IMG/VR virus record: IMGVR_UViG_2778260992_000001
DNA: 64,000 nt
Origin: a virus
Lineage: Duplodnaviria > Heunggongvirae > Uroviricota > Caudoviricetes
Direction: 5' to 3' (one strand)
Shown here: in pieces, positions 1 through 64,000 of the stretch
Layout: every line of letters starts with the position of its first letter
How positions within the stretch are numbered: position 1 is the stretch's first letter
The notes under the pieces: generated by a model
Database searches by the model: none
Told to the model about the DNA's origin: nothing
What the model saw: only the letters and a program-made list of their open reading frames with translations
Position numbers and translations under genes: made by a program

Positions 1-97
1 TATTGACCTGGATACATTGGTAGCCGGTTTAAAACTGGGATAACGGAAATTTCGGCGGTTCCGGCGTAGAACCCCATATCAATTCTATGAGGTAACA

Positions 98-343
98 ATG
101 ACGATCACTATCTACGGACGAGATAACTGCTCATACTGCAAACGTGCGGTCGAGCTGGCGAAGCAACTAAAGGGACATGGCTACGGTGATTATGAGTACA
201 TCGACATCACCACTGCCGGTATCGACAAGGAAAAACTTAGTGAAATTGTTGGTAAACCGGTAGAGACTATCCCCCAGGTACTGATCGATGGCCAACCGAT
301 TGGCGGATACACAGAACTGGCTGCATACGTCAGCACCCTCTGA
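98..343 (+). CDS. glutaredoxin-like redoxin (NrdH / T4 NrdC type)
   Basis: 81 aa; CxxC redox motif (CSYC) near N-terminus; hairpin plus T-tract terminator immediately downstream. Confidence 0.8.
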   Translation: MTITIYGRDNCSYCKRAVELAKQLKGHGYGDYEYIDITTAGIDKEKLSEIVGKPVETIPQVLIDGQPIGGYTELAAYVSTL

Positions 344-349
344 TTTAAA

Positions 350-371
350 CGGCTCACAGGAGCCGTTTTTT
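350..371 (+). terminator. rho-independent terminator after glutaredoxin gene
   Basis: CGGCTC-acag-GAGCCG stem-loop followed by TTTTTT. Confidence 0.7.
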
Positions 372-424
372 ATTCCCACCAAACTCACTCCTGTTTCCCT
401 TAAAATTCAAAAAACAACGTCTAA

Positions 425-455
425 ATGATTCCATACCTACTATGTATGGAATCAT
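425..455. other. 12-bp perfect inverted repeat with 7-bp spacer (candidate recombinase core site)
   Basis: ATGATTCCATAC-ctactat-GTATGGAATCAT, about 100 bp upstream of the tyrosine recombinase gene. Confidence 0.4.
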
Positions 456-508
456 TACTGAAAATGAGTTACTTTTACTCTTGATCCTATAAGAATCTAT
501 GCCTAATA

Positions 509-528
509 TACTGTTTACTTATACAGTG
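509..528. promoter_or_regulatory. LexA (SOS) box-like site upstream of recombinase gene
   Basis: TACTGTTTACTTATACAGTG matches the CTGT-N8-ACAG consensus with an AT-rich spacer. Confidence 0.5.
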
Positions 529-554
529 AATCGGCGTAACTCGGTGATTGTCAT

Positions 555-1658
555 ATGAAAAATAGCTTTGACAGAGCGCGCGCTGCGGAGAACACCTCAA
601 AAGAGGCGATTGAGTATCTCGAAAGAGCATCTCAAATGCAGGCCGTTATGATCTCGCAGGTTAGCAATGACATGAGATTCTCGGACGCTTTCATGTTATT
701 CACTCGCTTATCTCTGCTGATAACCAGACGTCGGCCAGAGATCGCTGTTCATTGTATTTTGATACATGTTTTGCCGCACATTGCCGATGTAAAAGTAAGT
801 GACATTAATAGGTTCATGGTGAACCAGCTGGTCAACCCACTAATACTGGATGGCAAAATTGTTATGGGCCGCCGCGTTTTCTCTCTGATGAAGCAGTTCC
901 TTAGCTGGTGCGCCTTCCAGGGGATGATAGACGTGTCACCGTTAAACGATATGTCACTAAACAAAGTTGCCGGTGGCGCAAAGCCCACACCTCGCGAGCG
1001 GAAGCTGACCGACGCAGAGGTATGGGTGTTCTGGAATATATGGGACTACTTCAATGTGTGCGCTGGTACAAAATGGGCGGCCAGGCTGTGTCTTGTATCA
1101 GCAAGACGACCTGACGAAGTACTGCGGGCTAAAAAAAGTGAGTTCAATCTTAAGCGTGGGGTTTGGAATCAAGGCAAGAGAAACAAGTCAGCACGTGAGC
1201 ATTCGCTGCCTTTAAGCACATTGATGCGCACATGCATTGAAGAGTTGTTCGAATACGGTAAAGACAGCCAGTGGCTCGTGCCTTCGAATAAAAAAATCGG
1301 GAAAGACCTTCCTATGTCTAAAGTGGCAATAGCCCAGGCATTACGTCGTATTCTGGAACGACCAGAACTGATGGAGCTTGAGCCATTTACACCCCGAGAT
1401 TTGCGCCGTACTGCGCGTAGTTACTTCCCAGCATTAGGCATAAGCCAGGAGGTATCACGCAAAATCATGAACCACAGTCTTGAGGGGATAGATCGGGTCT
1501 ACGACCGGCACGATTATATGGACGAGATGCGAGACGCCTTAGAAAGTTTCTCGACGTACATCGCATCAATCGTAGAGCAACCGGATTTAGACGAAATTGA
1601 CCACAAATTCAAGGGAGATCGTCTATCAACAGAGCTTATTCGTGTAAATTTTTCATAG
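555..1658 (+). CDS. tyrosine site-specific recombinase (phage integrase family)
   Basis: C-terminal catalytic region PRDLRRTARSY ... RVYDRHDY typical of P4/CP4-57-type integrases; N-terminal region atypical. Confidence 0.7.
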   Translation: MKNSFDRARAAENTSKEAIEYLERASQMQAVMISQVSNDMRFSDAFMLFTRLSLLITRRRPEIAVHCILIHVLPHIADVKVSDINRFMVNQLVNPLILDGKIVMGRRVFSLMKQFLSWCAFQGMIDVSPLNDMSLNKVAGGAKPTPRERKLTDAEVWVFWNIWDYFNVCAGTKWAARLCLVSARRPDEVLRAKKSEFNLKRGVWNQGKRNKSAREHSLPLSTLMRTCIEELFEYGKDSQWLVPSNKKIGKDLPMSKVAIAQALRRILERPELMELEPFTPRDLRRTARSYFPALGISQEVSRKIMNHSLEGIDRVYDRHDYMDEMRDALESFSTYIASIVEQPDLDEIDHKFKGDRLSTELIRVNFS

Positions 1659-2039
1659 AGACTTTATGGCCTCAACAACCTTTTGTGATGCGCCTTTCTC
1701 TTTACCGAATCGCTCGTTATATGCAGCAAGAACCTGTTTTTCATCCTCGTTAAGAGGAGCGGTGCCTTCTTTGTATAAAAATGCTGCGAGTTCAGGTTGG
1801 CGTTCTTCCAGCACCATCATCATAAGACGACTTGGCTCAATACCCAGCGCCAGCGCCAGCGGACGAACCTTATCGATAGGCAAAGGAATTTTGCCACTTT
1901 TAATTAAAGAAAGGTTGTTGGCATTTTTATAACCAATAAGTCTGGCTATTTGGGCCTGACTCATAGGTGAGGATTCAATCAGCCCTGCGATAAAAGCAGC
2001 ATAGCGACTTTCTATAAATTCAATCTTGTTGTCAGACAT
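1653..2039 (-). CDS. XRE-family helix-turn-helix transcriptional regulator (candidate repressor)
   Basis: 128 aa; HTH segment SQAQIARLIGYKNANNLSLIKSGK; divergent from a small ORF. Confidence 0.65.
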   Translation of the reverse strand: MSDNKIEFIESRYAAFIAGLIESSPMSQAQIARLIGYKNANNLSLIKSGKIPLPIDKVRPLALALGIEPSRLMMMVLEERQPELAAFLYKEGTAPLNEDEKQVLAAYNERFGKEKGASQKVVEAIKSL

Positions 2040-2070
2040 TGTTACAACCTTTGCGCGTTTAATTCTCTCT

Positions 2071-2084
2071 GGTAAGTGCTTACC
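2071..2084. promoter_or_regulatory. perfect palindrome GGTAAGTGCTTACC in XRE regulator promoter region (class-2 operator family)
   Basis: About 30 bp upstream of the XRE start; same core recurs in about 12 other intergenic regions. Confidence 0.5.
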
Positions 2085-2290
2085 GATATTACATCAAAGG
2101 TTAGGGTTGTAAAGCTATTATCATTTTTTTCGGCAGGCACTTGTAAGACCGAGCAAAGGTCCATGCATGGAGAAAAACTAGCCCAAATTAGGTAAGAAAA
2201 TTAACTTGCATCTGATATGGATGTATTCAGTATTGATACATATTTTAGTAGTATTCCTTACCATAGTATAAGTTAGAATGGATTGATTGA

Positions 2291-2503
2291 ATGAAAACCA
2301 CTATTTCCAGCCTAATCGCTCTTGAGATCGGACACGTACAGAAATTAGCTGATGAGTGTGTAGCTGACATCCTCACCGATCTACCGAATGAGCAGATTCA
2401 GGTTGGTGTGAATGACACAACTGGCTTTATATTCGAACTTAACAACAAACGCTTCACGCTTCTCAATACCGGCTCCGGGTCTTTAGCCGTCAGAATCTGT
2501 TAA
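2291..2503 (+). CDS. hypothetical small protein (Cro-like position, divergent from XRE regulator)
   Basis: 70-aa ORF; position only, no recognisable motif. Confidence 0.4.
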   Translation: MKTTISSLIALEIGHVQKLADECVADILTDLPNEQIQVGVNDTTGFIFELNNKRFTLLNTGSGSLAVRIC

Positions 2504-2601
2504 CCCCTCTTCTCCCTGCGCGAATGGCTTAGTTCCCTGTTCGCGCAGTGCTACATTAAACACACTAGTAAATAATTTGTTTTCATAACAAAGGATTAGC
2601 C

Positions 2602-4710
2602 ATGTCTAAAAAACGTTCCATCAAAGAGGTTCAGGACTTCCGTGACAGTGTAAAACGAGTAGTCGCTCTCCTTTCAGGTAAAAACATCCCTGTTGCAGAA
2701 CGAGGGGACGACGCTTATGTACGCTATAACGATGATGGAGAGCCAATTCTCGTAAACATCCCATCAATCCCGGATAACGCAACACCGGCATTGATGAATG
2801 CTGTGCGCGGATTTCTCGATCATGAGGTTGCTCACATTTTGTTTACCGATATTCGTGTGTCCAACAAAATGAAAGAAAAAGGACGCGTTCCTTCCTGGTC
2901 GCTATGGAATGCCTTAGAAGACGTGTTCATCGAGCGAAAAATGGGTCAGGTCTTTAACGGAACAAGACGTAATCTGATGGCAACTCAGCGCCTTATAATC
3001 GAAAAAGTCTTTAAACCAAAGGCTTCAGAGGCTATTGCTTATTGTGGCAAAGATCAGCGCGCGCTTTTTCTAAACTTCTTTCTCTGTCCGGTTGTAAGAG
3101 CCTGGGATGGCCAAGCACCGTTCGTAGATTTCATGGATGAATATTGGCCTGTCATTGAGAAACCAATTTCATTATTAAAAGAACATGGTATCGATGTGGC
3201 CGTGCGTAACATGTCTTGCACCGAGGATTGTGTAAAGGTGGCTGCGACCATAGCTAAGATCCTCAAAGACACTGAAAGTGAAAGCAAAGGTAAGGAGTCA
3301 GCTCCGGGAAAAACTTCCGATCCTTCAGACGCTGACCAGACGGATGCCTCTGGAGAAAACAATGAAGACAACGAAGATCATGAGACACCCTCATTGTTAG
3401 ATAACCACAAATCTATCAAATCAGAATCACACAGTAACCACAAACATGATAATAACAACAGTGATGATTCAGATAATTCTGAATCATCAGAAACAATATT
3501 CGATGATACAGAAAATGATAAAGAGGTATCAGATTCTGATGCTTCTGATAACGCGGCGTCAGAATCATTAACCGCTGACCACGAAAAAAGAAAAACGACA
3601 GAAGACGGCTCTTCAGATATTCCAACTCCGTCAAAAATGAGTCTGGAAGAGGCTTTAGAGGAGCTGGATAGCATAGAAGATGAAGTCGGAGGCATGACAG
3701 AAGATGCTCTATCCGAAACGATTAAAAGCGAGTTAACAGAAAGCTCGAAAAGTGAATACAGGCCATACAATCGCTCATACGACTTCATCGGCTCGATTGA
3801 TCAGGCAGAAGCCCATATCAAACGGCTTATTAAAACATTCTCCGATATTGATTTAGGAGGATATCCAATCAGCCGCTATCGCATCGTTCCTGAAGGCAAC
3901 CAGCTCTTCGACAAATATATTGAAAAGCATCTTTCGTCAGGTGTTTCGTCGACGCTGGCAAAAGACCTGGAGCGAGCAATAGCAAGCAGAAACAGAGTTC
4001 AGTTTATACCGGGCCAGCGTCGGGGGCGCATTCATGGTTCTAGTATCTACAGATTAGCAATGAATGATGATCGCGTGTTTCGTAAAAAAGAAGAATCTAA
4101 AGCCGTTAATGCCTGTGTTCAACAAGTGATTGATTTATCAGGTTCAATGAGTGGTATAACGATACAATTGGCTCTTGCAAGTGCATATACCATCGCCGAT
4201 GCCCTTGATCGAATAAATGTTCCCAACATTATCACCGGCTTCACTACATTTGGTAGTCATATGGCGGCAGGAGAACTTAAGGCTGTCAAGTATGAGTTCT
4301 CTCGCTTTGAATCTTTAATGCTACCTATCATCAAAAATTGGAATGAAAAGGTAAATTCTCGCGAAGTTCGCTCACGTATGGGGTGCGTAGGCTACACATT
4401 CCCACTTCTTAATAACGTGGATGGTGAAAGCATAGCCAGCCTTGCATCGTTATTTTCCGGTCGCATGGAGGACAGGAAGATCATGCTTGTTCTGAGTGAT
4501 GGCGCGCCGTGGGCTGTTGGGAGAGGGTTTGACGCTCATTTGCGTTCGGTTGCGAAACAAATTGAAACGCAGACTGACATTGATTTGATGGCAATTGGCA
4601 TCATGACTGACGCACCGGAGAGATTTTACTCAAATCATGCCCTGGTAACGAGCGTTGATAGTCTTGGTTCATCTGTAGTTACTGAACTATCTCGTATCAT
4701 TTTGAAGTGA
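2602..4710 (+). CDS. CobT-like von Willebrand factor A (vWA) domain protein
   Basis: 702 aa; long acidic Ser/Asp/Glu-rich central region; C-terminal MIDAS motif DLSGSMSG; paired with downstream AAA+ ATPase. Confidence 0.7.
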   Translation: MSKKRSIKEVQDFRDSVKRVVALLSGKNIPVAERGDDAYVRYNDDGEPILVNIPSIPDNATPALMNAVRGFLDHEVAHILFTDIRVSNKMKEKGRVPSWSLWNALEDVFIERKMGQVFNGTRRNLMATQRLIIEKVFKPKASEAIAYCGKDQRALFLNFFLCPVVRAWDGQAPFVDFMDEYWPVIEKPISLLKEHGIDVAVRNMSCTEDCVKVAATIAKILKDTESESKGKESAPGKTSDPSDADQTDASGENNEDNEDHETPSLLDNHKSIKSESHSNHKHDNNNSDDSDNSESSETIFDDTENDKEVSDSDASDNAASESLTADHEKRKTTEDGSSDIPTPSKMSLEEALEELDSIEDEVGGMTEDALSETIKSELTESSKSEYRPYNRSYDFIGSIDQAEAHIKRLIKTFSDIDLGGYPISRYRIVPEGNQLFDKYIEKHLSSGVSSTLAKDLERAIASRNRVQFIPGQRRGRIHGSSIYRLAMNDDRVFRKKEESKAVNACVQQVIDLSGSMSGITIQLALASAYTIADALDRINVPNIITGFTTFGSHMAAGELKAVKYEFSRFESLMLPIIKNWNEKVNSREVRSRMGCVGYTFPLLNNVDGESIASLASLFSGRMEDRKIMLVLSDGAPWAVGRGFDAHLRSVAKQIETQTDIDLMAIGIMTDAPERFYSNHALVTSVDSLGSSVVTELSRIILK

Positions 4711-4805
4711 ATAAAACAGCCTTAATGATAAGTAACCACTTACGATAGTTAATGGTATATTTATATAAGAAGTTGAACGCTCATTAGAGAACAAAGGAAA
4801 AACGC

Positions 4806-6041
4806 ATGACGACTACTGCACTGCAAAATGAAAAAAATCATTCTGATTACCTTGTTTGCAAGTGGTGCGGAAAATCATTTCACTATTTTAAGTCCCATGT
4901 AGCCAATGGTAATTGCGAGGGCATTCCTGAGTCAGTAAAAGATGCCGATCCTGACACCGTACTGAAAATGTACACAACACAGTTTCCAGATGAGCCAACG
5001 CTATCGAAAAAGGCACTTGATGCAATTCAAGCTAAACGTGCCGAGCAAAAAAGCGAAATGGCCAAATCATCTGGCGTGACCAGTAGCCCAGGCTACACAG
5101 GCACAGTTGAGTACAAGACAGATCTGGTCGCAGCTCACGAACTGCTAAATGTAACGGTGAAAGAACTCGGAACAAAACGTGGGACGCCGCTCATGGTTAG
5201 CGTCAACGTCAATACGCCGTTTCCAGAGTTCGTTCCAGAAGTGAAGAAGGGATACGTATATGGCGACTTCGAACTGATCAAAGACATTTTCATGATGCTT
5301 GAACTTGGCATACCTGGCTATTTGTGGGGTCATGCAGGAACAGGCAAATCTTCATTGCCTACACAACTATGTGCTTTGCTCAATCGTCCGTTAATCCGTG
5401 CCCAACATACAGCATCAATGGAAGAGGCTCATGTTACGGGACAAATTCTGGCGCGTGATGGCTCTACGTATTTCGAGCCTGGCTTGCTTGCGCTCGCAAT
5501 GAAGCATGGCTGGGTTTACCTCGCGGATGAATACGACTTTGCGTTTCCACAGATTCTTGGCGTGTATCAGCCAGTGCTGGAAGGTGAAGCGTTGGTCATC
5601 AAAGAGGCGACTCCAGAATGGCGTCGCATTACTCCGCATGAACGGTTTGCTTTCATTGGCACTGGCAACACGAACGGATCTGGTGATGAAACCGGCTTGT
5701 ACCAGGGTACAAACATCCAGAACGCCGCGAACTTTTCGCGTTTTGGCATCGTTTCGAATGTGAAATACATGAGCAAAGAGGCAGAGATCAACATGTTGAT
5801 AAATGCCGGTATCGTGGATGAATACGCAGAAAAGATGGTTAAGTTTGCCGGTATCGTTCGCGATGGATACGAAGAACACCTTATCAGTCAGCCAATTGGC
5901 CCTCGTGAACTTTTGTTGTCGGCCAAGATTGGAATGATGCGAGGCGACTTTGTGACAGGTATTGAGCGTTCTTTCATTAACAAACTCCCTTCAGCTTCTG
6001 CGCAAGCGGCACGTGAAGTTGTTCAAAAAATATTTGGTTAA
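4806..6041 (+). CDS. CobS-like / MoxR-family AAA+ ATPase
   Basis: Walker A GHAGTGKS, Walker B-like VYLADEYD; partner of the vWA protein. Confidence 0.7.
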   Translation: MTTTALQNEKNHSDYLVCKWCGKSFHYFKSHVANGNCEGIPESVKDADPDTVLKMYTTQFPDEPTLSKKALDAIQAKRAEQKSEMAKSSGVTSSPGYTGTVEYKTDLVAAHELLNVTVKELGTKRGTPLMVSVNVNTPFPEFVPEVKKGYVYGDFELIKDIFMMLELGIPGYLWGHAGTGKSSLPTQLCALLNRPLIRAQHTASMEEAHVTGQILARDGSTYFEPGLLALAMKHGWVYLADEYDFAFPQILGVYQPVLEGEALVIKEATPEWRRITPHERFAFIGTGNTNGSGDETGLYQGTNIQNAANFSRFGIVSNVKYMSKEAEINMLINAGIVDEYAEKMVKFAGIVRDGYEEHLISQPIGPRELLLSAKIGMMRGDFVTGIERSFINKLPSASAQAAREVVQKIFG

Positions 6042-6221
6042 TCGTGCGTAAAGGATGTTTCGGCTCTCTTATCGCTGCTTCTGAAACTGGTAAGGCTTGT
6101 CTGGTGTGTCCAGACAAGCCCGATTGTCACCAATCAGCAAAAGAAGTTGCGATTTCGATGCATGGGAAGTTCGTAGGCTTCCCAAATGACAAAATCAAAA
6201 AAACCAGAAAGGTAAAAACAC

Positions 6222-9200
6222 ATGAAGGCACTGATGGTTCGAACTGACTTCTCACTTGGGGAGTCGGCTCTTAAAGCAGAAAACGCGGTGAAGATTGCCA
6301 GAGAAGCTGGCTACACCGCTGTAATTTCAGCAGATAGCATGAATATTGCGAGTGTTATTCCACTACAACGTGCCGCTGGTGACGACATGGCGGTTATTTG
6401 TGGTGTGAAACTAAACATCGTTGATGATCCCACATACGAGCACCGGGCTAAACTTGTTAAAGAATCTAAGGGATGTATGGAATCATTAGAGCGAGGACGT
6501 AACTACTCGTTTACCGCTCTAATTAAAAATGAGCAAGGATATCGCGACATCTGCGAACTAATGACGGTGGCCAACACACGAGAACAGTTCTACTTTGTAC
6601 CGCGTCTCTCGCTCGAACAGTTGGTTTCTACATATGCCAAAGGCAACATCATCCTGCTCACTTCCGACATCGGTAGCGTGTTCCAACGCAACGATTTTGC
6701 AAAAATCATAAGCACACTGATTACAGCGGGTGGAAAAGACAACTTCTATAGTGTGGTTTATCCGCACCCTACCCCATTCTACGACCAGATTAACGTCCGG
6801 GCGATGAAAGTCGCCAGCGCACTGAAAATAGAGCCAGTAGCGTTCTATCCCGCTTATTACGAATCGATCGACGATGCAGACATTAAAGACATTGCGCACA
6901 TGGTTATGAACAACATCAAAATCGACCAGCCGCATCGTCTGCGTATCCCCCACCAGCGAGATAACGCCGTCAATGGTCGCCGCCATCTCCTTGAGGCGCT
7001 TAAAGCCTTCTCCGTTCGCATGGATGTGCCGGTAACAGCTGCAATGGCCTCAACAACGCAGGATACCATTATCGATGCCTGCACATGGCGCTGGCATGAA
7101 TTGCCACCAGCACTGCCAAAGATGGCAGACGACGAGCCTGCAACGCTGATGAAACTGGCCGTTGCTGGGCTGCGTAAACGTCTTACCACAAAAGAGTTTG
7201 GCTACACACCACCGGCTTCTGAGAACAGGATTTATGTTGAACGGCTTAAGTACGAAATGGACACGCTTACTCGCCTGGGATTTTGTGGTTACTTCCTGAT
7301 GGTACGCGATCTGATGAATCACAGCCGTGAAGCTGGCATTCCTGTCGGGCCTGGTCGTGGCTCCTCCGCTGGCTCTCTGGTGGCATGGTGCATAGGTATA
7401 ACCAACGTCGATCCTATCCGTCACGGTCTTCTGTTTGAACGTTTCATCAACCCTGAGCGTCTCGACTTGCCGGATGCGGATTTGGACTTCAGCCAGGCAC
7501 GTCGCCATGAAGTGATCGAGTATCTGAATGAACGCTACGGCGAAGATTACGTTGCGGGTATTCCGAACTTCACATATCTGGGCGCAGCCTCTGCACTACG
7601 TGACACCGCTCGTATTTATGGTGTGGAGTCCGCAGATATGGCGGTATCAAAAGAACTGAAGAACGTCGAGGATGATAGCCTTCCACTGGAGGAGCTGCGC
7701 GAACAACTGGCAAGTCTCGACAAATACGCGACAAAATACCCTGATGCATTCAATGCAGCCTGCAAGTTACAAAGCCTTATGCGTGGCTTTGGTAGACATG
7801 CGGCAGGGATGATCGTAGCAGGTGTTCCTCTGACAGAACGTACACCGGTTGAGCGCCGTGGTGACGCGCGTTGTATCGCATTTGACAAGCGTTACTGCGA
7901 GGCTATGGGCCTAATTAAGCTGGACGTGCTTGGCCTGGCAACTCTCGATTTGCTCGATAGTGCAAAACGCTACATTAAAGAGAACACAGGTGAAGATATC
8001 AATCTTGATGCCATATCTCTTGAAGATCGCAAGGTGCTGGATGGTTTTGCTGCTGGGTACACTCAAGGTGTTTTCCAGCTTGAATCAGGCCCAATGCGCA
8101 AGCTGCTTAAAGATTTAGGTGGTGGAATTGAGCCAATGAGCTTTAAAACGGTCGTCGCTACGACTGCGCTCTTCCGGCCGGGGCCAATTCAGTCAGGCAT
8201 GTTGGATGACTATGTTTCTGTAGCCAAAGGCTTTATGACGCCGGAATCATTACACCCCGTTCTTGATGAGCTTACCGCAGAAACCAACGGTGTGATTCTC
8301 TATCAGGAGCAGACGATGAACGCGACCCGATTGCTTGCCGGCTTCACAATGGCTGAAGCTGACGGCGTTCGTAAAGCGATCGGCAAAAAAGATATGGAAA
8401 AAATGAAGAGCATGGGCGAGAAGTTCATCGTTCAGGCTCAAGCTGGCTGGATAGACGTTGAGCTGGAAGATGGCACTACACAGCGCATTCACCGTGCGGA
8501 ACATTTTAAATGCGAAGACGGAACTCTGAAAACTGTCGAAGAGGCACTTGAGCACGGCGCAAAACTACCTATAAACGCAGTACGCGTGACAGCGTCACAC
8601 CCAGGGCTATCAGAGATGAAAGCGAAGGAGATCTGGACCGCATTCGAAAAAAATGGTGCCTACCAGTTCAACAAATCACACTCTGTTGCTTACTCCTTAA
8701 TCAGTTATCAATCTATGTGGTTGAAAACTCATTATCCCGCAGAGTTTTTCGCTGCTGCTCTTACTATTCTTGGTGAAGATAAACACCAGGGGCTGGTTAA
8801 AGATGCGCTGACCTATGGCATTCGCGTATTGCCACCAGACGTTAATGTGTCATCTAACCGAATAGAGATCCGCACGCTTGAAGATGGCAGCCAGGTGCTG
8901 TTAGCGCCTTTCTCTGCTGTGAAGGGGTGTTCAGAGAATGGCTGCCAAGCCATCATGAGAGCGCGTGAAAAAGTTGGAGGTAAATTCGAGTCACTGGCGC
9001 AATTCGAAGAAGCTGTCGAGAAACGTGCCTGTAATAGTCGAGTACGCGAATCACTGCAAAAAGTAGGGGCGTTTGCATCCATTGAGCCTGGTAGTCTGCC
9101 AGCAACTGATCCAGAGCGTCTCCGCGACCAAGCAGAATTGATGGGAAACCTTGTCATAGACGCAGTTAAAGCCTCACGTCCGTTTGAAATGAACCCCAAA

Positions 9201-9740
9201 CGATCGGCTGAAATTAACGTGCTCATGACACGGATGGCGGCTGAAATGGGTTTAGGTGATGAACTAATCCGCCCCAGCATTGGTATTAAGCCGAAAATCA
9301 TGATCATTCTGGACAATGCGAACGGCAATGATGCTCGAACCGGTTACTTTATGGAGAACGGATACGACGATTTTAAGGCCAAGTTGCTGACGGCCGGAGA
9401 TTTGCGTATGGGCGATCTCTATGTCACAGGCGTTTGCAAGAAGGTTAAAGACAAAGAAAAAGACTACACCAAAGACGAGATCGGCCAGTTCACCGACTTT
9501 ATGCGTGAAGAGATCAATCTGGTGCGTCCGACCTATGTTCTGACGTGTGGTAGTCGGGCGACGTCGCTCTTCAACAACAAGAGCAAACCATCCGACCTGG
9601 TTGGACGCAAAGAGTATCTGCCAGAGCTGGATGTGACCGTTTTCTACGGCTTTAACCCGAATATTTTGTACTTTCGTCCAGAGGAAGGCGAGAAGCTGGA
9701 AGCAATTCTGGCAGAGGTAGCGGAGACTATTAGCAAATGA
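6222..9740 (+). CDS. dnaE: DNA polymerase III alpha-type (DnaE family) replicative polymerase
   Basis: 1172 aa; N-terminal PHP-like region; conserved GPGRGSSAGSLVAWCIGIT and LDLPDADLDF motifs of Pol III alpha. Confidence 0.9.
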   Translation: MKALMVRTDFSLGESALKAENAVKIAREAGYTAVISADSMNIASVIPLQRAAGDDMAVICGVKLNIVDDPTYEHRAKLVKESKGCMESLERGRNYSFTALIKNEQGYRDICELMTVANTREQFYFVPRLSLEQLVSTYAKGNIILLTSDIGSVFQRNDFAKIISTLITAGGKDNFYSVVYPHPTPFYDQINVRAMKVASALKIEPVAFYPAYYESIDDADIKDIAHMVMNNIKIDQPHRLRIPHQRDNAVNGRRHLLEALKAFSVRMDVPVTAAMASTTQDTIIDACTWRWHELPPALPKMADDEPATLMKLAVAGLRKRLTTKEFGYTPPASENRIYVERLKYEMDTLTRLGFCGYFLMVRDLMNHSREAGIPVGPGRGSSAGSLVAWCIGITNVDPIRHGLLFERFINPERLDLPDADLDFSQARRHEVIEYLNERYGEDYVAGIPNFTYLGAASALRDTARIYGVESADMAVSKELKNVEDDSLPLEELREQLASLDKYATKYPDAFNAACKLQSLMRGFGRHAAGMIVAGVPLTERTPVERRGDARCIAFDKRYCEAMGLIKLDVLGLATLDLLDSAKRYIKENTGEDINLDAISLEDRKVLDGFAAGYTQGVFQLESGPMRKLLKDLGGGIEPMSFKTVVATTALFRPGPIQSGMLDDYVSVAKGFMTPESLHPVLDELTAETNGVILYQEQTMNATRLLAGFTMAEADGVRKAIGKKDMEKMKSMGEKFIVQAQAGWIDVELEDGTTQRIHRAEHFKCEDGTLKTVEEALEHGAKLPINAVRVTASHPGLSEMKAKEIWTAFEKNGAYQFNKSHSVAYSLISYQSMWLKTHYPAEFFAAALTILGEDKHQGLVKDALTYGIRVLPPDVNVSSNRIEIRTLEDGSQVLLAPFSAVKGCSENGCQAIMRAREKVGGKFESLAQFEEAVEKRACNSRVRESLQKVGAFASIEPGSLPATDPERLRDQAELMGNLVIDAVKASRPFEMNPKRSAEINVLMTRMAAEMGLGDELIRPSIGIKPKIMIILDNANGNDARTGYFMENGYDDFKAKLLTAGDLRMGDLYVTGVCKKVKDKEKDYTKDEIGQFTDFMREEINLVRPTYVLTCGSRATSLFNNKSKPSDLVGRKEYLPELDVTVFYGFNPNILYFRPEEGEKLEAILAEVAETISK

Positions 9741-9874
9741 ACAAAGAGAACACCATAAAGGTGGTCAAAGAATTTATGGAAGTGAACAGATTGGCGATGT
9801 GAGACAGTATCGGCTGAAGCGTCAAACCAGAGTAACGCGATCCAACATTTTTAGTAAGAAAGTCGCTTAATTGT

Positions 9875-9898
9875 AAGGCTCGCTAAGTAGCGAGCCTT
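9875..9898. terminator. stem-loop between dnaE and the convergent AT-rich ORF
   Basis: AAGGCTCGCT-aagt-AGCGAGCCTT; weak T-tract. Confidence 0.45.
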
Positions 9899-9918
9899 AA
9901 TAGCAACAATAAGAGGAC

Positions 9919-10767
9919 TCAATATTTAACAAATATTTCATTAAGCCTAGGGTTAACTTGGTCGTATTTATCTATGTCGTCTTTTAAAACTGAATGACAT
10001 TTGACACCAATTTCAAATGCTATCAATATCGAATTTATATATTGATTATAGCATTCAATCAAAGATTTAATATCAGATGATAGTTGTATCAACCGTGGAT
10101 TGACTCTAAGAGCACTAATAACCTTATCATACTTGTTAAGCAACCCATTCAATTCATTAGCAAAATTATATGGATAACCATTTTGGTATGTATTTTCATC
10201 ATCAGCAGGACCTAAATAATCACCAATGCACTTAAGTTTATTCTTAATGAATACAGCATCTTCAGTGGCATCTATATCATTTTTCGTTAAGAAAAGTTCT
10301 ATCCACTTGTTCTTGTCCGACTCTTTCAAAAGGTTATTTTCTTTATCAAAAGTAATACAATAGCTATCACTTTTTTTCTCGTTGGAAATACTAATCATTT
10401 CCGCCAACTCGTCTTTACCTAAATGTTTCCAAAATATTACAGGGAGACCGTTGTCGTTTAGAAAAACGCGAACAATGACAATCGGATCATTAATACTTTG
10501 CCAATAAATTAAATTTTTAATAGGTACAGAAACTCTTAGTGAATCATCGATTTTTTTACTTGTTGTTTTAACTTGAACTCCAATAAACATACCTGTTGAA
10601 TGACAGTTGTCATCATAAATCTCAACCTGAGCATCCAACCCCATGTCAATATCAAGAATTCGGCAAGGCCATACAAATTTATTTGAAATCCAATATGCGA
10701 AATAAAACTCACCAGCATTTCCGTTAGCAACTCTTTCGATATATCTCATGCCCTGATCGTTTGCCAC
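9919..10767 (-). CDS. hypothetical protein, putative PD-(D/E)xK-type nuclease (DUF4365-like N-terminus)
   Basis: 282 aa; markedly AT-rich and on the opposite strand to all neighbours; N-terminal GNAGEF ... DIDMGLD ... QVEI ... VQVK pattern recalls DUF4365 from memory. Confidence 0.4.
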   Translation of the reverse strand: MANDQGMRYIERVANGNAGEFYFAYWISNKFVWPCRILDIDMGLDAQVEIYDDNCHSTGMFIGVQVKTTSKKIDDSLRVSVPIKNLIYWQSINDPIVIVRVFLNDNGLPVIFWKHLGKDELAEMISISNEKKSDSYCITFDKENNLLKESDKNKWIELFLTKNDIDATEDAVFIKNKLKCIGDYLGPADDENTYQNGYPYNFANELNGLLNKYDKVISALRVNPRLIQLSSDIKSLIECYNQYINSILIAFEIGVKCHSVLKDDIDKYDQVNPRLNEIFVKY

Positions 10768-10921
10768 TTCCGTATCCCTTGTTAAGTTATCACTGGAGCA
10801 CTTTAGAGAACACTTTGATAATTAACAAGTTGCAGCCTAGTGGATAGACAAAGGCTATTGTTTGATGTAACACCAGATAGTCATATAATTGATATATAGA
10901 AATAAGTAACAGGATACATTT

Positions 10922-11353
10922 ATGAACGCCGATATTTACGAGAAAATAATGTCTGATCTCGAGTTTGACCGAGACAATCTGGAAGACGTCTGGCGTAGAC
11001 AACCTCGCCTGTTGATGGAGTATGGTTCAAAGCTCGCCCATGCAGAAAGAAGTGTCGCAGAGGCAAAACTTAACCTTGAAGCTGTTGAAGCAAAGCTATA
11101 CGACACAGAGCGTAAGAACTTGAGTATGAACGGCATTAAGTTCAACGAATCTGTACTAGACGCTAAGGTTAAAACAAACCCACAGTATCTATCTAAACGG
11201 CAGAAGTTGGATGAAGCACGGCACATCGCAGACATATACAAACATGCTGTCGCCGCCTTTTCGCATCGCCGAGACATGATCGTTCAGGCGTCGAAGATGG
11301 CCATTGTTGAATTAGAGCGATTAGGCTCTGAACGCTTTATCACTCCCCGTTGA
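10922..11353 (+). CDS. hypothetical protein (possibly UvsY-like recombination mediator)
   Basis: 143 aa, helical; size and position next to SSB/recombinase genes; weak resemblance only. Confidence 0.3.
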   Translation: MNADIYEKIMSDLEFDRDNLEDVWRRQPRLLMEYGSKLAHAERSVAEAKLNLEAVEAKLYDTERKNLSMNGIKFNESVLDAKVKTNPQYLSKRQKLDEARHIADIYKHAVAAFSHRRDMIVQASKMAIVELERLGSERFITPR

Positions 11354-11357
11354 TTTT

Positions 11358-11388
11358 TGATAGATAATAAGTAAGTGCTGATCTATCA
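11358..11388. promoter_or_regulatory. class-2 palindrome TGATAGATAATAAGTAAGTGCTGATCTATCA
   Basis: Inverted repeat TGATAGAT/ATCTATCA around a TAAGTAAGTG core, upstream of the SSB gene. Confidence 0.45.
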
Positions 11389-11470
11389 TTTAGCAGCTCG
11401 AAAGAGTCACGAATGAACGAAAGCCCAACGCGCATAGCGCCATCGGCCAAATCACAACAAGGAGAAACAC

Positions 11471-12499
11471 ATGTCTAAGACATTACTTGATTTGCTTAAC
11501 AAAACTCGTGAAGACATTGCCGCCAAACGTGGTAACAACGTTGATCTGACTCGCTTAAAAGACGGCGTCAACTATATCCGCATCTTCCCGAATAAAGACG
11601 ACCCAAACGGTAAGTTCTTCCAGACTTTCGGTATGCACTACGTTAAGTATCAGAACGAGGAAGGTAAAGAAGCAACCAACGCTTATATTTGTGAGCAACA
11701 TACTCACGGTCGCGCTTGTCAGCTATGCGAAATGGTGATGGAAGGTCGCGCTCGTCACAAGGGTAACAAAGCAATGGAAGAACGCATCGGTCAAATGCGT
11801 GCCACTCCTCGCTACCTGGTCAACGGCATTCTTTCTGCTCGTGAGGATTTCGCAGATGCTGAGAAATGCCAGTTAATCGAGCTGCCGTCTACTGTATTCG
11901 ATGATATCTGCAAAGCAATCACCGAAGACATCGCTGATGATATCGGCAATCCACTGAGCAAAGAGGAAGGCTACGCATTCCTGATTAAACGTACTGGCTC
12001 TGGTCGCGATACCAAATATGACGTCTCGCCTAAGCGTAAAGTCTACAAAGGCGATATCGAAGATAAATTCTGGAACACCCAGCATGATCTGATCGCATAC
12101 GCAAATCAGGCTGATGAAACTCGTCTTCTGTCGACAGTTCGCACTATGGGTCGTCTGATTGGCATCGCTGCACCAACTGCCGCAGCATCTGCACCAGCAA
12201 TTTCCTCAACCGCGAAAACATCGGCTGCGGCACTACCTGGATTTGGCTCTGTCACTGGTCATACAGAAGGAGCGACGGCTGTAGCTACCGCTCATACCCC
12301 AGCTTCTGAACCAACCAGTCTGGTTGATGAAGAAATCCTCCGTGCCGTTGAAACTGAATTTAAACCAGAAGCAAGTTCCGCTGCCGTTGCCGTATCAGTC
12401 AAAGAGTCTGAAGCAGTCGCAGCGACATCTGTATCAGCCGCATCTGCGACGGAAGATGAAGGTCTGGATGATCTACTGAGAGAGCTCGACTCTCTGTAA
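11471..12499 (+). CDS. single-stranded DNA-binding protein, T4 gp32-like
   Basis: IRIFPNKDDPNGKF resembles gp32 IRFLPSKNDEQAPF; His/Cys zinc ligands (HTHGRACQLC); acidic C-terminal tail DDLLRELDSL. Confidence 0.7.
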   Translation: MSKTLLDLLNKTREDIAAKRGNNVDLTRLKDGVNYIRIFPNKDDPNGKFFQTFGMHYVKYQNEEGKEATNAYICEQHTHGRACQLCEMVMEGRARHKGNKAMEERIGQMRATPRYLVNGILSAREDFADAEKCQLIELPSTVFDDICKAITEDIADDIGNPLSKEEGYAFLIKRTGSGRDTKYDVSPKRKVYKGDIEDKFWNTQHDLIAYANQADETRLLSTVRTMGRLIGIAAPTAAASAPAISSTAKTSAAALPGFGSVTGHTEGATAVATAHTPASEPTSLVDEEILRAVETEFKPEASSAAVAVSVKESEAVAATSVSAASATEDEGLDDLLRELDSL

Positions 12500-12515
12500 T
12501 CCCATTACGTGACCA

Positions 12516-12544
12516 GTAAGGCGTCTACGGACGCCTTACTTTTT
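12516..12544 (+). terminator. rho-independent terminator after SSB gene
   Basis: GTAAGGCGTC-tac-GGACGCCTTAC followed by TTTTT. Confidence 0.65.
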
Positions 12545-12559
12545 GGAAGGAATGTACCG

Positions 12560-13504
12560 GTGAATTATCTCTTCGTAGATGGCAATAGCCTGGGTTATTA
12601 CCACCAACAATCTGACAAATTGCACAACGGCGAAATGGAAGTACAGGCTGCTTTCGGCTTTGTTAAGAACGTCCGTCGTTATGCCTCCATCCTCCATGCC
12701 AGACCTATGATTCTTTGGGATGGATTTAGTGACAAGCGTCGCGACTTTTACCCGGACTACAAAGCAAATCGCGACGACGATCCTGATATGAAAAAGATGA
12801 AGGAAGGCTTTGCTATCCAGAAGCCATACATCCTCAAAATGATGACCGCGCTTGGAGTTACCCAACTCATTGCAAAAGATGCAGAAGCGGATGATCTGGC
12901 CGGGCTGCTGGTATCCCGCATGGCACCGCAGCCAACCGTTGAACACATCTATCTGTTAACAGGCGATAGCGACTGGCTTCAGTTAGTTCGTGAAAACGTA
13001 AGCTGGGTAAGCCTGCGTGAAGACGCCAAAAACAAGCAGGTTAATTTTGAGCAATTTGCGGAGCTGACAGGATTCGCCACGCCTCGCGCATTTTTGGAAG
13101 CAAAAGCATTACAAGGCGATAACTCGGACAACATTAGCGGTGTTGGTGGCATTGGTGCTGGCGGTGCGAAAGAGCTGCTGCATGAATGGGGAAGTGTCGC
13201 AACGATGGTACGCGGCATCAACGACGGCTCAATCGTGGTTAATAAAGGGCGTCATAAGACCGCCTTCAACAAACTAGCGAAGAATGCCTTCAACGAGAAA
13301 ACAGGCTGTCGAATGCTCGAAGCGTTCAAGAGAAACATCACGCTAATGAACCTGATTGAGACGAAGTTTCCGCCTACCGAAATCGAAACAATCAAAGGCA
13401 ATCGTGACGTGAAAGCATTCGAGCAACTGTGCTACGAGCTGAATTTCCGTTCGTTCCTTGAAGACCTTGAAGTGTTTGTTCTTCCATTCGAAAGGTATTG
13501 CTAA
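12560..13504 (+). CDS. 5'-3' exonuclease / flap endonuclease (FEN, RNase H-like)
   Basis: YLFVDGNSLGYY and GDNSDNISGVGGIG motifs of Pol I-type 5' nuclease; start placed at GTG after the terminator with GGAAGG RBS (track ORF begins at 12509). Confidence 0.8.
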   Translation: MNYLFVDGNSLGYYHQQSDKLHNGEMEVQAAFGFVKNVRRYASILHARPMILWDGFSDKRRDFYPDYKANRDDDPDMKKMKEGFAIQKPYILKMMTALGVTQLIAKDAEADDLAGLLVSRMAPQPTVEHIYLLTGDSDWLQLVRENVSWVSLREDAKNKQVNFEQFAELTGFATPRAFLEAKALQGDNSDNISGVGGIGAGGAKELLHEWGSVATMVRGINDGSIVVNKGRHKTAFNKLAKNAFNEKTGCRMLEAFKRNITLMNLIETKFPPTEIETIKGNRDVKAFEQLCYELNFRSFLEDLEVFVLPFERYC

Positions 13505-13770
13505 TGCTTAAATCGCTTATTAATGGCGCTACAACCACCCCTGCCCAACTGGCAAAAGAGATTGTCTTTTATCACGGTGAGTACGCTGTCATCGCACTGC
13601 CGTCAATTCTAGGCGCTGCCGGAATGAAAGCGACAGATCGCGAGTTTGGATTAGTCAGCGAGCAGGTCGTAAAAATCCTCGCTCGTGTATCCAGACTTCT
13701 TAACCACGATGCGATTGTATTCGATGAATCCGCCGCTTTAAAACGAATCAACGAAACAAAAGGAGCCTGA
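13498..13770 (+). CDS. hypothetical protein
   Basis: 90-aa ORF between FEN and recombinase genes; no motif. Confidence 0.4.
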   Translation: MLMLKSLINGATTTPAQLAKEIVFYHGEYAVIALPSILGAAGMKATDREFGLVSEQVVKILARVSRLLNHDAIVFDESAALKRINETKGA

Positions 13771-13772
13771 TC

Positions 13773-14846
13773 ATGGCAAAAGGAAAATCCGCACTGGCAC
13801 TTGCTCTGAAAAAGAAAATCGGTAGCAACGACGAAATTCAGAAAGTAACTCATTGGATTGATACAGGCTTTCCACCGTTAAACAAAGCTATTTCTGGTCG
13901 TTACGATGGCGGCTTCCCATGTGGTCGTATCGTCGAAGTATTCGGTCCTCCAAGTGCAGGGAAAACGTTCCTTGCAACAGCAGCGATGATCTCCGCTCAA
14001 AAACAAGATGGTCTGGCGGTATTCCTCGATCATGAAAACAGTTTTGACGTTGGCCTGGCTGTAGCCAATGGCCTGAACGCAGATGAGGATGACGGTCAGT
14101 GGGTATACAAGCAGCCAGATACCTTCGAAGACTCTGTAGAGTTGATCGGCACAATACTTAAATTGGTTCGTGATGAAGAGCTTATCCCCGAATCAGCACC
14201 TATCTGTATCGTGGCTGACTCTCTTGCGTCTATGGTTCCGAACTCCAAAGCCGAGAAGTTCGAAAAGATGGCTGAAGGCACTGCCAAAGACAAAGATCAG
14301 CTAAACATGAACGACAATACGGCACTGGCTCGTGCGACGAGTGCGAACTTCCCTACTCTGGCTTTGTGGGCACGCAAATACAACGCCTGCATCATCTTCT
14401 TGAATCAGGTTCGCACAAAAATCGGTGTAATGTTTGGCGACCCTACTACGTCGCCAGGTGGAGATTCACCGAAGTTCTACGCTTCTGTACGTATCCGTCT
14501 TGGTGCATCGGTGATGAAGGATGGTAAAGAGAAGATCGGCCAGGACGTAGGCGCAGAATGCATCAAAAACAAAGTTGCACCACCGTATGGCAAATGCACC
14601 TGGAAATTCTACTTCGATCCTACTCGTGGCCTCGACGTTATCGAATCGCTCGTCGAGTACATGCTGGAAGAAGGATACCTGCCAAAGAACGCCAGCGGGC
14701 GAGTTGAAATTGGTGACAAGAAATACACCAAATCGCAGATCGTCGAGATGTATCGGGAGAAGCCACTGGCTGAAATCATTGCGGCTTTGCAGGCAATCGA
14801 CGACCGAAGAGCAAAAGACAACCCCACCGAGTCAGTAGAAGAGTAA
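13773..14846 (+). CDS. RecA/UvsX-family recombinase
   Basis: Walker A GPPSAGKT in RIVEVFGPPSAGKTFLA; RecA-like length and core. Confidence 0.75.
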   Translation: MAKGKSALALALKKKIGSNDEIQKVTHWIDTGFPPLNKAISGRYDGGFPCGRIVEVFGPPSAGKTFLATAAMISAQKQDGLAVFLDHENSFDVGLAVANGLNADEDDGQWVYKQPDTFEDSVELIGTILKLVRDEELIPESAPICIVADSLASMVPNSKAEKFEKMAEGTAKDKDQLNMNDNTALARATSANFPTLALWARKYNACIIFLNQVRTKIGVMFGDPTTSPGGDSPKFYASVRIRLGASVMKDGKEKIGQDVGAECIKNKVAPPYGKCTWKFYFDPTRGLDVIESLVEYMLEEGYLPKNASGRVEIGDKKYTKSQIVEMYREKPLAEIIAALQAIDDRRAKDNPTESVEE

Positions 14847-14851
14847 ACACA

Positions 14852-14876
14852 AGGCGTCCACAGGACGCCTTTTTTA
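14852..14876 (+). terminator. rho-independent terminator after recombinase gene
   Basis: AGGCGTCC-aca-GGACGCCT followed by TTTTT. Confidence 0.7.
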
Positions 14877-14890
14877 TCTCTTGAAAACAT

Positions 14891-14906
14891 ATAAGTACTT
14901 ACTTAT
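14891..14906. promoter_or_regulatory. class-2 palindrome ATAAGTACTTACTTAT
   Basis: Between terminator and next start codon. Confidence 0.45.
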
Positions 14907-14938
14907 TATTTTCGCATAACAACCACATTGGAAAACAC

Positions 14939-15139
14939 ATGATCAAAATCTATCTATTGGCAGTAGCCACAGGCCTTTCAGTGGCTCTCATCTACGGTTT
15001 ACTGGTTCCGTCGCTGATTTCTACCAAGAGTGATTTAGCCGTCATGTTTGGAGTTATCGTTGGTTTTGGTGCTCCTGTAATCGGTCTTATTGCTGGTCGT
15101 AAGTTTATCAACTCATTAATCAAAGCAAAGGGGAAATAA
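14939..15139 (+). CDS. small hydrophobic membrane protein (possible partner of SPFH protein)
   Basis: 66 aa, two hydrophobic helices; immediately upstream of SPFH gene. Confidence 0.5.
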   Translation: MIKIYLLAVATGLSVALIYGLLVPSLISTKSDLAVMFGVIVGFGAPVIGLIAGRKFINSLIKAKGK

Positions 15140-15142
15140 GTA

Positions 15143-15973
15143 ATGAAGAAAGGTTTACTTGCAGTTGCTCTGGCGGCTATTTGCACAATGGGTCTTACTG
15201 GCTGCGATCGCGTGGAGCCTGGATACGTTGGCATCAAAGTAAACAAATTAGGTGAAGACAAAGGGATTGGTGAAGTGGTTGGCGTTGGTCGCCAATGGAC
15301 AGGTCTTAACACCGAACTTTACGTATTCCCGACCTTCAAACAAATGAAGACCTACGACGAGCCGTTCACATTCCAGATGAGTGACGGTACTGCTATTGGT
15401 CACAAAATTGGCGTTGCGTATCTGGTTAATCGTGACAAGGTAACGACGGTGTTCCAGACCTATCGCAAAGGCGTAGACGATATCACCGAATCAGATCTGC
15501 GTCAGAAAATTGCCGACTCTCTAAACCGTTTGGCCAGCCGTATGACCACTGACTCATTTATCGACGGTGGTAAGGCACAATTGCTGGACAACGCACTGAA
15601 AGATATTCAGAAAGAGATGTCTCCGGTTGGTATTGAGGTACTGAGCCTGTCATGGGTTGGAAAGCCTGATTACCCAAAAACTGTCATTGAATCTATTAAC
15701 GCCAAAGTAACGGCTAACCAGCGTACTCTGCAACGTCAGCAGGAAGTTGAACAACGTAAAGCTGAGGCGAATATGCTACGTGAACAGGCTAATGGTGAAG
15801 CTGATGCTATCCGTGCTCGTGCGCAAGCAGAAGCAGACGCCATTCGTCTGCGCGGTGAAGCTCTGCGTCAAAACCCGAACGTTATGGAACTGGAAGCCAT
15901 CAATAAATGGAATGGCCAGTTACCGCAGTACATGACTCAAGGGGCTAACACTCCTTTCATTACAGTGAAATAA
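15143..15973 (+). CDS. SPFH/band-7 (prohibitin/HflC-like) domain lipoprotein
   Basis: Signal peptide with lipobox LTGC; band-7-like core and C-terminal coiled coil rich in A/E/R/Q. Confidence 0.6.
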   Translation: MKKGLLAVALAAICTMGLTGCDRVEPGYVGIKVNKLGEDKGIGEVVGVGRQWTGLNTELYVFPTFKQMKTYDEPFTFQMSDGTAIGHKIGVAYLVNRDKVTTVFQTYRKGVDDITESDLRQKIADSLNRLASRMTTDSFIDGGKAQLLDNALKDIQKEMSPVGIEVLSLSWVGKPDYPKTVIESINAKVTANQRTLQRQQEVEQRKAEANMLREQANGEADAIRARAQAEADAIRLRGEALRQNPNVMELEAINKWNGQLPQYMTQGANTPFITVK

Positions 15974-15989
15974 CTCCCCTAAAAAGTTC

Positions 15990-16015
15990 AGGCGTCCAGT
16001 TGGACGCCTTTTTTA
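15990..16015 (+). terminator. rho-independent terminator after SPFH gene
   Basis: AGGCGTCCA-gt-TGGACGCCT followed by TTTTTT. Confidence 0.7.
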
Positions 16016-16033
16016 TCGCAATTATCTTATTAA

Positions 16034-16048
16034 GAAAACAATTTGTTT
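16034..16048. promoter_or_regulatory. class-1 palindromic element GAAAACAATTTGTTT
   Basis: AAAACAA-N-TTGTTT inverted repeat about 20 bp upstream of start codon. Confidence 0.5.
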
Positions 16049-16064
16049 AAAAGGATAAGAAAAC

Positions 16065-16490
16065 ATGACAGCTATTAAGAAACTCTACGATGCCGCAAAC
16101 GTGGCTCTGGATGTTATTGATGATGAAGTAGCAAAAGGCTTTCCTGAACCTGATTGGGCGCATCAGCTACGAAACGCTATCGCAGAAATGACCCCACCAG
16201 ATCCACCCCCCGACGAGACAGACTGGCAGCGATTCATCCGTATGTACGCTCAGGAAATAGGTCCAACGCCAACGGCAGAGCAGGCAATGCTGCTGAAATA
16301 CTTCAAAGAGGCGGGAGAGGATTTACCAATTGATGACTCAGCATATTGGTTCCACTGCGCATGGCGTAAGTATGACGTGATATTCACACAAGGCATGGGA
16401 AGCAAAGATATGGTTGTGTGGCATCTACTCCATATAGACACAGCCGTTGACAGAGTTATTGAACAGTTTTTCCCTAAACAAGAAGATTGA
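16065..16490 (+). CDS. hypothetical protein
   Basis: 141-aa ORF with class-1 element upstream. Confidence 0.5.
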   Translation: MTAIKKLYDAANVALDVIDDEVAKGFPEPDWAHQLRNAIAEMTPPDPPPDETDWQRFIRMYAQEIGPTPTAEQAMLLKYFKEAGEDLPIDDSAYWFHCAWRKYDVIFTQGMGSKDMVVWHLLHIDTAVDRVIEQFFPKQED

Positions 16491-16545
16491 TCGCCTATTC
16501 ATAACTAACAAAATAAGTAAACACTAACCACAAAAGGAAAAACAC

Positions 16546-16821
16546 ATGAGAGTTTTAGTTCGAATCGTTACCAGCACTGTCTATGACGTGTTTCCGCTTT
16601 TTATGGTCAAAGCCGATGGCCTTAACGACGAAGAAACTGACGCGCTGATCCAGCGCATTCTCGTTGAATATACAGGTCATGACGCTGATTCAGTGATGGT
16701 TGATGATGATGGTGTTTGTTGGCATAACGGCAACTGTTGGTACGTAGAAGAGACTCAACAAATCAGTGATGAAGATGCCGCACATCTTGAGCGTATTTTA
16801 AGCATCAGCACTTTTGAGTGA
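16546..16821 (+). CDS. hypothetical acidic protein
   Basis: 91 aa, Asp/Glu-rich; conserved AAAGGAAAAACACATG initiation context. Confidence 0.5.
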   Translation: MRVLVRIVTSTVYDVFPLFMVKADGLNDEETDALIQRILVEYTGHDADSVMVDDDGVCWHNGNCWYVEETQQISDEDAAHLERILSISTFE

Positions 16822-17036
16822 GTTTACAGTAAAATTTATATAAGTTAGTATCTACCTATCATGAAGATTTTTATTGAATACTTGTTACTCATCGTGTCAA
16901 TAGCTTTTGTCATCGACTGCATTTTCACTGGTGTCATTCGTAAAGTCTTTTCCCCGGTGAACGAAGTAGTCATAAACGCTTTGGCTATCGTGCTCGTATT
17001 TAATTCAGCATTTGATGTAATCAAAGAGGTGGCAGC

Positions 17037-17372
17037 ATGAAGGCCATCCCATTCGCTCTGTTGTTCCTTTCTTCGATCGTTGTGGCCGACACCACTGTTT
17101 ATCAGTGTGAAATGTCTGTAGCCGACATTAAGAATGGCGCTTTTACCGACGTCATAAAAGCACCATATGGCGCGATGGTCGTAGACAGCGGCGACCAGTT
17201 CTATGTAGTGCGTGACGATCGAGTATTGTCATCCCCATATCTCACAAACCGTAATGGCAAATTAACCGGCGTAGGAGAAGACCACTTCGTATACAACAAA
17301 TACAAGGGCTTCTATGGCGTTCACGCTTCTCAGCAAAGCTACCTTTTCGATGACTGCAAGGAGGTTGGATAA
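17037..17372 (+). CDS. hypothetical secreted protein
   Basis: N-terminal signal peptide MKAIPFALLFLSSIVVA. Confidence 0.5.
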   Translation: MKAIPFALLFLSSIVVADTTVYQCEMSVADIKNGAFTDVIKAPYGAMVVDSGDQFYVVRDDRVLSSPYLTNRNGKLTGVGEDHFVYNKYKGFYGVHASQQSYLFDDCKEVG

Positions 17373-17584
17373 TGGCATTAACACTGGCAGGTCTGGAAAT
17401 CGAGAAAACAAGCGGCTACTGGCGTGCTAAGGGTTTCAAGCAGCCTGGCATTCTTGAGCGTCTGGAACGTGAAGATGGGTATATCGTCCACCAGCGGCGT
17501 GAATGGCGTATGTACGATCCAGAAACAGGAAAACTGACTACAAAAGCCGGAACACTTTGGGGTCTGTTAAAGAAAATACACTAA
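17372..17584 (+). CDS. hypothetical protein
   Basis: 70-aa ORF overlapping the previous stop. Confidence 0.4.
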   Translation: MALTLAGLEIEKTSGYWRAKGFKQPGILERLEREDGYIVHQRREWRMYDPETGKLTTKAGTLWGLLKKIH

Positions 17585-17593
17585 ATGCAAACT

Positions 17594-17615
17594 GACTGCG
17601 GCACGTGCCGCAGTC
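17594..17615. terminator. palindromic stem-loop GACTGCGGCACGTGCCGCAGTC
   Basis: Perfect palindrome right after the stop codon, before the iteron array. Confidence 0.5.
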
Positions 17616-17631
17616 ATATTTCATAGTCGTC

Positions 17632-18164
17632 ACCGCTGACAGCATACACAATCAATTACCGCTGATAGCATATCGAGAGTTTATCTCACCGCTCACAGCA
17701 TACTTTACTCGATTTTTTACCGCTGACAGCATACTTAAGACATTGCATGAATAATGTGTACCGGTATGGGTATAACCAGAACAAAATTACCGCTGGCAGC
17801 ATACGAAGGTCTGACATATACCATTAATTACCGCTGATAGCATATCCAAACAAAAATTCCTCAATAAAACACCGCTGACAGCATACGTTCTATCAGGGAG
17901 CAGCAGGCAATAAATGCCTTTCACTACAAGCAATCAGCGCAACGGCAATAGAATGTTAGTGAGCGCAAACCTATATGGAATGCACTCTTCGAGGTTAGTA
18001 ACCACTGGGGAGGTATGCCAGAGCATTGAGTGGTGATAGATGATTTACCGCTCACAGCATACGTTTATCTCACTATACCGCTGGTAGCATATCTTTAACC
18101 GTTCACAGCATACTTTTCAGAAAAATAGCCGCTGATAGCATACATTTCACCGCTGACAGCATAT
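17632..18164. repeat. incA-like iteron array (12 copies of ACCGCTGACAGCATAC and variants)
   Basis: 16-bp direct repeats at irregular 25-45 bp spacing downstream of repA, as in P1 incA. Confidence 0.8.
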
Positions 18165-19258
18165 CAAAGCAGTTTGAGACTATTGGAAAGGATCTCAATC
18201 ATCTTGATATTTTCAGGCGTCAAATTCTGCGAAAGTTCGGTTATCTTGTTGATAATGTTCTGTTTGGCATCAATTTCCCCAGCTTTCTCATCTGGTTTTT
18301 TGGGTTCGATGTCTTCAGGTTTTGGCGGTGCGACTTTGAGTTTTGGATTGCGGCTGTGAATCTGGATATAGATCGACCGCCCACGCTTAATCTCGCTGTA
18401 TTCGAGATAGCCCAAATCTTGGAGAGCTTTTAATCCGTTACGTATAGTCTGATTCTGCGAGCTGACATTCCTGCTACTCAAATTGAGTCGCGCACGCAAT
18501 CGAGCAAGCGATACCGGCGCAGGCTTGGTTGGAAGACTTTCGATGAAGGTGTACAGAGCCTGTGCTGTTTCTTTGCGTGGTAGCTTATTGATAACCTTTA
18601 ACTGCAAAAGAACCTTATGGTCAAAGCGATATAGTTCGGCCAGCTTCGGTTCTGCATAGAACACCACCGTATCTTTCTGCTCGTTGTAGTCCACGCTATT
18701 GATGAGGTGCACCATCAGAAGCGAGATCTTGTTAGAGCCGTCGACGTTCTTTTCTTCATACGTTCTCTGGAAAGACAGAGTTGTACGCATGATCTTCAAA
18801 AGACTGTTTGTAAGCCGGTCGCGGAGTGTTTTGCGGATCTGTGACGATGGATAGCCACAAAACTTCGCAAATTTCGTGATGCTTAACTCGACACGACCAT
18901 TAGGTTCGCCGTATTCTGCCAGCGAACGCACAACGCCCACCCACGTTTTGAAATCATGATCCATGTCCAGGCGAGGACCGGTTATCTTGATATCGGAATA
19001 GCCTTCAGAACGGGCTACTTCGAGCTGGACAAGCTCCTTTGAAGCATCGATCTCATTTGGCTTGTTACGTTTACTGTATTTTGTTCCCTTAAGCGTGGGG
19101 ACGAACAACCCCAGTCGCATCAACGCAATTGGTTGGACTGTATTGTTGCTATTAGGGACAAGTTCCCCTGTGTACAATTCAAGGGAACCTTCTTCAAAGT
19201 TGTCGATGTTATCTTCTACTTCTTTGTTATTTTTACCTTTTTTATTTTTTGTGGACAT
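18164..19258 (-). CDS. repA: plasmid replication initiator RepA (P1 RepA-like)
   Basis: Blocks NSNNTVQPIALMRLGLFVP, EGYSDIKITGPRLDMDHDFKTW, AQALYTFIESLP and IQIHSRNPKLK closely match P1 RepA as remembered; start set at MSTKNK because the upstream track extension runs over the iterons. Confidence 0.85.
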   Translation of the reverse strand: MSTKNKKGKNNKEVEDNIDNFEEGSLELYTGELVPNSNNTVQPIALMRLGLFVPTLKGTKYSKRNKPNEIDASKELVQLEVARSEGYSDIKITGPRLDMDHDFKTWVGVVRSLAEYGEPNGRVELSITKFAKFCGYPSSQIRKTLRDRLTNSLLKIMRTTLSFQRTYEEKNVDGSNKISLLMVHLINSVDYNEQKDTVVFYAEPKLAELYRFDHKVLLQLKVINKLPRKETAQALYTFIESLPTKPAPVSLARLRARLNLSSRNVSSQNQTIRNGLKALQDLGYLEYSEIKRGRSIYIQIHSRNPKLKVAPPKPEDIEPKKPDEKAGEIDAKQNIINKITELSQNLTPENIKMIEILSNSLKLL

Positions 19259-19278
19259 GTGGACACCTTTGTCATTCA

Positions 19279-19380
19279 ACCGCTGACAGCATACTTGATT
19301 TGCCGCTGACAGAATACCAAAAACAGTTGGCAGCATACGGTGAACCGCTGACAGACTATCAATTACCGCTGACAGCATAC
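19279..19380. repeat. origin iterons (about 5 copies of ACCGCTGACAGCATAC family) upstream of repA
   Basis: Same repeat as the downstream array, between repA start and the GATC cluster. Confidence 0.8.
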
Positions 19381-19420
19381 ATGAACATGGCTTCAGACCA
19401 GTCGTGGCGCGGCTTACAGC

Positions 19421-19495
19421 GATCGGGGATCTTATTTGATCTATACAAGGATCTATCTATGGATCTCTTTATTAGGATCTATCCTGTGGATATGT
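19421..19495. other. origin-associated GATC cluster (6 sites in about 60 bp) with DnaA-box-like TGTGGATAT
   Basis: Organisation DnaA box - GATC repeats - iterons - repA mirrors P1 oriR; a Dam methyltransferase is encoded in the window. Confidence 0.65.
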
Positions 19496-19579
19496 GAATA
19501 ATTAAAACAGGCATTTACTACCTTCGGCGCACCTGGTGGGTTATCGTTGCCTCGGCTAACAATCACAGAAAAATGACAT

Positions 19580-20224
19580 ATGGATCTAAAACGCACGCGC
19601 TGGGTTCGTCGTCTTGAAGACGGCTCCTACACTATCGAATCAAATTCCAACCTGAATAAGCAGAAGTTGCTTTGTGACATCTGCGGTATAGCGGCGAAGT
19701 GCCCGATCTACGAAACCAGAATTAAACTTGATAAGGCTGGTGTGAATTTTCATTTAAACAGTTGCATCAGGTACGTTCCATTACTCGCATTTCGTAAACC
19801 GATCATCGGATTGGATGCTCCCTACTTCAACACACTCCGTTCAGGTGTGACGTGGCGAGATCGTTTATCACCAGACAAGCTGATTTGCCTCGTATCCGCA
19901 GACACAGGGAAAATCATCCGTTTTGGGAAAGTAGACAAGGTTTACTCAGGCCCAGTAGACGAAATGTTGCGGAAACACAGCCGGTTTAATCATCTCTGTA
20001 TGGGTGGTGAGAAAATCGAGAAGGTAGAAGAAGTGATCCGCAAATCCTACGGACACTTTCTGACCAAAGATAGCCTGCTCACCGCAATCTACATCAGACA
20101 TGTAAAACGTGAGTTCGACCTCGAATACCACAGCGAAGAAGAGCTTAACCTTGTTGACCCACGTCCAAAAGCTGGCGTCATAAGCATAAACGCAGCGCGT
20201 AAAAAGCCCACTGACGCGCTGTAA
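19580..20224 (+). CDS. hypothetical protein
   Basis: 214-aa ORF adjacent to origin; Cys-rich N-terminus. Confidence 0.5.
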   Translation: MDLKRTRWVRRLEDGSYTIESNSNLNKQKLLCDICGIAAKCPIYETRIKLDKAGVNFHLNSCIRYVPLLAFRKPIIGLDAPYFNTLRSGVTWRDRLSPDKLICLVSADTGKIIRFGKVDKVYSGPVDEMLRKHSRFNHLCMGGEKIEKVEEVIRKSYGHFLTKDSLLTAIYIRHVKREFDLEYHSEEELNLVDPRPKAGVISINAARKKPTDAL

Positions 20225-20345
20225 CCCTCCAGATCGTATATTGGCGTAGATAGAATCTACGCCCCCTCAAAATAGCTCTCATAGCGTTCTACAGTGATCC
20301 TGTCTTATTTTTAGTCATACAGACAAGCAAAGTTGCGCCACGATA

Positions 20346-20366
20346 AATAGGTATATACTTACTTAT
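20346..20366. promoter_or_regulatory. class-2 palindrome AATAGGTATATACTTACTTAT
   Basis: Upstream of the sbcD-like gene. Confidence 0.4.
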
Positions 20367-20478
20367 AAATTTTGTATATTAAGGCGCTCGTTTCATTCCT
20401 AACATACCGTTATGCATAGTTGTTTACCTCCTCATTGCTCTTAGAATTTGTATCAAAATAACCACAAAGGAAAAATAC

Positions 20479-21564
20479 ATGACTTTGCCATACGGCGTCA
20501 TTTCTGACTGCCACTACCACAAATGGGATGCGTTCTCCACGACGAACGCTGAGGGGCTTAACTCCAGACTTGAAATACAGTTGGAAGCAACGAAAGAAGC
20601 AGCCATCGCCATGAAGAAGGCCGGTTGTAAGTACATGTTGGTTGCCGGTGATACATTTCACGTCCGAGGAACTGTGTCCCCTTCTGTTTTGCATTACGTA
20701 ACTGAAACGTACAAGTGGATTATCAACGAGCTTGATCTGACAGTAGTAATGCTGGCCGGTAATCACGATCTTGAAACCAACGATTCAGTATATAGCGCCA
20801 ACGCAGCAGCATCGCTGAGTTCTATCGGCGTGGTAATCGTATGTGGCAAGCGCCCACACTCAATAAAAATTGGTGATGTGACTGTCCACCTGATTAGCTG
20901 GCGTAACAATCATGCGGAACTTATCAGCGATCTGAAAGCATTACGTAAGAGCGTAGAAGGTGATAATCATGACGTTGTTATCCATACATCCATTAACAAA
21001 GCCATTCCAACAATGCCTGACGTCGGTATCGATGCGCAGGAGTTAAAGGATATCGGCTTTCGTCTCGTGCTTAGTGGGCATTACCACAACCACAAAGAGG
21101 TCATTCCTGGAGTTATCAGTGTCGGTGCACTGACTCATCAAAATTGGGGAGATGTTGGATCTCTGGCTGGCTACATGATCGTAAACCCGGACGGCAGTTT
21201 CAGTCACTACGAAACCAGTGCGCCTAAATTCATTAACCTGGAAGATGATGTTGCTGATGACCAAATTCGCGGCAACTACGTGCGTTTCCGCGCCGTAATT
21301 GAGAACGATGAAGAAGGCATTAAGTACCAGAACATCCTCAAAACAATGGGTGCAAAAGGTGTCGTGTGCAACTTCATCCGTAAGTCATCAATGATGGAAG
21401 GGACAGCCAGCACAACTGAAACCAGCAAAATCGATAGCCTAGGAGAGTCGGTATCTGCTTATTGCAAGATTGTCCACGATACTGACGGCGGATTTGATCT
21501 GAGCAAATTGGATATTTTGTGTCAGGAAATCCTCACCGAAGCGGAGAGTTCGGAGGCTGTGTGA
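20479..21564 (+). CDS. sbcD: SbcD/Mre11-like metallophosphoesterase nuclease (T4 gp47-like)
   Basis: Calcineurin-like phosphoesterase motifs GDTFH, GNHD, GHYH. Confidence 0.8.
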   Translation: MTLPYGVISDCHYHKWDAFSTTNAEGLNSRLEIQLEATKEAAIAMKKAGCKYMLVAGDTFHVRGTVSPSVLHYVTETYKWIINELDLTVVMLAGNHDLETNDSVYSANAAASLSSIGVVIVCGKRPHSIKIGDVTVHLISWRNNHAELISDLKALRKSVEGDNHDVVIHTSINKAIPTMPDVGIDAQELKDIGFRLVLSGHYHNHKEVIPGVISVGALTHQNWGDVGSLAGYMIVNPDGSFSHYETSAPKFINLEDDVADDQIRGNYVRFRAVIENDEEGIKYQNILKTMGAKGVVCNFIRKSSMMEGTASTTETSKIDSLGESVSAYCKIVHDTDGGFDLSKLDILCQEILTEAESSEAV

Positions 21565-21793
21565 AGCAAAGTCGTTATGGGAGCTTTCGAGACTTTGCCA
21601 TCACGATGAAAAGACTTGAACGAGGCCAGACGGTGATGTTTCACAAGCCCTACCCGCCACAAGGAAATCCCGTAGCGTTTTATCTTGGAAGGTTAACAAG
21701 AAAAGGCGTATTGAGGCGCAGATCCTTCCCGGCGCATACGGAGTTCAGATTGAAAGAAGGCCAAAAGCTAACACACGGTATCAGAGGTGTTAT

Positions 21794-23710
21794 ATGAAGT
21801 TTTTAAAGCTCCAGGTTGAGAATTTTATGGCTATCGCCAGCGCGGAGGTCGAGTTAGATCAGCGTGGTTTAGTGCTCATTCAGGGTGTTAATAGTGATGA
21901 TAGTTCCGCATCAAGTAATGGCTCTGGAAAGTCAACTCTAATGAATAGCCTGATGTGGTGTCTTTATGGCGAAACAGCTCATGGTGTGAAGGGTGACGAT
22001 GTGTTGTCTACCGACCATGAAAAGAACTGTCGTGTTGCAGTAACCATCGAGGATGAAGGCAAGAGATACGCAATCATTCGTCACCGTAAACACAAAGAGT
22101 TCAAAAATCGTCTTATCGTTCGTGGTGAAGATGGCGATATGACGAAAGGCAAAGATGCGCTGACGCAGGAGTTCGTCGAGCGTCTGATCGGTGCATCTAA
22201 AGAGGTTTTCATGGCTTCCATCTATGCGAGCCAAGAAGCTATGCCAGATTTACCTGGAATGTCCGACAAAAACCTCAAAACCATCGTAGAAGAAGCCGCT
22301 GGCGTTGACAGACTGACACGCGCCTACGCTATTGCTCGTGAGCGAGCTAATGCAGCTGCCGCACGTATGGATGTGGTTAAAACCAAATTGGAGTCGACAA
22401 TCTCGACCATTGAGGCAACACAGTCAGAAATTGAGTCCGCGAAAGCCTCCTCTGAATCATGGGAACAAGAGCGTTCTAAACGTTATGACGATGCCCTAGC
22501 TGGGCTGGCAAGTGCCGAAGTTGAGTTAACGGAAGTTGAACTTGAGATCCGCACTCTTCCCGAACAGATCCGTGATACCGAGAAGGCAATCGAAAGTGAG
22601 CGCAAAAAGTTAGCCTCAAAAGAAGAACATGATGCCAAGTTGCTCAAAGTGCGTGGTGCGATAACTGATATTCGGGCAAGCATCAAAGCTACAGAAAATA
22701 GTCAGGCTGATGCAATGAGCCGCGCGCGCAATTTTAAGACCAAAGCAGAAGAGGTTGGTACTAAAGTAGGATCACCATGCCCTACTTGTGGCAAAGCCTA
22801 CTGCGAAGAAGATCTATCAACGGTGAAGGAGAATTTCATTGAACAAGCACGTCAGGAAATTGGTCAGGCGAAGACACTTGCAGAGGCAATGGCTAAACAC
22901 AAAACGAATCTTGAGAAGGCGTTAAGCATTGAGTCTGCCCTTGTTAAAACGACACCTGATGTAACGGCTATCATTGCCCGGATTGAAGAGCTTACGAAAC
23001 AACTCTCATCTTTGCGTCATCGTGAGAAGGAGGTTGTTGCTATTGAGTCTCTTGTGACTCGTGCTCGTACTGAGGTCGATCGTATATCAAAAGAGATTAA
23101 TCCGTTTATTGCTCTTATCGCCAGACACGAAGATAACTTGGTATCCAGTAAGTCTACCTTCAAGTCCTTAAAAGATGAGTTGAAGGCTATTCAGGAACAA
23201 ACGTTGCTATTGGAAAAAGCTCGTCAGGTCTACTCTCCTGCCGGGGTGCGTTCTCATATTTTGACGTCTGTTACGCCTTTCCTGAATACACGCACTGCCG
23301 AGTATCTCAATACGTTGTCTGACGGGAATATTACTGCTGAGTGGTCGACGATGGATGTCACTAAAAAAGGTGAGTATCGCGACAAATTCAACATTAGTGT
23401 GCAGAAGAAAGGTTCAAGTAAGTCGTTCCAAACCCTCTCTGGTGGTGAGAAGCGGAAGGTTCGCATTGCGTGTTCTTTGGCATTGCAGGATCTGGTTAGT
23501 AACCGGGCGAGTAAAAACATCGATTTGTTTATCGGCGACGAAATTGACGATGCACTCGATACAGCCGGTCTTGAACGCCTCATGGGTATTCTGGAGTCCA
23601 AAGCTCGCGAGCGAGGTACTGTGCTGATTATCTCCCATAAAGAGATGAAGTCATGGTTCCGGGAAACTATTACGCTGGAAGTTAAAGAGGGGCGCAGCTA
23701 TGTCGTTTAA
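21794..23710 (+). CDS. sbcC: SbcC/Rad50-like ATPase (T4 gp46-like)
   Basis: N-terminal Walker A GSGKST; long coiled coil with central CxxC hook (CPTCGKAYC); C-terminal signature/Walker B region. Confidence 0.8.
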   Translation: MKFLKLQVENFMAIASAEVELDQRGLVLIQGVNSDDSSASSNGSGKSTLMNSLMWCLYGETAHGVKGDDVLSTDHEKNCRVAVTIEDEGKRYAIIRHRKHKEFKNRLIVRGEDGDMTKGKDALTQEFVERLIGASKEVFMASIYASQEAMPDLPGMSDKNLKTIVEEAAGVDRLTRAYAIARERANAAAARMDVVKTKLESTISTIEATQSEIESAKASSESWEQERSKRYDDALAGLASAEVELTEVELEIRTLPEQIRDTEKAIESERKKLASKEEHDAKLLKVRGAITDIRASIKATENSQADAMSRARNFKTKAEEVGTKVGSPCPTCGKAYCEEDLSTVKENFIEQARQEIGQAKTLAEAMAKHKTNLEKALSIESALVKTTPDVTAIIARIEELTKQLSSLRHREKEVVAIESLVTRARTEVDRISKEINPFIALIARHEDNLVSSKSTFKSLKDELKAIQEQTLLLEKARQVYSPAGVRSHILTSVTPFLNTRTAEYLNTLSDGNITAEWSTMDVTKKGEYRDKFNISVQKKGSSKSFQTLSGGEKRKVRIACSLALQDLVSNRASKNIDLFIGDEIDDALDTAGLERLMGILESKARERGTVLIISHKEMKSWFRETITLEVKEGRSYVV

Positions 23711-24443
23711 ATTAAGCCGCACGCAGTTTTTGCAGGTATTTGCAGTGATGCAGTCGATAAAACTGATCAATGGGCATACTTCCAATGGTGCGGCTCCACG
23801 TATTCTGTGGGGCAGCAACAATATTGACGGAGTACAATTCGCCGCGTTGCTTGGTCTAATATCCGAGACACCATTGATGCAAAGTTTGAAATCACTACCA
23901 CCTGGATGTATTGCGCCGATCCTGATTAATCCTTTTGTTGAGGGGGGATATCTTCCCAACGTCGGGCCTGGGTTTATTGCATCCCATGAAACTGAAGATC
24001 TTAACATTAATAGCGAAGGGTTCTTTGGGGGAATGGGTGCGCATCACTGTATGGCTTTCACGAACCTTATTCGACTTGCCAATAAGCGGGTGGATAGTTT
24101 GGCATCTCCAGGTGATGCTTTTACTGATTTCCTTATCCAAAGGAGGGATAAAAAGTACAGTGCGGACAAACTACAGTTTATTGGTAAGTATGGAGAAATG
24201 GTAGAAATCGAACTTCAGCTCCCTCATGTTTTAGCAAACGATAGTGCAGACAGTCGGAGGCTGTTGGGCATCATGCGTCATTTCATAGCAAGTGGCGTTA
24301 AACATGCCGTAGATAAACGTGTCACGCAGGAAAATGAGTATTCAGACTTTGCAAACTATCCCCAACCAACGTTGCAAACGGCAATAATAGCCAATTCGTT
24401 GGAGGCGAGATTATTGGAAAACCCTATATGGGGAACATGGTAA
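23700..24443 (+). CDS. hypothetical protein
   Basis: 247-aa ORF overlapping sbcC stop. Confidence 0.5.
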   Translation: MSFKLSRTQFLQVFAVMQSIKLINGHTSNGAAPRILWGSNNIDGVQFAALLGLISETPLMQSLKSLPPGCIAPILINPFVEGGYLPNVGPGFIASHETEDLNINSEGFFGGMGAHHCMAFTNLIRLANKRVDSLASPGDAFTDFLIQRRDKKYSADKLQFIGKYGEMVEIELQLPHVLANDSADSRRLLGIMRHFIASGVKHAVDKRVTQENEYSDFANYPQPTLQTAIIANSLEARLLENPIWGTW

Positions 24444-24452
24444 GGAGACTAT

Positions 24453-25022
24453 ATGAGTAAAAAAATCAGCGTAGTTGGTGTTGATCCCTCAATGAGTAAC
24501 TTTGGGCTTGCTGTGGGCACTTTAGACCTTGAAACGGACGAACTTGAGATTCACGGCCTTACTCTTGTTGAGACTAAAGCGGGGAGTAACAAAAAGACAG
24601 TTCGTGTGAACAGCGACGATCTGCGCCGTGCCAGTGAAATATGGCGTGTTGCGAAGCCAATCATTGATAAGGCAAATATGGTTTTTTGTGAGCTACCGGT
24701 TGGGAGCCAAAACTCTCGTTCGCAGACGTCTTACGGAATTTGTATCGGTGTACTTGCGTGTGTGGATAAGCCATTGATCCAGGTTACTCCAAACGAAATT
24801 AAGCATTTTGTCGGCAATAAACTTACTACATCGAAAGAAGAGATTATCCAGTGGGCTACGAAAAAACACCCTAAAGCACCGTGGCTGCGTCGTAAGCAAT
24901 CTGGACAGGATGTTCTCGTGAACAAAAACGAACATTTGGCTGATGCGGTGGCTGCCATCCATACCGGTATGCAAACGGATCAGTTCCGCCAGGTGCGCGA
25001 TGTTCTTAAGTCTCTCATTTGA
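24453..25022 (+). CDS. RuvC-like Holliday junction resolvase
   Basis: N-terminal VVGVDPSMSNFGLAV and C-terminal ADAVAAIHTG resemble RuvC/YqgF-fold resolvases. Confidence 0.65.
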   Translation: MSKKISVVGVDPSMSNFGLAVGTLDLETDELEIHGLTLVETKAGSNKKTVRVNSDDLRRASEIWRVAKPIIDKANMVFCELPVGSQNSRSQTSYGICIGVLACVDKPLIQVTPNEIKHFVGNKLTTSKEEIIQWATKKHPKAPWLRRKQSGQDVLVNKNEHLADAVAAIHTGMQTDQFRQVRDVLKSLI

Positions 25023-25028
25023 TTTCAT

Positions 25029-25050
25029 TGATAGGTAAGTGCTTATCTAT
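25029..25050. promoter_or_regulatory. class-2 palindrome TGATAGGTAAGTGCTTATCTAT
   Basis: Upstream of nrdA, followed by a GGGCCACTA/TAGTGGCCC hairpin. Confidence 0.45.
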
Positions 25051-25095
25051 TAACATGGGCCACTATATTTAGTGGCCCTCTTTATTTGGTGATAC

Positions 25096-27411
25096 ATGAT
25101 AAGCATCGTAAAACGTAACGGCCAAACAGAGCCGTTATCCGAAGAAAAATACAACCGCGTCGTAATGTATGGCGTAGAAGGCATTCGTGGTGTAAGCGCA
25201 TCCGCTGTAGCAATGGGAGCTGCGGCCAGCATTTTTGATGGGATTACCACCAGCCAGTTGCATGAGGCTTTGGTTAAATCTGCCGCTGATTTGATCTCAC
25301 CAGATGCACCAAATTACTCACAGGTGGCTGCCCGCCTGAACATTTTTAAAATCCGCAAAGATGCCTTCGGTCGTTACGACTATCCGAACTTCTACCAACA
25401 CATTGTCAAGAACGTTAACAAGGGCGTTTATGACAAGGATTTGCTGACACATTATTCGTTTGAAGAGATCGAAGAACTCGGCAATTACATTAAGCCTAAA
25501 CGTGACGATCTTTTTGGCTATGCAGCTACGGTGCAATTGCAAAGCAAATACCTCGTTCAAAACCGTGTTACTGGTGAGATTCATGAGGGGCCGCAACATA
25601 TCTATATGCTGGTAGGCATGTGTCTGTTCCAGAATTGGGAAGACGACTGCGCTGGCAAAACACGTATGGAGATGGTCAAAGGTTTCTATGACGTTACAAG
25701 TACGTTCAAACTGTCTCTGCCCACACCAATCATGGCCGGCGTCCGTACTCCAACCCGTCAGTTCTCCAGTTGTGTGCTGATTGAGTCTGGCGATAGTCTG
25801 AAAGGGATTAGCGCAGCTTCAGCCGCAATTATCGACTACGTTTCACGTCGTGCTGGAATTGGTATTGGTTTTGGCCGTATCCGTGCGCTGGGCAGTGAGA
25901 TCCGCAATGGTGAAGCCACCCATACCGGAGTTATTCCATTCCTGAAGCATTTCCAGACGGCTGTTAAATCTTGCTCGCAAGGTGGTGTCCGTGGTGGCGC
26001 AGCAACAGCGTTTTACCCGATTTGGCATCTTGAAGTTGAAAGTCTGCTGGTGGTGAAAAATAACCGTGGTATCGATGAAAACCGCGTTCGCCATCTTGAT
26101 TACGGTGTCATGAGTAACCGTCTGATGTACCGTCGACTCGTCAGAAGCGAGAACATCACTCTGTTCAGCCCGCATGATGTGCCTGATATGTACGAAGCCT
26201 TCTTCACAGACCAGGAGCTGTTTGAAAAGCTGTACCATAAATACGAAGCCGATGATTCAATTCGCAAGAAGTCAGTACCTGCCATTGAGCTGTTCTCATC
26301 TCTGATGCAGGAACGAGCGTCCACGGGCCGAATTTATATTGCGAACGTCGATCATATTAATGAGCATGGCGCTTTCATTCCTGCTCTTGCACCTGTTCGC
26401 CAGTCAAACCTGTGTATGGAGATCACCCTACCCACCCGTCCACTGGCATTTACCGACGACCCGAACGGTGAGATCGCGCTATGCACTTTATCCGCTTTTA
26501 ACCTCGGAGCCATCCGTTCACTGGAGTCTCTTAAAGAGGTGGCGTTCTATGCCGTTGCTGCACTGGATTCGTTACTGGATTATCAAGACTATCCGATGGA
26601 GGCAGCCGAAGTGCCTGCCAAAGCTCGTCGTAGCTTGGGAATTGGTGTAACCAACTTTGCTTATTACCTGGCAAAGAATGGCGTTCGTTATTCTGATACC
26701 GCTGGCAATAAACTGGTGCATGAAACGTTCGAAGCTATCCAGTATTACCTTCTTGATGCCAGCTGCCGACTTGCTGAAGCAAAAGGTGAGTGTGACTGGT
26801 TTGAGCAGACCAAGTACGCAATTGGTCAGTTGCCGATCGACCATTACCGTTCTTCATTAGACGAAAGTGGCGAAACCAACTTTGAGTTAAAGATGCCGTG
26901 GGAAGAACTGCGTGAACGTATTGCAAAATACGGCCTTCGCAACTCCACACTGACGGCACAAATGCCATGCGAGACTTCCAGCCAGATCACTAATTCCACC
27001 AACGGCATCGAACCGCCTCGTGGCCCGGTGTCGGTGAAATCTTCTAAGGACGGCATCGTTAAGATGGTCGTGCCTGAGTTTGAAAAACTGAAGGAACAGT
27101 ATGAATACCTGTGGGATATGCCGGACAACCGCGGCTATCTGACAAAGGTGGCGATCATCCAGAAGTTCTTTGACCAGGCTATTTCAGCCAATACCAACTA
27201 TGACCCTTCTCGCTTTGAAGGCGATAAAGTCCCAATGATGACGCTACTGTCAGATTTGCTTCTCGCCTACAAGATGGGAGTTAAAACGCTTTACTACCAC
27301 AACACCAGAGATGGGGCAGGAAAGCGTGATGACGACGAACCGCAGAATCCACTGACGCAAGCTGTAGCCGTCGAGCCAGAAGATGAGTGCGACGGAGCCT
27401 GCAAAATCTGA
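25096..27411 (+). CDS. nrdA: ribonucleoside-diphosphate reductase alpha subunit (class Ia)
   Basis: 771 aa; N-terminal ATP-cone (ISIVKRNGQTEPLSEEKYNRV); catalytic-core motifs and C-terminal Cys tail. Confidence 0.9.
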   Translation: MISIVKRNGQTEPLSEEKYNRVVMYGVEGIRGVSASAVAMGAAASIFDGITTSQLHEALVKSAADLISPDAPNYSQVAARLNIFKIRKDAFGRYDYPNFYQHIVKNVNKGVYDKDLLTHYSFEEIEELGNYIKPKRDDLFGYAATVQLQSKYLVQNRVTGEIHEGPQHIYMLVGMCLFQNWEDDCAGKTRMEMVKGFYDVTSTFKLSLPTPIMAGVRTPTRQFSSCVLIESGDSLKGISAASAAIIDYVSRRAGIGIGFGRIRALGSEIRNGEATHTGVIPFLKHFQTAVKSCSQGGVRGGAATAFYPIWHLEVESLLVVKNNRGIDENRVRHLDYGVMSNRLMYRRLVRSENITLFSPHDVPDMYEAFFTDQELFEKLYHKYEADDSIRKKSVPAIELFSSLMQERASTGRIYIANVDHINEHGAFIPALAPVRQSNLCMEITLPTRPLAFTDDPNGEIALCTLSAFNLGAIRSLESLKEVAFYAVAALDSLLDYQDYPMEAAEVPAKARRSLGIGVTNFAYYLAKNGVRYSDTAGNKLVHETFEAIQYYLLDASCRLAEAKGECDWFEQTKYAIGQLPIDHYRSSLDESGETNFELKMPWEELRERIAKYGLRNSTLTAQMPCETSSQITNSTNGIEPPRGPVSVKSSKDGIVKMVVPEFEKLKEQYEYLWDMPDNRGYLTKVAIIQKFFDQAISANTNYDPSRFEGDKVPMMTLLSDLLLAYKMGVKTLYYHNTRDGAGKRDDDEPQNPLTQAVAVEPEDECDGACKI

Positions 27412-27416
27412 CATAT

Positions 27417-27448
27417 GGTGGGGGGTATCCCCACCTTCTCTTTGATTT
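27417..27448 (+). terminator. hairpin with T-rich tail after nrdA
   Basis: GGTGGGG-ggtat-CCCCACC followed by TTCTCTTTGATTT. Confidence 0.55.
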
Positions 27449-27470
27449 GTAAGCCTTGTTTAAACAAATA

Positions 27471-27488
27471 AGATAACAACTTGTTTAA
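27471..27488. promoter_or_regulatory. class-1 palindromic element ATAACAACTTGTTTAAAC
   Basis: Upstream of nrdB; preceded by a second copy TTGTTTAAACAA. Confidence 0.5.
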
Positions 27489-27516
27489 ACACATCAAAAA
27501 GCAAAAGGAAAAACAC

Positions 27517-28659
27517 ATGTCATATTCAACGTTCCGTTTGGGTGCTAATGATGCAACCAAAGAGCCTATGTTCCTCGGACAATCTGTCAACGTGGCACGT
27601 TACGATCAGCAAAAATACCGTGATTTTGAAAAGTTGATTGAACGTCAATTGTCTTTCTTCTGGCGGCCGGAAGAAGTTGATATTTCGAGCGATCGTATCG
27701 ACTTCAACACGAAGCTGCGGGACCACGAACGTCACATTTTTCTGAGCAATCTCCGTTATCAAACGTTACTCGATTCAGTTCAGGGACGTAGCCCAAATGC
27801 AACGCTGCTGCCGCTTATCTCTATTCCTGAACTGGAAACGTGGGTTGAAACATGGTCTTTCTCTGAGACTATCCATAGCCGCAGCTACACCCACATTATT
27901 CGTGGCATGGTGGACGATCCGAGCATTGTTTTTGACGGTATTGTTACGGATGAAGAAATCATCAACCGAGCGATCAGTATCTCTGCTGAATATGACAGGC
28001 TTTATGGGATGACCTGCGAGCGCCAGTCGTTAGGTGAGAAAGAGTTTGAACGTCTGTACGTAAATGAATATGGCTGGGAGCCATACCCTTTGCACCGTCA
28101 GCTTTTCCGCACGTTGGTGTCCATTAATGCGCTTGAGGCGATCCGTTTCTATGTAAGTTTTGCATGTACGTTTGCCTTTGGCGAACGGAAGTTGCTTGAG
28201 GGTAACACCAAAATTATGCGCTTTATTGCCCGTGATGAAGCTCTGCATTGCGAAGGAACTGAACGCATGATCCGCTTCATGCGTACCGGTCGCGAAGGTT
28301 TATTGTGGAAAGAGATTGCTGCTGATGAAGAAAACGTCATTTACGACACCATGAAATCAGTCGCCGAACAAGAAATGAACTGGGCAGACTATCTCTTCAA
28401 AGACGGTTCGATGATTGGTTTAAACGCGGATATTCTGAAGACCTATGTAAAATACCGAACCAATCTGGCTATGAATCGTCTTGGCCTGAAGGCTTTATTT
28501 CCAGAAGTTACCACAGATCCGCTGGTCTGGATGAACAAGTGGTTGTTAACCGACACACTGCAAATTGCACCACAAGAGGCAGAGCAAAGCACATATCTGG
28601 TAGGTCAGATCGATTCTACCGTGGACAAGGCTTCTCTAAGCCAGTTTGCAGACCTGTAA
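27517..28659 (+). CDS. nrdB: ribonucleoside-diphosphate reductase beta subunit
   Basis: Ferritin-like diiron/tyrosyl-radical fold; start set at ATG after AAGGA RBS (track ORF begins at a TTG codon, 27481). Confidence 0.9.
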
Positions 28660-28736
28660 ACCGATACAAAGCATTATGTGGCCTGGCAACGCTGGGCCAC
28701 AATGGATCACAAGAATTAAGAAGGAACAAAACTAGC

Positions 28737-29606
28737 ATGAACTTTACCAAACTGACTGACCACCTGAAACTTGCCACCGATCGTCTCATTGGATTTAAGC
28801 CAGAACCATATGAGTTGCATGAAGGTCATGGTGTAGCTACTGAAAGTATTTACAAGATGGTCGATCAGTTTCATGAACTCTTCCAGCATCCGAGACGCGT
28901 TATGCCGACACCAGAGCTGCTTCGTCTCCGTGCAAGCCTGATTCATGAAGAAGCTGTAGTGGAAGGTATTCCAGCTGCAATGAATGGGGATATTGAGCAA
29001 CTGCTGGATGCAATGGCCGACTTTTTATACGTTGGTGTTGGTACGATGGTCGCCATCAAAGGTGGTATTTCTACCGGCATGACCTATTACACGCAGGAAC
29101 AGAGCATTGATCGCTTTATGCAGACAATTTTTGTGCCTGGTAACACTGTTTTCGATGATATGGCAATGCCATTTCAGGAAGCTCGTGAGGCGTCATGTAT
29201 GCTCGAAGAGCTGGCAGATAAACTTGAGAACAAGACTGTTAAGGATTCTGAGCTGATTCAGGAACTGCGCCGTGTCATGAACAAAATCTATGTGGCGTGC
29301 ATGATGACCTATCGACTGGCTGATTTCCTCGGTATCAATGTCGTCGAGCTGGTTGGCGAAATTCATCGGTCCAACATGACAAAATTATGGCCTGCAGATG
29401 CCGAAGAGCGTCGCCATGCTGTGGCCAACTGCAAATACGACTCTTCTGACCTGGGATTTCGCCATGCTGATGGCACCGATAAGATGATCGGTTTTCGAAT
29501 TTCCGATGGAAAAATTCTGAAGTCTCCAACCTATAGTGATGTCGATTTATCCTCCTTTGTTGAGCAAGCTAAAGCCTCAGCAATGTACGGAATGATCAAA
29601 AAATAA
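28737..29606 (+). CDS. putative MazG-like nucleoside triphosphate pyrophosphohydrolase (tandem domains)
   Basis: Two repeats of the EExxE ... D ... ELxD pattern (LIHEEAVVEGIP ... DIEQLLDAMADFLYV; CMLEELADKLE); upstream track extension overlaps nrdB and is rejected. Confidence 0.45.
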   Translation: MNFTKLTDHLKLATDRLIGFKPEPYELHEGHGVATESIYKMVDQFHELFQHPRRVMPTPELLRLRASLIHEEAVVEGIPAAMNGDIEQLLDAMADFLYVGVGTMVAIKGGISTGMTYYTQEQSIDRFMQTIFVPGNTVFDDMAMPFQEAREASCMLEELADKLENKTVKDSELIQELRRVMNKIYVACMMTYRLADFLGINVVELVGEIHRSNMTKLWPADAEERRHAVANCKYDSSDLGFRHADGTDKMIGFRISDGKILKSPTYSDVDLSSFVEQAKASAMYGMIKK

Positions 29607-29674
29607 TTGTAGGTAGTTATCTATCTATGTATATTGTGTCGGCGCGTTAAATTTCTGAAACAACTATCCGTTTT

Positions 29675-29700
29675 TGGTGGCCTATGGCCACCATTTTTTT
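29675..29700 (+). terminator. rho-independent terminator
   Basis: TGGTGGCC-tat-GGCCACCA followed by TTTTTTT. Confidence 0.7.
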
Positions 29701-29746
29701 ATCTATCTGGTCTTGTTCTCTCAATAAATGTAAACTCACACGATGA

Positions 29747-29764
29747 ATAAGTAATTACTTATCT
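29747..29764. promoter_or_regulatory. class-2 palindrome AATAAGTAATTACTTATC
   Basis: Perfect ATAAGTAATTACTTAT palindrome about 15 bp upstream of the thyA start. Confidence 0.45.
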
Positions 29765-29777
29765 TTGTGAGGTTTTT

Positions 29778-30881
29778 GTGTCACTCCTTTTGAATCGTGA
29801 GCATACGAACGGTCAGGTAACAAACGCATCGTATGCAAAAGTTATTGAGACGGTGCTTAAAAGCGGCGTGCAGGCTGATGATCGCACAGGCACTGGTACT
29901 TTAAGCACCTGCTACGTTCCCTCTTACTACATGCTTACTGGTGGGACTGTGCCGCTTATTTCTGGAAAGGCGGTAAATCTTAAGCCACTACTTGTCGAAC
30001 TTGAGTGGTATCTGAAAGGCACGGGTAACATCCAATTTCTCAAGGATAACGGCGTGAAGATTTGGGACGCATGGGCCGATGAGAATGGTGATTTGGGGCC
30101 GGTTTACGGCAAGCAGTGGCGTCGCTGGGAAGATACCCGCATCGTGAGCCATAGTGAGTATCTGAGCAAGATCGATACGTTCCGTGAACGCGGGTACAAA
30201 GTCGAGGGATACCTGGGTATCAGTGAAGATCGCGTAGTGCTGTCCCGTGAAATCGATCAGCTACAGCGTATTGTCGATACACTGCGCACGAACCCTACCG
30301 ATCGTCGCATCATGCTTAACGCATGGAACGTAGGCGAGCTTGAGGATATGAAACTGCCACCTTGCCACTTTGTCTTCTCTTTGTGGAGTCGTGAGCTTGA
30401 TTTTGAAACCCGTTTAACGATGGCAACTGACATTGGTCTTCAACACAGTCGCCTCGGTTACGAGTCTATCTACACCAAGATGCTATACGATCTGGAGATG
30501 GTCGGCAGTGTTACTGAAACTGAACTGGATGAACTTGGAATCCCCAAACGCATCCTCAACTCCTGCCTCGTACAGCGTAGCGTAGACACTTTTGTTGGTA
30601 TGCCATTCAATATTGCTGGTTATGGCATTCTCACTCATTTTCTCGCGAAGATTACGGGTCACATGGCCGGTGCCTTTGTGCATTTTGGCTTTGACGTGCA
30701 TTTGTACAATAACCACATGGAAAGTGTGTGTGAGCTAATGAAACGACAGGCTCCAGAGCATTCAGATCCGGTCGTTATTTTCCCTCATGAATGGTCTGAG
30801 CTGGATGATTTCAAATGGGACGATATTCTGATTCTTGGCTATGACCCTCTACCGTGGATCAAGGTTCCAGTGGCGGTGTGA
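29778..30881 (+). CDS. thyA: thymidylate synthase-family protein with a roughly 50-aa insertion
   Basis: DRTGTGT, LPPCHF (catalytic Cys) and QRSVD ... GMPFNIAGYG motifs; longer than canonical ThyA; GTG start. Confidence 0.8.
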   Translation: MSLLLNREHTNGQVTNASYAKVIETVLKSGVQADDRTGTGTLSTCYVPSYYMLTGGTVPLISGKAVNLKPLLVELEWYLKGTGNIQFLKDNGVKIWDAWADENGDLGPVYGKQWRRWEDTRIVSHSEYLSKIDTFRERGYKVEGYLGISEDRVVLSREIDQLQRIVDTLRTNPTDRRIMLNAWNVGELEDMKLPPCHFVFSLWSRELDFETRLTMATDIGLQHSRLGYESIYTKMLYDLEMVGSVTETELDELGIPKRILNSCLVQRSVDTFVGMPFNIAGYGILTHFLAKITGHMAGAFVHFGFDVHLYNNHMESVCELMKRQAPEHSDPVVIFPHEWSELDDFKWDDILILGYDPLPWIKVPVAV

Positions 30882-30882
30882 T

Positions 30883-31296
30883 ATGGCAAGAGGTATGTAT
30901 GTCTTATGCGAAATTGAAGGTGTGCTGGCAAATACCAGCCATCGTAAATCTGTATCTGACGCGGATGCAGGCCAGCTCATTGCCGGTGATGAACTCATTT
31001 TCCCCACCAGCCGTATGTTGCGTGGTTTTGCTCGCTCAGGGGCTGAAGTGGTGCTTATCAGTAGCCGCTCTGAAACTCTTGAAGCGCCCACTAAACGATG
31101 GCTGAAAGATTTTGGTGTTGATTACGACTGGCTTCATCTCGTACCGAATGGCATCAGTTATGAGAAGCATATTAAGCGCACATTAGCGGAGCATAAAGGC
31201 GATCTGCTTATCGCTGCGCTGGTGCACGATCCTCGACTCCGTGCCGCTTTAGCTGACTCTCATCATAGACCGGTCATCTATGAGGTGGGCAAATGA
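30883..31296 (+). CDS. hypothetical protein (possibly HAD-like phosphatase / nucleotidase)
   Basis: Start ATG overlaps thyA stop; CEIEGVL resembles a degenerate HAD motif I; weak. Confidence 0.35.
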   Translation: MARGMYVLCEIEGVLANTSHRKSVSDADAGQLIAGDELIFPTSRMLRGFARSGAEVVLISSRSETLEAPTKRWLKDFGVDYDWLHLVPNGISYEKHIKRTLAEHKGDLLIAALVHDPRLRAALADSHHRPVIYEVGK

Positions 31297-31769
31297 AGAT
31301 GATAGCTGCTGTTGGCCGTAATTATGAGATCGGTAGAGCGAACGAACTGCCCTGGCGTTGCTCTACCGATCTGAAGCTATTTAAGAGACTCACCAAAAAC
31401 GCCACTGTCGTTATGGGACGTAAAACGATGGAAAGTCTCAAACGCCCTCTTCCAGAGCGTCATAATCTCGTTTTGACGCGCTCTCATGGCTTTGTACCAA
31501 ATGGATTCTACCCTGCTGGTGTGGATGATGTGTTGCGATTACCAGAGCCTGTGTGGGTGATTGGCGGGGAACAAATTTACTCGCTATTCATGCCGCATGT
31601 TGAAGAGATTTGGCTCTCCCACATCGGCGTTGATGTACCAAACGCTGATGCATTCTTCCCGGCAAGCATGATGCGTAACTTAGGCTTTGTGCCTGTTGAA
31701 ACAGCTTATACCCAACGAGCCAGCGAGGAAGAGCCTGGCTTTTCGCAGATCGTATACAGAAGGTCGTAA
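31293..31769 (+). CDS. folA: dihydrofolate reductase
   Basis: MIAAVGRN ... LPW ... VMGRKT pattern of DHFR; 158 aa. Confidence 0.85.
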   Translation: MKMIAAVGRNYEIGRANELPWRCSTDLKLFKRLTKNATVVMGRKTMESLKRPLPERHNLVLTRSHGFVPNGFYPAGVDDVLRLPEPVWVIGGEQIYSLFMPHVEEIWLSHIGVDVPNADAFFPASMMRNLGFVPVETAYTQRASEEEPGFSQIVYRRS

Positions 31770-32413
31770 TGGATTACCGGATTGGGATCACTGGTGCTCA
31801 GGGCAGTGGGAAAACAACCCTGGCTAAATATATCGACAAACATTACGGAATCCCTTACGTGGATGCTGGTGTCGGAAGTTTGATGAGCCGCCTCGGTGTT
31901 CGAGTAGGTGAGTCTATGCCTCTATATGAGCGGCTTCAGATTCAAATGGAAATAGCAAAGCATATAGAGCTACTTACGCGTGGTGTTGAAGGCTTTGTTA
32001 TCGATCGTACACCTGCTGATGTTATGGCCTACACGTTGGATTTGGTCGGCCATACAAATGAAGAGCGGTGTATTGAGTTAGCCCTCGATATCGAAAAGTT
32101 TTGCCACAAAACTGCCATTTCAAACTTTAACGCCATTGCTGGCTTACGCCCGGGAGTCGCTCTCTCAGAGCGAGATTACTTGCGATCACAACGAGCATCA
32201 TTAGACCGTCTGTATGTTGCTCGTATTGATGCGTTGATGTGCGGGGAACTGACAAAAATTCACCTGCATCCGCAAAGGGGAGATCTGCAAACCTTCGTCG
32301 TTTCCAACCGATATCGCACGGTTGAAGCAAGAGCCAGATCAGTGATGAGAATGCTAGATAACGCTGTAGAAAAGATAGAAAACCGGTTCTGTGGCCGAGT
32401 GACCGTTCATTAG
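31769..32413 (+). CDS. P-loop NTPase, putative (deoxy)nucleotide kinase
   Basis: Walker A GITGAQGSGKTT; located in nucleotide-metabolism cluster. Confidence 0.55.
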   Translation: MDYRIGITGAQGSGKTTLAKYIDKHYGIPYVDAGVGSLMSRLGVRVGESMPLYERLQIQMEIAKHIELLTRGVEGFVIDRTPADVMAYTLDLVGHTNEERCIELALDIEKFCHKTAISNFNAIAGLRPGVALSERDYLRSQRASLDRLYVARIDALMCGELTKIHLHPQRGDLQTFVVSNRYRTVEARARSVMRMLDNAVEKIENRFCGRVTVH

Positions 32414-32474
32414 AAATTGTTCGCCTCTTCTACATTGCGACAATAAAACTCTCAAAATGGGTTAAGGATAAAAA

Positions 32475-32894
32475 ATGTTTAGTGAAATGTTGCTTGAAGA
32501 TGAACTGGATCGGAAAACAACAGAGGCTTTGATTCGTGTGGCGGACGAACATTCTCGGTCGTTTATGAGCGATCGAGAGGCTCGTCTGGCTATTCGTGCC
32601 ATATTCGAAACTGCGCAAGGGCTTGTTGGCGCACAAGTAGGTGAAGCCATTAACATCGCCATGTCTCAGTTCAGTGAAGGCAGTAAAAAGCCTCTGTTTC
32701 CTATGCATTTGATGCTGGCTGGTGGCACGGTGCTTTATATCTCTGTTTGTCTGGATAGCAACCAAATCAATATTCTCAACACTGCGTCAGGTAAGTGGAA
32801 AGATCCGATTGTCTGTGAAACCAGTGAAGAAACTTTGAAAAAAGCGGCTCAATTTGTACGTAGCGCACTACTTAAGGGCGCTAAGAAGTTGTAA
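32475..32894 (+). CDS. hypothetical protein
   Basis: 139-aa ORF. Confidence 0.45.
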   Translation: MFSEMLLEDELDRKTTEALIRVADEHSRSFMSDREARLAIRAIFETAQGLVGAQVGEAINIAMSQFSEGSKKPLFPMHLMLAGGTVLYISVCLDSNQINILNTASGKWKDPIVCETSEETLKKAAQFVRSALLKGAKKL

Positions 32895-32903
32895 GGAGTT
32901 CTG

Positions 32904-33461
32904 ATGACAACGATTGTTGCAGGCATCGATATCGAGTCTACGGGACTGGATTTCCTTGCTGGTCATAAAATTATTGAAATCGCAATTACCCGCTATGAAC
33001 TGGAGACACAGAGACATATTGATAGTCTGGAGATGCGTTTTAACCCTCGCAGAAACATAGATCCGAAAGCTCAAGCCGTTCATGGCATTTCATTGGAACA
33101 GCTCGCAGCTGAACCTTTGTTGTCAAATCATGCCAGCGAAATTGGCGCTTATATGGGGGCATGTAGTGCGTGGATTGCTCATAACGGCGAAGCGTTTGAT
33201 ATACCATTTATTCGGCACGAGTTTTCAGGGTATGGAGTAAGACTGCCAGACGTTCCTGTTATAGATACTATGTTATCGGGATTGTGGGCCACAGAAGACG
33301 GTAAACGTCCCCGCCTTGAAGAGTTGGCCTTCTCTCTTGGCTTTATATACGATCATGCCAAAGCACATAGTGCCTTATATGACACAAACTTAATGATGCA
33401 ATGCTTCTTTAAGGCACGTAATAAGTACGGATTTTTTAAATTACCCTCTGAAATTGTGTAA
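32904..33461 (+). CDS. DnaQ-like 3'-5' exonuclease (epsilon-type proofreading domain)
   Basis: Exo I motif AGIDIESTGLD and DEDDh-type downstream motifs (HNGEAFDIPF, HSALYD). Confidence 0.8.
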   Translation: MTTIVAGIDIESTGLDFLAGHKIIEIAITRYELETQRHIDSLEMRFNPRRNIDPKAQAVHGISLEQLAAEPLLSNHASEIGAYMGACSAWIAHNGEAFDIPFIRHEFSGYGVRLPDVPVIDTMLSGLWATEDGKRPRLEELAFSLGFIYDHAKAHSALYDTNLMMQCFFKARNKYGFFKLPSEIV

Positions 33462-33465
33462 AGCA

Positions 33466-33505
33466 AAAGCCTACTTTAAAGAGAGTTTAAAGTAGGCTTT
33501 CTTTT
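33466..33505 (+). terminator. rho-independent terminator after exonuclease gene
   Basis: AAAGCCTACTTTAAA-gagag-TTTAAAGTAGGCTTT then CTTTT. Confidence 0.65.
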
Positions 33506-33621
33506 AAAGAACAGTCGCCTTTCAATCATTTCCTGCCTGTATTTAATACTTTTCCGCCTGATAGGTTTAGTCAAAATATAGCCATCGAAACGCAAATGTA
33601 ACCAAACAGAAGGAGACTTAC

Positions 33622-34431
33622 ATGAGTTCGGTTGAAAATGTAATGACAAATGATGATCTGGACGAACTGACAGCTATGTTGCAATCACTTGATGAACCGG
33701 TAAAAAAAGCTGCACAGGTTGAGAATACTGATGATATTGACGATCTGCTTCTAGGCCTCGATGCTGGCGTAGCCATGAGTTCTGATGATGTTGCCGAAGA
33801 ACTGTTCAATGAAGAAAAAGCAGGTGATTTTAGCTCCGCTTTAAATGAGTTGGAGTTAGCGCATGAGCCTATAAACGTAATTAACGCTGAAAGTGGTGAA
33901 GCTGCCGAAAATGAGCCAGAACAGTTGGGGATCATTGAGGTTGAAGAGTGTGTTGAGGTTAATGATGAATTAAAAGTTCAACAGTCAAATGATAGCAATA
34001 CAAATAAAAAAGCTCGTGCTGCAAGAGGTCCTCGTTTTACTTTAAGTGATAAAGATGATTCGTTTTTCAATAAAGCAGGCTTAGAAAAAGATATTTTCTT
34101 AGACGCTTATGAAAACGCGCCTGTCAAAGCGAAGGATAAGATATTAAACCTTCTTAATTGGTTTAGCGGAGGTCCAGATATTAGTGTTTACACGGTAATT
34201 TCCATGAGACACCTTCTCACAGAAAAGAAGGCTACAAGTAATAGTATTAAGATTGCTTTAATGAGCAATCCAGAAAAACCGTATCCGCTTAACACTGCGT
34301 CAACTCAGGCTGGGCAAATGATGGCTGTATTTCCAGCTACAGGAATTGCCGTTAGAGACGGTGGAAATCTAACATTGAACGAAGAATCACCGATCGTTAA
34401 GAAGTTTGTCGCGGAGTACACTATTGGATGA
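33622..34431 (+). CDS. hypothetical protein with acidic N-terminal half
   Basis: 269 aa; Asp/Glu-rich N-terminus, basic middle. Confidence 0.5.
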   Translation: MSSVENVMTNDDLDELTAMLQSLDEPVKKAAQVENTDDIDDLLLGLDAGVAMSSDDVAEELFNEEKAGDFSSALNELELAHEPINVINAESGEAAENEPEQLGIIEVEECVEVNDELKVQQSNDSNTNKKARAARGPRFTLSDKDDSFFNKAGLEKDIFLDAYENAPVKAKDKILNLLNWFSGGPDISVYTVISMRHLLTEKKATSNSIKIALMSNPEKPYPLNTASTQAGQMMAVFPATGIAVRDGGNLTLNEESPIVKKFVAEYTIG

Positions 34432-34582
34432 CGTTCCCCTACTGAAAATAAAGCCCATAGAGAGCTTTATAGTGCTGGGTAAGCTAACCCATACCCAGCA
34501 CCACAAAAACGCGCCAGAGAGCTTCTTGTTCGCATTTCTGGCGCGTTTTATTTGATTGCCATACATAAAATCAAATGCAAAA

Positions 34583-34602
34583 ATAGGTAATCACTTACCT
34601 AT
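34583..34602. promoter_or_regulatory. class-2 palindrome ATAGGTAATCACTTACCTAT
   Basis: Perfect 8-bp arms ATAGGTAA/TTACCTAT with 4-bp spacer, just upstream of dam. Confidence 0.5.
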
Positions 34603-34613
34603 TGAGAAAGAAG

Positions 34614-35207
34614 ATGATTGCAGCCGAAAAAATCAAACAGCGAAAGCGCGACAACTCTCTTCGTGACCTCTGGAGAACACCTGATTGGCTGTTTTCTGCC
34701 ATTCAACGTTATCTTGGGGTGACATTTGATGTTGACGTTGCCTGCAACAAGGACAATGCAAAGCTGCCTAATTTCATAGGCGTTGAGCGTGATGCTTTGA
34801 AATCTGAATGGGGACAGCCAGGTACAATTGCCTTCCTCAATCCACCCTACTCCAAAATCTCCCCCTGGATTGATGCTGCTATACGTGAGCAGGCTCGCGG
34901 AGTTACAACAGTGATGCTAATTCCTCAATCCCTCGATACAAAGTGGTATGAGCGTGCAACAGAGTATGCGAATGAGACGATTATTCTGTCTGGTGGCCGC
35001 GTAGCGTTTGTCGAGCCTGACGTCAATTTGGGTCAGGTAGAAGTAAACATCAACCCCGGTGGCAGTATGCTCGTTGTTTTTCGAGGATTCTGTCAGGACG
35101 CTGGGCACTCTATAAGCAAGATCCCTTTGGACGTAATGAAAAGTCTGGGAGGGTATGATCCTGCGAATGTGGTCAGGAAAAAAAGACCATCAAAGAAGGC
35201 TGCTTAG
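34614..35207 (+). CDS. dam: phage-type DNA N6-adenine methyltransferase (Dam family)
   Basis: WRTPDWLF and NPPY motifs; start at ATG (track ORF begins at a TTG codon, 34602). Confidence 0.8.
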   Translation: MIAAEKIKQRKRDNSLRDLWRTPDWLFSAIQRYLGVTFDVDVACNKDNAKLPNFIGVERDALKSEWGQPGTIAFLNPPYSKISPWIDAAIREQARGVTTVMLIPQSLDTKWYERATEYANETIILSGGRVAFVEPDVNLGQVEVNINPGGSMLVVFRGFCQDAGHSISKIPLDVMKSLGGYDPANVVRKKRPSKKAA

Positions 35208-35392
35208 TTTGTTCTGGCGAGTGTAATTAACCTGCTTCTGTATATAAATAACTACATATTAATTATTAATATACGGAAGCAGGCTGTTTTGTATCAGAGA
35301 CTCCCAGACCTGAACACCACTACAGAATCCACTAGAACCCCTTCTCAGACGCTTTAAAATCGATTTTATGAACCACTTTAAGGAAAACTAAC

Positions 35393-35623
35393 ATGTCATA
35401 CCCGACCAATGTTGTTGCGCTCGTAGAGAGCGATTTTCTGGCTAAGGCTCGTGAAATGATGAAAGATCGCGAGCAGGCTTTCAACTTGTACGAATGGGCA
35501 ATTAAGTGCTTGCATCTTGGGGAGCATCGCGAACTTGTTGAACAGCTTTTAGGTGAGTTGATCAACGAGGTGTTTGCCTTGAATGTTCAACTACATGGTC
35601 GAGAAAATAACCAATCGAAATGA
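35393..35623 (+). CDS. hypothetical protein
   Basis: 76-aa ORF. Confidence 0.4.
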   Translation: MSYPTNVVALVESDFLAKAREMMKDREQAFNLYEWAIKCLHLGEHRELVEQLLGELINEVFALNVQLHGRENNQSK

Positions 35624-36204
35624 TAGATAAGTACAAACTATTCATAAGATGGATTGTAAGTGCTAAGATCTGATAGTTTCCAGTCGTAGACTGGAGACTC
35701 GACCTGATGGGTGGGGGTAAGCGTCACTGGCGTCAGGTTTAAAAAAGCTCACTACCAGCGTAGAACCGGTGCCGTTTAGGTGTCGGGGAAGGGGGAACCA
35801 AAGTGAGCGGAGACAAGGGTCACTTTATGATTGTCGAGTCTGGGATGTTTCGAGAGGTTGAATCCAGTACTCCCCTTCATAAAGTGTGGGAAGATCTCGG
35901 TTCTGGGGTGCTGTCATCCATAACTTCCCAAGTCTAAGCTGGCAGTAGACTTAGACCATAGCTTTTCAGGTTATGAAACGACCAGGTTGGTGAGGAATTT
36001 TATACTCACCTCCCTGGGAGAGTATTACCTGAAAAGACAACCTCTCACTTCGTTCGAGGTGAACTTCACTCACTTCGTTCGTTCAGTTCAGGTTTATAAA
36101 AACCTGTACTGGGAAGTAATTTGTTTATTTTAATAATTATTACACGCACGCGTGTGCGCACGCGCGAGGAAAAAATCGGCGCGGCGCTTGATTCAGGAGT
36201 TTAT

Positions 36205-36795
36205 ATGACGTCGAAGACACCAGCCCGGTCGCAAGCAAAAACTCGCAAAAAAGACAAAAACAAAAATTCTCCCCGCACCAATCCCACAACGCCTGTCGTA
36301 GAGTTCAATCCCCAGCTTAAAACCGTGAAAATCTTCAGTGATGGCTCTTGCCTTAAAAATCCGGGTGGCCCGGGCGGTTACGGTATAGTTCTCCAGTATC
36401 GTGGTGAGGAACGCGAGTTCTCAGATGGTTTTCATAGCACCACCAATAACCGCATGGAGATGATGGGGGCACTTATCGGGCTGGAGCGTTTGAAATATCC
36501 ATGCAACGTTATTTTGCACTCTGATAGCCAGTATCTGAAAAACGGCATGACACAGTGGATGAAATGGTGGAAACGCAATGGATGGATGACTTCTGACAAA
36601 AAACCGGTAAAGAATGTTGATCTGTGGAAGCGTCTGGATGAGGCCGCAAGTCGACATAATGTTCGCTGGAAGTGGGTTAAAGGTCACGCCGGGCATCGTG
36701 AAAATGAAATATGTGATCGACTCGCGAAGATCGCAGCTTTTTCCGCAGCAGATATGCCTCACAAGAAAGATATTGGTTTTGTTTATAACAAGTAG
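36205..36795 (+). CDS. rnhA: ribonuclease HI
   Basis: [20 protein letters not shown] ... HSDSQYL ... WVKGHAGH ... NEICDRLA motifs; start at ATG after CAGGAG RBS (track ORF starts upstream in a GC-rich palindrome). Confidence 0.85.
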
Positions 36796-36943
36796 TAAGT
36801 AAGTGTTTACCTATCATTTTAAATCATGTATCTTATCGGCGTCAGGATGACAATGTGTCGGTAAGACACAGTTCCAGGATGGAACGAGAAAGGCGGCTGG
36901 CAATCGCCAGCCGCAACTCTTTCTGACACTGGATGGAGTCCAC

Positions 36944-37438
36944 ATGGCACGTCAAACCTATTTCACTTCTGCAACTAAACGTCCTCGTTCTTTACGTCAA
37001 ATTTTGGCCGAATTATTTAGCGGTCGTGTTATGTCACGTCTTGATGAACTAGAGACTACCGTTCGGTTGCTGAATGAACGTTTAGATAATCAAGCGTCAG
37101 TTGTTGCGAACGTGGGGGCGATTGTTGCCTCTGGTTCTTCACGCGAAGCGAAAAGTACACGGCCTTTAGTGAAGGAGAAAAACAACAAGGACAGTTCGAA
37201 TGGAAAATTTTCAAAGAAAGAGGCTGAAACCAATGGCCTACGTTCTCATTATAGTTTCACTGGCGACGGTAGCCGTTCCAGCCGGCCAGAGCCTTTTGAT
37301 GCCGGATTCATCCATCACCACACCTTCGTCGACGACAATTACCACCACTCCAGTGGAGCGTCCTGTCACTCTGGATGGGATGGCGGTGGATGCGATACCT
37401 CAAGTTCATCCAGTTACTCAGGATCATGCTGTGACTAA
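36944..37438 (+). CDS. hypothetical protein (reading frame uncertain in the 3' half)
   Basis: N-terminal 70 aa look protein-like; distal part is low complexity and overlaps a better-looking ORF in another frame (37200..37451). Confidence 0.3.
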   Translation: MARQTYFTSATKRPRSLRQILAELFSGRVMSRLDELETTVRLLNERLDNQASVVANVGAIVASGSSREAKSTRPLVKEKNNKDSSNGKFSKKEAETNGLRSHYSFTGDGSRSSRPEPFDAGFIHHHTFVDDNYHHSSGASCHSGWDGGGCDTSSSSSYSGSCCD

Positions 37439-37447
37439 GGCGGTTGT

Positions 37448-37636
37448 ATGAACTGGTTTTCAAATCACTTTGGAAAAATTTGGCTGGCAATTCTTGCCCT
37501 CATGGCCGCCGGTTGGGTATCGAACATTATAAAACTTGTTTGCTCTGGCGATCTCCAGTTTCAGGCTGGCATGACCTTGGCTCGTGTAGTTGGGATTTTT
37601 GTTTTTCCAGTTGGTTCGGTACTTGGTTATTTCTGA
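37448..37636 (+). CDS. small hydrophobic membrane protein
   Basis: 62 aa, two predicted hydrophobic segments. Confidence 0.4.
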   Translation: MNWFSNHFGKIWLAILALMAAGWVSNIIKLVCSGDLQFQAGMTLARVVGIFVFPVGSVLGYF

Positions 37637-37690
37637 CGGCTGTTAGTGCATATGCATTGACCATCTCTGCGTAAGCAATTTATGTAATTA

Positions 37691-37707
37691 GAAAACAACT
37701 TGTTTTG
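37691..37707. promoter_or_regulatory. class-1 palindromic element GAAAACAACTTGTTTTG
   Basis: Perfect AAAACAA-c-TTGTTTT about 25 bp upstream of start codon. Confidence 0.5.
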
Positions 37708-37729
37708 ACAAATAATAAAAGGAAAACAC

Positions 37730-38155
37730 ATGTTAGGTTTCTTCAAAAAGAAAACTCGTAAAGCTGTTATCGAAGTCAAAAAAATGGAGAACCGTGATGC
37801 GGTTGAGGCCACCGTGTGGGGCGCGTACATGATCTCCTATGCCGACGGCACATGTGACGCAAAAGAAATTGCCATTCTTGAGAAGACAATTGCAGCTCTG
37901 CCTGCGTTTTCTCCGTTTGCTGGTGAAATTGCCCAAATGAGCGCCAATATCCGTGCTCGTTACGAAGCGTCCCCTCGTTCTGCTAATGCACAGGCTATTC
38001 GTGAGCTGTCTGATATTGCGGGTACTCCAGAGGCGGTCGATGTTCTGTGTCTGTGCCTTGATATTGCCGATCAGGACGGCATTGGTGAACAAGAAGAGCA
38101 GGCACTGAAAAAGATCGCCCAGGCGCTTCAGTTGTCACTGGATGCTTATCTCTAA
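37730..38155 (+). CDS. TerB-like domain protein
   Basis: 141 aa; helical, SYADGTCDAKEIAILEK and later Asp-rich segment resemble TerB; conserved initiation context. Confidence 0.5.
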   Translation: MLGFFKKKTRKAVIEVKKMENRDAVEATVWGAYMISYADGTCDAKEIAILEKTIAALPAFSPFAGEIAQMSANIRARYEASPRSANAQAIRELSDIAGTPEAVDVLCLCLDIADQDGIGEQEEQALKKIAQALQLSLDAYL

Positions 38156-38313
38156 TGCTTGAGAGATTCCGGCTTGTGATCGTCATTGCTCTTCTGGTGA
38201 TGGCGGTGTTGGTGGATTTTACGGGAAAGATGATGTCTGTCATTTCTGATGGCGTCCTCATTGGTTTGGCGATCTACTTCGCTTATCCGTTAGTTCGTAA
38301 AGCAAAGTGCTAA
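38155..38313 (+). CDS. small membrane protein (52 aa)
   Basis: ATG overlaps TerB-like stop; MLERFRLVIVIALLVMAVLV hydrophobic; below the track cutoff, translated by hand. Confidence 0.4.
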   Translation: MLERFRLVIVIALLVMAVLVDFTGKMMSVISDGVLIGLAIYFAYPLVRKAKC

Positions 38314-38316
38314 TGA

Positions 38317-38345
38317 CAAGGGCCAAATGGCCCTTGTGTTTCGTT
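38317..38345 (+). terminator. rho-independent terminator
   Basis: CAAGGGCC-aaat-GGCCCTTG followed by T-rich tail. Confidence 0.65.
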
Positions 38346-38419
38346 GACCGAAATAGAGAGTTTGCACCTTTACGTTTAGCTTGCTCCCCTTTTATGCCAC
38401 ATCACAATAAAGCCAATAA

Positions 38420-38434
38420 GAAAACAACTTGTTT
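38420..38434. promoter_or_regulatory. class-1 palindromic element GAAAACAACTTGTTT
   Basis: About 20 bp upstream of start codon. Confidence 0.5.
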
Positions 38435-38452
38435 AAGCATTAGGAAAAACAC

Positions 38453-39022
38453 ATGTGCAAGAAATGCAAAGCGATAGCTGATGAACAAAACGCCTTATTC
38501 GAAGAAATGGATGCTAATGAACTGGTCAAAATGTTAGCCATTCTTCGAGGAATAGAAGACGTTTCCATATTTGAGAGAGTGGTTACAGCACTTAATTTTG
38601 AGTCCACCTTTGAAGAGCCAACTCAGGTTGTAGCTTTAGCACATCATTTCGGTGTTCATTATCTTGCTGAAAAAGAGCGCGCTGATAAGTTGCAGGCGAC
38701 TTTGGATATGGTGAGCGAGACTCAACGAACTGATGACACTAACAAGAGTGAGGCGATTATTGCCAGCAAAGATCGTGAAATTGCTGGGCTTAAATCCTCT
38801 CTAACGATGTTGATGTCTGCGTTCAATCTTATGTCTTCTCAGGCGGGTTATAAAATGCCATCACTAAACAGCGATGATCCGATGGCCGTTCGTCAGCTTT
38901 TGGGAGCAATGGCCGACCAACTCGACGACACAAAGAGTCGGCTTGAAGACATGATGCGTGAGTTAAGCCATCGACATAACCTCGCAACACAGCCACACAA
39001 AGCCTTTCAAAGCTCTAATTGA
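38453..39022 (+). CDS. hypothetical protein
   Basis: 189-aa ORF, helical. Confidence 0.5.
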   Translation: MCKKCKAIADEQNALFEEMDANELVKMLAILRGIEDVSIFERVVTALNFESTFEEPTQVVALAHHFGVHYLAEKERADKLQATLDMVSETQRTDDTNKSEAIIASKDREIAGLKSSLTMLMSAFNLMSSQAGYKMPSLNSDDPMAVRQLLGAMADQLDDTKSRLEDMMRELSHRHNLATQPHKAFQSSN

Positions 39023-39077
39023 TCTGATATGGCCGCATGATCGGCCATATTGTGTTGATAAAAAACAAGGATGAAAA

Positions 39078-39359
39078 ATGGCATACGGTACAGGGATTTA
39101 CAACAATAAAGGAATTAACGTTACTGGCTTCCTTACTCCTATTTTTTTTCTTGATCGATTTACTGCGTCATCAGGCTCTAAGACGTACTCCAATCCGCCA
39201 CCGGGTAAATCGCTACATGCCGTGTGGTCATTGATGCCTCTTAACAACGACAACTACATTAATTTACCTGTTCCAACAGTTACTATTAATGGAAATACGG
39301 TTAGTTGGTCAAATTTATATACGGGGCTTGGTTCTTACATATACACATACTGGGGATAA
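39078..39359 (+). CDS. hypothetical protein (AT-rich cassette, gene 1)
   Basis: 93 aa; Gly/Asn/Thr/Tyr-rich. Confidence 0.4.
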   Translation: MAYGTGIYNNKGINVTGFLTPIFFLDRFTASSGSKTYSNPPPGKSLHAVWSLMPLNNDNYINLPVPTVTINGNTVSWSNLYTGLGSYIYTYWG

Positions 39360-39360
39360 T

Positions 39361-39976
39361 TATGTTCGGGATGTCAATTACTCAATCAGATGGAAGTTTG
39401 TGGATGAGTCCAGAATTTACTCCGCAAAATCTGATTAATAAAGGGACAATGTCTACATCTAAAGGTTCTGTTTTTCAAACATCAATCCCATCAAACAAAT
39501 CATGCTTTTTCTTCATAAAAAGCAGTAATAAGGCGAACATGATGTTTATTCATGAGCATAGTAACGGATACAATGCTCTCAGATTGCATCAGGTAAATGG
39601 TAGCCCCGGAACAATAACAGTTTATGCTTTTTCTGATATGGTGTTACCACATTCTGGCTATGGCATTGCCATGTATAACAGCGCAGGCGCAATGGTGTAT
39701 CACGGTGAGATGATGCCCCTTGATGCGAAACTTATCACTATTTCGGACCCTCAATTTACCATAGATGTGGGGTATCCGTGTGCGGTAATGCCTGCTATGG
39801 TTGGGGTTTATAACTATAGACGAACCGATTACGACAGACCTGTCTATGTAACTATGACCGGTGCAACTGGAAACCAAGTATATAACGGTCAATGGTATTC
39901 CGGTAATGTCACATGGGATATTAAGAAGATTTATACAAACAAAATCCTGGTTATAAATACCTCAAAGTATGATTAG
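39361..39976 (+). CDS. hypothetical protein (AT-rich cassette, gene 2)
   Basis: ATG two bases after upstream stop; beta-rich composition. Confidence 0.4.
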
Positions 39977-40079
39977 CAAATACCTTTATTTAAAGGATTG
40001 CCTGTTAATTTCTATTTAGCACCTTTTCATTTTTGAAATAATTGCACCATTAAACAAATCTTTTCTTAATGGTGCAATT

Positions 40080-41765
40080 ATGAATACAGCCCTTTCCATC
40101 ATCGACGATGCCAACTCAAACACTGCTATCGATTATCGTCAGGAAATGAACGTCATCCACGAAATTGTGGCCGAGTGCGAGAAGGAGATCGCCTTCATGT
40201 ATCAGGTTCACGACTTCGTTTATGGAGACGAACGCCACAACATGATTAATCGCCTGCTGCAACTGAACCACCGACCAGATGAAGAACGCTCACGTTTGAA
40301 TCGAGCTTGGCTGGATAAAGTCGATCTGGAATGGGTGAAACAGAATATTTGGGCCGAGTACTGGAGGAAGGTCACGGATATGACTAACGTTCTGCTGATC
40401 ATGCCAGCTTCCCGTCGCGACGAGTGGCGTGAGCAGTTTATCGAGGGTAAGCAGGAAGTCATCAAAACTGACAGAACCGGCTATCAGATGAAGGTAAAAG
40501 AGTTCGTTGGTGTACCGGAGTTCAAAGCAGAAACGGTCATACCCACGATGCTTAATTTGCTGAATGACAGGCACAAATATCTCTCTGAGCGCGTGTATGG
40601 CTTGTTTAAGGCGCTGAGTCCTGCGCACAAGACAAATAAGACAAACGGTTTCAGCGAACGTCTGATAATCGCTGACTGCATTTCTGATTTCTGGCGGGAC
40701 AGCGTTAGCGTGAACTATCGCAAAGAGGACTACATCGACGATCTGCGTGTCTTGCTTCATTTCTTCGCGCACAAAGAATTTATTACCATCAACCGCACTG
40801 CTGAGGTGCTATCAGCTGCGTATAGGGCAAACGACTGCCAGACCGGTGACTGGATGAACGTCGATGGAAATCTGATGCGCGTGAAGATGTTCAAGAACGG
40901 CAACGTTCACTTTGAAATACATCCTGACGTGGCCTGGAAGTTGAATGAGGTGCTGGCTTACAGTATGCCTGCTGCAATCCCCGCGCCATGCCGAACTGCG
41001 CCAAAAACACGGGCACCAAAGCAGTTCGGTTTAATCCAGAAGACGATCTCCGTGCCGGTTCGCACTGCGCTTCGTGACGGGCGATTGAGCAAAGACAAAG
41101 GCGTATGGTACTTCTCTGATTCAGCTCTCCAGAAGTCGCAGGTGGAAGAGCTTGAGCGCACACTGAGCTTCATTGGCGGCGTGCAGGAGAAAAAGCACTG
41201 GCAGTTCCCGTATGAGATCGGCCATACGCTAAATACGATTGTGGCTACCGGATTAATACCGGATACAAAATCACACCAGTTCTACCCTACCCCACGCTTG
41301 ATTGCTGAGTACGTTGCCAGAGCCACTGAATTGAAGCCTGGTGAGAAGCTGCTGGAGCCTCAAGCCGGACGTGGGGATCTTCTGGCCTATATTAACGCCG
41401 ATCTGGAAGATGTTACCTGCATAGAAATCGCACCTCTCTTCGCTGATATCCTGCGTGGAAAAGGGTATACGAACACGATTTGCTGCGACTTCATAAAGTG
41501 GTCTGAGGACAACGCAGGTTATCAGTTCGACAAAATCGTTATGAACCCGCCGTACTCGCTTGGTCGTCATAGAGAGCACACGATGGCTGCGCTGGGGCAT
41601 CTGAAAGTCGGCGGGCGTCTTGTAGCAGTATTGCCGGGCACTGCGCCAATACTGGACTGGATGACGATGGATAATTACGTTTATGCCAGAGGGAAGTCGT
41701 TTACCAACGAGTTTGAAGATACCGGGATCACAGTCAGCGTATACGTTTTCAAACGCGTTAAATGA
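40080..41765 (+). CDS. N6-adenine/N4-cytosine-type DNA methyltransferase with about 400-aa N-terminal domain of unknown function
   Basis: C-terminal motifs FYPTPRLIAEYV, LEPQAGRGDL (AdoMet) and NPPY (catalytic); large uncharacterised N-terminus. Confidence 0.6.
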   Translation: MNTALSIIDDANSNTAIDYRQEMNVIHEIVAECEKEIAFMYQVHDFVYGDERHNMINRLLQLNHRPDEERSRLNRAWLDKVDLEWVKQNIWAEYWRKVTDMTNVLLIMPASRRDEWREQFIEGKQEVIKTDRTGYQMKVKEFVGVPEFKAETVIPTMLNLLNDRHKYLSERVYGLFKALSPAHKTNKTNGFSERLIIADCISDFWRDSVSVNYRKEDYIDDLRVLLHFFAHKEFITINRTAEVLSAAYRANDCQTGDWMNVDGNLMRVKMFKNGNVHFEIHPDVAWKLNEVLAYSMPAAIPAPCRTAPKTRAPKQFGLIQKTISVPVRTALRDGRLSKDKGVWYFSDSALQKSQVEELERTLSFIGGVQEKKHWQFPYEIGHTLNTIVATGLIPDTKSHQFYPTPRLIAEYVARATELKPGEKLLEPQAGRGDLLAYINADLEDVTCIEIAPLFADILRGKGYTNTICCDFIKWSEDNAGYQFDKIVMNPPYSLGRHREHTMAALGHLKVGGRLVAVLPGTAPILDWMTMDNYVYARGKSFTNEFEDTGITVSVYVFKRVK

Positions 41766-41784
41766 TAGGTAAATACTTACTTAA
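41763..41784. promoter_or_regulatory. class-2 palindrome TGATAGGTAAATACTTACTTAA
   Basis: Right after methyltransferase stop, upstream of next gene. Confidence 0.4.
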
Positions 41785-41826
41785 TTTGTGTAAGAATGTA
41801 GTAACTAAACGAGAAGAGAAAAACAC

Positions 41827-42531
41827 ATGAGCAACCTCCAGTTAGAGCATTTTAACGTCACAGGCCGTTCTGATTTTCCTTTCAAGTTTACATTGAAAGG
41901 TTATGCAGAGGATGCGGTAGGCCAGATCATTATTGATAAAGGCATCGTTAAGTTTGAGGGGGATTTTGATGAATCCGCGAAAACATTCATAGACTTCGTT
42001 GCCAAACGTTGGAGCGAGCAATGGAAAAACCTGGAAAAGCGCGCCAATGAGTTTGATCGGTTCATGGATGCAATGGATACAGCAAAAGAGGCTCTTGATG
42101 CCGGGACTCCGTTAGATCTGGAGTCACTTTTCAACGGCGAAGTGGCCTCTGCGATGTTTGCCACCATGTTCGCGGGTGAGTTCGTCCGCAGCGGTGCCAA
42201 AAACTACCTTGAGCTGGATTACAACGTCCCTGCAATTGGCGATTTCGTCGTTACCATCCAACGCAAAGAAGGTAAGACGCCAGGTGAACGCGTCGCAGAG
42301 CTTGAGGCCGTTGTGGATCAGCGTAACGGAGAGTGTGACCGTTTGATCAACGAGCTTCATGCACTTCGGGAAGAAAGAATATGTGCGGGTAGCAAGACAC
42401 GTAATGCAGCGGATATCTACTTCCAGTTAGTTGAGGAATGCCAGATTCCACCAGGTGGCTCTCTTGTCGATTACGTCAGACATTTAATGGCGGAAGTTAA
42501 CTCCAGCCATAAAGATGGTGAGGTGCGCTGA
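41827..42531 (+). CDS. hypothetical protein
   Basis: 234-aa ORF; conserved initiation context. Confidence 0.5.
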   Translation: MSNLQLEHFNVTGRSDFPFKFTLKGYAEDAVGQIIIDKGIVKFEGDFDESAKTFIDFVAKRWSEQWKNLEKRANEFDRFMDAMDTAKEALDAGTPLDLESLFNGEVASAMFATMFAGEFVRSGAKNYLELDYNVPAIGDFVVTIQRKEGKTPGERVAELEAVVDQRNGECDRLINELHALREERICAGSKTRNAADIYFQLVEECQIPPGGSLVDYVRHLMAEVNSSHKDGEVR

Positions 42532-42911
42532 TGTTTGGCATTGACGCACAGCGTATAGCCGCTTTTGCAAAAAGCCCTCTTGATAATCCCTTGTCTCGTA
42601 GTGAGCAAATGGAGCTGGCAAGGCTTTTTCTTCACATTCAAAAACAGGCAGACATTTTCAATAACATGCCTAATCAACCTATTCTGGATGGTCACATCCA
42701 GATGGTCATTAACAGTCATGAGAAAGGCTGGGCTGCAATCGTCCCCTGCACAATTACATACAAGTTGGCGAAAGAGGTTCAAGAGTTTCGAAAAGCCAGT
42801 GTCGAATCGGAGTCTACCAAAGCCGCAATAAACACTCTTATTCGCATGGGGTTCACATGGACCGGTGGAGCCTACTGGCAAGCACCTCACCCCATTTTAT
42901 CCGGCAATTAG
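42531..42911 (+). CDS. hypothetical protein
   Basis: 126-aa ORF overlapping previous stop. Confidence 0.45.
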   Translation: MFGIDAQRIAAFAKSPLDNPLSRSEQMELARLFLHIQKQADIFNNMPNQPILDGHIQMVINSHEKGWAAIVPCTITYKLAKEVQEFRKASVESESTKAAINTLIRMGFTWTGGAYWQAPHPILSGN

Positions 42912-43030
42912 ACGCTACAAATCCTTCGGCATGAATAAATAAAGGCCATAAGTTGTGGCCTTAAATAAATTGTTTTCTACATTTTCTTATTTGTGAAAAT
43001 AACCACAACTAGAAAACAACGGAGTTAAGA

Positions 43031-43672
43031 ATGTCTAGTATTTCCGAAGCTCATATGTTCGCCGCTGGCGCTCATGGTGGCGTTGGTCAGAAAAGAAAAT
43101 ATACCGGCGAAGACTACATCAACCACCCGGTTGCTGTCCGAGAGATTGTTGCATTGCATGACGGAACCGTGGAGATGCAAATCGCGGCGCTTCTGCATGA
43201 TGTGGTCGAAGACACCCATGTAACCATAGAGATGGTTCGTGATCACTTCGGTGAGCGCGTAGCTGAAATGGTTCAGGCTCTGACCAACATTGCAAGGCCA
43301 GAAGACGGCAATCGAATACAGCGTTTCATCATCAATGTCCGGGAGCTGGAGCAAAATCTCGACATGCAGACGCGCATGATCAAGCTGGCTGACCTGCTCG
43401 ACAATACCTCTTCTATCGTGAGTCGCGATCCCGAGTTTTCAGCTGTCTACCTCGCAGAGAAAGAACTGATGCTGGACGTACTCTTTCACGGCAAAGAGAT
43501 TGGTGCCAATGCTGATGTTGTCGAGTACATGGAGAGGATAGGTATAGAACACCCGTTGCTATTAAGCGCAATGGCGAAAGTCACTGAAGGTATTGCGCTT
43601 CTGAAACCGGTACACATCAAACGTTATGAAAAACACAAATCGCTGATCTGGAGCGCGTGGGAGGCTGCATGA
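43031..43672 (+). CDS. HD-domain (p)ppGpp hydrolase (SpoT/Mesh1-like small alarmone hydrolase)
   Basis: YINHPVAVREIVAL ... AALLHDVVEDT ... FGERVAEMVQALT matches the SpoT-type HD hydrolase signature. Confidence 0.75.
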   Translation: MSSISEAHMFAAGAHGGVGQKRKYTGEDYINHPVAVREIVALHDGTVEMQIAALLHDVVEDTHVTIEMVRDHFGERVAEMVQALTNIARPEDGNRIQRFIINVRELEQNLDMQTRMIKLADLLDNTSSIVSRDPEFSAVYLAEKELMLDVLFHGKEIGANADVVEYMERIGIEHPLLLSAMAKVTEGIALLKPVHIKRYEKHKSLIWSAWEAA

Positions 43673-44211
43673 AGGTCGAAAAAATAGATGTTCTTTCCTT
43701 TGTGCTGACGGATCTGGAACGCCTCGATCCGGTTCGAGTGATGATTGAAAACTACGAACCTGGTAAGGGAAGAATCACCATCACCTGCTACGGAAAAGCG
43801 TGGACTGCGGCTTGGTTTGCTATGGGCGGTGATGATGTGCAGACGTTCATTAAGCGAGTTAGCAACGATTATCTAATCGACAATTTCGACCCTCAACTGC
43901 TAAGCACGGTCGACGATGACAACGATGCAAATCTGCTTTTCGTAAAGTCAGAAATCATAAAGTTACGAAGAGAGAGAGAAATAGACGCCGTACTGGCTCG
44001 CGAAATGTGGGACGAGGCGGAAAACGCCGATGACGTAAAAGAAAGCTGCTGTTGTTTCGGCGTCGGTAACAAACTGCTGAATCTCTTTGGTGATGATCCG
44101 TGGTATGCCGACTGGCCAACGGTACCAAACCCGAAATACCAGTATCTGGAACGCATTGTGAACGCGGTACGTGAAGGGCTGAAAGAGTTAGATAAGTTAG
44201 AGGCATCGTAA
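43669..44211 (+). CDS. hypothetical protein
   Basis: Start ATG overlaps upstream stop. Confidence 0.45.
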   Translation: MKVEKIDVLSFVLTDLERLDPVRVMIENYEPGKGRITITCYGKAWTAAWFAMGGDDVQTFIKRVSNDYLIDNFDPQLLSTVDDDNDANLLFVKSEIIKLRREREIDAVLAREMWDEAENADDVKESCCCFGVGNKLLNLFGDDPWYADWPTVPNPKYQYLERIVNAVREGLKELDKLEAS

Positions 44212-44624
44212 TGAGAGAGAAAATCAAGAACCCGGTCGTCGTATTGTATAAACGGGAAACCAGCGATTCTTATGCGGTATCCATCACTGATGGAAGCCAG
44301 AACATGCACGATGGTCTGCTAATGGCCTCCGTATCTCCTGATGATTCTGACTACCCTTTCGCCACTTTCGCTATGGTTGGTTACTACATGGCTGCCGAAA
44401 TTGAGAAGTTGCGTGTTGAGCTGGAGACCGTTAAACAGCGGGAAAAGGATCTGTTTATGGAAAATGTTCGACTTAAGTCAGGTATAGCAGGTCTGATACA
44501 CCTCGGTATTCGATATGCGGATGTCGAAGTCATGAAAATAGCTGGAGATGCCCAGCTTTCTACTCCCTGTACTGACAGCATCATAAACAGTATTGCATCA
44601 GGCGTTTTCACCAAAGAGGGTTAG
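44211..44624 (+). CDS. hypothetical protein
   Basis: 137-aa ORF. Confidence 0.45.
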   Translation: MREKIKNPVVVLYKRETSDSYAVSITDGSQNMHDGLLMASVSPDDSDYPFATFAMVGYYMAAEIEKLRVELETVKQREKDLFMENVRLKSGIAGLIHLGIRYADVEVMKIAGDAQLSTPCTDSIINSIASGVFTKEG

Positions 44625-44625
44625 C

Positions 44626-44814
44626 ATGATGAGAACAGTAGAAGTTCGCGCTGAAGATGTAATCCCAGGTGATGTGGTCATAACATCTAAAGGCAAACGA
44701 TGTGCGGTTAAATCTTTCTGGATGGAAGGTGACAAAGTGACTCTGTTCGGTACGGATGGTTCCGAAACGGATTATGACTACGACGAATTGCTTGTTGTTG
44801 AGAGAGCTGCCTAA
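44626..44814 (+). CDS. hypothetical small protein
   Basis: 62 aa; start chosen at MMRTVEV after upstream stop. Confidence 0.4.
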   Translation: MMRTVEVRAEDVIPGDVVITSKGKRCAVKSFWMEGDKVTLFGTDGSETDYDYDELLVVERAA

Positions 44815-45518
44815 TGACCACCTTTACCAAAGAACAGTTAATCTCCCATGCACGCGAAAGCGTTAGTTATCTGGAAAACTTGAAAGGACGTGTTAGCAAA
44901 GAAGGTGCGGACTGCAAAGTTGTTCTTGAGATGGTTGAACGAGATCTAGAACTGGCACGAATTGCACTGGCCTCGCTTGAGGCAAAACCAATAGGTGCAT
45001 TCCACATTGCAGAACAGCAAGTTGACGGCACAAGTGACTACCTCAAGGATGGAGAATGGCCTATTGATAATGGAATTATTGAGGTCTACGCCGCCCCACC
45101 CATTCCAGTAGTACCTGAAGAAAAACCAATGCCTAACCCTCTTAAAATGTACGCGGTCGATGCTGTTGCCGCTATTGCAGAGGTGAGAGGCTGGAACGCC
45201 TGTCGTGCCGCCATGCTTCAGAGTCAAGATAGTGGCATTAAGGATAGCTGGATAAGCTGTAGTGAGCGAATGCCTGTAATCGGCGAGCTAAATTGGAGAA
45301 CTGGTTTTCCTTTGCTGATTACGTGTGAGATCGGCGTTATACCAGCTTATTACGGCTTTGTGAGCGTTAATGGGGGTAAGCATTATGGTTTTATGGAAAG
45401 TTTTAAATACGGAGACGATCGCGGCGGCCATCCTCAAACTAATGAATATGGACTGATTAGCAACGTAACCCATTGGATGCCGCTACCAGAACCTCCGCAG
45501 GAGTCGCAGAGTGAATAA
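44814..45518 (+). CDS. hypothetical phage protein with DUF551-like C-terminus
   Basis: C-terminal WISCSERMP ... THWMPLPEPP resembles the DUF551 pattern from memory. Confidence 0.45.
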   Translation: MTTFTKEQLISHARESVSYLENLKGRVSKEGADCKVVLEMVERDLELARIALASLEAKPIGAFHIAEQQVDGTSDYLKDGEWPIDNGIIEVYAAPPIPVVPEEKPMPNPLKMYAVDAVAAIAEVRGWNACRAAMLQSQDSGIKDSWISCSERMPVIGELNWRTGFPLLITCEIGVIPAYYGFVSVNGGKHYGFMESFKYGDDRGGHPQTNEYGLISNVTHWMPLPEPPQESQSE

Positions 45519-45717
45519 AGCAGAGTTATTTCAGAAAATATCGGCTCTCGCGACTGAATGTCACGCTATAGCATCTGAGCTTGATGTTGGCGGTGAACGA
45601 ACCGAGATGTTCGAAATATACAGTGTGCTGCGCAATCTCTGTCGGCGTGGCTACGCTACTCAGGTAGGGCGAATGACTAACCCACTACTTTCATTCTGTG
45701 ATGAGGATGACGAATGA
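45511..45717 (+). CDS. hypothetical small protein
   Basis: 68-aa ORF, overlapping neighbours. Confidence 0.4.
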   Translation: MNKAELFQKISALATECHAIASELDVGGERTEMFEIYSVLRNLCRRGYATQVGRMTNPLLSFCDEDDE

Positions 45718-46097
45718 TGCATAAATCAGTAGCCGGTGAGCTTCAGAAGGAAGTCGATAATACCACTGATCTATTGGACGATATTTTAAGCATTCTCGCG
45801 CTGCTTGAGGCTGGCGATTGGTCAGAACATTGCACTAAAACAGAGCTAGGCGGTCGGCTTGAAAGAGAGATTACACGACTGATTAGCGATGCCCAAAATG
45901 ATTTGTCACCTGAGCATCTCCCCTGCGATGTAGTTCTTGTGCCAGGGATGAGGATACACGAAGGCGTCAGAACGAAAACATTATTAACCGCATTACAGAG
46001 AAGAGCCGAACTAAGCTCGCGGATAAAGTTGATGCCATCCAAAATATTTGATGTCGTCAAATTTACGCCATCGCAACATACTGAGAGAGATAAATGA
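45714..46097 (+). CDS. hypothetical protein
   Basis: 127-aa ORF. Confidence 0.4.
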   Translation: MMHKSVAGELQKEVDNTTDLLDDILSILALLEAGDWSEHCTKTELGGRLEREITRLISDAQNDLSPEHLPCDVVLVPGMRIHEGVRTKTLLTALQRRAELSSRIKLMPSKIFDVVKFTPSQHTERDK

Positions 46098-46720
46098 GCA
46101 CGGTAGCGAAAGATCTCACAGAAGATATTCTCAATGAAATTATTGCTGGTGCAAATACCTCGCTTGAGCAACTTCTTGCGTTAGCACTGAGAGCCGAACG
46201 TCGAGACAGAAATCGTTTTTATGAGCGATTACCAGGGAAGCGACCAGATAGATCGGATGAAGAAGGTTGCGATATAGACTACATGGAGCCTTCAGAGATT
46301 TATCAACTTGGTAAAGATGACGGCTGGAACGCTTATCACGATGCTGTGATGAAGTTGGATGAAAAAGTTAAACCTCTTTCTCGACCGGTAGATCACGGTT
46401 TCCGCGATAACTGCGAATGCTCTAGTTGCCAGACCACGGCCCGTATTTGTTCCGAATTGACAGATAAGTCCAGCCTAATCTACGAAGTTAATGTAGGCGG
46501 TAATACATGGGTCGAATGCACAAGAGCTGCATACGTAAGAGCAAAAGACAAGGGTGAATTAACCAGAGTTGTTACCCATCACCCAAATAATGAGCTTAAA
46601 GATCACCAGATTAGAGAACTGGTGAACGAGTTGCGGGATATTGCGGTTCAGTACCACGGAGCGCAGCAATTGCGGGAGAAAATTGCCAGAGCAGTGAACA
46701 ACTCAGTCCGTAAAAAATAA
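46094..46720 (+). CDS. hypothetical protein
   Basis: 208-aa ORF; hairpin GGCCCCAT ... ATGGGGCC downstream. Confidence 0.45.
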   Translation: MSTVAKDLTEDILNEIIAGANTSLEQLLALALRAERRDRNRFYERLPGKRPDRSDEEGCDIDYMEPSEIYQLGKDDGWNAYHDAVMKLDEKVKPLSRPVDHGFRDNCECSSCQTTARICSELTDKSSLIYEVNVGGNTWVECTRAAYVRAKDKGELTRVVTHHPNNELKDHQIRELVNELRDIAVQYHGAQQLREKIARAVNNSVRKK

Positions 46721-46825
46721 GCAATAGTACGATAAAGAGGCCCCATGCTCTTGATGGGGCCTGTAGCAACTAGCGTTATGGACGCTGGTTTACGTACTCA
46801 ATGATCGCTTTGATAATCGCGAACA

Positions 46826-47127
46826 TCGGCGGCACGATTTTGAACAGTAAGTTAACCATAACAGGCCTCACTTAGTTTTATCGCGCCTAGCTGCAAATAC
46901 CTTTGGGCTTGCCTTTGCAGTTGCAATATCTGTAGTCGCCAGATACTTACGGCACGATTTCGAGTTAAGGTAAGGTTTTAGAGTCACCAAAAACCTGGAC
47001 TTAAATCTTCTTTGAGAACAACGATGTTTGGTAAATGGTCATTATTACCTAGCATGACGGCTCAACGTTTCTTGATGAATCCAGTACATTCGGTTAATCT
47101 TAGCTCAGTCGCCAGATACTTATGGCT
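46826..47127. repeat. interleaved direct repeats (GTCGCCAGATACTTAYGGC x2; GGCACGATTTYGA x2), parS-like
   Basis: Contain TCGCCA hexamers and CGATTTCGA/CGATTTTGA, resembling P1 parS box B and box A as remembered. Confidence 0.35.
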
Positions 47128-47157
47128 CAGGAACAGAGGCGCAAACTCTGTTTCCTT

Positions 47158-47190
47158 TTAAAAAGCCCAGCCTAGTCAACTGGGCTTTTT
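47158..47190. terminator. bidirectional rho-independent terminator
   Basis: AAAAAGCCCAG-cctagtcaa-CTGGGCTTTTT. Confidence 0.7.
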
Positions 47191-47485
47191 AATGTCCGTT
47201 TTTAACCAAATGTACCCACAATACCGCAACATCAGTGTCTTGCGAATTAAGATAGGATTTATAGAGACTATGTGCAAGTGCATAACTTTGTGGATAACTC
47301 GTAAAGGAAAAAGTGGTTTCCGCGGACATTAGTTCAGACAAGGAGTCTGGGAAAGTCAATGGGAAGTAAAAATTTGTTAAAAATAACGTTTGTTGGAATT
47401 GTATATATTTATGCCTTTCAATAGTTAGCATCTTATTAACATCTTTTTTAAGAGATAGAGTTCAAAAATATATAGCTTCAACATA

Positions 47486-47505
47486 TACTGTATGCATATA
47501 CAGTA
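47486..47505. promoter_or_regulatory. LexA (SOS) box
   Basis: TACTGTATGCATATACAGTA, perfect CTGT-N8-ACAG palindrome 17 bp upstream of the umuD-like start. Confidence 0.75.
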
Positions 47506-47521
47506 TTAAGAGGCGAGTATT

Positions 47522-47911
47522 ATGGGCTTCCCTTCTCCTGCGGCGGATTATGCTGAGAGCCGTATTTCTCTTGATCAGCAGATAATTAGACATCCTTCAG
47601 CGACCTACTTCATGAGGGCAGCTGATAGTCATCATCGTGAGGGAATATTACAGGGTGCATTGCTGGTGGTCGATTCCTCACTTACCCCGGTTGATGGTTC
47701 TCTGCTTGTATGCGCTCTGGATGGGGAATATCGCGTAAAAAGATACCGGAAGTATCCACGTCAGCATCTGGAGGATTTAAGAACCGGTAAGAAGGAAGCA
47801 TTGCCAAAGGATGACGATGGATGCACGGGCAGCAATGCCGTGTTTGGTGTGATCACTCACATTATCAACGACGCAAGAAGTGGCGAGTTTGATGATTGTC
47901 CCGTGATGTAG
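47522..47911 (+). CDS. UmuD-prime-like SOS mutagenesis protein (P1 HumD-like; S24 LexA-type fold)
   Basis: GFPSPAADYAESRI ... HPSATYF ... VDGEYRVKR aligns with the UmuD C-terminal domain but lacks the N-terminal arm; 129 aa; LexA box upstream; no umuC partner adjacent. Confidence 0.7.
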   Translation: MGFPSPAADYAESRISLDQQIIRHPSATYFMRAADSHHREGILQGALLVVDSSLTPVDGSLLVCALDGEYRVKRYRKYPRQHLEDLRTGKKEALPKDDDGCTGSNAVFGVITHIINDARSGEFDDCPVM

Positions 47912-47923
47912 GAGAACTGATTA

Positions 47924-47948
47924 GGCGGTGCAATGCACCGCCTTTTTA
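47924..47948 (+). terminator. rho-independent terminator after umuD-like gene
   Basis: GGCGGTGC-aat-GCACCGCC followed by TTTTT. Confidence 0.65.
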
Positions 47949-49049
47949 TCACACTGCGCGGAATGCGATTTCGCCAGGTATTACTTCACCTTGCCAATAC
48001 ATTTGGGCAGCAACGCGATCTGCGAGGTCACGATAAATAGCCGTAAATTCGCTATCTGGACGACTAATAACGGTTGGTGTTCCGTTATCCAGATCTTCAC
48101 GAAGAGAGATATGAAGTGGCATTTGGCCTAACAACTGCGTGTTGTATTTCTCGGCCAGTTTCTGTGCGCCACCGGTGCCAAAAATTGGCTCGTGATGACC
48201 GCAGTTACTGCAAATATGCACACTCATGTTTTCAACGATACCCAGTACCGGCACTTCGACTTTTTCGAACATCACAATGCCTTTCTTCGCATCGATCAGC
48301 GCGATGTCTTGCGGCGTAGTTACCACAACCGCACCAGTTACAGGAATGTTCTGCGCCAGCGTCAACTGAATATCACCAGTGCCCGGCGGCATATCGAGAA
48401 CGAGATAGTCCAGATCAGGCCACAGTGTTTCCTGCAACATCTGCATCAGCGCCTTGCTGGCCATCGGTCCACGCCACACCATTGCATTGTCGTCGGTGAC
48501 CAGATAACCAATAGAGTTGGTTGCCAGGCCATGAGACATGATAGGTGCCATGTGAGTACCGTCAGGTGAGGTTGGACGTTGGTTTTCCGAGCCCAGCATG
48601 GTTGGAATTGATGGACCATAGATATCGGCATCCAAAATACCAACTTTCGCACCTTCAGCAGCCAACGCCAGTGCCAGGTTTACCGCCGTGGAGGATTTAC
48701 CCACGCCGCCCTTGCCTGAGCTGACGGCGATAATGTTCTTCACGCCATTAATGCCTGGTTGGTTTTTGACGCGCTTAAGCGTGGCAATGTTGTACGACAG
48801 CTTCCAGTCAATAGCCTTTGCGCCAGTGATACGGAGCAGATCACCACTACATTGCTCTTTCAGGTCTTCAAAAGGCTTATTCCACACGAAAGGCATGATT
48901 AGTTCGACATGCAGTGTGTCATCCATCAACGCAACATGGTGTAACGCTTTAAGCGTAGTCAGGTTGTGTTTCAGGGTTGGGTGCTGAAAATTAGCCAGCG
49001 TACCGGCTACCATTGCTCTCAGGGCATCCGGCGATTTGGACTCGCTCAT
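47949..49049 (-). CDS. mrp: iron-sulfur cluster carrier ATPase Mrp/ApbC (host-type)
   Basis: Near-identical to enterobacterial Mrp over its length as remembered (ALRAMVAGTLANFQHPTLKHNL ... SSGKGGVGKSS ... CSNCGHHEPIFG). Confidence 0.9.
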   Translation of the reverse strand: MSESKSPDALRAMVAGTLANFQHPTLKHNLTTLKALHHVALMDDTLHVELIMPFVWNKPFEDLKEQCSGDLLRITGAKAIDWKLSYNIATLKRVKNQPGINGVKNIIAVSSGKGGVGKSSTAVNLALALAAEGAKVGILDADIYGPSIPTMLGSENQRPTSPDGTHMAPIMSHGLATNSIGYLVTDDNAMVWRGPMASKALMQMLQETLWPDLDYLVLDMPPGTGDIQLTLAQNIPVTGAVVVTTPQDIALIDAKKGIVMFEKVEVPVLGIVENMSVHICSNCGHHEPIFGTGGAQKLAEKYNTQLLGQMPLHISLREDLDNGTPTVISRPDSEFTAIYRDLADRVAAQMYWQGEVIPGEIAFRAV

Positions 49050-49206
49050 CCCGTCTCCTTTATTTTAATTTGCGCAATTGTCGCCTTGTAGTGTACTCCA
49101 GCTACGACATTTAATCATTTATGAGAAATGCTGTTATCACATGGCAGACATAAGGCCATTTTGTTACTATCAAGCCCCTTTTCACTACAAAGAAGTAATG
49201 CCTACT

Positions 49207-51240
49207 ATGACCCAAGTCGCGAAGAAAATTCTGGTGACGTGCGCGCTGCCGTACGCTAACGGCTCAATCCACCTCGGCCATATGCTGGAGCACATCCAGG
49301 CTGATGTCTGGGTTCGTTACCAGCGAATGCGCGGCCACGAGGTTAATTTCATCTGTGCCGACGATGCCCACGGTACGCCGATCATGCTGAAAGCACAGCA
49401 GCTTGGTATCACACCGGAACAGATGATTGGCGAAATGAGTCAGGAACACCAGACTGATTTTGCAGGCTTTAACATCAGCTATGACAACTATCACTCGACG
49501 CACAGCGAAGAGAACCGTCAGTTGTCCGAGCTTATCTATACTCGCCTGAAAGAGAACGGTTTTATTAAAAACCGCACCATCTCTCAGCTGTACGATCCGG
49601 AAAAAGGCATGTTCCTGCCGGACCGTTTTGTGAAAGGCACCTGCCCGAAATGTAAAGCACCGGATCAATACGGCGATAACTGTGAAGTCTGCGGCGCTAC
49701 TTACAGCCCGACTGAACTGATCGAGCCGAAATCGGTAGTTTCTGGTGCTACGCCGGTAATGCGTGATTCCGAACACTTCTTCTTTGATCTGCCTTCTTTC
49801 AGCGAAATGTTGCAGGCATGGACCCGCAGCGGTGCGTTGCAGGAGCAGGTGGCAAACAAAATGCAGGAGTGGTTTGAATCTGGCCTGCAACAGTGGGATA
49901 TCTCCCGCGATGCGCCGTACTTCGGTTTTGAAATTCCGAACGCACCGGGCAAATATTTCTACGTCTGGCTGGACGCGCCGATTGGCTACATGGGTTCCTT
50001 CAAGAATCTGTGCGACAAACGCGGCGACACTACCAGCTTCGACGAATACTGGAAGAAAGACTCCACCGCCGAGCTGTACCACTTCATCGGTAAAGATATC
50101 GTTTACTTCCACAGCCTGTTCTGGCCTGCCATGCTGGAAGGCAGCAATTTCCGCAAGCCGACCAACCTGTTTGTTCATGGCTATGTGACGGTGAACGGTG
50201 CGAAGATGTCCAAGTCTCGCGGCACCTTTATTAAAGCCAGCACCTGGCTGAATCATTTTGACGCTGACAGCCTGCGTTACTACTACACTGCGAAACTCTC
50301 TTCGCGCATTGATGATATCGATCTCAACCTGGAGGATTTCGTTCAGCGCGTGAATGCCGATATCGTGAACAAAGTGGTTAACCTGGCCTCCCGTAATGCA
50401 GGCTTTATCAACAAGCGTTTTGACGGCGTGCTGGCAAGCGAACTGGCTGACCCGCAACTGTACAAAACCTTTACTGATGCTGCTGAAGTGATTGGTGAAG
50501 CATGGGAAAGCCGCGAATTTGGTAAAGCGATTCGTGAAATCATGGCGCTGGCTGATCTGGCTAACCGCTATGTCGATGAACAGGCTCCGTGGGTGGTGGC
50601 GAAGCAGGAAGGGCGCGATGCCGATCTGCAGGCGATTTGCTCTATGGGCATTAACCTGTTCCGCGTGCTGATGACGTACCTGAAACCGGTACTGCCGAAA
50701 CTGACTGAACGTGCAGAAGCATTCCTGAATACAGAACTGACCTGGGATGGTATCCAGCAACCGCTGCTGGGCCATAAAGTGAATCCGTTCAAGGCACTGT
50801 ATAACCGCATCGACATGAAGCAGGTTGAAGCACTGGTGGAAGCATCCAAAGAGGAAGTAAAAGCCGCTGCCGCGCCAGTAACTGGCCCACTGGCAGATGA
50901 TCCGATTCAGGAAACCATCACCTTTGACGACTTCGCCAAAGTTGACCTGCGCGTGGCTCTGATTGAAAACGCGGAGTTTGTCGAAGGTTCTGACAAACTG
51001 CTTCGCCTGACGCTGGATCTCGGTGGCGAAAAACGTAATGTCTTCTCCGGCATTCGTTCCGCTTATCCAGATCCACAGGCACTGATTGGTCGTCACACCA
51101 TTATGGTGGCCAACCTGGCTCCGCGTAAAATGCGCTTCGGTATCTCCGAAGGCATGGTGATGGCTGCTGGCCCCGGCGGGAAAGATATCTTCCTGTTAAG
51201 CCCGGATGCTGGTGCTAAACCAGGCCACCAGGTTAAGTAA
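49207..51240 (+). CDS. metG: methionyl-tRNA synthetase (host-type)
   Basis: [26 protein letters not shown] (HIGH) and KMSKS motifs; essentially the E. coli-type MetG sequence; start set at MTQVAKK, 43 codons inside the track ORF. Confidence 0.95.
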
Positions 51241-51323
51241 TTAAGCAACCATTCTTCACAATGCCCGGCAATACGCTGGGCATTTTCATTTAGACACAAT
51301 CCCTTCTGATTTACACATACCCT

Positions 51324-51338
51324 AAAACAATTTGTTTT
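51324..51338. promoter_or_regulatory. class-1 palindromic element AAAACAATTTGTTTT (first of a tandem pair)
   Basis: First element-type motif after the metG stop; second copy GAAAACAACTTGTTTT at about 51374-51389. Confidence 0.5.
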
Positions 51339-51401
51339 CTGCCTTTTGTTGATTGAGATAATAAACCACATAAGAAAACAACTTGTTTTGGAGTGGTTTA
51401 A

Positions 51402-51701
51402 ATGTTGAACATTACCCAAGCCTACCAGGTGGCATTGATCAGCTCATCTCATACATCAGAGGAAGATGCTCGCCGATTCATGATCGCAAGCAATGAGCTG
51501 GATTGGGTTTCACAAATTGAGTACGGTTGCATTGTCCACGCCGGGTTACAGGATGATGTCTGGAAAGACAACTTGCGTCGATATGGTATATCCGAGGGCG
51601 CGATTTCGAACATTCAGAAGGTACTTGATGTAGGCTTCGACTCTGTACATTTCGATTGTGGCGCACCGGTCGTTGAAGGGCTTGAGTGCTGGCAATGGTA
51701 A
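51402..51701 (+). CDS. hypothetical protein
   Basis: 99-aa ORF with class-1 elements upstream. Confidence 0.5.
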   Translation: MLNITQAYQVALISSSHTSEEDARRFMIASNELDWVSQIEYGCIVHAGLQDDVWKDNLRRYGISEGAISNIQKVLDVGFDSVHFDCGAPVVEGLECWQW

Positions 51702-51737
51702 TCCGGCAATCGCTTCATACTAGATAACGGAGAATTT

Positions 51738-51923
51738 ATGCTTAAAGAAGACTCATATCTACTAAAGGCGCTTGAAATGCGTGGCGTTGAACCTACAGTG
51801 AAAAACGCCCACGATATCTACCTTCAGTTTTCACCGGAGCTGAAACGGCTCATAAATCAATACGGGGTTAATGACTCAAGTGTTAAAGCGATGATAGATG
51901 ATGAATTAGACCATCTCATCTAA
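51738..51923 (+). CDS. hypothetical small protein
   Basis: 61-aa ORF. Confidence 0.4.
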   Translation: MLKEDSYLLKALEMRGVEPTVKNAHDIYLQFSPELKRLINQYGVNDSSVKAMIDDELDHLI

Positions 51924-52075
51924 TCGTTATCCTATGATAATGGTTTCACTTTGAGATTGTCATTTTTCATAGCCAAAGCTGATGTTTGTGGAAGGTGGAT
52001 TGATAAACGGATGCGTATTTAGGTTATACAAGTGAGAAAATTGATAATATATAAAAGCGATTTTTATGTGATGGA

Positions 52076-52645
52076 ATGGATGTGATGGAAACCCAGAACC
52101 AACAAACAAAACCTCTGAATAACATTTATGCGTGGATTCTAGCGTTCATGCCTTTCTTCTTTGGAGTATTGCCGGAAGAGTATACCAATTACGCTATTAT
52201 AATTGGGGGTGTAACTACCATCGGTTTGTTAGTAGCTGACAGAATGGCTCTATCGGAGTCTGGCTGTGAACCACCTTCAATTCTATGGGGGGTATTCCTC
52301 CTGCCTGTCTATCTCTGGAAGCGCGCGACTATTACAAAAGGCAGCAGAGTGCCATTTATCATAATCGTTGCGTCGCTGGCTTGGATTATCTTCATCGGCA
52401 TCCCACACAAGGACGAGGTTGCTCTTGAAGAAGCAGCCTGCCCTCTCGTGACAACTATTCTGAAAGAGAATAACGGTTCGACTGCACCAAAATGTATGAA
52501 GGTGACAATAGAGGACAAGGTGACGGATAAGTTCTATAGAGCAACGGCTACACTAGACAATGGTAATGACATTAACATTACTCTGGAACTTACCGGTGAC
52601 AGGAACTTCTACGTCCGTGTTCCAAATGTTTATCTGAACAACTAA
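52076..52645 (+). CDS. hypothetical membrane protein
   Basis: 189 aa; N-terminal hydrophobic helices, soluble C-terminal domain. Confidence 0.5.
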   Translation: MDVMETQNQQTKPLNNIYAWILAFMPFFFGVLPEEYTNYAIIIGGVTTIGLLVADRMALSESGCEPPSILWGVFLLPVYLWKRATITKGSRVPFIIIVASLAWIIFIGIPHKDEVALEEAACPLVTTILKENNGSTAPKCMKVTIEDKVTDKFYRATATLDNGNDINITLELTGDRNFYVRVPNVYLNN

Positions 52646-52759
52646 CGGTTGCAACTTATTGATAATGGCGGTCACAATTTGATTCTTTTCTATAAGAATC
52701 CGTTGATCGCCACTACTCCCCTTCCATACCTGCAATCATACCCTTAAATATCAATAGGT

Positions 52760-53560
52760 TATGGTTGTTTATACAAATAAGAAAACAACTAAATAACAGA
52801 TCAACGAAACGTCAACGCTTTCACCCGATTTGGTCTAAAAAATTGACGTTTTCACACATCACTTCTTATACCCGTAACTCTACGCAGCAGACAGCGCCAC
52901 AGCGTCCAATTTTCACCACAGACGACCCAACACACTACCAACAAAAACACACGCTCAAAATCGCTCCCGTTGCGTTACGCAACCATATAAACAACTTATT
53001 TTCAGGCATAACAAAACAACTAAATAACACACATGCCATTCCCAAAAACAACCAACCTCTTTATGGCAGGCTACCGAAAAGACCCACCTCTTCTCCCCAG
53101 GCTACCGGACAACCAACCTAACTTTCACAGGCAATCCGAAAACATTCATACGCGCGATACCCACGACACGCCATTACCCAAACAGCGAAGAAATACCAGA
53201 CTCACTGAAACCCCAACGAAGCCTGTTACCGCAAGGATTCTCTCAATCCCAAAAGACACGAAACAGAACAATCACGGGAAACGCCATTACCCAATACACG
53301 AATAACTACAAAAGCCTTTCAGGCACTCCAGACAAACAACTCAAACACAATAACGAAAGCAATCGCCCACCTGCCATTACTCCATACACGGAGAAGAACA
53401 ATCACCAAAACGACGAGAACACCCCATAGAAGAACCACCGCAAAACGAACGAAACCACATACACCGACAGAGAAAACAACACACCCAATTCACCAACAGA
53501 AATAGTCGCCGTATAGGACATTCTGGAAGGAGTGAGCATTAACGCCTATAGAGAGGTTGA
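52760..53560 (+). repeat. strongly strand-asymmetric A+C-rich, G/T-poor tract with degenerate internal repeats (candidate ncRNA or Rho-loading region)
   Basis: By eye about three-quarters or more A+C on the + strand over about 0.75 kb; repeated GCCATTACCCAA and AAAACAACTAAATAACA units; putative -35 TTGACG (52843-52848) and -10-like at 52866-52871; track ORFs here are low-complexity. Confidence 0.5.
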
Positions 53561-53618
53561 GACAGATAAAACACAACATGTATAGCGAAGAAGCCAGGTA
53601 TGTATAAGTGGGGATGGA

Positions 53619-53645
53619 AGGAGGGGTGTCGCCTCCTTTTTCGTA
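53619..53645 (+). terminator. rho-independent terminator closing the A+C-rich tract
   Basis: AGGAGG-ggtgtcg-CCTCCT followed by TTTTCGTATTT. Confidence 0.6.
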
Positions 53646-53699
53646 TTTATTCAACTCCTGATTTTATCCCCCGTAACACCCCTACGGTCAGCCTTCGGT

Positions 53700-53840
53700 C
53701 CATACAGGGGAAAGGCTGCATCCCGCTACAGAAACGGCTGGGTTGCCTTTGGGAACGGCTGGAGGTTTTCAGGGAAACGGTCGAGTTGCCTGTGTGGATT
53801 TCGGGAAAAGGCTCGATGCCGGTTCAGGAACGGTGGCGTA
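53700..53840. repeat. cluster of GRAAACGGC repeats (copy 1)
   Basis: GGGAAAGGCTG, AGAAACGGCTGG, GGGAACGGCTGG, GGGAAACGGTCG, GGGAAAAGGCTCG, GGAACGGTGG within about 140 bp. Confidence 0.55.
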
Positions 53841-54167
53841 CCGGTATAGCGAGAGGGAGAGTTGCGGCTACCCACCTGTAATGTGCGGGAAGAAGAGAGG
53901 CGCTCACGTAGGCGGACTTGCTTACCGCTGGATTCCCTCTGAATGCCCAGCTACAGCGTAATTGTGCCAGACAGCCAACGGGTCACAATCGATTTCAGTA
54001 GGTTTTTGGGGAGAGGATTACTCTGCCACCAGCCACTTTCGGCCACTAAATCAGAATAATGTAAAAAGTGTACTCGGTACTGAACCTGAAAACTCACTGC
54101 CAAAACCACATTCACCGGAACAAAATCCTTTTTCGCCTGTGCGTTATTGCGATAATAACACCATCAA

Positions 54168-54182
54168 GAAAACATGTTGTTT
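54168..54182. promoter_or_regulatory. class-1 element GAAAACATGTTGTTT with extended -10-like TGCGATAAT upstream
   Basis: CGATAAT-ACACCA-CAAGAAAACA block conserved with the 56.3 and 56.8 kb copies. Confidence 0.5.
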
Positions 54183-54194
54183 AAGGATTGCTTT

Positions 54195-54524
54195 ATGTTT
54201 ACAAATATCGACATCAACCAAATCAAGAAATTAACTCAAAAAGAGTTTGATCAGTTTTATGAGTTAGAAGGTTGGTCTTCCACTCTGATCAATTCAAGAT
54301 GGGTGCTGGAACTGATGACTCGTGATGACGCACCTGCTTTGATGATCAGCGACCTGGGTGAAGATGCTGACTTTATGGATATGAGCGAATTTTGTGTGGA
54401 CACATACAACCGCAGCCAGAAGTACTACTTCACATGCGATAGCGAAAATGACGTGATTTCTAAGGTCTATCTTCACCTCGTCCAGCATTGGGACGTTCAG
54501 GAGTTTCTTGAAGTATTCGAGTAA
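54195..54524 (+). CDS. hypothetical small acidic protein
   Basis: 109 aa, Asp/Glu-rich; start at ATG after AAGGA RBS. Confidence 0.5.
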   Translation: MFTNIDINQIKKLTQKEFDQFYELEGWSSTLINSRWVLELMTRDDAPALMISDLGEDADFMDMSEFCVDTYNRSQKYYFTCDSENDVISKVYLHLVQHWDVQEFLEVFE

Positions 54525-54650
54525 CCCCAACCAAAGCCAGCATTGCTGGCTTAATTTCTCTATAGCCGCAGGGAAGAACCTGCATATAGCTCATGCACCT
54601 GATCAATATGCTTTGTAGCCGTTTTCTTACTGGTATTATTTACGCCATTG

Positions 54651-54668
54651 AGAAAACAAGTTGTTTAC
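54651..54668. promoter_or_regulatory. class-1 palindromic element GAAAACAAGTTGTTTAC
   Basis: Upstream of the 54678 start. Confidence 0.5.
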
Positions 54669-54677
54669 GGAGTTGTG

Positions 54678-54989
54678 ATGAAAAAATCATTGGTTCTTGG
54701 TCTGGACAAAGACCAGAAGAGAAAAGAGAAGCCTGCGCTGGTTGCTCAATTAACTTTGCTGGACATCGTTGCCAATGGAACCTCTATTCGTCTGTTCCGT
54801 GAAACAGCGGTGTCTTTCGATAAAAACACCTTTACTCGTTATGTAATGAATGTTCGTCGCCAGCGTGGAAAAGGCTGGGTGGCATTTCAAAGAATGTGGC
54901 CGGAACATCAGCTCGAACTGGCTTTGATGGAAGTTAACCGCGTGGCCCAGCAAGAGATTCAGAGAGCATCAGTGATGGCAATAGCCTGA
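54678..54989 (+). CDS. hypothetical small basic protein
   Basis: 103 aa; start at ATG after GGAG (track ORF begins at a TTG codon, 54648). Confidence 0.5.
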   Translation: MKKSLVLGLDKDQKRKEKPALVAQLTLLDIVANGTSIRLFRETAVSFDKNTFTRYVMNVRRQRGKGWVAFQRMWPEHQLELALMEVNRVAQQEIQRASVMAIA

Positions 54990-55022
54990 TAATGTGCAAG
55001 TGGTAATTAGTCGACCGTACGA

Positions 55023-55050
55023 CAGCCCCGCCATCCTTACGGGGCTTTTT
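55023..55050 (+). terminator. rho-independent terminator
   Basis: AGCCCCG-ccatccttac-GGGGCT followed by TTTTTT. Confidence 0.65.
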
Positions 55051-55055
55051 TGTAT

Positions 55056-55071
55056 TGTAAGTACATACTTA
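55056..55071. promoter_or_regulatory. class-2 palindrome GTAAGTACATACTTAC
   Basis: Perfect 7-bp arms; between terminator and next gene. Confidence 0.45.
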
Positions 55072-55115
55072 CGATCATAGAATATAAAAATAACCAAAAC
55101 ACTACGGAGAGTGAA

Positions 55116-55511
55116 ATGACCGTTAAACGCGAAAAACTGACAGTTGATGTTTACTATGCCTCTGAAACCGCCGAAGGTAAGAATGTGGCAAAAATCACCG
55201 TTGTTACGTACAACACCGAAACTGGTGCCGAAGTCCAGGCCAGTACGATCGTGCGTAAAGGTGATGCCTCCGGCGGCGAGTACGCGACTCAATACCAGTC
55301 CATTCTCGATGCAACTGACCCGCTGCTGCTGAAAATCGAGAACTACTTCCGCCAGGTTAATGAAGAGGTGTTTGAAACCATGATGAATATGGTTAACACC
55401 GTATTCGCCTCCAGCCTGAATACCAACACTACCTGGATTGGTCAGTACGGCCTGCGCATTACCTCTGGCATTCCTGCCGACACCTTAATCCCTGAAAGCG
55501 TATTCGCTTAA
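55116..55511 (+). CDS. hypothetical protein
   Basis: 131 aa; start at ATG after GGAG RBS. Confidence 0.5.
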   Translation: MTVKREKLTVDVYYASETAEGKNVAKITVVTYNTETGAEVQASTIVRKGDASGGEYATQYQSILDATDPLLLKIENYFRQVNEEVFETMMNMVNTVFASSLNTNTTWIGQYGLRITSGIPADTLIPESVFA

Positions 55512-55520
55512 TCCTCTTTA

Positions 55521-55550
55521 AATGGCGCGTAAACCGCGCCATTTTATTAT
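55521..55550 (+). terminator. rho-independent terminator
   Basis: AATGGCGCG-taaac-CGCGCCATT followed by TTATTAT. Confidence 0.65.
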
Positions 55551-55557
55551 GCCCGAT

Positions 55558-55570
55558 AACAATTTGTTTT
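55558..55570. promoter_or_regulatory. class-1 palindromic element AACAATTTGTTTT
   Basis: Same AACAATTTGTTTTCTGCC block as at 51.3 kb. Confidence 0.5.
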
Positions 55571-55628
55571 CTGCCTTATCTGATTTGTGAAAATGATTTC
55601 ACTGAAGCAACTTAATAAGGAAACCATC

Positions 55629-56003
55629 ATGGGACTTGATATCTATATCGAGACGCAGCCTAAAAACGATCTGAATAACGAGGCATCCAGAAAGCAGGTT
55701 GCTTACTTCCGTAAGTTCAATGCGCTCGTTGGGTGGATGGAGCGCAACGTAGGTGAAGTCGAAAATTGTGAGCTTTTAGAATTAACGATGAATGACATTT
55801 GTTTTCTGAAGGCTCATTTGATGCACATAAACGAAAGTAATTGCGAAGAGTACTTGCCTACCCGGGAAGGTTTTTTCTTCGGCAGTCAGGAGTACGATGA
55901 AGGTTACTGGCATGATGTGGGGCAGTTGAAAGAGCTTGTGGAAGATCTGATTAAGAACCACGACTTTCACAATAACAGACTGACCTTCTGCGCCTGGTGG
56001 TAA
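55629..56003 (+). CDS. hypothetical small acidic protein
   Basis: 124 aa; start at ATG after AAGGA RBS (track ORF begins at GTG 55587). Confidence 0.5.
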   Translation: MGLDIYIETQPKNDLNNEASRKQVAYFRKFNALVGWMERNVGEVENCELLELTMNDICFLKAHLMHINESNCEEYLPTREGFFFGSQEYDEGYWHDVGQLKELVEDLIKNHDFHNNRLTFCAWW

Positions 56004-56154
56004 ATATGGGCGATTTCAAGAAACGCCTGAAGGAAAGAGCCGAGATGGTCAGAAAGCAAAACGCCTCTTCTGTCATCAGATACGCAAGGCAGTTTAGTCG
56101 CAACAACAAATCAGTTGAGGAAAAGATCCTTAGCGTAATCGGGCGATAATTATT

Positions 56155-56178
56155 AAGGCCACCAGCATTGGTGGTCTT
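56155..56178 (+). terminator. hairpin AAGGCCACCAGCATTGGTGGTCTT (repeat copy 1)
   Basis: Near-identical copy at 56625-56648; both followed by AAATGACT. Confidence 0.5.
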
Positions 56179-56304
56179 AAATGACTTTTAATAACCGAAG
56201 GTTAGTTTGAAACCTGGCTATCAACTTCCATAACCTTTCTTGTGTATTCAGCCTGTATTAACTTCTTTTATGCCTTATCTACACTGCGATAATTACACCA
56301 ACAA

Positions 56305-56319
56305 GAAAACAACATGTTT
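56305..56319. promoter_or_regulatory. class-1 element GAAAACAACATGTTT with upstream TGCGATAAT
   Basis: Conserved promoter block. Confidence 0.5.
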
Positions 56320-56338
56320 ACGCAGTTAGGATATGCTC

Positions 56339-56620
56339 ATGACTGATTTCACCATTACCCCTAAAGCACAAAATGTATTTCTTGAATCATGGCTGGACTT
56401 GCCGGAAACAGAACAGCAAGAAATGGATCATGTGGATTATGACGAGCAGGTAAGCACGCGATTCTTCCACTTTGAGGGATGCGTTTACGACATTGTCGAC
56501 TTCATGCGAGATGACCGCTTCCCTGAATGGCACGCAAGCTATCCACTAAACGCCTTTGCCATGCTGATGATCCGTGTGGATGATTCAGGGGATACCATCG
56601 ACATCGGTCTGCTCCACTAA
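56339..56620 (+). CDS. hypothetical small acidic protein
   Basis: 93 aa, strongly acidic (DLPETEQQEMDHVDYDEQ); start at second ATG with better RBS spacing. Confidence 0.5.
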   Translation: MTDFTITPKAQNVFLESWLDLPETEQQEMDHVDYDEQVSTRFFHFEGCVYDIVDFMRDDRFPEWHASYPLNAFAMLMIRVDDSGDTIDIGLLH

Positions 56621-56624
56621 AGGC

Positions 56625-56648
56625 TAAGGCCACCAGCATTGGTGGCCT
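56625..56648 (+). terminator. hairpin AAGGCCACCAGCATTGGTGGCCTT (repeat copy 2)
   Basis: Perfect stem; duplicate of the 56155 hairpin. Confidence 0.5.
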
Positions 56649-56789
56649 TAAATGACTATCTTGTTTCCCGCAGGCTAAAAACACCAACCTCTTACCTCCA
56701 GGCAACCGACAAACCCACCTGTTCCCGTCCGGCTACCGTAACTTTCCACTTTGACGCCTTATTCGTACAACGATAATTAACACCAACAA

Positions 56790-56803
56790 GAAAACAATTT
56801 GTT
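56790..56803. promoter_or_regulatory. class-1 element GAAAACAATTTGTT with upstream CGATAAT
   Basis: Conserved promoter block. Confidence 0.5.
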
Positions 56804-56824
56804 ATTTACGATAAGGAATTAATC

Positions 56825-57307
56825 ATGAATTTTATCGCTACTGTAAACGCACCCGCACATGGCAATATCGCTGTAACGTTCTCTGACATTGAAAAACGAG
56901 TACTTGGTGCATGGCGCGACAATGAGACGGTAGAACTGTCAGCACAAGAAAAATGCATTATTGCACGCGACATCATTGGCAATCGTCGTTACTCGCGGGT
57001 ATTTGAAAAAGCGTATGTGGTAAATTCTGGATTCGGAACGTTCGTCTTTCCGGTGCGCTCCGGGCGATTCTGCCAGTCCAAGCTGATTGAGTTCGCTACG
57101 CAGATTTCTGTCTGGATTAAAACTCAATCGTCGTTCAAATTTTCCGACGATGAAGCAGTATCGCAGGGGATGCGGATCGCCAACAATGCAATTAAATGCA
57201 AAAACATTACGTATACCGCTGGCGTTGATACATGGAAACTGTTTTGCGCTAACTTTATGCTGAATGTATACGCAAGCAACCGCATCCACATCCTTGATGG
57301 CGTGTAA
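56825..57307 (+). CDS. hypothetical protein
   Basis: 160-aa ORF; terminator hairpin GGGCC-agaaac-GGCCC downstream. Confidence 0.5.
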   Translation: MNFIATVNAPAHGNIAVTFSDIEKRVLGAWRDNETVELSAQEKCIIARDIIGNRRYSRVFEKAYVVNSGFGTFVFPVRSGRFCQSKLIEFATQISVWIKTQSSFKFSDDEAVSQGMRIANNAIKCKNITYTAGVDTWKLFCANFMLNVYASNRIHILDGV

Positions 57308-57314
57308 CTGAGAA

Positions 57315-57500
57315 GAGGGCCAGAAACGGCCCTTTCTCTATAGCCACCAGCTGCCGCAGGGAAATTTTCAGAAACGGCGAGGAACGTATTCATGAGCCGA
57401 CGGGAAACGGCCAGGATTTTTTCGGGAAACGGCTGCATTCGCCTTTATGTAGAAAAAACATCGGGAAGCTGGTGGAATCCAACCAGCGGTTGTCGGACAG
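57315..57500. repeat. cluster of GRAAACGGC repeats (copy 2)
   Basis: CAGAAACGGCCC, CAGAAACGGCGAGG, GGGAAACGGCCAGG, GGGAAACGGCTGC, GGGAAGCTGG; TTCTCTATAGCC also shared with the 54.55 kb region. Confidence 0.55.
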
Positions 57501-57894
57501 GTGAGCGGGGAAAATTATGATGACTTTCGTCACCTGAGACATCCAGATTTCTTTCGTAGCATAATCACATACGTGATTAAGTGGTGTGATTATGTGAAAA
57601 ATCACGCGCACATAATACGCGAGCGGATACAGAACAAAACAAAATGCCGATCCGCACCGACAAATAAACGCGGATCACATAGCAAGACTAAAAGCCAATG
57701 ATTAACCATACTCTATAGCGCAATATAACGCGTTTTAAGCGCGTTAATGTGTTAAGTAATGGGTATGTACTGGCAAGGATATAAAAGCGCGTCTATGGCG
57801 TTATTTTGGTGCTTATTTTTATGTTGTTGGAGTGAGTTAAAGACAATAAAAAACGCGCCATTGATGGCGCGTTATTGTGGAAGTATTGGAAACG

Positions 57895-57930
57895 AAAAAA
57901 GCGCCCATAGTGGGCGCTCGATTTTATTTA
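57895..57930 (-). terminator. terminator hairpin GCGCCCATAGTGGGCGC flanked by A- and T-tracts
   Basis: Perfect 7-bp stem; A6 upstream and T-rich downstream on + strand, so it can act for the minus-strand cassette; duplicate at 58397-58413; related ACGCGCCATTGATGGCGCGT hairpin at 57851-57872. Confidence 0.55.
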
Positions 57931-58154
57931 TGTAAACTGATTTCAAATCCCATTTCTACAAACGCTTTCAGCATTAAAAATATATCAGCGTCGTTCACGT
58001 CTGCTTTTTTTCGCTCCTGGTCGCTCAATAAGTCAATTTTGCGCGTCGTTTCATCTATAAGCTCGACTGCGCGCCCAGCGTAACCAGCGATCCCAGCGAT
58101 GCGATTAACATAATATTCGTTATGGACGTTAACGCCAGCGATAAGAACAAACAT
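57924..58154 (-). CDS. hypothetical small protein (cassette gene 3)
   Basis: 76-aa ORF, last gene of a minus-strand three-gene cassette. Confidence 0.4.
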   Translation of the reverse strand: MFVLIAGVNVHNEYYVNRIAGIAGYAGRAVELIDETTRKIDLLSDQERKKADVNDADIFLMLKAFVEMGFEISLHK

Positions 58155-58174
58155 GATTAAGCTCCTTAAAAAAA

Positions 58175-58378
58175 TTAAATAGAATTTTGAAGTTTTCCAA
58201 TTAATGCGCTTAAACGTAAGTATTCACGTTTGCGCTTGCAATCTCGCTTGCTGTTAAGCAAATCAGAAAACGTAAAATTTAATTGGTCGCGTTGCGCGAT
58301 TAAATCATCGATTAATTCTAGTTTATAAGCGCGATACTTTGCGCGATATTCCGCGCGGATCTTGTCATAGCTGACCAT
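58175..58378 (-). CDS. hypothetical small basic coiled-coil protein (cassette gene 2)
   Basis: 67 aa from MVSYDK with AAGGAG RBS; Lys/Arg-rich; track extension runs into the hairpin and is rejected. Confidence 0.4.
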   Translation of the reverse strand: MVSYDKIRAEYRAKYRAYKLELIDDLIAQRDQLNFTFSDLLNSKRDCKRKREYLRLSALIGKLQNSI

Positions 58379-58426
58379 TTTCAAAGCTCCTTTAAAGCGC
58401 CCATAGTGGGCGCTTGATTCCATTAA

Positions 58427-59077
58427 TTACGCTTTGAAAGCATCAGCTAAATAATTGTAGAAATCATTTTTAATGAAGCGATATTGCTGAGTACCAGCTT
58501 TCGCGCTCCCAGCTCCTTTGACTTTTTCAACAAGTCCAAGACGTTCGCAAAGATTGATCAACTGGTTGGCTTGAGTATAACCAGCGTCCAATTTAATTTC
58601 ACACGCTTTTTTAGCTTCATTCATTAAATCGAAAACAGCGCCATTAGTGAACGTGTCGATCTCGTCGTTAATCATATCGATTAAAGCGAATACACGAGAT
58701 CCAGACATATCAGCGATGGAATAAACGCATTTACCAGATTTAATTGATTTAACCAGATAAACCAGTTTTTCCAGAGAATAACTATTAGTCATTGCATCAC
58801 GGAAAAATACTTCTGGCGCTTGTTTGCTTGCTTTAATCGCATAGTAGAAAACAGAGCATAATTTTTCGTCTTCTACTGCGTTTACGACGTTGTTGATGAA
58901 GTAAGCAAGTTTAGTGGTCGCAGCTTGCATATTTGCTTTGTCTGCTTTAGTGTGCGTACCATTTTTATAATGTTCGTTATATGTTTGAGTTGCCAGATCT
59001 GCTTTTTCGCGCAGTTCATCGGATACAATGGAAGCAGCTTCAATGATGGATTTTTTAGAAATGATAATGTTAGCCAT
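58427..59077 (-). CDS. hypothetical protein (cassette gene 1), possible C-terminal winged-helix
   Basis: 216-aa ORF; sequence style (GCGCG-rich, AT-rich flanks) differs from neighbours. Confidence 0.5.
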   Translation of the reverse strand: MANIIISKKSIIEAASIVSDELREKADLATQTYNEHYKNGTHTKADKANMQAATTKLAYFINNVVNAVEDEKLCSVFYYAIKASKQAPEVFFRDAMTNSYSLEKLVYLVKSIKSGKCVYSIADMSGSRVFALIDMINDEIDTFTNGAVFDLMNEAKKACEIKLDAGYTQANQLINLCERLGLVEKVKGAGSAKAGTQQYRFIKNDFYNYLADAFKA

Positions 59078-59319
59078 GATAATTTTTCCTTATGTAAATT
59101 TAAAATTTATTGTCGTTAGCGTCTTCGCTTTCGACGAGTTCAATTATCGATATGCGAAAAAAGATTGCAAGTGTTTTTTTTAAATTTTTTGCAGGGATGA
59201 AAGTCCTAGAAATAAAAGCGAGATCGTCGAAGGTGTTCCCTAAATAAATAATCGATTGCGGCTTTAGACCTTATATATATTTAGGTTATTTGATTTGTAG
59301 ATATAAAGAAGTGATGTGA

Positions 59320-59350
59320 AAAATAATAACCGGACTTAGCCGGTTATTAA
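59320..59350 (-). terminator. terminator hairpin AATAACCGG-acttag-CCGGTTATT for minus-strand genes
   Basis: A-tract on + strand upstream gives a T-tract after the hairpin on the minus strand. Confidence 0.5.
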
Positions 59351-59360
59351 CCTTATAGAT

Positions 59361-59669
59361 TTATTGAACAGAATCTACAGCCTTACGATTGGTGTCAAAT
59401 AGCGCATCAACGAACTGTGCCGATGACTCGCTAGATTCGCAATCCAACATTGCCCGTTCTTCATTTGCCACTTTCTTACACAGTTCTACATTCTCACCTA
59501 TCGCTTTTCCTGCTTTTACGGCTGCCGAAAATTGATACATGCAAACTGATACATTCTGAGACGTTGAGCACACGTCATTCATCAGCGACTGAATGACAGG
59601 CTTATAGTCCATTGCATTTGCCGCAACTGAGCAAAGTAAAAATAATGGTGGTAACAATATCGATTTCAT
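59361..59669 (-). CDS. hypothetical secreted Cys-rich small protein
   Basis: Signal peptide MKSILLPPLFLLCSVAANA; four Cys in mature part. Confidence 0.5.
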   Translation of the reverse strand: MKSILLPPLFLLCSVAANAMDYKPVIQSLMNDVCSTSQNVSVCMYQFSAAVKAGKAIGENVELCKKVANEERAMLDCESSESSAQFVDALFDTNRKAVDSVQ

Positions 59670-59672
59670 AAC

Positions 59673-60197
59673 TCAAAAAGGCAAAATTCGTTCAACCCAA
59701 TCGAACAAAACAACTATTTTTCTACCGTTCTCGACACGTAGTGTAACCTGACAAGCATCTGCGCCTGCTGACACCCCCTCAATTTCACGGCCATCCGCCA
59801 TGTACACCCTTATAGATTTGTTTGCTTTGTAGGCTTGGTTGCAAATTGCAAAAAAATCGCGGCGTGATGGCCGATTATCGACATAATCAGGGTGAACTGT
59901 TAGTCGACCTTTGAAATCGTGAGCGATACTGTCAACCACACCTGATTCAATTGTACTAATGCGTTCAAGTGGGAGCCTTATACGATTTTCTTTGTCAAAA
60001 GGGGCTGGGCAAAGGTCAACTTTGTTACGAGATGGCATGAGGCCATAAACGTACATGCAAAACGCCTGGCCATCTTCGAGAGTGACCCTTACAGGAATTT
60101 GTTCTCTGCGCCAGAACATCAGTAGTTTTTCAACGTTAGTGTAATCTCGCGGCCAGAGTTCAGCTTGGATACCGTAGGTAATATCTTTGGTTGTCAT
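59673..60197 (-). CDS. hypothetical protein (weak tandem Rof/YaeO-like resemblance)
   Basis: Start set at MTTKDITYG to avoid overlap with upstream lipoprotein gene; resemblance is weak. Confidence 0.4.
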   Translation of the reverse strand: MTTKDITYGIQAELWPRDYTNVEKLLMFWRREQIPVRVTLEDGQAFCMYVYGLMPSRNKVDLCPAPFDKENRIRLPLERISTIESGVVDSIAHDFKGRLTVHPDYVDNRPSRRDFFAICNQAYKANKSIRVYMADGREIEGVSAGADACQVTLRVENGRKIVVLFDWVERILPF

Positions 60198-60201
60198 GTC
60201 A

Positions 60202-60666
60202 TCACAGAGTTGTTGGCAGAATGTCGATGTCACCAGAATTGCTGGTGAACACCCTGAACGCTTTTGTGTCTCCATTCTTCAGAGTCGTTTCTCGCTCTTG
60301 ACGAGCGGGGTTTAGAGCACATAAACCTGCACCTTCAAGAGATGCACCCACAATTAATTCTCCGGCATTTAAATGAAAAGTCGCTTTTTCGCCTGTAGCC
60401 AGTTTTGCGACAGTTTCGCCATTGATGAAAATGGAAGCATCACATCCAGCTCCTACAAAACCTGTGTCTCTCATTACCACCAACGTAGCTGGCGCTGCGC
60501 TTTGATACTTGAACACTTTGGCCTGCGGTGCTGGTTTGGCGTCATGGATTGATATTGGACGTGATTGGCACGCGGTAAGCATCAACACTGGTAACGTTAG
60601 TAGAGGGAGAAGCGAGTATTTCATGTTAGTTTTAGAACAGAAAGTGAACAGTATGGGAGACTTCAT
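60202..60666 (-). CDS. lipoprotein (DUF2846-like by pattern)
   Basis: Lipobox LTAC after hydrophobic signal; start may instead be the internal MKYSLL. Confidence 0.5.
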   Translation of the reverse strand: MKSPILFTFCSKTNMKYSLLPLLTLPVLMLTACQSRPISIHDAKPAPQAKVFKYQSAAPATLVVMRDTGFVGAGCDASIFINGETVAKLATGEKATFHLNAGELIVGASLEGAGLCALNPARQERETTLKNGDTKAFRVFTSNSGDIDILPTTL

Positions 60667-60692
60667 CTTTGTCTCCCTAATTGATAGCGTGA

Positions 60693-60971
60693 TTATTTTA
60701 ATCTGCTTAATAGCGTTTCAAGATCTTCCTTTGTCATATTAGAGTTCTCATAGATACGCATGATTTTCTCACGAGTCTTAGCGGAAGCCCCGACAGAAGA
60801 TATAACCTTGTCAAAGTCGGCCATTGTCAATTGTTCCAGAATGGTATTTATGACTTCAGCCTTAGACATTTTGATATTTTTTTCTTTTAGTTTCACTTGA
60901 AACTTTCCAAGTTTGTCATTGGCCTTATCAGACAATGCTACCTGACAGTAAGTTGTTTTCTTTTCACTCAT
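60693..60971 (-). CDS. hypothetical protein
   Basis: 92-aa ORF, Lys/Glu-rich. Confidence 0.4.
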   Translation of the reverse strand: MSEKKTTYCQVALSDKANDKLGKFQVKLKEKNIKMSKAEVINTILEQLTMADFDKVISSVGASAKTREKIMRIYENSNMTKEDLETLLSRLK

Positions 60972-60973
60972 AA

Positions 60974-62533
60974 CTAATCTCGTTTCAGAACTCCAAAATC
61001 GAATGCTCCATCAATAGGCAATACACCTTCTGCAAAGCCAGGTGTGGTGTCGATGATGTGTTTTCGCTCATAAGAGTGAGACAACAGGTATTTGTTGCTA
61101 ATGTCAATGAAATCAGTGATAAAACACACGTTTGCCTGATTTTTTTTGGCTCGTAAGCCACGACCGACACGCTGTCTCATTTCAACTTCTGCTTTCCCAC
61201 CACCAGCAAGAATGACCGCACCAACGCTTGGCACATCAACACCAACATCCAGAATAGTCGAGCCTATTAAAACATCTATTTCACCAGACGCTAAACTATT
61301 CAGCTTTGCTTGCCTTGTCGTCTGGTTAGATTCCCCATAGATGAAATCAACTTTAAGACCTGACTCCTTCATCATCTCCATCAGGATTTGCCCGTGGCGT
61401 TTAAGACGAACCAGAGTCATGCAGTTGAGTGAATGTTGCTTATAAAGCAATGCCTCGCGCACTATGGCCTCGTTACGTCCCAAATTATACACGATCCCCA
61501 ACTGATAAGCCTTTTGGTAGGCGGTGCTCATACCAACTCTAAAATTAAGGTGTTTGTTGGCAAGTTCCGCCTTGATTCTGACCTCGTCTGGCTTGTAAGC
61601 AACTTTATGATAAAGGAAGTACGGTTTTGCCAGAATGCCTCGATCAATCAGGTACTTTTCTGTGACTTTAATTTCAATTCGACCGGCCACAGCCATCAGA
61701 CGCATGTTGGCTTCTGTAGAATCCTTCATGAACGGCGTGGCCGTAAGCGCCAGACGATAGTCTGCGTTCACACATAATCTGGCAATGTCATAGAAATTAG
61801 AGCCTGAAGACTCATGCGCTTCTTCCAGAATAAGCAGAGACACACTTGAAAGGAAGCGTTTCACTAGCTCCCGACGTTTGAGGTGGTAGCTCTTTTTATC
61901 TGGTGTTGCATCGCGTGGTGGTTCTTCAAGGAAACTTGCCAGAGTTTGAACTGTAGCGACGTTGATATGTCGTGATACCTGGAACTCACCCGAGCCAATG
62001 ACTCCAACCTTTTGGTCTTTTAACCACGGTTCGCCATTTTCGGCGCGGTAGTCGATGGATCTCTGGAAGTTTTCGGCCATTTGAAACATCAGAACAGAGC
62101 GGGTTGTTAAAAATAATGTCATTCGACCGATACGTGCAGCTGCTTTGCAGGCAACGTTAGATTTCCCGCCACCAGTAGCGATCTGCGCAATCATCATTCC
62201 CTCTCGAACCAGTGTTTCCACAGTCTGATCCTGATATGCATAATCAGGATTGTATGGGAATGGGTTAACCGCCGGATTTGGTTTACCAAGCGCCGGGGCT
62301 TTGTCTTTGCGGATATGAACACATTTGATGCCCGCCTTGTTCAAGTTCGCCGCTACAGGCTTGGCAAAGCCAGCAGGGAACGAGTTTTTACTCCAGTTGA
62401 ACATCGTGCTTGTGCCCTTCCAGTCGCCAGTCTCGACTTCGTAGCTCAACATTTGCTGCACCAGTTGCTTTACCTTGTCATCTGCGCCAGAAATAAGCGC
62501 ATTTACTGCGTTAGATACAATCCGAACAGTCAT
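60974..62533 (-). CDS. superfamily-2 DNA helicase (DEAD/DEAH-like, type III restriction res-subunit-like core)
   Basis: Walker A ATGGGKS; motif II LILEEAHE; C-terminal helicase motifs. Confidence 0.7.
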   Translation of the reverse strand: MTVRIVSNAVNALISGADDKVKQLVQQMLSYEVETGDWKGTSTMFNWSKNSFPAGFAKPVAANLNKAGIKCVHIRKDKAPALGKPNPAVNPFPYNPDYAYQDQTVETLVREGMMIAQIATGGGKSNVACKAAARIGRMTLFLTTRSVLMFQMAENFQRSIDYRAENGEPWLKDQKVGVIGSGEFQVSRHINVATVQTLASFLEEPPRDATPDKKSYHLKRRELVKRFLSSVSLLILEEAHESSGSNFYDIARLCVNADYRLALTATPFMKDSTEANMRLMAVAGRIEIKVTEKYLIDRGILAKPYFLYHKVAYKPDEVRIKAELANKHLNFRVGMSTAYQKAYQLGIVYNLGRNEAIVREALLYKQHSLNCMTLVRLKRHGQILMEMMKESGLKVDFIYGESNQTTRQAKLNSLASGEIDVLIGSTILDVGVDVPSVGAVILAGGGKAEVEMRQRVGRGLRAKKNQANVCFITDFIDISNKYLLSHSYERKHIIDTTPGFAEGVLPIDGAFDFGVLKRD

Positions 62534-62575
62534 AAACCTCTTTCCTTAGTGCCTTTTGTATGTTATTTGGCTATT

Positions 62576-62601
62576 ATAATAAGTAAGTGATTACTTAGTG
62601 G
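62576..62601. promoter_or_regulatory. class-2 palindrome ATAATAAGTAAGTGATTACTTAGTGG in divergent promoter region
   Basis: Between helicase start (minus) and ParB-like start (plus). Confidence 0.45.
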
Positions 62602-63296
62602 ATTGTAGCAATAAAATGGATGTAAAAATCACGATTTTGCAGGTTGATGTTGCCAACCTTCGCCCGAATACCTGGAACACCAATTCGGTTGGTGCGCAGA
62701 ATTTTGAAAAACTGAAAGGTTCTATCGAAAAATTGGGCTTTTTTAAGCCAATTTTGGCTCGTGAACTTGAAGATGGATTTTTTGAAATCCTCGGCGGTGA
62801 ACATCGCTGGCGTGCTGCTATTGAGCAAGGAATTTCAACGGTTCCGGTGCTTTCTGTGGGCAAAATTAGCGATGTCGTAGCTAAACAGATGTCACTGGTG
62901 GACAACGAGCGATACGGTGAAGACGACCAAATCGCATTGCAACGCTTCATTGAAGAAATTCAGTCAGAACTTGACTATCAACTGTTTGAAATCGCTCCGT
63001 ATGACGACGAAATCTCGATGGTTTTAGCAAAAGAGGCGGCAATCGACCTTGAAGCACTGGAGGCGTTGTCTCGTGGTAGTGATGAGCCTGTCGATACCGA
63101 CAAACGAGAGAAAACCGAACGTGTGGGTGCGGAACATCAGACCATGCGCTTCAAAGTAACTTTCGATGCGTCAGATCGTGTTGCAGAAACCATAAAAAAC
63201 ATCATCAAAGAGCAGGCTATTAACACCGGTAATGAAATGGAGAACGCTGGTGAGGCTCTGGTGTGGCTGGTCGACTACTACAAGGAGCGTATGTAA
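62598..63296 (+). CDS. ParB-like nuclease-domain protein 1
   Basis: ParB/Srx-fold N-terminal motifs including GGEHRWRAA. Confidence 0.6.
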   Translation: MDCSNKMDVKITILQVDVANLRPNTWNTNSVGAQNFEKLKGSIEKLGFFKPILARELEDGFFEILGGEHRWRAAIEQGISTVPVLSVGKISDVVAKQMSLVDNERYGEDDQIALQRFIEEIQSELDYQLFEIAPYDDEISMVLAKEAAIDLEALEALSRGSDEPVDTDKREKTERVGAEHQTMRFKVTFDASDRVAETIKNIIKEQAINTGNEMENAGEALVWLVDYYKERM

Positions 63297-63964
63297 TGAC
63301 CAAAAAGTTTGAAATCGTATATCGCGACCCGGCAGATCTTATTCCCTATGAGATGAATGCCAAAAAGCATGATGAACAGCAGATCAGAGATCTGGCCGCA
63401 GCCATTAAAAAGCGCGGATTTGACCAGCCAATTACGGTCGATAAGAACGACGTAATTATTACTGGCCACGGCCGCCGTGAGGCTGCAATTTTTGCTGGAC
63501 TTGAGCGCGTACCGGTTATTGTTCGCGATGATCTCAGTGATGACGAGGTTCGTGCGAAGCGCCTTGAAGATAACCGACTTGCCAGCATTGATTACGATGC
63601 AATTAAGCTACAGAAAGAGCTTGAGTCGCTTGTTCTGGACGATATCGAGGTTTTCGGCTTTGAAGAGCGTGAGTTGAATGTTCTCGTTGGCAGTATGACA
63701 GAAGAAATGGACACCGACTCGCTAGTTATCGATCTTGGCGAAGAAACTAAACGACAGAAGGATGAACACACCGAGATCAGTCGTGAAGTTGCAGCGGAAG
63801 AAGTACGTGTTGTCGACGTATTGGGCTTTAAAACGCTCCCTGCTGGCTCTGCCATTGTTGTTGGTGATTTGCTTGCCCATATGGAAGAAATGACGGGAGA
63901 AAGCGGGGTAGACGCATTTGTGGCATATGCGGAGAAGATCTCTTCCGGGGAGATGGCTGCATGA
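63296..63964 (+). CDS. ParB-like nuclease-domain protein 2
   Basis: GHGRREAA ParB/Srx motif; ATG overlaps upstream stop with AAGGAG RBS. Confidence 0.6.
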   Translation: MTKKFEIVYRDPADLIPYEMNAKKHDEQQIRDLAAAIKKRGFDQPITVDKNDVIITGHGRREAAIFAGLERVPVIVRDDLSDDEVRAKRLEDNRLASIDYDAIKLQKELESLVLDDIEVFGFEERELNVLVGSMTEEMDTDSLVIDLGEETKRQKDEHTEISREVAAEEVRVVDVLGFKTLPAGSAIVVGDLLAHMEEMTGESGVDAFVAYAEKISSGEMAA

Positions 63965-64000
63965 GCAAATACATCATCAACGTATCGTTTCAGACACGCG

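Follow-up and report, generated by a model that had tools for sequence, protein, structure and literature searches.

A tyrosine recombinase and its adjacent palindrome in an SSU5-like phage-plasmid: a candidate Cre/loxP-like multimer-resolution system with a predicted LexA box

What is the role of a tyrosine recombinase gene that lies directly beside a perfect palindrome on a phage-plasmid? We addressed this question in a stretch of viral DNA of 64,000 nucleotides (IMG/VR record IMGVR_UViG_2778260992_000001), referred to here as the window, which is an SSU5-like phage-plasmid of E. coli. Elements of this kind, which carry genes for resistance and virulence, are common in E. coli, Klebsiella, Salmonella and Yersinia pestis (pMT1). 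The SSU5-like tyrosine recombinase has been listed among persistent genes (PMC7969092); in the literature searched, no site or role was found defined for it, and the arm sequences of the palindrome gave chance primer or siRNA matches only.

The initial annotation had placed a 367-aa tyrosine recombinase at this locus, and the open reading frame was confirmed, together with a Pfam match to Phage_integrase.

555-1658, plus strand: int, tyrosine recombinase (Int), 367 aa, with a core-binding and a catalytic domain and no arm-binding domain.

The match to Phage_integrase (PF00589) had an E-value of 4.7e-10 (39.9 bits against a cut-off of 27.1), and Phage_int_M was matched at E 1.1e-4, under that profile's cut-off. 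In an alignment of 20 family members, the most distant at 43% identity, residues R185, K211, R284 and Y316 were invariant, and at least 90% of the sequences kept H307. When the alignment was extended to 66 rows including six outgroup integrases, R185, R284 and Y316 remained invariant, with K211 and H307 present in at least 90% of rows. The canonical first His is Arg (R281) throughout the phage-plasmid and megaplasmid Int family; related enzymes tolerate a basic residue at this position. The AF2 model of Int (pLDDT 86.6, pTM 0.78) showed the two-domain C-clamp fold, and the top solved structure in Foldseek was lambda Int on COC' DNA (E 2e-6, TM 0.59), with further matches to Tn1549 Int, XerH and IntI.

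The initial annotation had left the ancestry of the enzyme between Cre-like and P4-integrase-like. The nearest sequence relatives of Int were P4-type integrases, with an NCBIfam PRK09692-like domain match, and homology to Cre was not found, as a profile search against all PDB sequences, Cre included, gave no match at E <= 0.01. Foldseek reached Cre chains at E 0.04-0.2, against 2e-6 for lambda Int. No Pfam match to the arm-binding domain PF13356 was obtained in residues 1-70, and residues 1-60 of the model are all-helical, without a beta sheet. According to precomputed Pfam assignments, members of the Int family are without PF13356 and the next relatives, at about 24-34% identity, have it. On the best reading, Int would be active as a tyrosine recombinase, would belong to the lambda/P4 integrase lineage and is itself without an arm-binding domain.

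Upstream of int, a perfect 12-7-12 inverted repeat had been reported (inner left arm ATGATTCCATAC, 425-436; spacer CTACTAT, 437-443; inner right arm GTATGGAATCAT, 444-455). The repeat is present in the sequence, and one more complementary base on each side extends it to 13-7-13.

424-436, plus strand: left arm AATGATTCCATAC, 13 nt.
437-443, plus strand: central region CTACTAT, 7 bp, asymmetric and AT-rich, with a presumed overlap or crossover role.
444-456, minus strand: right arm, GTATGGAATCATT as read on the plus strand, a perfect inverted copy of the left arm.

The whole site (424-456) ends 98 bp before the int start codon. The spacer prolongs the palindrome in the form n-TA-n-TA-n, its positions 2, 3, 5 and 6 being conserved and its positions 1, 4 and 7 variable; among loci it is AT-rich and variable, and asymmetric in every case. 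In lambda-type integrases the overlap region is 7 bp, equal in length to the AT-rich asymmetric centre found here. A perfect pair of 13-bp arms at a fixed 7-bp spacing is expected by chance about 1e-3 times per 64 kb. The repeat by itself is weak evidence and conservation is decisive, because 22 inverted repeats whose arms measure 11 nt or more, with partners at most 40 nt apart, occur in the window. Several of these 22 repeats have a G+C-rich stem followed by a T run and look like terminators.

The minimal plan, an asymmetric centre of 6-8 bp flanked by inverted arms of 11-15 bp, was found in the window and in 177 loci. Arm length varied from 11 to 15 bp among loci, and the outer part was symmetric as a consensus only, with many g/t and a/c mismatches, a pattern that fits recognition by a protein and not a hairpin. 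This bears on the proposal that the palindrome is unrelated to Int and serves as a terminator or hairpin, or as an operator of the neighbouring HTH protein. The site does fold stably as single-stranded DNA (-11.2 kcal/mol, z = -8.15; none of 200 shuffles equally good), and an HTH gene annotated 'putative repressor' adjoins int, yet we regard such a proposal as extremely unlikely. A terminator or structured RNA was ruled out, as no T run follows the repeat, the real grx terminator lies at 347-368 and positions 1-2600 gave no Rfam match. The g/t and a/c clashes in the outer flanks, together with six loci whose arms are mismatched, ruled out a hairpin maintained by pairing, and an operator of the HTH protein was ruled out by about 50 loci that keep the site without the HTH gene.

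The relation between site and enzyme was assessed across loci. Among 64 loci (64 species) retrieved through Int protein homology only, the same palindrome with a 7-bp centre was found upstream of int in 63, which include Pantoea, Rahnella and Erwinia replicons without phage genes close by. The distance from the right arm to the int start was 41-149 bp in the loci where both were measured. Both arms changed together with the Int clade. Clade A, with Int proteins 56-100% identical to that of the window, carried TGATTCCATAC on both arms in 114 loci, an 11-mer of the left arm that showed no variation within the clade; clade B, with Int proteins 40-53% identical to that of the window, carried TGACTCCAGAC on both arms in 57 loci, and mixed arms were seen in six, counts that are non-independent because many loci are close relatives. 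The sole gene common to all these loci was int. The HTH gene, cobT, cobS and dnaE were missing from about 50 loci, and on a 508-kb Pantoea and a 723-kb Rahnella replicon int stood alone amid metabolic, TonB-receptor and fimbrial genes; four other loci were recorded as plasmids.

A separate set of 120 IMG/VR matches, biased because it was retrieved through the site pattern, had int adjoining the site wherever the stretch was long enough, with one true exception (L184). Seven of these matches were without int: three end at the locus edge, three lack int in the stored stretch, and the last is L184. In one of the three that lack int in the stored stretch, Rfam confirmed a group II intron; the other two share its sequence at that point. 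The suggestion of the initial annotation that repeat and recombinase are a cognate pair was thus strengthened by the 63/64 co-occurrence, the co-variation of the arms with the Int clade and the linkage to int alone, and further by the presence of one copy per plasmid and none on chromosomes and by homology breakpoints at the site edge (both given below). These comparisons support the palindrome and Int as a putative site-enzyme pair of the lox/dif type.

The copy number and replicon type of the site were determined in complete genomes. The site was present in 207 of 5,426 complete E. coli genomes, with every copy on a plasmid and at one place per genome. No chromosomal copy was found in these 5,426 genomes by megablast, a survey that a diverged attB would escape because the program needs a 28-nt exact word. 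In PLSDB, 180 records contained the site, at 181 places in all, and twin sites resembling attL/attR were found in no record of the E. coli genomes or of PLSDB. A second copy of the repeat, raised in the initial annotation, was likewise sought in the window, which contains no further full site; what was found is a half-site at 6472-6487 and a degenerate half-site at 1161-1171. The site lies 17 kb away from the RepB gene, with no obvious tie to replication or partition genes, and the annotation of the closest complete plasmid lists no further site-specific recombinase. The window matches plasmid pG749_2 over the first 2.4 kb only, and that plasmid was analysed separately.

These surveys weigh against a classical integrase that would use the palindrome as an attP core for integration into the chromosome or another replicon. 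Such an enzyme would agree with the P4-type integrases as nearest sequence relatives, with the PRK09692-like NCBIfam match and with the database annotation of Int as 'site-specific integrase'. However, the absence of chromosomal copies in the 5,426 E. coli genomes, at megablast sensitivity, speaks against an attP for chromosomal integration there, no twin-site record exists in the collections searched, Int is without an arm-binding domain, Pantoea replicons maintain the pair by vertical descent with int as a lone gene, and SSU5-like elements are treated as non-integrative in the literature (PMC12977533). For E. coli this explanation is largely refuted, and in general we consider it very unlikely. 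The lack of an arm-binding domain and of a chromosomal E. coli copy also counts against a P4-integrase-like enzyme acting at some other att site, which the initial annotation had allowed for.

On balance, we consider it probable, with moderate confidence, that Int and its site constitute an uncharacterised, self-contained Cre/loxP-like multimer-resolution system under SOS control that comes from the lambda/P4 lineage. Multimer resolution is the most likely job, since the element is a low-copy plasmid prophage with exactly one site. A pair of Int monomers would occupy the arms, with strand exchange taking place across the asymmetric 7-bp centre, and plasmid dimers or multimers produced by homologous recombination or replication would be turned back into monomers. 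Transcription of int would begin at a promoter just to the right of the site, where host LexA would cover the -10 region, and Int would be low in the quiet lysogen and higher during the SOS response. In this account, the site of the SSU5-like recombinase is now defined, and the same pair occurs on very large Pantoea, Rahnella and Erwinia replicons, which provides a testable account of monomer maintenance in these replicons and of the fixed starting point of the cargo region. If the 37-bp site suffices, the pair could also become a new lox-like tool with two natural arm specificities.

Several known systems resemble this arrangement. P1 Cre/loxP consists of one recombinase and a short site near its own gene, with 13-bp inverted arms and an asymmetric AT-rich centre. 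It shares with the present pair a plasmid-prophage host, one recombinase, 13-bp arms and one site per genome, and dimer resolution would be the expected role here, in line with the multimer-resolution role of P1 Cre/loxP (PMC7969092). In contrast to Cre, with which the PDB profile search at E <= 0.01 detected no sequence relation, Int belongs to a site with a centre of 7 bp rather than the 8 bp of loxP, and it is accompanied by a LexA box in the promoter and by conserved isolated half-sites. P4- and lambda-type integrases, for example the CP4-57 integrase, are the nearest relatives in both sequence and fold and share the plan of core-binding plus catalytic domain, whereas Int is without the N-terminal arm-binding domain, has no chromosomal target in the E. 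coli genomes surveyed, lives on plasmids, and has a perfect palindrome with no arm-type repeats detected nearby. In ResD/rfsF of F, Rsd/crs of Salmonella virulence plasmids and TnpI/IRS of Tn4430, as well as in the single-recombinase Xer systems XerS/difSL and XerH/difH, the recombinase gene lies beside the site, and because the site separates the gene from its upstream neighbour, binding can autoregulate the gene. The gene-site layout is the same here, and XerH is also a fold match, but the stretch from the site to int showed no accessory direct repeats.

We then compared the DNA on either side of the site. In close relatives, homology often stops precisely at the outer edge of the left arm; megablast homology begins at window position 424 with PhiR41_1 and at 423 with CP054387. 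Among locus pairs whose right flank was collinear for at least 250 bp, the left homology stopped 0-3 bp from the arm in 317 pairs, and the reverse pattern occurred once. Seven unrelated left flanks were found beside Int proteins at least 98% identical to that of the window. A short element to the left of the site was retained.

401-415, no strand: A-rich motif TAAAATTCAAAAAAC, semi-conserved, 9-23 bp left of the site.

The family consensus of this motif, derived with an information profile from 75 unique flanks in clade A and 58 in clade B, is approximately cAGAaTTtAAAaaa. It is kept even in loci whose DNA further left is unrelated, and it is possibly an accessory or bending element.

Under the multimer-resolution account, the breakpoints would arise as a side effect, in that different phage-plasmids in one cell would be recombined at the site, and through this exchange between co-resident elements the site would become a constant boundary for cargo that varies. 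In part, the pattern could reflect selection that keeps an essential site intact beside a plastic region. The variable DNA at the left arm would also be explained if the site were a capture point at which Int inserts or swaps cargo modules beside itself, in the style of an integron platform. The seven unrelated flanks beside near-identical int genes agree with this, as do the nature of the cargo, which in Cyrano includes a moron expressed 723-fold over background (PMC9928086) and in PhiR41_1 an AraC-type regulator, and a LexA control that would parallel that of integron integrases. We nevertheless judge capture to be quite improbable: each element has a single full site, no second site bounds the cargo (on its far side it ends within grx in Cyrano and, in PhiR41_1, where the ligase gene begins, beside an IS remnant), cassette-like repeats were not found, and one homologous plus one site-specific crossover between co-resident phage-plasmids would give the same pattern.

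The promoter region of int was inspected between the right arm and the start codon.

481-509, plus strand: predicted sigma-70 promoter of int, with -35 TTGATC at 481-486, a 17-nt spacer and -10 TAATAT at 504-509.
509-528, no strand: LexA-type SOS box TACTGTTTACTTATACAGTG, with CTGT-N8-ACAG at 511-526, overlapping the -10 and the presumed transcription start.

The CTGT-N8-ACAG box that had been noticed earlier is present at 511-526, and its position is conserved among lineages, with an offset from the right arm fixed at 51-54 bp. The box agrees with the consensus TACTG(TA)5CAGTA at 16 of 20 positions, with CTGT and ACAG intact. The bare CTGT-N8-ACAG pattern occurs three times in the window against 0.8 expected, a count that is not significant alone because 7 of 100 shuffles reach three. 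All unique promoters from lineages whose Int is at least 81% identical had the box, as did one lineage at 58-59%; CTGT and ACAG were intact in most such promoters while the inner bases varied, and three sequence types had one or two mismatches in the CTGT/ACAG contact bases. The box was absent in clade B and in one lineage with Int at 59-61% identity. Of the other two occurrences of the bare pattern in the window, one is a perfect LexA box, at 47486-47505 before a umuD-like S24 peptidase gene. The placement of the box over the likely promoter was upheld in so far as it overlaps the predicted -10, but the promoter itself, read from the sequence, agrees with the consensus at 8 of 12 positions and was not called by a consensus scanner requiring at least 9 of 12, which reported no promoter in 300-700. 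Both the -35 and the -10 hexamer stay in place across lineages whose Int is 58-100% identical. Conservation thus supports a putative LexA box before int.

The initial annotation had regarded SOS control of such a recombinase as unusual, a view that applies only to a plasmid resolution system, since integron integrases are LexA-controlled (PMC3108266). In IntI, which is also a fold match, a LexA box covers the recombinase promoter and recombination rises in the SOS response (PMC3108266); it differs from the present case in that no attC-type folded sites or cassette array occur here, the site being an ordinary double-stranded palindrome. The close relative Cyrano is induced by ciprofloxacin and has about 5.5 copies per cell (PMC9928086). 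Through a LexA link, DNA damage and antibiotics such as ciprofloxacin would be coupled to plasmid housekeeping or to module exchange among phage-plasmids.

In addition to the full site, isolated half-sites of 14-16 bp occur at four conserved places within about 7 kb of it, namely at the start of a small ORF, upstream of a tRNA cluster, inside int and inside dnaE. The window contains the following two.

1161-1171, minus strand: degenerate half-site TTGATTCCAAAC, inside int, antisense to codons V-W-N-Q.
6472-6487, minus strand: half-site AATGATTCCATACATC, inside a dnaE-like gene, codons G-C-M-E-S-L.

In relatives with Int 56-88% identical, the half-site within int is an exact TGATTCCATACAT followed by C or T. 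The half-site in dnaE is an exact arm copy directed toward the full site, and lineages whose Int is 59-100% identical keep its motif at the orthologous place, with diverging flanks. All four half-sites are oriented toward the full site, a polarity with a chance of about 1 in 8 that is not taken as significant because there are only four independent positions. Inspection by eye revealed no degenerate partner arm beside the isolated half-sites, and clade-B replicons, which keep the int-site pair, contained none of them.

The half-sites raise the question of whether the palindrome and its partial copies are operators, with Int serving chiefly to regulate its own promoter and neighbouring genes by binding DNA, and performing little or no recombination. 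Exact arm copies at four conserved places around the site would suit operators, and many lineages have a -10-like hexamer 12-14 bp to the right of the arm, so that the arm would overlap the -35 region. Foldseek also listed MrpR (8a0a_A, E 5e-3) among the matches to Int. MrpR (YopR) of SPbeta, a temperate-phage protein with a recombinase fold, acts through scattered SPBRE elements (a 15-bp element) and has lost recombination (PMC10516654), and could serve as a model for the half-sites; the data fit a purely regulatory binding site as well as they fit a crossover site. On the other hand, MrpR has lost most catalytic residues, keeping 3 of 7 (PMC10516654), whereas Int retains the nucleophile Tyr, both Arg, the Lys and the second His. 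The site is laid out in full like a crossover site, its 7-bp centre being AT-rich and asymmetric; flanks are exchanged at it, clade-B replicons hold the int-site pair without isolated half-sites, and autoregulation and recombination can coexist. Taken together, a purely regulatory role seems unlikely to us, with a small but real chance of being correct.

Half-sites located kilobases away are superfluous for a simple resolution model, which hints that Int does something more. One proposal, to which we likewise give a small chance, is that Int is an SOS-triggered regulator besides being a competent recombinase, and that by binding the half-sites it would re-program or re-organise the replication/lysogeny region of the phage-plasmid. 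Across loci, six spacer types occur in both orientations relative to int, indicating recurrent in-place flips of the 7-bp centre; if Int were both regulator and recombinase, these flips could be a trace of its action.

The first 2.4 kb of the window showed 93-100% identity to E. coli SSU5-like phage-plasmids, the matching phages being Escherichia phages CMS-2020a, Cyrano (pLF82) and PhiR41_1, and about 190 near-full-length plasmid records also matched this stretch. The features were arranged as follows.

98-343, grx
347-368, terminator, between grx and the palindrome
424-456, palindrome (the site), between the terminator and int
555-1658, plus strand, int, downstream of the palindrome
1653-2039, minus strand, HTH gene, convergent with int, 3' overlap of 6 bp
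beyond the HTH gene and before the cobT-like gene, a 70-aa ORF
after the 70-aa ORF, cobT-like, cobS-like and dnaE-like genes, in this order
6222-9740, dnaE-like gene

The initial annotation had described an inverted repeat, a LexA-type box and a tyrosine recombinase ORF here, and direct reading of the sequence found all three where it had placed them. The palindrome arms are 13 bp each (424-436 and 444-456) around the centre CTACTAT, and the LexA-type box is TACTGTTTACTTATACAGTG (509-528). The inverted repeat by itself is unremarkable, since 22 short inverted repeats occur in the window; bare CTGT-N8-ACAG was found 3 times against 0.8 expected, and the repeat and the box were therefore judged by conservation.

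We fetched loci solely by Int protein homology, taking one genome per species. A palindrome of the same plan lay upstream of int in 63/64 loci, and the remaining locus contained only an int fragment. The gap between the right arm and the int start was 41-149 bp in the loci with both measured. In the reverse search, the site pattern was compared with IMG/VR; among the 120 matches listed, 113 had int adjoining the site, 3 ended at the locus edge and 3 lacked int in the stored stretch, which carried intron-type sequence (loci L133, L153 and L154). The sole exception of its kind among those listed was L184, with no int homologue anywhere in its 10.9-kb locus; at 5271-5299 this unrelated viral contig has the site-like palindrome TGACTCCAGAC-CTCGTGA-GTCTGGAGTCA. 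The arms fell into two classes tracking the Int tree: TGATTCCATAC on both arms at 114 loci whose Int shares 56-100% identity with the window Int (clade A), and TGACTCCAGAC on both arms at 57 loci, with Int 40-53% identical (clade B), while 6 loci had mixed arms. The palindrome is very probably the cognate site of Int, as the initial annotation had proposed.

Rival readings of the palindrome are an unrelated hairpin or an HTH operator. The family consensus of the site was approximately TTTR-TGAYTCCAKAC-nTAnTAn-GTMTGGARTCA-YAAA, and its outer positions were symmetric at the consensus level only, a pattern that speaks against a hairpin and for a site recognised by a symmetric pair of proteins. 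The Cyrano lysogen expresses the orthologue of the HTH gene, CYRAN_45, whose annotation is 'putative repressor' (PMC9928086); the window's HTH product (128 aa) gave no Pfam match above cut-off and had no S24 domain. The sole gene common to all these loci was int, and about 50 of them lacked the HTH gene, cobT, cobS and dnaE. The int gene stood alone in two replicons, from Pantoea vagans (508 kb) and Rahnella (723 kb), where its neighbours were metabolic, TonB-receptor and fimbrial genes; four further loci were titled plasmids (pPANA1, pC3_1, pA and an Erwinia rhapontici plasmid). Three Chimaeribacter species each carried two paralogous int-site pairs on separate contigs (L007/L060, L008/L052 and L009/L056), one pair with TGATTCCATAC arms and the other with the unequal arms TGACGCCAGAC and GTATGGAGTCA; this difference may prevent cross-reaction of the two replicons.

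Int matched Pfam Phage_integrase, with a weak match to the central domain typical of P4-type integrases. Its family comprised about 110 clusters at identities of at least 44%; the named members were Enterobacterales without exception, and many lay on 100-120 kb contigs. Below the family, identity fell to about 30%, among integrases bearing the PF13356 arm-binding domain, which was absent from the members at or above 44%. A further rival casts the system as a pure regulator; in the family alignment R185, K211, R284 and Y316 were invariant and H307 nearly so; all family members have Arg (R281) in place of the first canonical His, and R185, R284 and Y316 remained invariant when outgroup integrases were added. 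The AF2 model of Int was a two-domain clamp (pLDDT 86.6), whose best solved-structure matches were lambda Int on core DNA, Tn1549 Int, XerH and IntI, whereas the match to Cre was much weaker. A sequence search of solved structures with Int returned no match at E <= 0.01.

Another rival reading takes the palindrome for an attP. By megablast, a 71-bp probe spanning the site matched 207 of the 5,426 complete E. coli genomes covered, always on plasmids and at one place per genome, with no chromosomal match in this set, and PLSDB held 180 records with 181 site places. In the closest complete plasmid, pG749_2, a RepB gene lies 17 kb from the site, and Int is the sole site-specific recombinase annotated in an incomplete PLSDB gene table.

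The best-supported reading, which we consider somewhat favoured overall, is a self-contained Cre/loxP-like resolution system, under LexA control in phage-plasmids. Two Int monomers would bind the two arms and exchange strands across the 7-bp centre, with a single site per replicon; the int-site pair would be kept long-term, even on non-phage replicons, and LexA would keep int expression down in phage-plasmids. The mode of action would be like that of Cre/loxP, but by descent Int would be no Cre relative and rather an offshoot of the lambda/P4 integrases without their arm-binding part. Published work lists the recombinase among the persistent genes of the SSU5 group (PMC7969092) and states in general that dimer-resolution recombinases may be present on phage-plasmids (PMC7969092, PMC12977533). 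The literature searched held no definition of the site, and the arm sequences occurred in no relevant paper. The system has two odd features, spacer flips and isolated half-sites.

Six spacer types were found in both orientations relative to int. Opposite centres, as in an in-place inversion, were seen between close relatives with homologous flanks on both sides in at least three pairs (L002 (3003-3031) vs L114; L135/L171 vs L166; L003 vs L006/L116). Such flips cannot arise by conservative recombination when the sites are correctly aligned; template switching at the palindrome could, and could also keep the arms identical. The flips suggest that site orientation relative to the neighbours is immaterial, as would suit a lox-like site lacking directional accessory sequences.

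Homology of PhiR41_1 and CP054387 to the window starts at 424 and 423, respectively, the outer edge of the left arm, and some E. coli plasmids match the window only from 422-424 onward. Locus pairs were compared whose right flanks stay collinear over at least 250 bp: in 317 pairs the homology on the left broke off no more than 3 bp from the arm, and in 166 it ran on for 250 bp or more. The reverse asymmetry was seen in 1 case. Seven unrelated left flanks adjoined Int proteins sharing at least 98% identity with the window Int, and the left-flank cargo varied between relatives, comprising a large ORF and an AraC-type regulator in PhiR41_1 and, in Cyrano, a 184-aa protein without known function, reported as a highly expressed moron (PMC9928086). 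Such cargo would suit the rival reading as a cargo-capture platform; at the far border of the replaced DNA, no second site was present in Cyrano or PhiR41_1, the border lying inside grx in the former and at the ligase gene start, adjoining an IS remnant, in the latter. One homologous and one site crossover between two co-resident elements would give this pattern. The same kind of mosaic is known for res and cer sites. Selection merely protecting an essential site could contribute to the breakpoint pattern. The PhiR41_1 locus (L192) has a 6.4-kb stretch (14096-20509) in place of the ligase-tRNA-grx region of other members, running from just inside the ligase gene, by a mobile-element remnant, to the site edge, with its own isolated half-site at 14623.

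Isolated half-sites, exact arm copies extended by AT[C] (TGATTCCATACAT[C/T]), were found in clade-A phage-plasmids only and occupied four orthologous places. Two lie on the plus strand 1.2-7.3 kb upstream of the site in relatives (e.g., 979 and 1991 in L001). A third is antisense in int in relatives with Int 56-88% identical and has decayed in the window's own lineage (1161-1171). The fourth, the exact arm copy AATGATTCCATACATC, is antisense in the dnaE-like gene (6472-6487, minus strand), where the codons GGA TGT ATG GAA TCA were frozen between lineages with diverging flanks. Jointly, the half-sites spanned lineages with Int 56-100% identical (dnaE copy, 59-100%), while their surroundings diverged; pG749_2 had no copy outside the site neighbourhood. 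The half-sites may be extra Int-binding sites, for which MrpR/SPBRE is a distant precedent (PMC10516654).

The position of the promoter hexamers and the LexA box on the right side of the site, 51-54 bp from the arm, was constant in all unique sequences from lineages whose Int is at least 81% identical, and in those of one 58-59% lineage. The inner bases of the box varied (TTTACTTAT, TTTATACAT, TATATAAAC, TATATGCAT and others); CTGT and ACAG were kept in most box sequences and mismatched in three sequence types. No clade-B locus had the box, and it was also missing from one 59-61% lineage, whose leader is 45 bp long. A second, perfect box, TACTGTATGCATATACAGTA, was located at 47486-47505, 17 bp upstream of a umuD-like (UmuD/HumD-like) Peptidase_S24 gene (47522-47911, 129 aa), and from this placement the element would use host LexA. 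It thus appears clearly wired to the host SOS response, with the perfect box as a built-in positive control. Ciprofloxacin induces Cyrano (PMC9928086), and integron integrases are tyrosine recombinases under SOS control (PMC3108266), whereas for a plasmid resolution system such control, called unusual in the initial annotation, would be new.

The inferred -35 hexamer, TTGATC (481-486), contains a GATC (Dam) site; most box-bearing lineages kept it, but the 58-59% lineage has TTGACC at this place. The cre gene of P1 is known to have a Dam-sensitive promoter. In L133, a group II intron (13247-13472; Rfam RF02005, 182.7 bits) separates the promoter from the expected start of int; it begins with GTGCG, directly following the box's ACAGT. 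The same sequence occupied the same point in L153 and in L154, a different phage-plasmid lineage, and the intron may home to the palindromic LexA box.

Follow-up and report, generated by a model that had tools for sequence, protein, structure and literature searches.

A dispersed family of 20-bp palindromes and a candidate XRE-type lysogeny repressor in SSU5-like phage-plasmids

Among described systems, the C1 repressor of P1 and gp71 of L5 come closest to the arrangement considered here. P1 C1 has 283 aa and belongs to another protein family than the regulator described below; it recognizes asymmetric 17-bp sites, and P1 late genes are under indirect control via Lpa. The stoperators of L5 are asymmetric 13-mers that are biased in their orientation and affect mainly elongation. 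ParB-family proteins also bind dispersed palindromes. Here, we analyzed a stretch of 64,000 nucleotides (the window) carrying a family of intergenic palindromes that most likely constitutes a genome-wide repressor/operator network, functionally like that of P1 C1 or L5 gp71, in an uncharacterized family. Full-text literature searches returned no earlier description of the motif or of the operators, and no account of the targets or switch of an SSU5-like repressor was found in the literature searched.

The window belongs to an E. coli SSU5-like phage-plasmid. It is 99.5% identical to pG749_2 over 56 kb and collinear, at nucleotide identities of 97.7% and 79%, with phage Cyrano and SSU5, respectively, which places it in the SSU5 group. 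It represents the early/replication half of the element, whose total length is 110 kb, and holds no tRNA or Rfam matches. S. Typhi pHCM2, Y. pestis pMT1 and resistance-carrying Klebsiella and Enterobacter elements belong to the same group (PMC9600943), and SSU5-like phage-plasmids are induced by mitomycin C and ciprofloxacin (PMC9600943, PMC9928086). Such elements are common in Enterobacterales: the palindrome occurs in 218 of 5,426 complete E. coli genomes, and homologues of the XRE-type regulator were found on 996 plasmids (PLSDB).

The palindromes share the 20-bp inverted-repeat consensus ATArGTAAGTACTTACyTAT (half-sites ATArGTAAGT and ACTTACyTAT) with weakly conserved A/T flanks. An earlier note on this DNA had named 12 positions with recurrent palindromes and an operator of 21 bp; the motif is present at all 12 positions, and its length is corrected to 20 bp. 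In total, the window contains 13 strong sites (Table 1) and four weak additional ones at 16513, 29609, 35244 and 35623. The enrichment that the note had proposed to check by a matrix scan is pronounced: using a symmetrized 20-bp matrix, 11 sites scored at least 16 bits and 18 sites at least 12 bits, compared with 0.03 and 0.64, respectively, in Markov-1 random sequence. Allowing up to two mismatches, the 14-mer GGTAAGTGCTTACC was matched five times (0.17 expected), and leave-one-out scores reached at least 15 bits for 10 of the 13 strong sites. The whole 110-kb pG749_2 carries at least 21 sites at 17 bits or more, including sites in the structural-gene half, and about 20-30 sites are present in the element. 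By annotation, 79% of the window is coding; nevertheless, every one of the 13 strong sites is intergenic, in agreement with the intergenic location claimed before. Across four genomes, 3 of 92 sites fall within long open frames compared with about 60% of random positions. Distances from a palindrome to the next start codon span 11-177 bp, a wider range than the 15-110 bp given in the note.

The two arms of the palindrome show no dependence on each other: at every pair, Watson-Crick complementarity is just as expected for independent arms (positions 4/17: Fisher p = 1.0 for arm covariation). This argues for a protein dimer contacting two half-sites rather than a hairpin, and inverted repeats with independent half-sites would be consistent with dimer binding by an XRE-type protein. 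In a gene-oriented aggregate of 65 sites, both halves are about equally conserved and no strong orientation asymmetry is seen. The contiguous footprint of 20-26 bp is long for one XRE-type dimer, which counts against XRE as the binder. A second palindrome family, GAAAACAAnTTGTTTTC, marks other intergenic gaps.

With respect to promoters, palindromes overlap sigma-70-like sequences at the -35/spacer, the spacer/-10 or the +1 region. Between 1 and 60 kb, 7 of 27 plus-strand promoter-like matches overlap palindromes, in differing geometries; the site at 34583..34602, for example, covers the +1 region of TTGCCA-17-AAAAAT. No site of this motif was found near the repB and parA-like promoters.

Table 1. 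Putative operators, the XRE locus and rival binder genes in the window (coordinates in nucleotides)
Feature	Coordinates	Strand	Score (bits)	Remarks
XRE-type HTH regulator, candidate lysogeny repressor	1653..2039	-		ORF, 128 aa; = WP_001282577.1
Putative operator, candidate autoregulatory	2068..2087			core GGTAAGTGCTTACC at 2071-2084 conserved; directly downstream of XRE -10
Predicted sigma-70 promoter of XRE	2086..2113	-		TTTACA-16-TAATAT; promoter scan
ORF70, conserved divergent partner of XRE	2291..2503	+		phrog_2627; part of int-XRE-ORF70 module
Putative operator	4728..4747		15.7-16.3	between CobT-like and CobS-like genes
Putative operator	11367..11386		22	overlaps promoter-like TAGATA-17-TATCAT
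Putative operator	14887..14906			fills spacer and -10 of TTGAAA-17-TATTAT; directly after intrinsic terminator
Putative operator	16840..16859		16.6-20	overlaps TTTATA-16-TATCAT; absent from the earlier note
Putative operator	20347..20366		23.5	upstream of SbcD-like gene
Putative operator	25031..25050		26	upstream of nrdA; within TTGATA-17-TAACAT
Putative operator	29747..29766		22.7	11 nt upstream of thymidylate synthase start codon
Putative operator	34583..34602		26.6	11 nt upstream of adenine methyltransferase start codon
Putative operator	36795..36814		24.3	
Putative operator	41765..41784		25	at DUF4942 gene end
Putative operator	55057..55076		13.5-13.9	within TTGTAA-17-TAGAAT; directly after terminator
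Putative operator	62579..62598		22.8	DEAD-box helicase/ParB-like divergent region; 17 nt upstream of ParB-like start
orf92, small lysogen-expressed ORF	60693-60971			= CYRAN_117; weaker rival binder
ParB-like protein 1	62616-63296			main rival binder; would act KorB/Noc-like at dispersed palindromes

The XRE protein is 98% identical to CYRAN_45, a 'putative repressor', and matches phrog_8 'transcriptional regulator' (PHROG, E = 6.6e-12). Its Pfam HTH_19 match of 18.9 bits falls below the gathering cut-off of 30.2, and a comparison with PDB sequences gave no match. In the AF2 model (pLDDT 73 overall and 80-88 across residues 11-80), the HTH core matches C.AhdI, C.BclI, C.Esp1396I, HigA, 434 repressor and SinR (TM to target 0.65-0.79, probability 1.0). 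Judged by this model, the protein has a predicted five-helix HTH_XRE domain, a fold known from dimeric HTH proteins that bind palindromes, and its C-terminus consists of three short helices; no Peptidase_S24 domain was found by Pfam in the 128-aa protein. The proximal core GGTAAGTGCTTACC lies 32 bp upstream of the XRE start codon. Described as a 'perfect' palindrome in the earlier note, it turned out to be a 6+2+6 arrangement with a non-palindromic TG center and, at a leave-one-out score of 12.6 bits, is one of the weakest sites. Both the weakness of this proximal site and the sub-threshold Pfam match count against XRE.

Published RNA-seq data for Cyrano lysogens show XRE at 96 versus a background of 9.8 (about 10x) and almost all lytic genes at background, with RepA at 133 and ParA at 50 (PMC9928086 supplement). 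Among annotated DNA-binding regulators, XRE alone is clearly expressed in these lysogens. ORF70 was found at 20 in LB and about 90-fold higher in macrophages (PMC9928086). Across the palindrome preceding the SbcD-like gene, Cyrano values are 31.5 for the upstream gene and 7.5 for the downstream gene.

Comparison of related elements shows how the XRE locus and the motif are conserved. The XRE promoter (TTTACA-16/17-TAATAT) and its palindrome are kept in E. coli, pHCM2, pMT1 and Klebsiella pJN2-26, and in the latter three elements promoter hexamers and spacing are conserved while the remaining intergenic region diverges. Salmonella and Klebsiella relatives keep the same motif as the E. coli element, and the recognition-helix region GYKNANNLSLIKSGKIPLP is near-invariant among enteric lineages with this common motif. 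A distant Acinetobacter relative encodes a diverged XRE homologue with the helix FKRPNVLSMIKSG and carries about 30 intergenic sites of a different palindrome (TCAGTCAGT followed by ACTGACTGA), of which two clear sites and one degenerate half-site are located upstream of its XRE gene. In case of a further lineage with the helix KYQNQVSFIKSG (P0032), the inner motif is shifted and few sites were seen in the 20 kb examined. The motif co-varies with the XRE lineage, a circumstantial link. The comparison spans a deep divergence over which every protein has also changed, which counts against it. SSU5, a free-phage isolate and the sole XRE-less genome among the SSU5-like genomes checked, is without the int-XRE-ORF70 module and keeps about 25 palindromes of the same consensus. 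This observation counts against XRE; it would fit a lytic derivative without a repressor as well as a binder other than XRE.

Our preferred reading, to which we assign a probability of roughly 60%, is that XRE is a lysogeny-maintenance repressor acting at dispersed 20-bp operators of an SSU5-like phage-plasmid. The earlier note had proposed XRE as master repressor; the site in its own promoter, its expression in lysogens and the recognition helix that tracks the motif all point the same way and are all circumstantial. We infer the identity of the binder, repression by binding and, as outlined below, the route of induction. An XRE dimer would bind the 20-bp inverted repeats in at least 13 gaps of the window and at least 21 across the element. 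Because most sites overlap or abut sigma-70-type promoters, repressor bound at any of the three positions named above would block initiation, and sites without a recognizable promoter may be roadblocks to read-through. Negative autoregulation would result from the weaker site that directly follows the XRE -10, and the siteless replication gene repB and parA-like partition gene would remain on in the plasmid state.

We also considered a more far-reaching version, which we regard as distinctly unlikely, where a single non-cleavable XRE silences the 110-kb element via at least 20-30 symmetric operators, some of them intra-operon roadblocks, and where GAAAACAAnTTGTTTTC marks a separate regulatory class. 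Here, SOS induction would proceed via a LexA-controlled int promoter whose transcript converges into the overlapping repressor 3' end, without cleavage or antirepressor. Good LexA boxes are limited to two across the element, one at int and one at a umuD-like gene; a separate S24-only, UmuD-like ORF is located at 47522-47911. LexA control of a site-linked antirepressor was rejected since good LexA boxes occur only at these two genes.

Another element-encoded protein, mainly ParB-like protein 1 or, as a weaker candidate, orf92, might bind the palindromes and leave XRE as a local switch only. We consider this possible but rather unlikely. ParB-like proteins 1 and 2 are encoded in all four genomes with the network, XRE-less SSU5 included, and ParB-like 1 aligns to Spo0J residues 23-171 with the HTH within. 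Further, a strong site 15-17 nt upstream of its start is found in both E. coli and Acinetobacter, where a palindrome occupies the position equivalent to 62579..62598. However, the ParB-like genes are at the read floor (CYRAN_119) and at background (CYRAN_120) in Cyrano (PMC9928086 supplement); with zero reads for ParB-like 1 and background levels for ParB-like 2, neither can keep promoters off in the plasmid state. The palindromes also sit directly on core promoters, in contrast to KorB-like distal positions. As for orf92, it reaches 114 in Cyrano lysogens (PMC9928086 supplement), is also present in SSU5 and has a same-sized counterpart after the helicase gene in Acinetobacter. Its AF2 model (pLDDT 52) is too poor for a structure search, though, and its putative DNA-facing residues, if part of an RHH strand, vary (Y/H/S and A/Q/K) among lineages with the same motif. 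A ribbon-helix-helix repressor, guessed from the sequence pattern of orf92, was discarded as no DNA-binding domain was detected, with no Pfam match obtained up to E <= 10. The FljA-like 'transcriptional repressor' (59673-60275) was likewise rejected as binder: the network-bearing Acinetobacter element yielded no homologue, and expression of the gene in Cyrano lysogens is just about 2x background.

It is quite improbable that the palindrome is instead a phage-specific promoter element for a lytic-cycle activator, like the P1 Lpa box. Such an element would fit the -10-like TATyAT right flank of the 65-site aggregate, which has no fixed -35, the sites preceding structural genes, the retention of sites in SSU5 without XRE, and the second palindrome family, whose presence at other gaps hints at promoter classes. 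Left and right flanks nearly mirror each other, however, so that TATyAT may belong to the binding site itself. Activator sites need fixed spacing, whereas the geometry relative to recognizable hexamers varies here (-35, spacer, -10 or +1). In addition, XRE, a gene expressed in lysogens, carries its site downstream of its -10, a repressing position, and no activator candidate was identified. Very improbable, in turn, is a regulon of a host transcription factor exploited by the element. The motif does track host clade as well as element lineage, being the same in E. coli, Salmonella and Klebsiella and different in Acinetobacter. Yet the 840 places at which the 32-nt consensus occurs in the 218 E. 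coli genomes are all on phage-plasmid-sized plasmids, and we know of no E. coli transcription factor with this consensus. A host factor was rejected as binder since not one near-consensus copy is found on a chromosome among the 5,426 genomes. Hairpins formed by RNA or DNA, be it as terminators, processing sites or cruciforms, are hardly credible and were rejected: even though the repeats lie between genes and some precede or follow hairpin terminators, their arms lack covariation, the loop would be 0-2 nt, the A/T-rich stems have no T-tract and no Rfam family matches.

Operator consensus and site map together constitute a regulon open to immediate testing, and both can help to predict the cargo genes exempt from silencing. 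A cross-immunity prediction follows as well, with one operator common to E. coli, Salmonella and Klebsiella elements and another in Acinetobacter, whose XRE would act only at TCAGTCAGTACTGACTGA sites.

Compared with known systems, the proposed network most resembles P1 C1 in its setting: a plasmid prophage with a genome of ~100 kb, one repressor thought to act at many dispersed operators, and operators conserved across related elements, so that immunity specificity cannot easily drift. The P1-like comparison made in the earlier note is apt with regard to the scattered operator network, but the element is SSU5-like and both repressor and operator types differ. Unlike P1 C1 and its asymmetric 17-bp operators, the candidate repressor is a 128-aa XRE-type HTH protein and the 20-bp consensus is symmetric and palindromic; sites are also found among structural genes. 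In its site distribution, the network resembles L5 gp71, with roughly 20-30 sites in short intergenic spaces and early and late arrays, and by this analogy is consistent with whole-genome silencing in the lysogen. In contrast to the single-orientation asymmetric sites of L5, the sites here are palindromic, show no strong orientation asymmetry and in many cases lie over core promoters. The XRE-type fold, palindromic operators and an autoregulatory site, the latter two putative here, are shared with lambdoid CI, 434 and P22 C2 repressors and restriction-modification C proteins, as are a small divergent ORF beside the repressor and an adjacent integrase. Differences are the lack of a LexA/CI-type C-terminal S24 autocleavage domain, the 20-30 dispersed operators in place of two triple-operator clusters, and a divergent ORF70 without a Cro-like HTH recognizable by Pfam or PHROG. 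Finally, as in RK2 KorB, one palindrome is used many times near plasmid promoters and a ParB-family gene is preceded by a site; the family itself is present here, but its genes, rather than being expressed, are silent in the plasmid state and belong to a lytic operon beside the terminase genes.

The window was identified as one half of an SSU5-like phage-plasmid, the half with the early, replication and nucleotide-metabolism genes. This follows from megablast searches with the first 8 kb (100% identity to E. coli plasmid pG749_2, NZ_CP014490.1; 97.7% to Escherichia phage Cyrano; 79% to Salmonella phage SSU5) and from collinearity of pG749_2 with the whole window (99.5% identity over 56 kb); the element is not P1-like. 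Nearly all genes lie on the plus strand. In the PLSDB table, two long stretches, 35624-36943 (1.3 kb) and 52646-54194 (1.5 kb), lack annotated genes, and neither gave an Rfam family or tRNA match; the Cyrano counterpart of the former contains a 45-codon ORF, CYRAN_81, at 12-fold over background in lysogens.

At every position where the earlier note had placed a dispersed palindrome the motif is present, in register as a 20-bp inverted repeat with half-sites ATArGTAAGT and ACTTACyTAT (motif 1). The 14-mer from the promoter of XRE, a 128-residue XRE-type helix-turn-helix protein, gave 5 matches with up to two mismatches (0.17 expected), and a symmetrised matrix confirmed the enrichment with 11 sites of at least 16 bits compared with 0.03 in Markov-1 random sequence. 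Scores of at least 15 bits were kept by 10 of 13 sites in leave-one-out scoring, and one strong (16840) and four weak sites were additionally found. All 13 strong sites fall in annotated intergenic DNA, even though coding annotation covers 79% of the window. The XRE-proximal palindrome, previously described as perfect, is instead of 6+2+6 architecture and among the weakest of the set.

For every mirrored pair of positions, Watson-Crick complementarity equaled that expected from independent columns, and the variable R/Y pair at positions 4 and 17 showed no association (Fisher p = 1.0). Independent variation of the arms in this way marks a pair of protein half-sites rather than a selected hairpin. 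An Rfam family and tRNA search across the window returned zero matches. In a gene-oriented aggregate of 65 sites, flanks were roughly mirror-symmetric (aaaaR...yAT) without a fixed -35. A consensus promoter scan of 1-60 kb yielded 27 plus-strand promoter-like matches, 7 of them overlapped by motif 1 in differing geometries. Repressor operators show variable geometry on core promoters, whereas activator sites require fixed spacing. Since the geometry varies, motif 1 appears to follow the pattern of repressor operators rather than activator sites. Across 1-60000, sigma-70-like matches were rarer than in shuffled sequence (23, 15 and 28 versus ca. 31 expected per 20 kb), which suggests selection against spurious promoters in a co-directional gene array. 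Further, a strong terminator-like hairpin, GGGCCACTATATTTAGTGGCCC, with a T-rich tail lies within 25051-25095, between the predicted nrdA -10 and the start codon, and is a possible leader attenuator.

Coordinates of features in the window
Feature	Position	Strand	Remarks
Integrase gene (int)	555-1658		convergent with XRE; overlaps its 3' end by 6 bp
XRE gene	1653-2039	minus
XRE promoter		minus	motif 1 over +1 region
ORF70	2291-2503		conserved 70-codon ORF, divergent from XRE
LexA box TACTGTTTACTTATACAGTG	509-528		just upstream of integrase gene
LexA box TACTGTATGCATATACAGTA	47486-47505		just upstream of UmuD-like ORF
UmuD-like ORF	47522-47911		S24 only
Promoter-like match	11361		motif 1 in spacer and -10
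Promoter-like match	14881		motif 1 in spacer and -10
Promoter-like match	16835		motif 1 in spacer and -10
Promoter-like match	25028		motif 1 over -35 and spacer
Promoter-like match	55055		motif 1 over -35 and spacer
Promoter-like match	34556		motif 1 over +1 region
Predicted nrdA -10 (TAACAT)	25051-25056
nrdA start codon	25096
Motif 2 sites	2568, 16034, 27472, 37691, 38420, 42961, 51323, 51374, 54168, 54652, 55555, 56305, 56790	plus
orf92	60693-60971	minus	92 codons, directly downstream of DEAD-box helicase

The complete pG749_2 circle carries at least 21 sites of at least 17 bits, distributed all round and also found in gaps among terminase, portal, capsid and tail genes. SSU5 and the Klebsiella phage-plasmid pJN2-26 have ca. 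25 sites each with an identical consensus. A distant SSU5-like phage-plasmid of Acinetobacter baumannii (NZ_CP155459.1, L013-L015) has a different palindrome of similar architecture, aTCAGTCAGT/ACTGACTGAt (aTCAGTCAGTACTGACTGAt), at ca. 30 intergenic sites, and its XRE gene is preceded by two clear copies plus a degenerate half-site. Long open frames hold 3 of 92 sites in these four genomes, compared with ca. 60% of random positions. The half-sites resemble two tandem tetramers, AAGT-AAGT in motif 1 and CAGT-CAGT in Acinetobacter. Among 5,426 complete E. coli genomes, a 32-nt consensus occurs at 840 places in 218 genomes, all on plasmids (ca. 100-115 kb, a few larger) and none on a chromosome, which counts against a host regulon.

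A second palindrome family, motif 2 (GAAAACAAnTTGTTTTC), has 16 matches at up to three mismatches versus 0.64 expected, and AAACAA-N1-TTGTTT occurs in 9-11 perfect copies each in pG749_2, SSU5 and pJN2-26. From the tabulated sites to the plus-strand start codons that follow, the distance is roughly 10-55 nt. Motif 2 and motif 1 almost never share gaps (12 versus 15, one in common), and one copy in pG749_2 precedes the lysogen-expressed parA-like gene. A possible Acinetobacter counterpart of motif 2 is the element ATCGAAACAA, which is repeated in the small-gene region, some 10-45 nt ahead of start codons.

We consider XRE the candidate binder of motif 1, with a probability of about 0.6. Its AF2 model contains an XRE-type helix-turn-helix core resembling restriction-modification controller proteins, HigA and 434 repressor, all proteins that bind palindromes as dimers. 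Homologues occur on 996 plasmids. The XRE promoter (TTTACA-16/17-TAATAT) and the palindrome core immediately 3' of it are kept in E. coli, S. Typhi pHCM2, Y. pestis pMT1 and Klebsiella, while the remainder of the 250-bp intergenic region is divergent. In enteric lineages, which have motif 1 in common, the helix-turn-helix stretch GYKNANNLSLIKSGKIPLP hardly varies, even though overall protein identity is only 57-66%. The ca. 40% identical Acinetobacter homologue carries the helix FKRPNVLSMIKSG, and in a lineage with KYQNQVSFIKSG the inner motif is shifted to GTATGTATTTAC (ca. 7 sites in 20 kb). Published RNA-seq data from LF82 with Cyrano put the XRE gene CYRAN_45, already annotated as 'putative repressor', at 96 against a background of 9.8, with RepA (133) and ParA (50) on and almost all lytic genes at background (PMC9928086). 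In pG749_2, the vicinity of the repB and parA-like promoters yielded no motif 1 site.

SSU5, isolated as free phage, is the one SSU5-like genome checked without an XRE gene. It lacks the int-XRE-ORF70 module (42525-42761 versus window 555-2503): its tRNA-Asn gene is directly followed by a CobT-like gene, with flanks 93.6% identical to pHCM2 and the junction ca. 88 bp ahead of that gene's start codon. SSU5 nevertheless retains motif 1 sites, which counts against XRE as binder; it also fits a repressor-less, effectively lytic derivative, and module loss may explain its presumed lytic behavior. Motif 1 could instead be bound by orf92 (CYRAN_117), which is expressed in lysogens at 12-fold over background, conserved in SSU5 and Klebsiella, and matched by a same-sized positional counterpart in Acinetobacter. 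However, a ribbon-helix-helix guess has no Pfam support, the AF2 model is unusable and a search for known domains found none. ParB-like protein 1, another possible binder, is present in all four genomes (E. coli, SSU5, Klebsiella, Acinetobacter), aligns to Spo0J through the helix-turn-helix region and, in E. coli as well as Acinetobacter, carries a site 15-17 nt ahead of its start codon, yet has zero reads in lysogens and is therefore not the factor silencing promoters in the plasmid state. A FljA-like protein was rejected as no homologue was detected in the Acinetobacter element.

With XRE as binder, dimers on the palindromes would occlude sigma-70 promoters genome-wide, read-through may be blocked at sites without a recognizable promoter (e.g. 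29747 and 34583, each 11 nt ahead of a start codon), and XRE would be negatively autoregulated through the weak site over its +1 position. Although XRE has no S24 domain, ciprofloxacin induces Cyrano 39-fold (PMC9928086). Just two good LexA boxes, both near consensus, occur in the element as a whole; the int box is retained in a divergent lineage (L017), and Cyrano int and the S24 gene are up in macrophages. As int is convergent with and overlaps XRE, an SOS-driven int transcript would run antisense into XRE, a speculative induction route.

We file the system as a candidate master repressor of a prophage that acts through a regulon of dispersed operators; the searchable literature, which annotates the protein as a putative repressor, gives no account of operators. 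The scattered P1-like network proposed earlier holds for function, P1 C1 likewise acting at numerous operators scattered over a plasmid prophage. In distribution, the 'stoperators' of mycobacteriophage L5 gp71 (ca. 30 intergenic sites spread over early and late operons) are closer. Both differ from the present system with its symmetric 20-bp site and small XRE-type protein, which, compared with lambdoid CI, lacks a cleavage domain and has 20-30 or more operators.

Follow-up and report, generated by a model that had tools for sequence, protein, structure and literature searches.

A palindrome shared by early-type promoters of an SSU5/Cyrano-like phage-plasmid, a candidate dispersed operator

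Introduction

The control of many separate promoters through one short repeated site has several precedents. In the phage-plasmid P1, many scattered promoters share one short conserved site, a logic by which one protein, C1, is able to silence many separate operons in the plasmid prophage. The RK2/IncP system pairs KorB (a ParB-family protein) and KorA with palindromes of 13-15 bp, repeated 12-20 times in plasmid promoter regions, the class I OB sites being placed at about -39/-40. Mycobacteriophage L5 carries dozens of copies of a short site, the stoperators, in the short intergenic regions of its lytic gene array, where they serve prophage silencing. At a single promoter, lac O1/O3 combines a main dyad roughly one helical turn past the start (+11) with a second copy upstream. 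T4-type PeSL cassettes join a repeated intergenic stem-loop to a sigma-70 early promoter between small accessory genes, with mosaic junctions coinciding with the modules, and the small repressors Salmonella FljA (on the fliC leader) and T4 RegA (on early mRNAs) act at leaders beside the ribosome-binding site.

The window analysed here, the whole stretch of 64,000 nucleotides, comes from an SSU5/Cyrano-like (SSU5/pHCM2-type) E. coli phage-plasmid and resembles each of these in part: it has a short conserved palindrome at many promoters, a main copy at about +14, a second copy 51 bp away on roughly the same face and at a position comparable to the class I OB sites, mosaic junctions near the modules, and a conserved FljA-family gene. 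No description of the palindrome was found in the searchable literature. With a probability that we put at roughly 0.55, it is a dispersed DNA operator through which a putative phage regulator would switch about a dozen early-type promoters off together.

The Palindrome and Its Promoter Module

An initial annotation had described an AAAACAA-N-TTGTTTT palindrome before many start codons, and its reality as a shared promoter-associated element is confirmed. Fifteen intergenic copies of AAAACAA-N-TTGTTTW are present in the window; the exact AAAACAA-N-TTGTTTT form is matched three times against 0.02 expected, and sites with up to three mismatches 18 times against 8.1. Scanning the window for the whole element with a 17-mer matrix trained on SSU5 and pJN2-26 sites only, window sites being excluded, gave 17 matches of at least 15 bits over both strands compared with 0.15 in Markov shuffles. 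Palindromes with two mismatches or fewer are all intergenic, the sole exception being a weak copy at 59707 within coding sequence. The positions first listed each have a copy within 3 nt (16035, 27473, 37692, 38421, 51324, 51375, 54169, 54653, 55556, 56306, and 56791), apart from 43013, where there is a half-site only (12 bits), and three further palindromes absent from that list lie at 2569, 42962, and 52988.

The copies form part of a module that reads, in order, terminator hairpin, T-rich weak -35 region, TGnGATAAT, 12-13 nt (consensus tACACCAACAAG), AAAACAA-N-TTGTTTA, Shine-Dalgarno, and ATG; a terminator-like hairpin precedes nearly every module, and a generic sigma-70 scan requiring a good -35 did not call the module promoters. 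Across 155 distinct contexts of the downstream copy (class A) from 83 related loci, the gap between -10 and palindrome is 12 nt in 81 and 13 nt in 43, and 95 of 128 carry the TG of an extended -10. The spacing from the -10 is thus fixed, whereas that to the Shine-Dalgarno varies from 0 to 32 nt, the latter beginning 0-1 nt past the motif in 70 of the 155. The palindrome had been placed at roughly +1 to +20; its position just downstream of the extended -10 holds, and the offset is shifted, as the 12-13 nt gap points to about +7 to +21 from the probable transcription start sites.

An extended -10 followed by the palindrome is seen at four class A sites, all on the plus strand. An extended -10 TGAGATAAT at 51354-51362 has a palindrome on each side, the downstream one (AAAACAACTTGTTTT, 51375-51389) lying 12 nt past it and followed by a GGAG Shine-Dalgarno and the ATG at 51402 of a DUF5983 gene. 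The module at 54148-54183 consists of TGCGATAAT (54148-54156), a 12-nt gap, and AAAACATGTTGTTTA (54169-54183, 23.1 bits), with AGGA and an ATG at 54195 downstream; that at 54631-54667 has TGGTATTAT (54631-54639), a 13-nt gap, and AAAACAAGTTGTTTA (54653-54667), the top-scoring copy at 29.4 bits; and that at 56285-56320 repeats TGCGATAAT (56285-56293) with a 12-nt gap before AAAACAACATGTTTA (56306-56320, 24.7 bits). The extended -10 reported upstream of the palindrome is therefore genuine at these sites (TGnGATAAT or TGGTATTAT) but not universal. Relaxed forms occur at 2569, 42992, and 55586, and the plus-strand module at 56772-56805 has the hexamer GATAAT (56772-56777) without TG, a 13-nt gap, and AAAACAATTTGTTAT (56791-56805, 18.5 bits) before the ATG at 56825. 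Only weak -10-like hexamers are found at four further plus-strand class A sites: AAAACAATTTGTTTA (16035-16049, 28.8 bits), preceded by a terminator hairpin and followed by a Shine-Dalgarno and the ATG at 16065 of a DUF7238 gene; ATAACAACTTGTTTA (27473-27487, 24.7 bits), behind a hairpin in the nrdA/nrdB gap; AAAACAACTTGTTTT (37692-37706, 24.9 bits), 5' of a TciA-like gene with its ATG at 37730; and AAAACAACTTGTTTA (38421-38435, 28.7 bits), 5' of the gene at 38453-39022. On the minus strand, TAAATAATTTGTTTT (2569-2583) occupies the leader of a cobT-like operon (ATG at 2602), scores higher when inverted (21.6 bits on the minus strand, 12.0 on the plus), and has the relaxed extended -10 TGCTACATT at 2549-2557, 11 nt upstream.

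A second placement (class B) is an inverted copy 51 bp upstream of class A, overlapping the -35 region and centred at about -38; its orientation is read from the asymmetric matrix, and for class A and class B alike conservation is stronger in the arm nearer the promoter. The exact 51-bp spacing, measured between centres, recurs at independent promoters, namely 51324/51375 and 42962/43013 in the window and 88318/88369 and 93661/93712 in SSU5. Class B copies score on the minus strand: AAAACAATTTGTTTT (51324-51338, 25.1 bits) overlaps the -35 region, and TAAATAAATTGTTTT (42962-42976, 25.4 bits), directly after the hairpin aggccataagttgtggcct, sends its right arm into the -35 region of a promoter with the extended -10 TGTGAAAAT at 42992-43000. 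The latter promoter is followed on the plus strand by the degenerate class A half-site AAAACAACGGAGTTA (43013-43027, 12.0 bits, left arm only), 5' of the gene at 43031-43672. At 55556-55594 (minus strand), the class B palindrome ATAACAATTTGTTTT (55556-55570) stands behind a terminator and is followed by CTGCCTTAT and the extended -10 TGTGAAAAT (55586-55594), with no intact class A copy downstream of this promoter. The palindrome TAAACAACTTATTTT (52988-53002, minus strand, 18.8 bits), behind the hairpin gttgcgttacgcaac, has a class B-like orientation. The initial rule that the element lies 15-40 bp before start codons accordingly fails for 42962, 51324, 52988, and 55556, which are upstream of the promoter and not in the leader. 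A separate TAAGTA..TACTTA family, from which the palindrome had been held distinct, is indeed real (four exact copies against 0.02 expected) and falls between the -35 and -10 elements of other promoters, 14892 and 55058 being examples.

Conservation in Related Plasmids

The motif and its layout recur in SSU5, Klebsiella pJN2-26, Nissabacter-type plasmids, an integrated E. coli copy, and Y. pestis pMT1, with 19 to 21 sites in Cyrano and SSU5 and 15 in pJN2-26. The palindrome is conserved across genera and hundreds of related plasmids despite diverged flanks, the DNA around shared sites being 67-80% identical or non-homologous. Relatives also carry a copy 5' of the terS late operon, where the motif is directly followed by a hairpin with a T-run and then terS (Cyrano 56/81, pJN2-26 38627). 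SSU5 is without the integrase and XRE-repressor block, yet keeps all the sites, so the element cannot serve lysogenic silencing alone. Distant Acinetobacter relatives are without this motif but have a dispersed palindrome of their own, as would be expected of element-encoded regulator/operator pairs.

A Probable Symmetric DNA Site

The initial annotation left open whether the palindrome was an operator or a 5'-UTR hairpin. The hairpin is not supported: the folding energy of -0.6 to -0.7 kcal/mol is no better than that of shuffles, Rfam holds no match to the palindrome, and among 307 distinct sites there are no compensatory double changes against 160 one-sided ones, while positions 7 and 9 are conserved although unable to pair across a 1-nt loop. 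A3, A6, and T13 are invariant in all 307 sites, T10 in 304, and C5 and G11 in about 294; the two arms tolerate the same C-to-T change in the half-site (13 versus 9). Mirrored variants without compensation are predicted by a symmetric reader of DNA and not by an RNA stem. The palindrome is, moreover, the most conserved part of the module, its flanks drifting even between orthologous sites. The mirror-symmetric half-sites with their shared variant, the inverted copy over the -35 region, and the fixed distance to the -10 favour the operator side of the original alternative, and a symmetric DNA-binding dimer acting at dispersed operators appears to fit the palindrome best.

The operator would thus be embedded in a conserved promoter module of rightward genes for replication, nucleotide metabolism, and accessory functions. 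A plasmid-encoded DNA-binding protein, as a symmetric dimer or tetramer, would bind the 15-mer at about +7 to +21 and, at some promoters, also occupy the inverted copy centred at about -38 over the -35 region, blocking the binding or escape of RNA polymerase. About 15-20 transcription units per genome may in this way be co-silenced in the plasmid (lysogenic) state or co-shut-off during lytic growth. In RNA-seq of Cyrano lysogens, CYRAN_85, 87, 101, 105, 106, and 110, which lie behind these promoters, are at background (PMC9928086, S1 table). Steady-state RNA-seq cannot tell transcriptional repression from mRNA decay. The -10 elements of the silent genes look strong, and strong-looking promoters that are silent in lysogens require some repression.

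We infer the binding, the repression by it, and the dedicated regulator proposed from the outset. Among about 40 proteins scanned against Pfam and PHROGs, most of them encoded in the window and a few in Cyrano, no obvious binding partner stood out, and the spacing of the half-site cores, only about 7 bp, is tight for a classical HTH dimer. Two ParB_N proteins are encoded in the window; ParB-like genes are expressed at background in Cyrano lysogens (PMC9928086). The conserved 92-aa protein at 60693-60971 (minus strand), between a UvsW-like helicase and the FljA-like gene, is a weak candidate; its orthologue in Cyrano, CYRAN_117, shows high expression in lysogens (PMC9928086). The XRE-type HTH protein at 1653-2039 (minus strand; 'putative repressor', CYRAN_45) is disfavoured, as its own divergent control region (2040-2290) is without the motif and has GGTAAGTGCTTACC instead.

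Alternative Explanations

The other candidate is a 174-aa FljA-family protein with a predicted tandem Hfq/Sm fold (59673-60197, minus strand; PF03614, E = 2.5e-84), whose gene is core to the plasmid group, occurring in 831 PLSDB plasmids including pMT1, and whose homologue is the sole protein that the annotations of Cyrano, SSU5, and pJN2-26 all call a transcriptional regulator or repressor. It is presumably RNA-binding, and its Hfq/Sm fold keeps alive an explanation at the RNA level, which we consider improbable though the strongest of the alternatives. The transcribed motif AAGAAAACAANUUGUUUA immediately before the Shine-Dalgarno would be the target of this protein; by binding the leader there, it would prevent translation of the mRNA and hasten its decay, as Salmonella FljA does with fliC mRNA, and would repress early genes globally after transcription, a role comparable to that of T4 RegA. 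The abutting Shine-Dalgarno in 70 of the 155 class A contexts is in keeping with this, as are the low RNA levels in lysogens, which are compatible with decay, and the A-rich and U-rich arms, since A-rich and U-rich tracts are the kinds bound by the faces of Hfq. The Acinetobacter relative examined has neither the motif nor, judged by syntenic position and annotation, an FljA-like gene, with an 'Hfq' gene elsewhere. Nevertheless, single-strand RNA recognition would not lead one to expect an exact reverse-complement palindrome in which the invariant C5 and G11 mirror each other; G11-to-A, which in RNA gives a C-A mismatch, occurs as often as C5-to-U; covariation and a stable stem are both lacking; and class B copies sit ahead of the promoter and are not part of the leader, with the spacing held constant to the -10 and variable to the Shine-Dalgarno. 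The Salmonella fliC leader scores -9.6 bits (shuffle p = 0.41) and shares only the 8-mer CAAGTTGT, the plasmid protein shares only about 35% identity with bona fide FljA, and the FljA-family gene itself has no upstream motif.

A little less probable again is that no dedicated trans factor exists and the sites are copies of one mobile promoter-leader cassette kept similar by recombination, any function being in cis, for example as an upstream AT-rich sequence of the UP type, as an AU-rich leader without structure that enhances translation in the manner of the T7 gene 10 leader, or as shuffling homologies of the T4 PeSL type. Non-orthologous promoters are alike over the whole module (-35 region TTTTnnnCCTTTT, TGnGATAAT, ACACCAACAAG), and many of the points where the window's homology to Cyrano, SSU5, or pJN2-26 breaks off lie within 7-55 bp of a module, for example at 43005, 54183, 54607, 55580, and 56266; a gene has apparently been inserted in the window between 55556 (class B) and 56306 (class A), which are neighbours in SSU5. 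The motif also matches the T7 gene 10 leader, AAAUAAUUUUGUUUAA, at 13 of 16 positions. Recombination of whole cassettes sits poorly, however, with a palindrome that outranks the rest of the module in conservation while the flanks drift, and the same 15-mer would need one cis role at -38 and another, unrelated one at +14. Sequence specificity of this degree is foreign to UP elements and S1-type enhancers, which need no dyad symmetry either, and the silence of strong-looking promoters in lysogens would be left without a cause.

It is unlikely that the site loads a positive factor, either an activator or a Q/N-like processive antiterminator that engages RNA polymerase at a promoter-proximal site and reads through intergenic terminators. 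The hairpins before nearly every module, the terS leader of relatives with its motif, hairpin, and T-run, the weak -35 elements with a copy at about -38 (the class II activator position), and the retention of all sites in SSU5, a lytic isolate without the XRE repressor, would suit such a factor, but homologues of Q, N, or any other antiterminator were not seen, the class A consensus is without a -10-like pause element in the initial transcribed region, a site at +14 is unusual for activation, and extended -10 promoters are normally activator-independent. Least probable of all is a host (enterobacterial) transcription factor site exploited by the plasmid, for although the motif is invariant over Escherichia, Salmonella, Klebsiella, Yersinia, and Nissabacter plasmids whose candidate regulators are only 52-65% identical, a sample of 818 kb of enterobacterial chromosomal DNA, taken around flagellin genes only, has no match of at least 15 bits against 20-26 per plasmid (both strands), which speaks against a common host regulon, the Acinetobacter relatives have a different palindrome, and the motif fits no E. 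coli regulator consensus that we know of.

Comparison with Known Systems

The dispersed operator favoured here differs from each precedent. The P1 operators are asymmetric 17-mers (ATTGCTCTAATAAATTT) over the core promoter and not a 15-bp dyad at about +14 or about -38, and no C1 homologue was identified in this phage-plasmid. In contrast to RK2, the palindrome is unrelated to OB or parS, and its main position is downstream of the start site. The L5 stoperators are asymmetric, orientation-dependent 13-mers for which a promoter is not needed, whereas most copies here are dyad-symmetric and in fixed register to the -10. Unlike lac, many promoters are involved in place of one, and the upstream copy overlaps the -35 region; PeSLs are without a conserved dyad between -10 and Shine-Dalgarno; and, as against FljA and RegA, symmetry and upstream copies speak for a DNA target, the fliC leader match not being significant. 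By analogy of arrangement, the palindrome network would seem to belong with systems of the P1 C1, RK2 KorB, and L5 stoperator kinds.

A dispersed palindrome in an SSU5-type phage-plasmid

The window was found by megablast to be approximately 97% identical to Escherichia phage Cyrano (pLF82) and CMS-2020a, with identities of 80-88% between parts of it and Salmonella phage SSU5 or Klebsiella phage-plasmids, and on these grounds it is an SSU5/pHCM2-type phage-plasmid. An identical DnaE is encoded by the E. coli plasmid NZ_CP014490.1 (PLSDB). Its content comprises a rightward array of replication, recombination, nucleotide metabolism, and small accessory genes, together with a few leftward genes.

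The initial annotation had described an inverted repeat, AAAACAA-N-TTGTTTT, shared by at least 12 transcription units, and its enrichment was borne out: three exact copies occur in the window where 0.02 are expected, and 18 matches with up to three mismatches where 8.1 are expected. A copy lies within 3 nt of every position originally reported, the one at 43013 being a half-site only, and three further sites (2569, 42962, and 52988) had been overlooked. A weight matrix for the 17-mer (AG plus the 15-mer palindrome), independent of the window since it was trained on sites of SSU5 and the Klebsiella phage-plasmid pJN2-26 alone, returned 17 matches scoring 15 bits or more, compared with 0.15 in Markov shuffles, both strands being counted so that one site may score twice. 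The window holds 15 intergenic sites (15-21 per related genome) and all of its strong sites are intergenic; many copies in promoter and intergenic regions are what a dispersed repressor-operator network of the P1 C1, RK2 KorB, or L5 type would present. A scan of viral contigs with the exact pattern yielded mainly single chance matches plus SSU5-like contigs, and 818 kb of enterobacterial chromosome, fetched for another purpose, contained no match reaching 15 bits, compared with 20-26 per plasmid (both strands). A weak copy at 59707-59721 (AAAACAACTATTTTT, 14.9 bits, minus strand), within the FljA-like coding sequence at its 3-prime end and conserved in Cyrano (100814), is probably a chance occurrence.

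Several intervals away from these sites also deserve mention. At window 1-560, some 0.8 kb found in Cyrano between the glutaredoxin and integrase genes is absent; the missing stretch contains CYRAN_43, the top-expressed Cyrano gene in lysogens, which is thus an accessory moron. About 500 bp at 35624-36120 hold no convincing gene, and the same interval in Cyrano is annotated as the 44-codon CYRAN_81, expressed approximately 12-fold above background in lysogens, which may be a small RNA instead of a protein gene. A gap of about 800 bp (46720-47522), in which no plus-strand ORF of at least 60 aa is listed, is followed at 47522-47911 by a 129-aa protein consisting of an S24 (LexA/UmuD-type) peptidase domain only, without a DNA-binding domain, the Cyrano orthologue of which is highly expressed in lysogens.

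Conservation across relatives

The 15-mer, set in the same module, was identified at 19 sites in Cyrano (including parA, a helicase gene, and the terS leader, which lie outside the window), 21 sites in SSU5, and 15 sites in pJN2-26, and was likewise present in Nissabacter-type plasmids, an integrated E. coli copy, and Y. pestis pMT1. At orthologous sites the flanking DNA has diverged, and many sites head non-orthologous genes. The leader of the late terS operon carries one or two palindrome copies (Cyrano sequence L002, 56-130; pJN2-26 sequence L128, 38627-38690), 25 bp apart in Cyrano and SSU5, with the palindrome followed directly by a GC-rich hairpin and T-run and then by the terS start codon, an arrangement which looks like an attenuator or antitermination point.

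The AAAACAA motif was absent from distant Acinetobacter relatives (DnaE approximately 37% identical, same synteny), which have a dispersed palindrome of their own, ATC-AGTCA-N4-TGACT. In the A. baumannii plasmid NZ_CP115642.1 (L319/L320) there are about 12 copies of it per 50 kb, some of the Acinetobacter copies lying inside a promoter spacer (TTGATC-17-TATAAT). A 179-aa product of this plasmid carries the annotation Hfq; an FljA-like gene was found neither at the syntenic position nor in the annotation.

Anatomy of the promoter module

The palindrome occupies two placements relative to the promoter. In the majority, class A (16035, 27473, 37692, 38421, 51375, 54169, 54653, 56306, and 56791, with a degenerate copy at 43013 and, by position, 2569), it begins 12-13 nt past a mostly TGn-extended -10 hexamer and is preceded by an invariant G (31/31) and an A (29/31). 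Across 155 distinct contexts from 83 related loci, the gap from the -10 was 12 nt in 81 and 13 nt in 43, and 95 of 128 class A contexts had the TG of the extended -10. From palindrome to Shine-Dalgarno the distance varies, being 0-1 nt in 70 contexts and up to 32 nt in others. The extended -10 sequences of the window include TGCGATAAT (twice), TGAGATAAT, and TGGTATTAT at class A sites, as well as TGTGAAAAT (twice), and conform to the sigma-70 pattern of TGn directly upstream of a hexamer whose second base is A and sixth base T; at four window sites the -10-like hexamers are merely weak. No recognisable -35 hexamer stands at 16-18 bp, where there is only a T-rich TTTTnnnCC region, and a generic sigma-70 scan requiring a good -35 called none of the class A promoters. 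With the start site inferred from the -10, the class A palindrome would span about +7 to +21.

The class B copies (42962, 51324, 52988, and 55556) are located after the hairpin and upstream of the promoter, their right arm TTGTTTT-C extending into the T-rich -35 region. Where a class A and a class B copy surround one promoter, the centre-to-centre spacing is exactly 51 bp, in the window as well as at independent SSU5 promoters. Class B copies score higher with the asymmetric matrix on the opposite strand (for example 25.4 versus less than 10 bits at 42962), so that the promoter is bracketed by TTGTTTTC ... GAAAACAA, and the better-conserved arm is the promoter-proximal one in both classes. A copy fixed at 12-13 nt after the -10 and a second over the -35 region would put a bound protein in the way of RNA polymerase, with start sites read from the -10 hexamers. 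The hairpins preceding copies do not conform to the intrinsic terminator pattern of a GC-rich hairpin with an immediate U-tract; the sequence TAAAYAA stands between hairpin and T-run, and none of these hairpins was among the terminators found in a generic scan.

Two start codons carried over from Cyrano are probably wrong: the annotated ATG of the CYRAN_105 orthologue (54174) falls within the palindrome (AAAACATGTTGTTTA) and that of the CYRAN_108 orthologue (55593) within the extended -10 (TGTGAAAATG). More plausible starts, each with a Shine-Dalgarno, lie at about 54195 and 55626, respectively.

Recognition as DNA or RNA

It had also been suggested initially that the element might be a conserved 5-prime-UTR hairpin, which was not upheld. 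The 15-mer folds with only -0.6 to -0.7 kcal/mol, and the leaders are no more stable than shuffled sequence (z-scores -0.6 to +0.7). Among 307 distinct site contexts with up to two mismatches, pairs 2-7 showed no compensatory double changes against 160 one-sided ones. Treating the right arm as a bottom-strand half-site reveals matching substitution spectra in the two arms; C-to-T at half-site position 5, for instance, was seen 13 times on the left and nine times on the right, where the change would place a C-A mismatch in RNA. Positions 7 and 9 are conserved though unable to pair across a 1-nt loop. A stable RNA hairpin is rejected on grounds of energy, missing covariation, and arm symmetry, and a scan of the whole window at Rfam 15 gathering thresholds gave no match to a known RNA family. 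Taken with the location of class B beyond the leader and the fixed spacing from the -10, this evidence favours recognition of the palindrome as double-stranded DNA by a symmetric oligomer.

Expression and proposed function

In the published RNA-seq of Cyrano lysogens grown in LB (PMC9928086, supplementary table), CYRAN_85, 87, 101, 105, 106, and 110, all directly behind class A modules, were at background, a silence of the putative targets in the lysogenic state. Expression was seen for the leftward genes, several morons, and the XRE repressor (PMC9928086). Silence of promoters with a near-consensus extended -10 calls for either a repressor or rapid mRNA decay, and the palindrome is the sole element that these promoters were found to have in common, for which reason a dispersed operator is the favoured reading. 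A bound regulator would block RNA polymerase at +14, and at some promoters the copy over the -35 region would assist the block. SSU5 is devoid of the integrase and XRE-repressor block, yet has kept all its sites, which suggests that the element is also active in lytic growth, for example in early shut-off.

Spread of a cassette by recombination, as proposed for the T4 PeSLs, probably contributes to the repetition of the module, given that module similarity reaches beyond the palindrome and mosaic breakpoints often lie 7-55 bp from modules; it leaves unexplained, however, the far stronger conservation of the dyad and the silence in lysogens. Breakpoints relative to Cyrano, SSU5, or pJN2-26 were located at window 42990-43010, 54183, 54607, 55580, and 56260-56266, and gene cassettes appear to be exchanged at the modules. 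A gene unit stands in the window between the class B copy at 55556 and the class A copy at 56306, which are adjacent in SSU5.

Candidate regulators

The FljA-family protein encoded at 59673-60197 (minus strand; PF03614, E = 2.5e-84; also phrog_1444, “transcriptional repressor”) is the only one whose annotation names it a transcriptional regulator or repressor in all three of Cyrano, SSU5, and pJN2-26, and is predicted to have a tandem Hfq/Sm fold. Both PMC2652032 and PMC4122451, with reference to Yamamoto and Kutsukake 2006, describe Salmonella FljA as a translational repressor binding fliC mRNA, and a reading at the RNA level is consequently a serious rival to the dispersed operator. It would give the SSU5/pHCM2/pMT1 family two control layers, with the leader motif read on mRNA by the plasmid FljA-family protein as a dedicated global repressor of phage early gene translation, Hfq-like and sequence-specific, Salmonella FljA as a domesticated offshoot, and the DNA dyad as partly the footprint of a bipartite A-rich and U-rich RNA site; taken as a whole, we consider this improbable, and less likely than the dispersed operator. 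Identity between the plasmid protein and a bona fide FljA is only about 35%, and the palindrome is invariant even where the FljA-like proteins are 52-57% identical. In fliC leaders taken from 105 genomes, with the Salmonella leader verified from genome contigs, the Salmonella sequence was found to have CAAGTTGT, beside its Shine-Dalgarno, in common with the motif and nothing else; the matrix gave a best score of -9.6 bits on this leader (p = 0.41), and the resemblance was dropped as evidence for the FljA target. A search for FljA-like genes across other virus groups returned 80 loci, all of them SSU5-like.

A site for antiterminator loading or activation is also possible, in keeping with the terminator-like hairpins ahead of most modules and with the motif, hairpin, and T-run of the terS leader in relatives, but neither a supporting protein nor a pause signal was found.

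Other candidate binders of a dispersed operator were weighed in turn. The XRE “putative repressor” (1653-2039, minus strand) is disfavoured, its own divergent control region having GGTAAGTGCTTACC-type dyads and no copy of the palindrome. The window encodes two ParB_N proteins, and the ParB-like genes are silent in Cyrano lysogens (PMC9928086). CYRAN_117, the Cyrano orthologue of a conserved 92-aa protein (60693-60971, minus strand), is expressed as highly as the repressor in lysogens; a by-eye reading of the 92-aa protein as a ribbon-helix-helix repressor is unsupported (AlphaFold pLDDT 53), a solved-structure profile search having returned low-complexity matches to designed helical repeat proteins only, and Pfam nothing significant. 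Of some 40 proteins scanned against Pfam and PHROGs, drawn from the window with a few Cyrano ones added, none emerged as a decisive DNA-binding partner. The XRE, 92-aa, and FljA-like candidates are each present in about 800 PLSDB plasmids or more, and phylogenetic profiles do not discriminate between them because all three are equally core and the motif is invariant. Lastly, a sigma-28 promoter (GCCGATAA) was dismissed on its mismatched -35, and LexA, CRP, PurR, KdgR, parS, and IHF consensus sites on mismatched spacing or sequence.

A second dispersed dyad

The proposal of two regulatory classes held good, the TAAGTA..TACTTA family being real and residing in the spacers of other promoters, which makes two promoter classes. 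Four exact copies of TAAGTA-NN-TACTTA were counted in the window against 0.02 expected (14892-14905, 29748-29761, 55058-55071, and 62580-62597) and approximately eight with up to one mismatch, looser copies lying at 4729, 20348, and 41766. It is situated in the -35/-10 spacer, as in TTGAAA-17-TATTAT (14892) and TTGTAA-17-TAGAAT (55058), takes turns with AAAACAA-type sites through the rightward array, and in Cyrano, SSU5, and pJN2-26 is found between structural genes as well. It may mark a middle/late promoter class or represent the operators of the XRE repressor.

Significance and relation to known systems

Clinical Enterobacterales very commonly carry SSU5-like phage-plasmids, and more than 800 PLSDB plasmids, among them those of the S. 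Typhi pHCM2 type and Y. pestis pMT1, contain the conserved genes considered here. One invariant operator at some 15-20 promoters would provide a handle on the silencing of a lytic programme of roughly 100 kb, delimiting the regulon, predicting transcription start sites, and serving as bait for the regulator, and would also offer a portable repressible promoter module. The predicted Hfq/Sm fold of the FljA family is of interest for flagellar phase variation, and the analysis provides probable corrections to some annotated start codons.

Neither the motif string nor promoter control in SSU5 was found described in the searchable literature. The nearest systems in proposed mode of action are the dispersed C1 operators of P1, the KorB and KorA operators of RK2, the stoperators of L5, and, for its position, lac O1, from all of which the palindrome differs in sequence, in the form of its dyad, and in its +14/-38 geometry.
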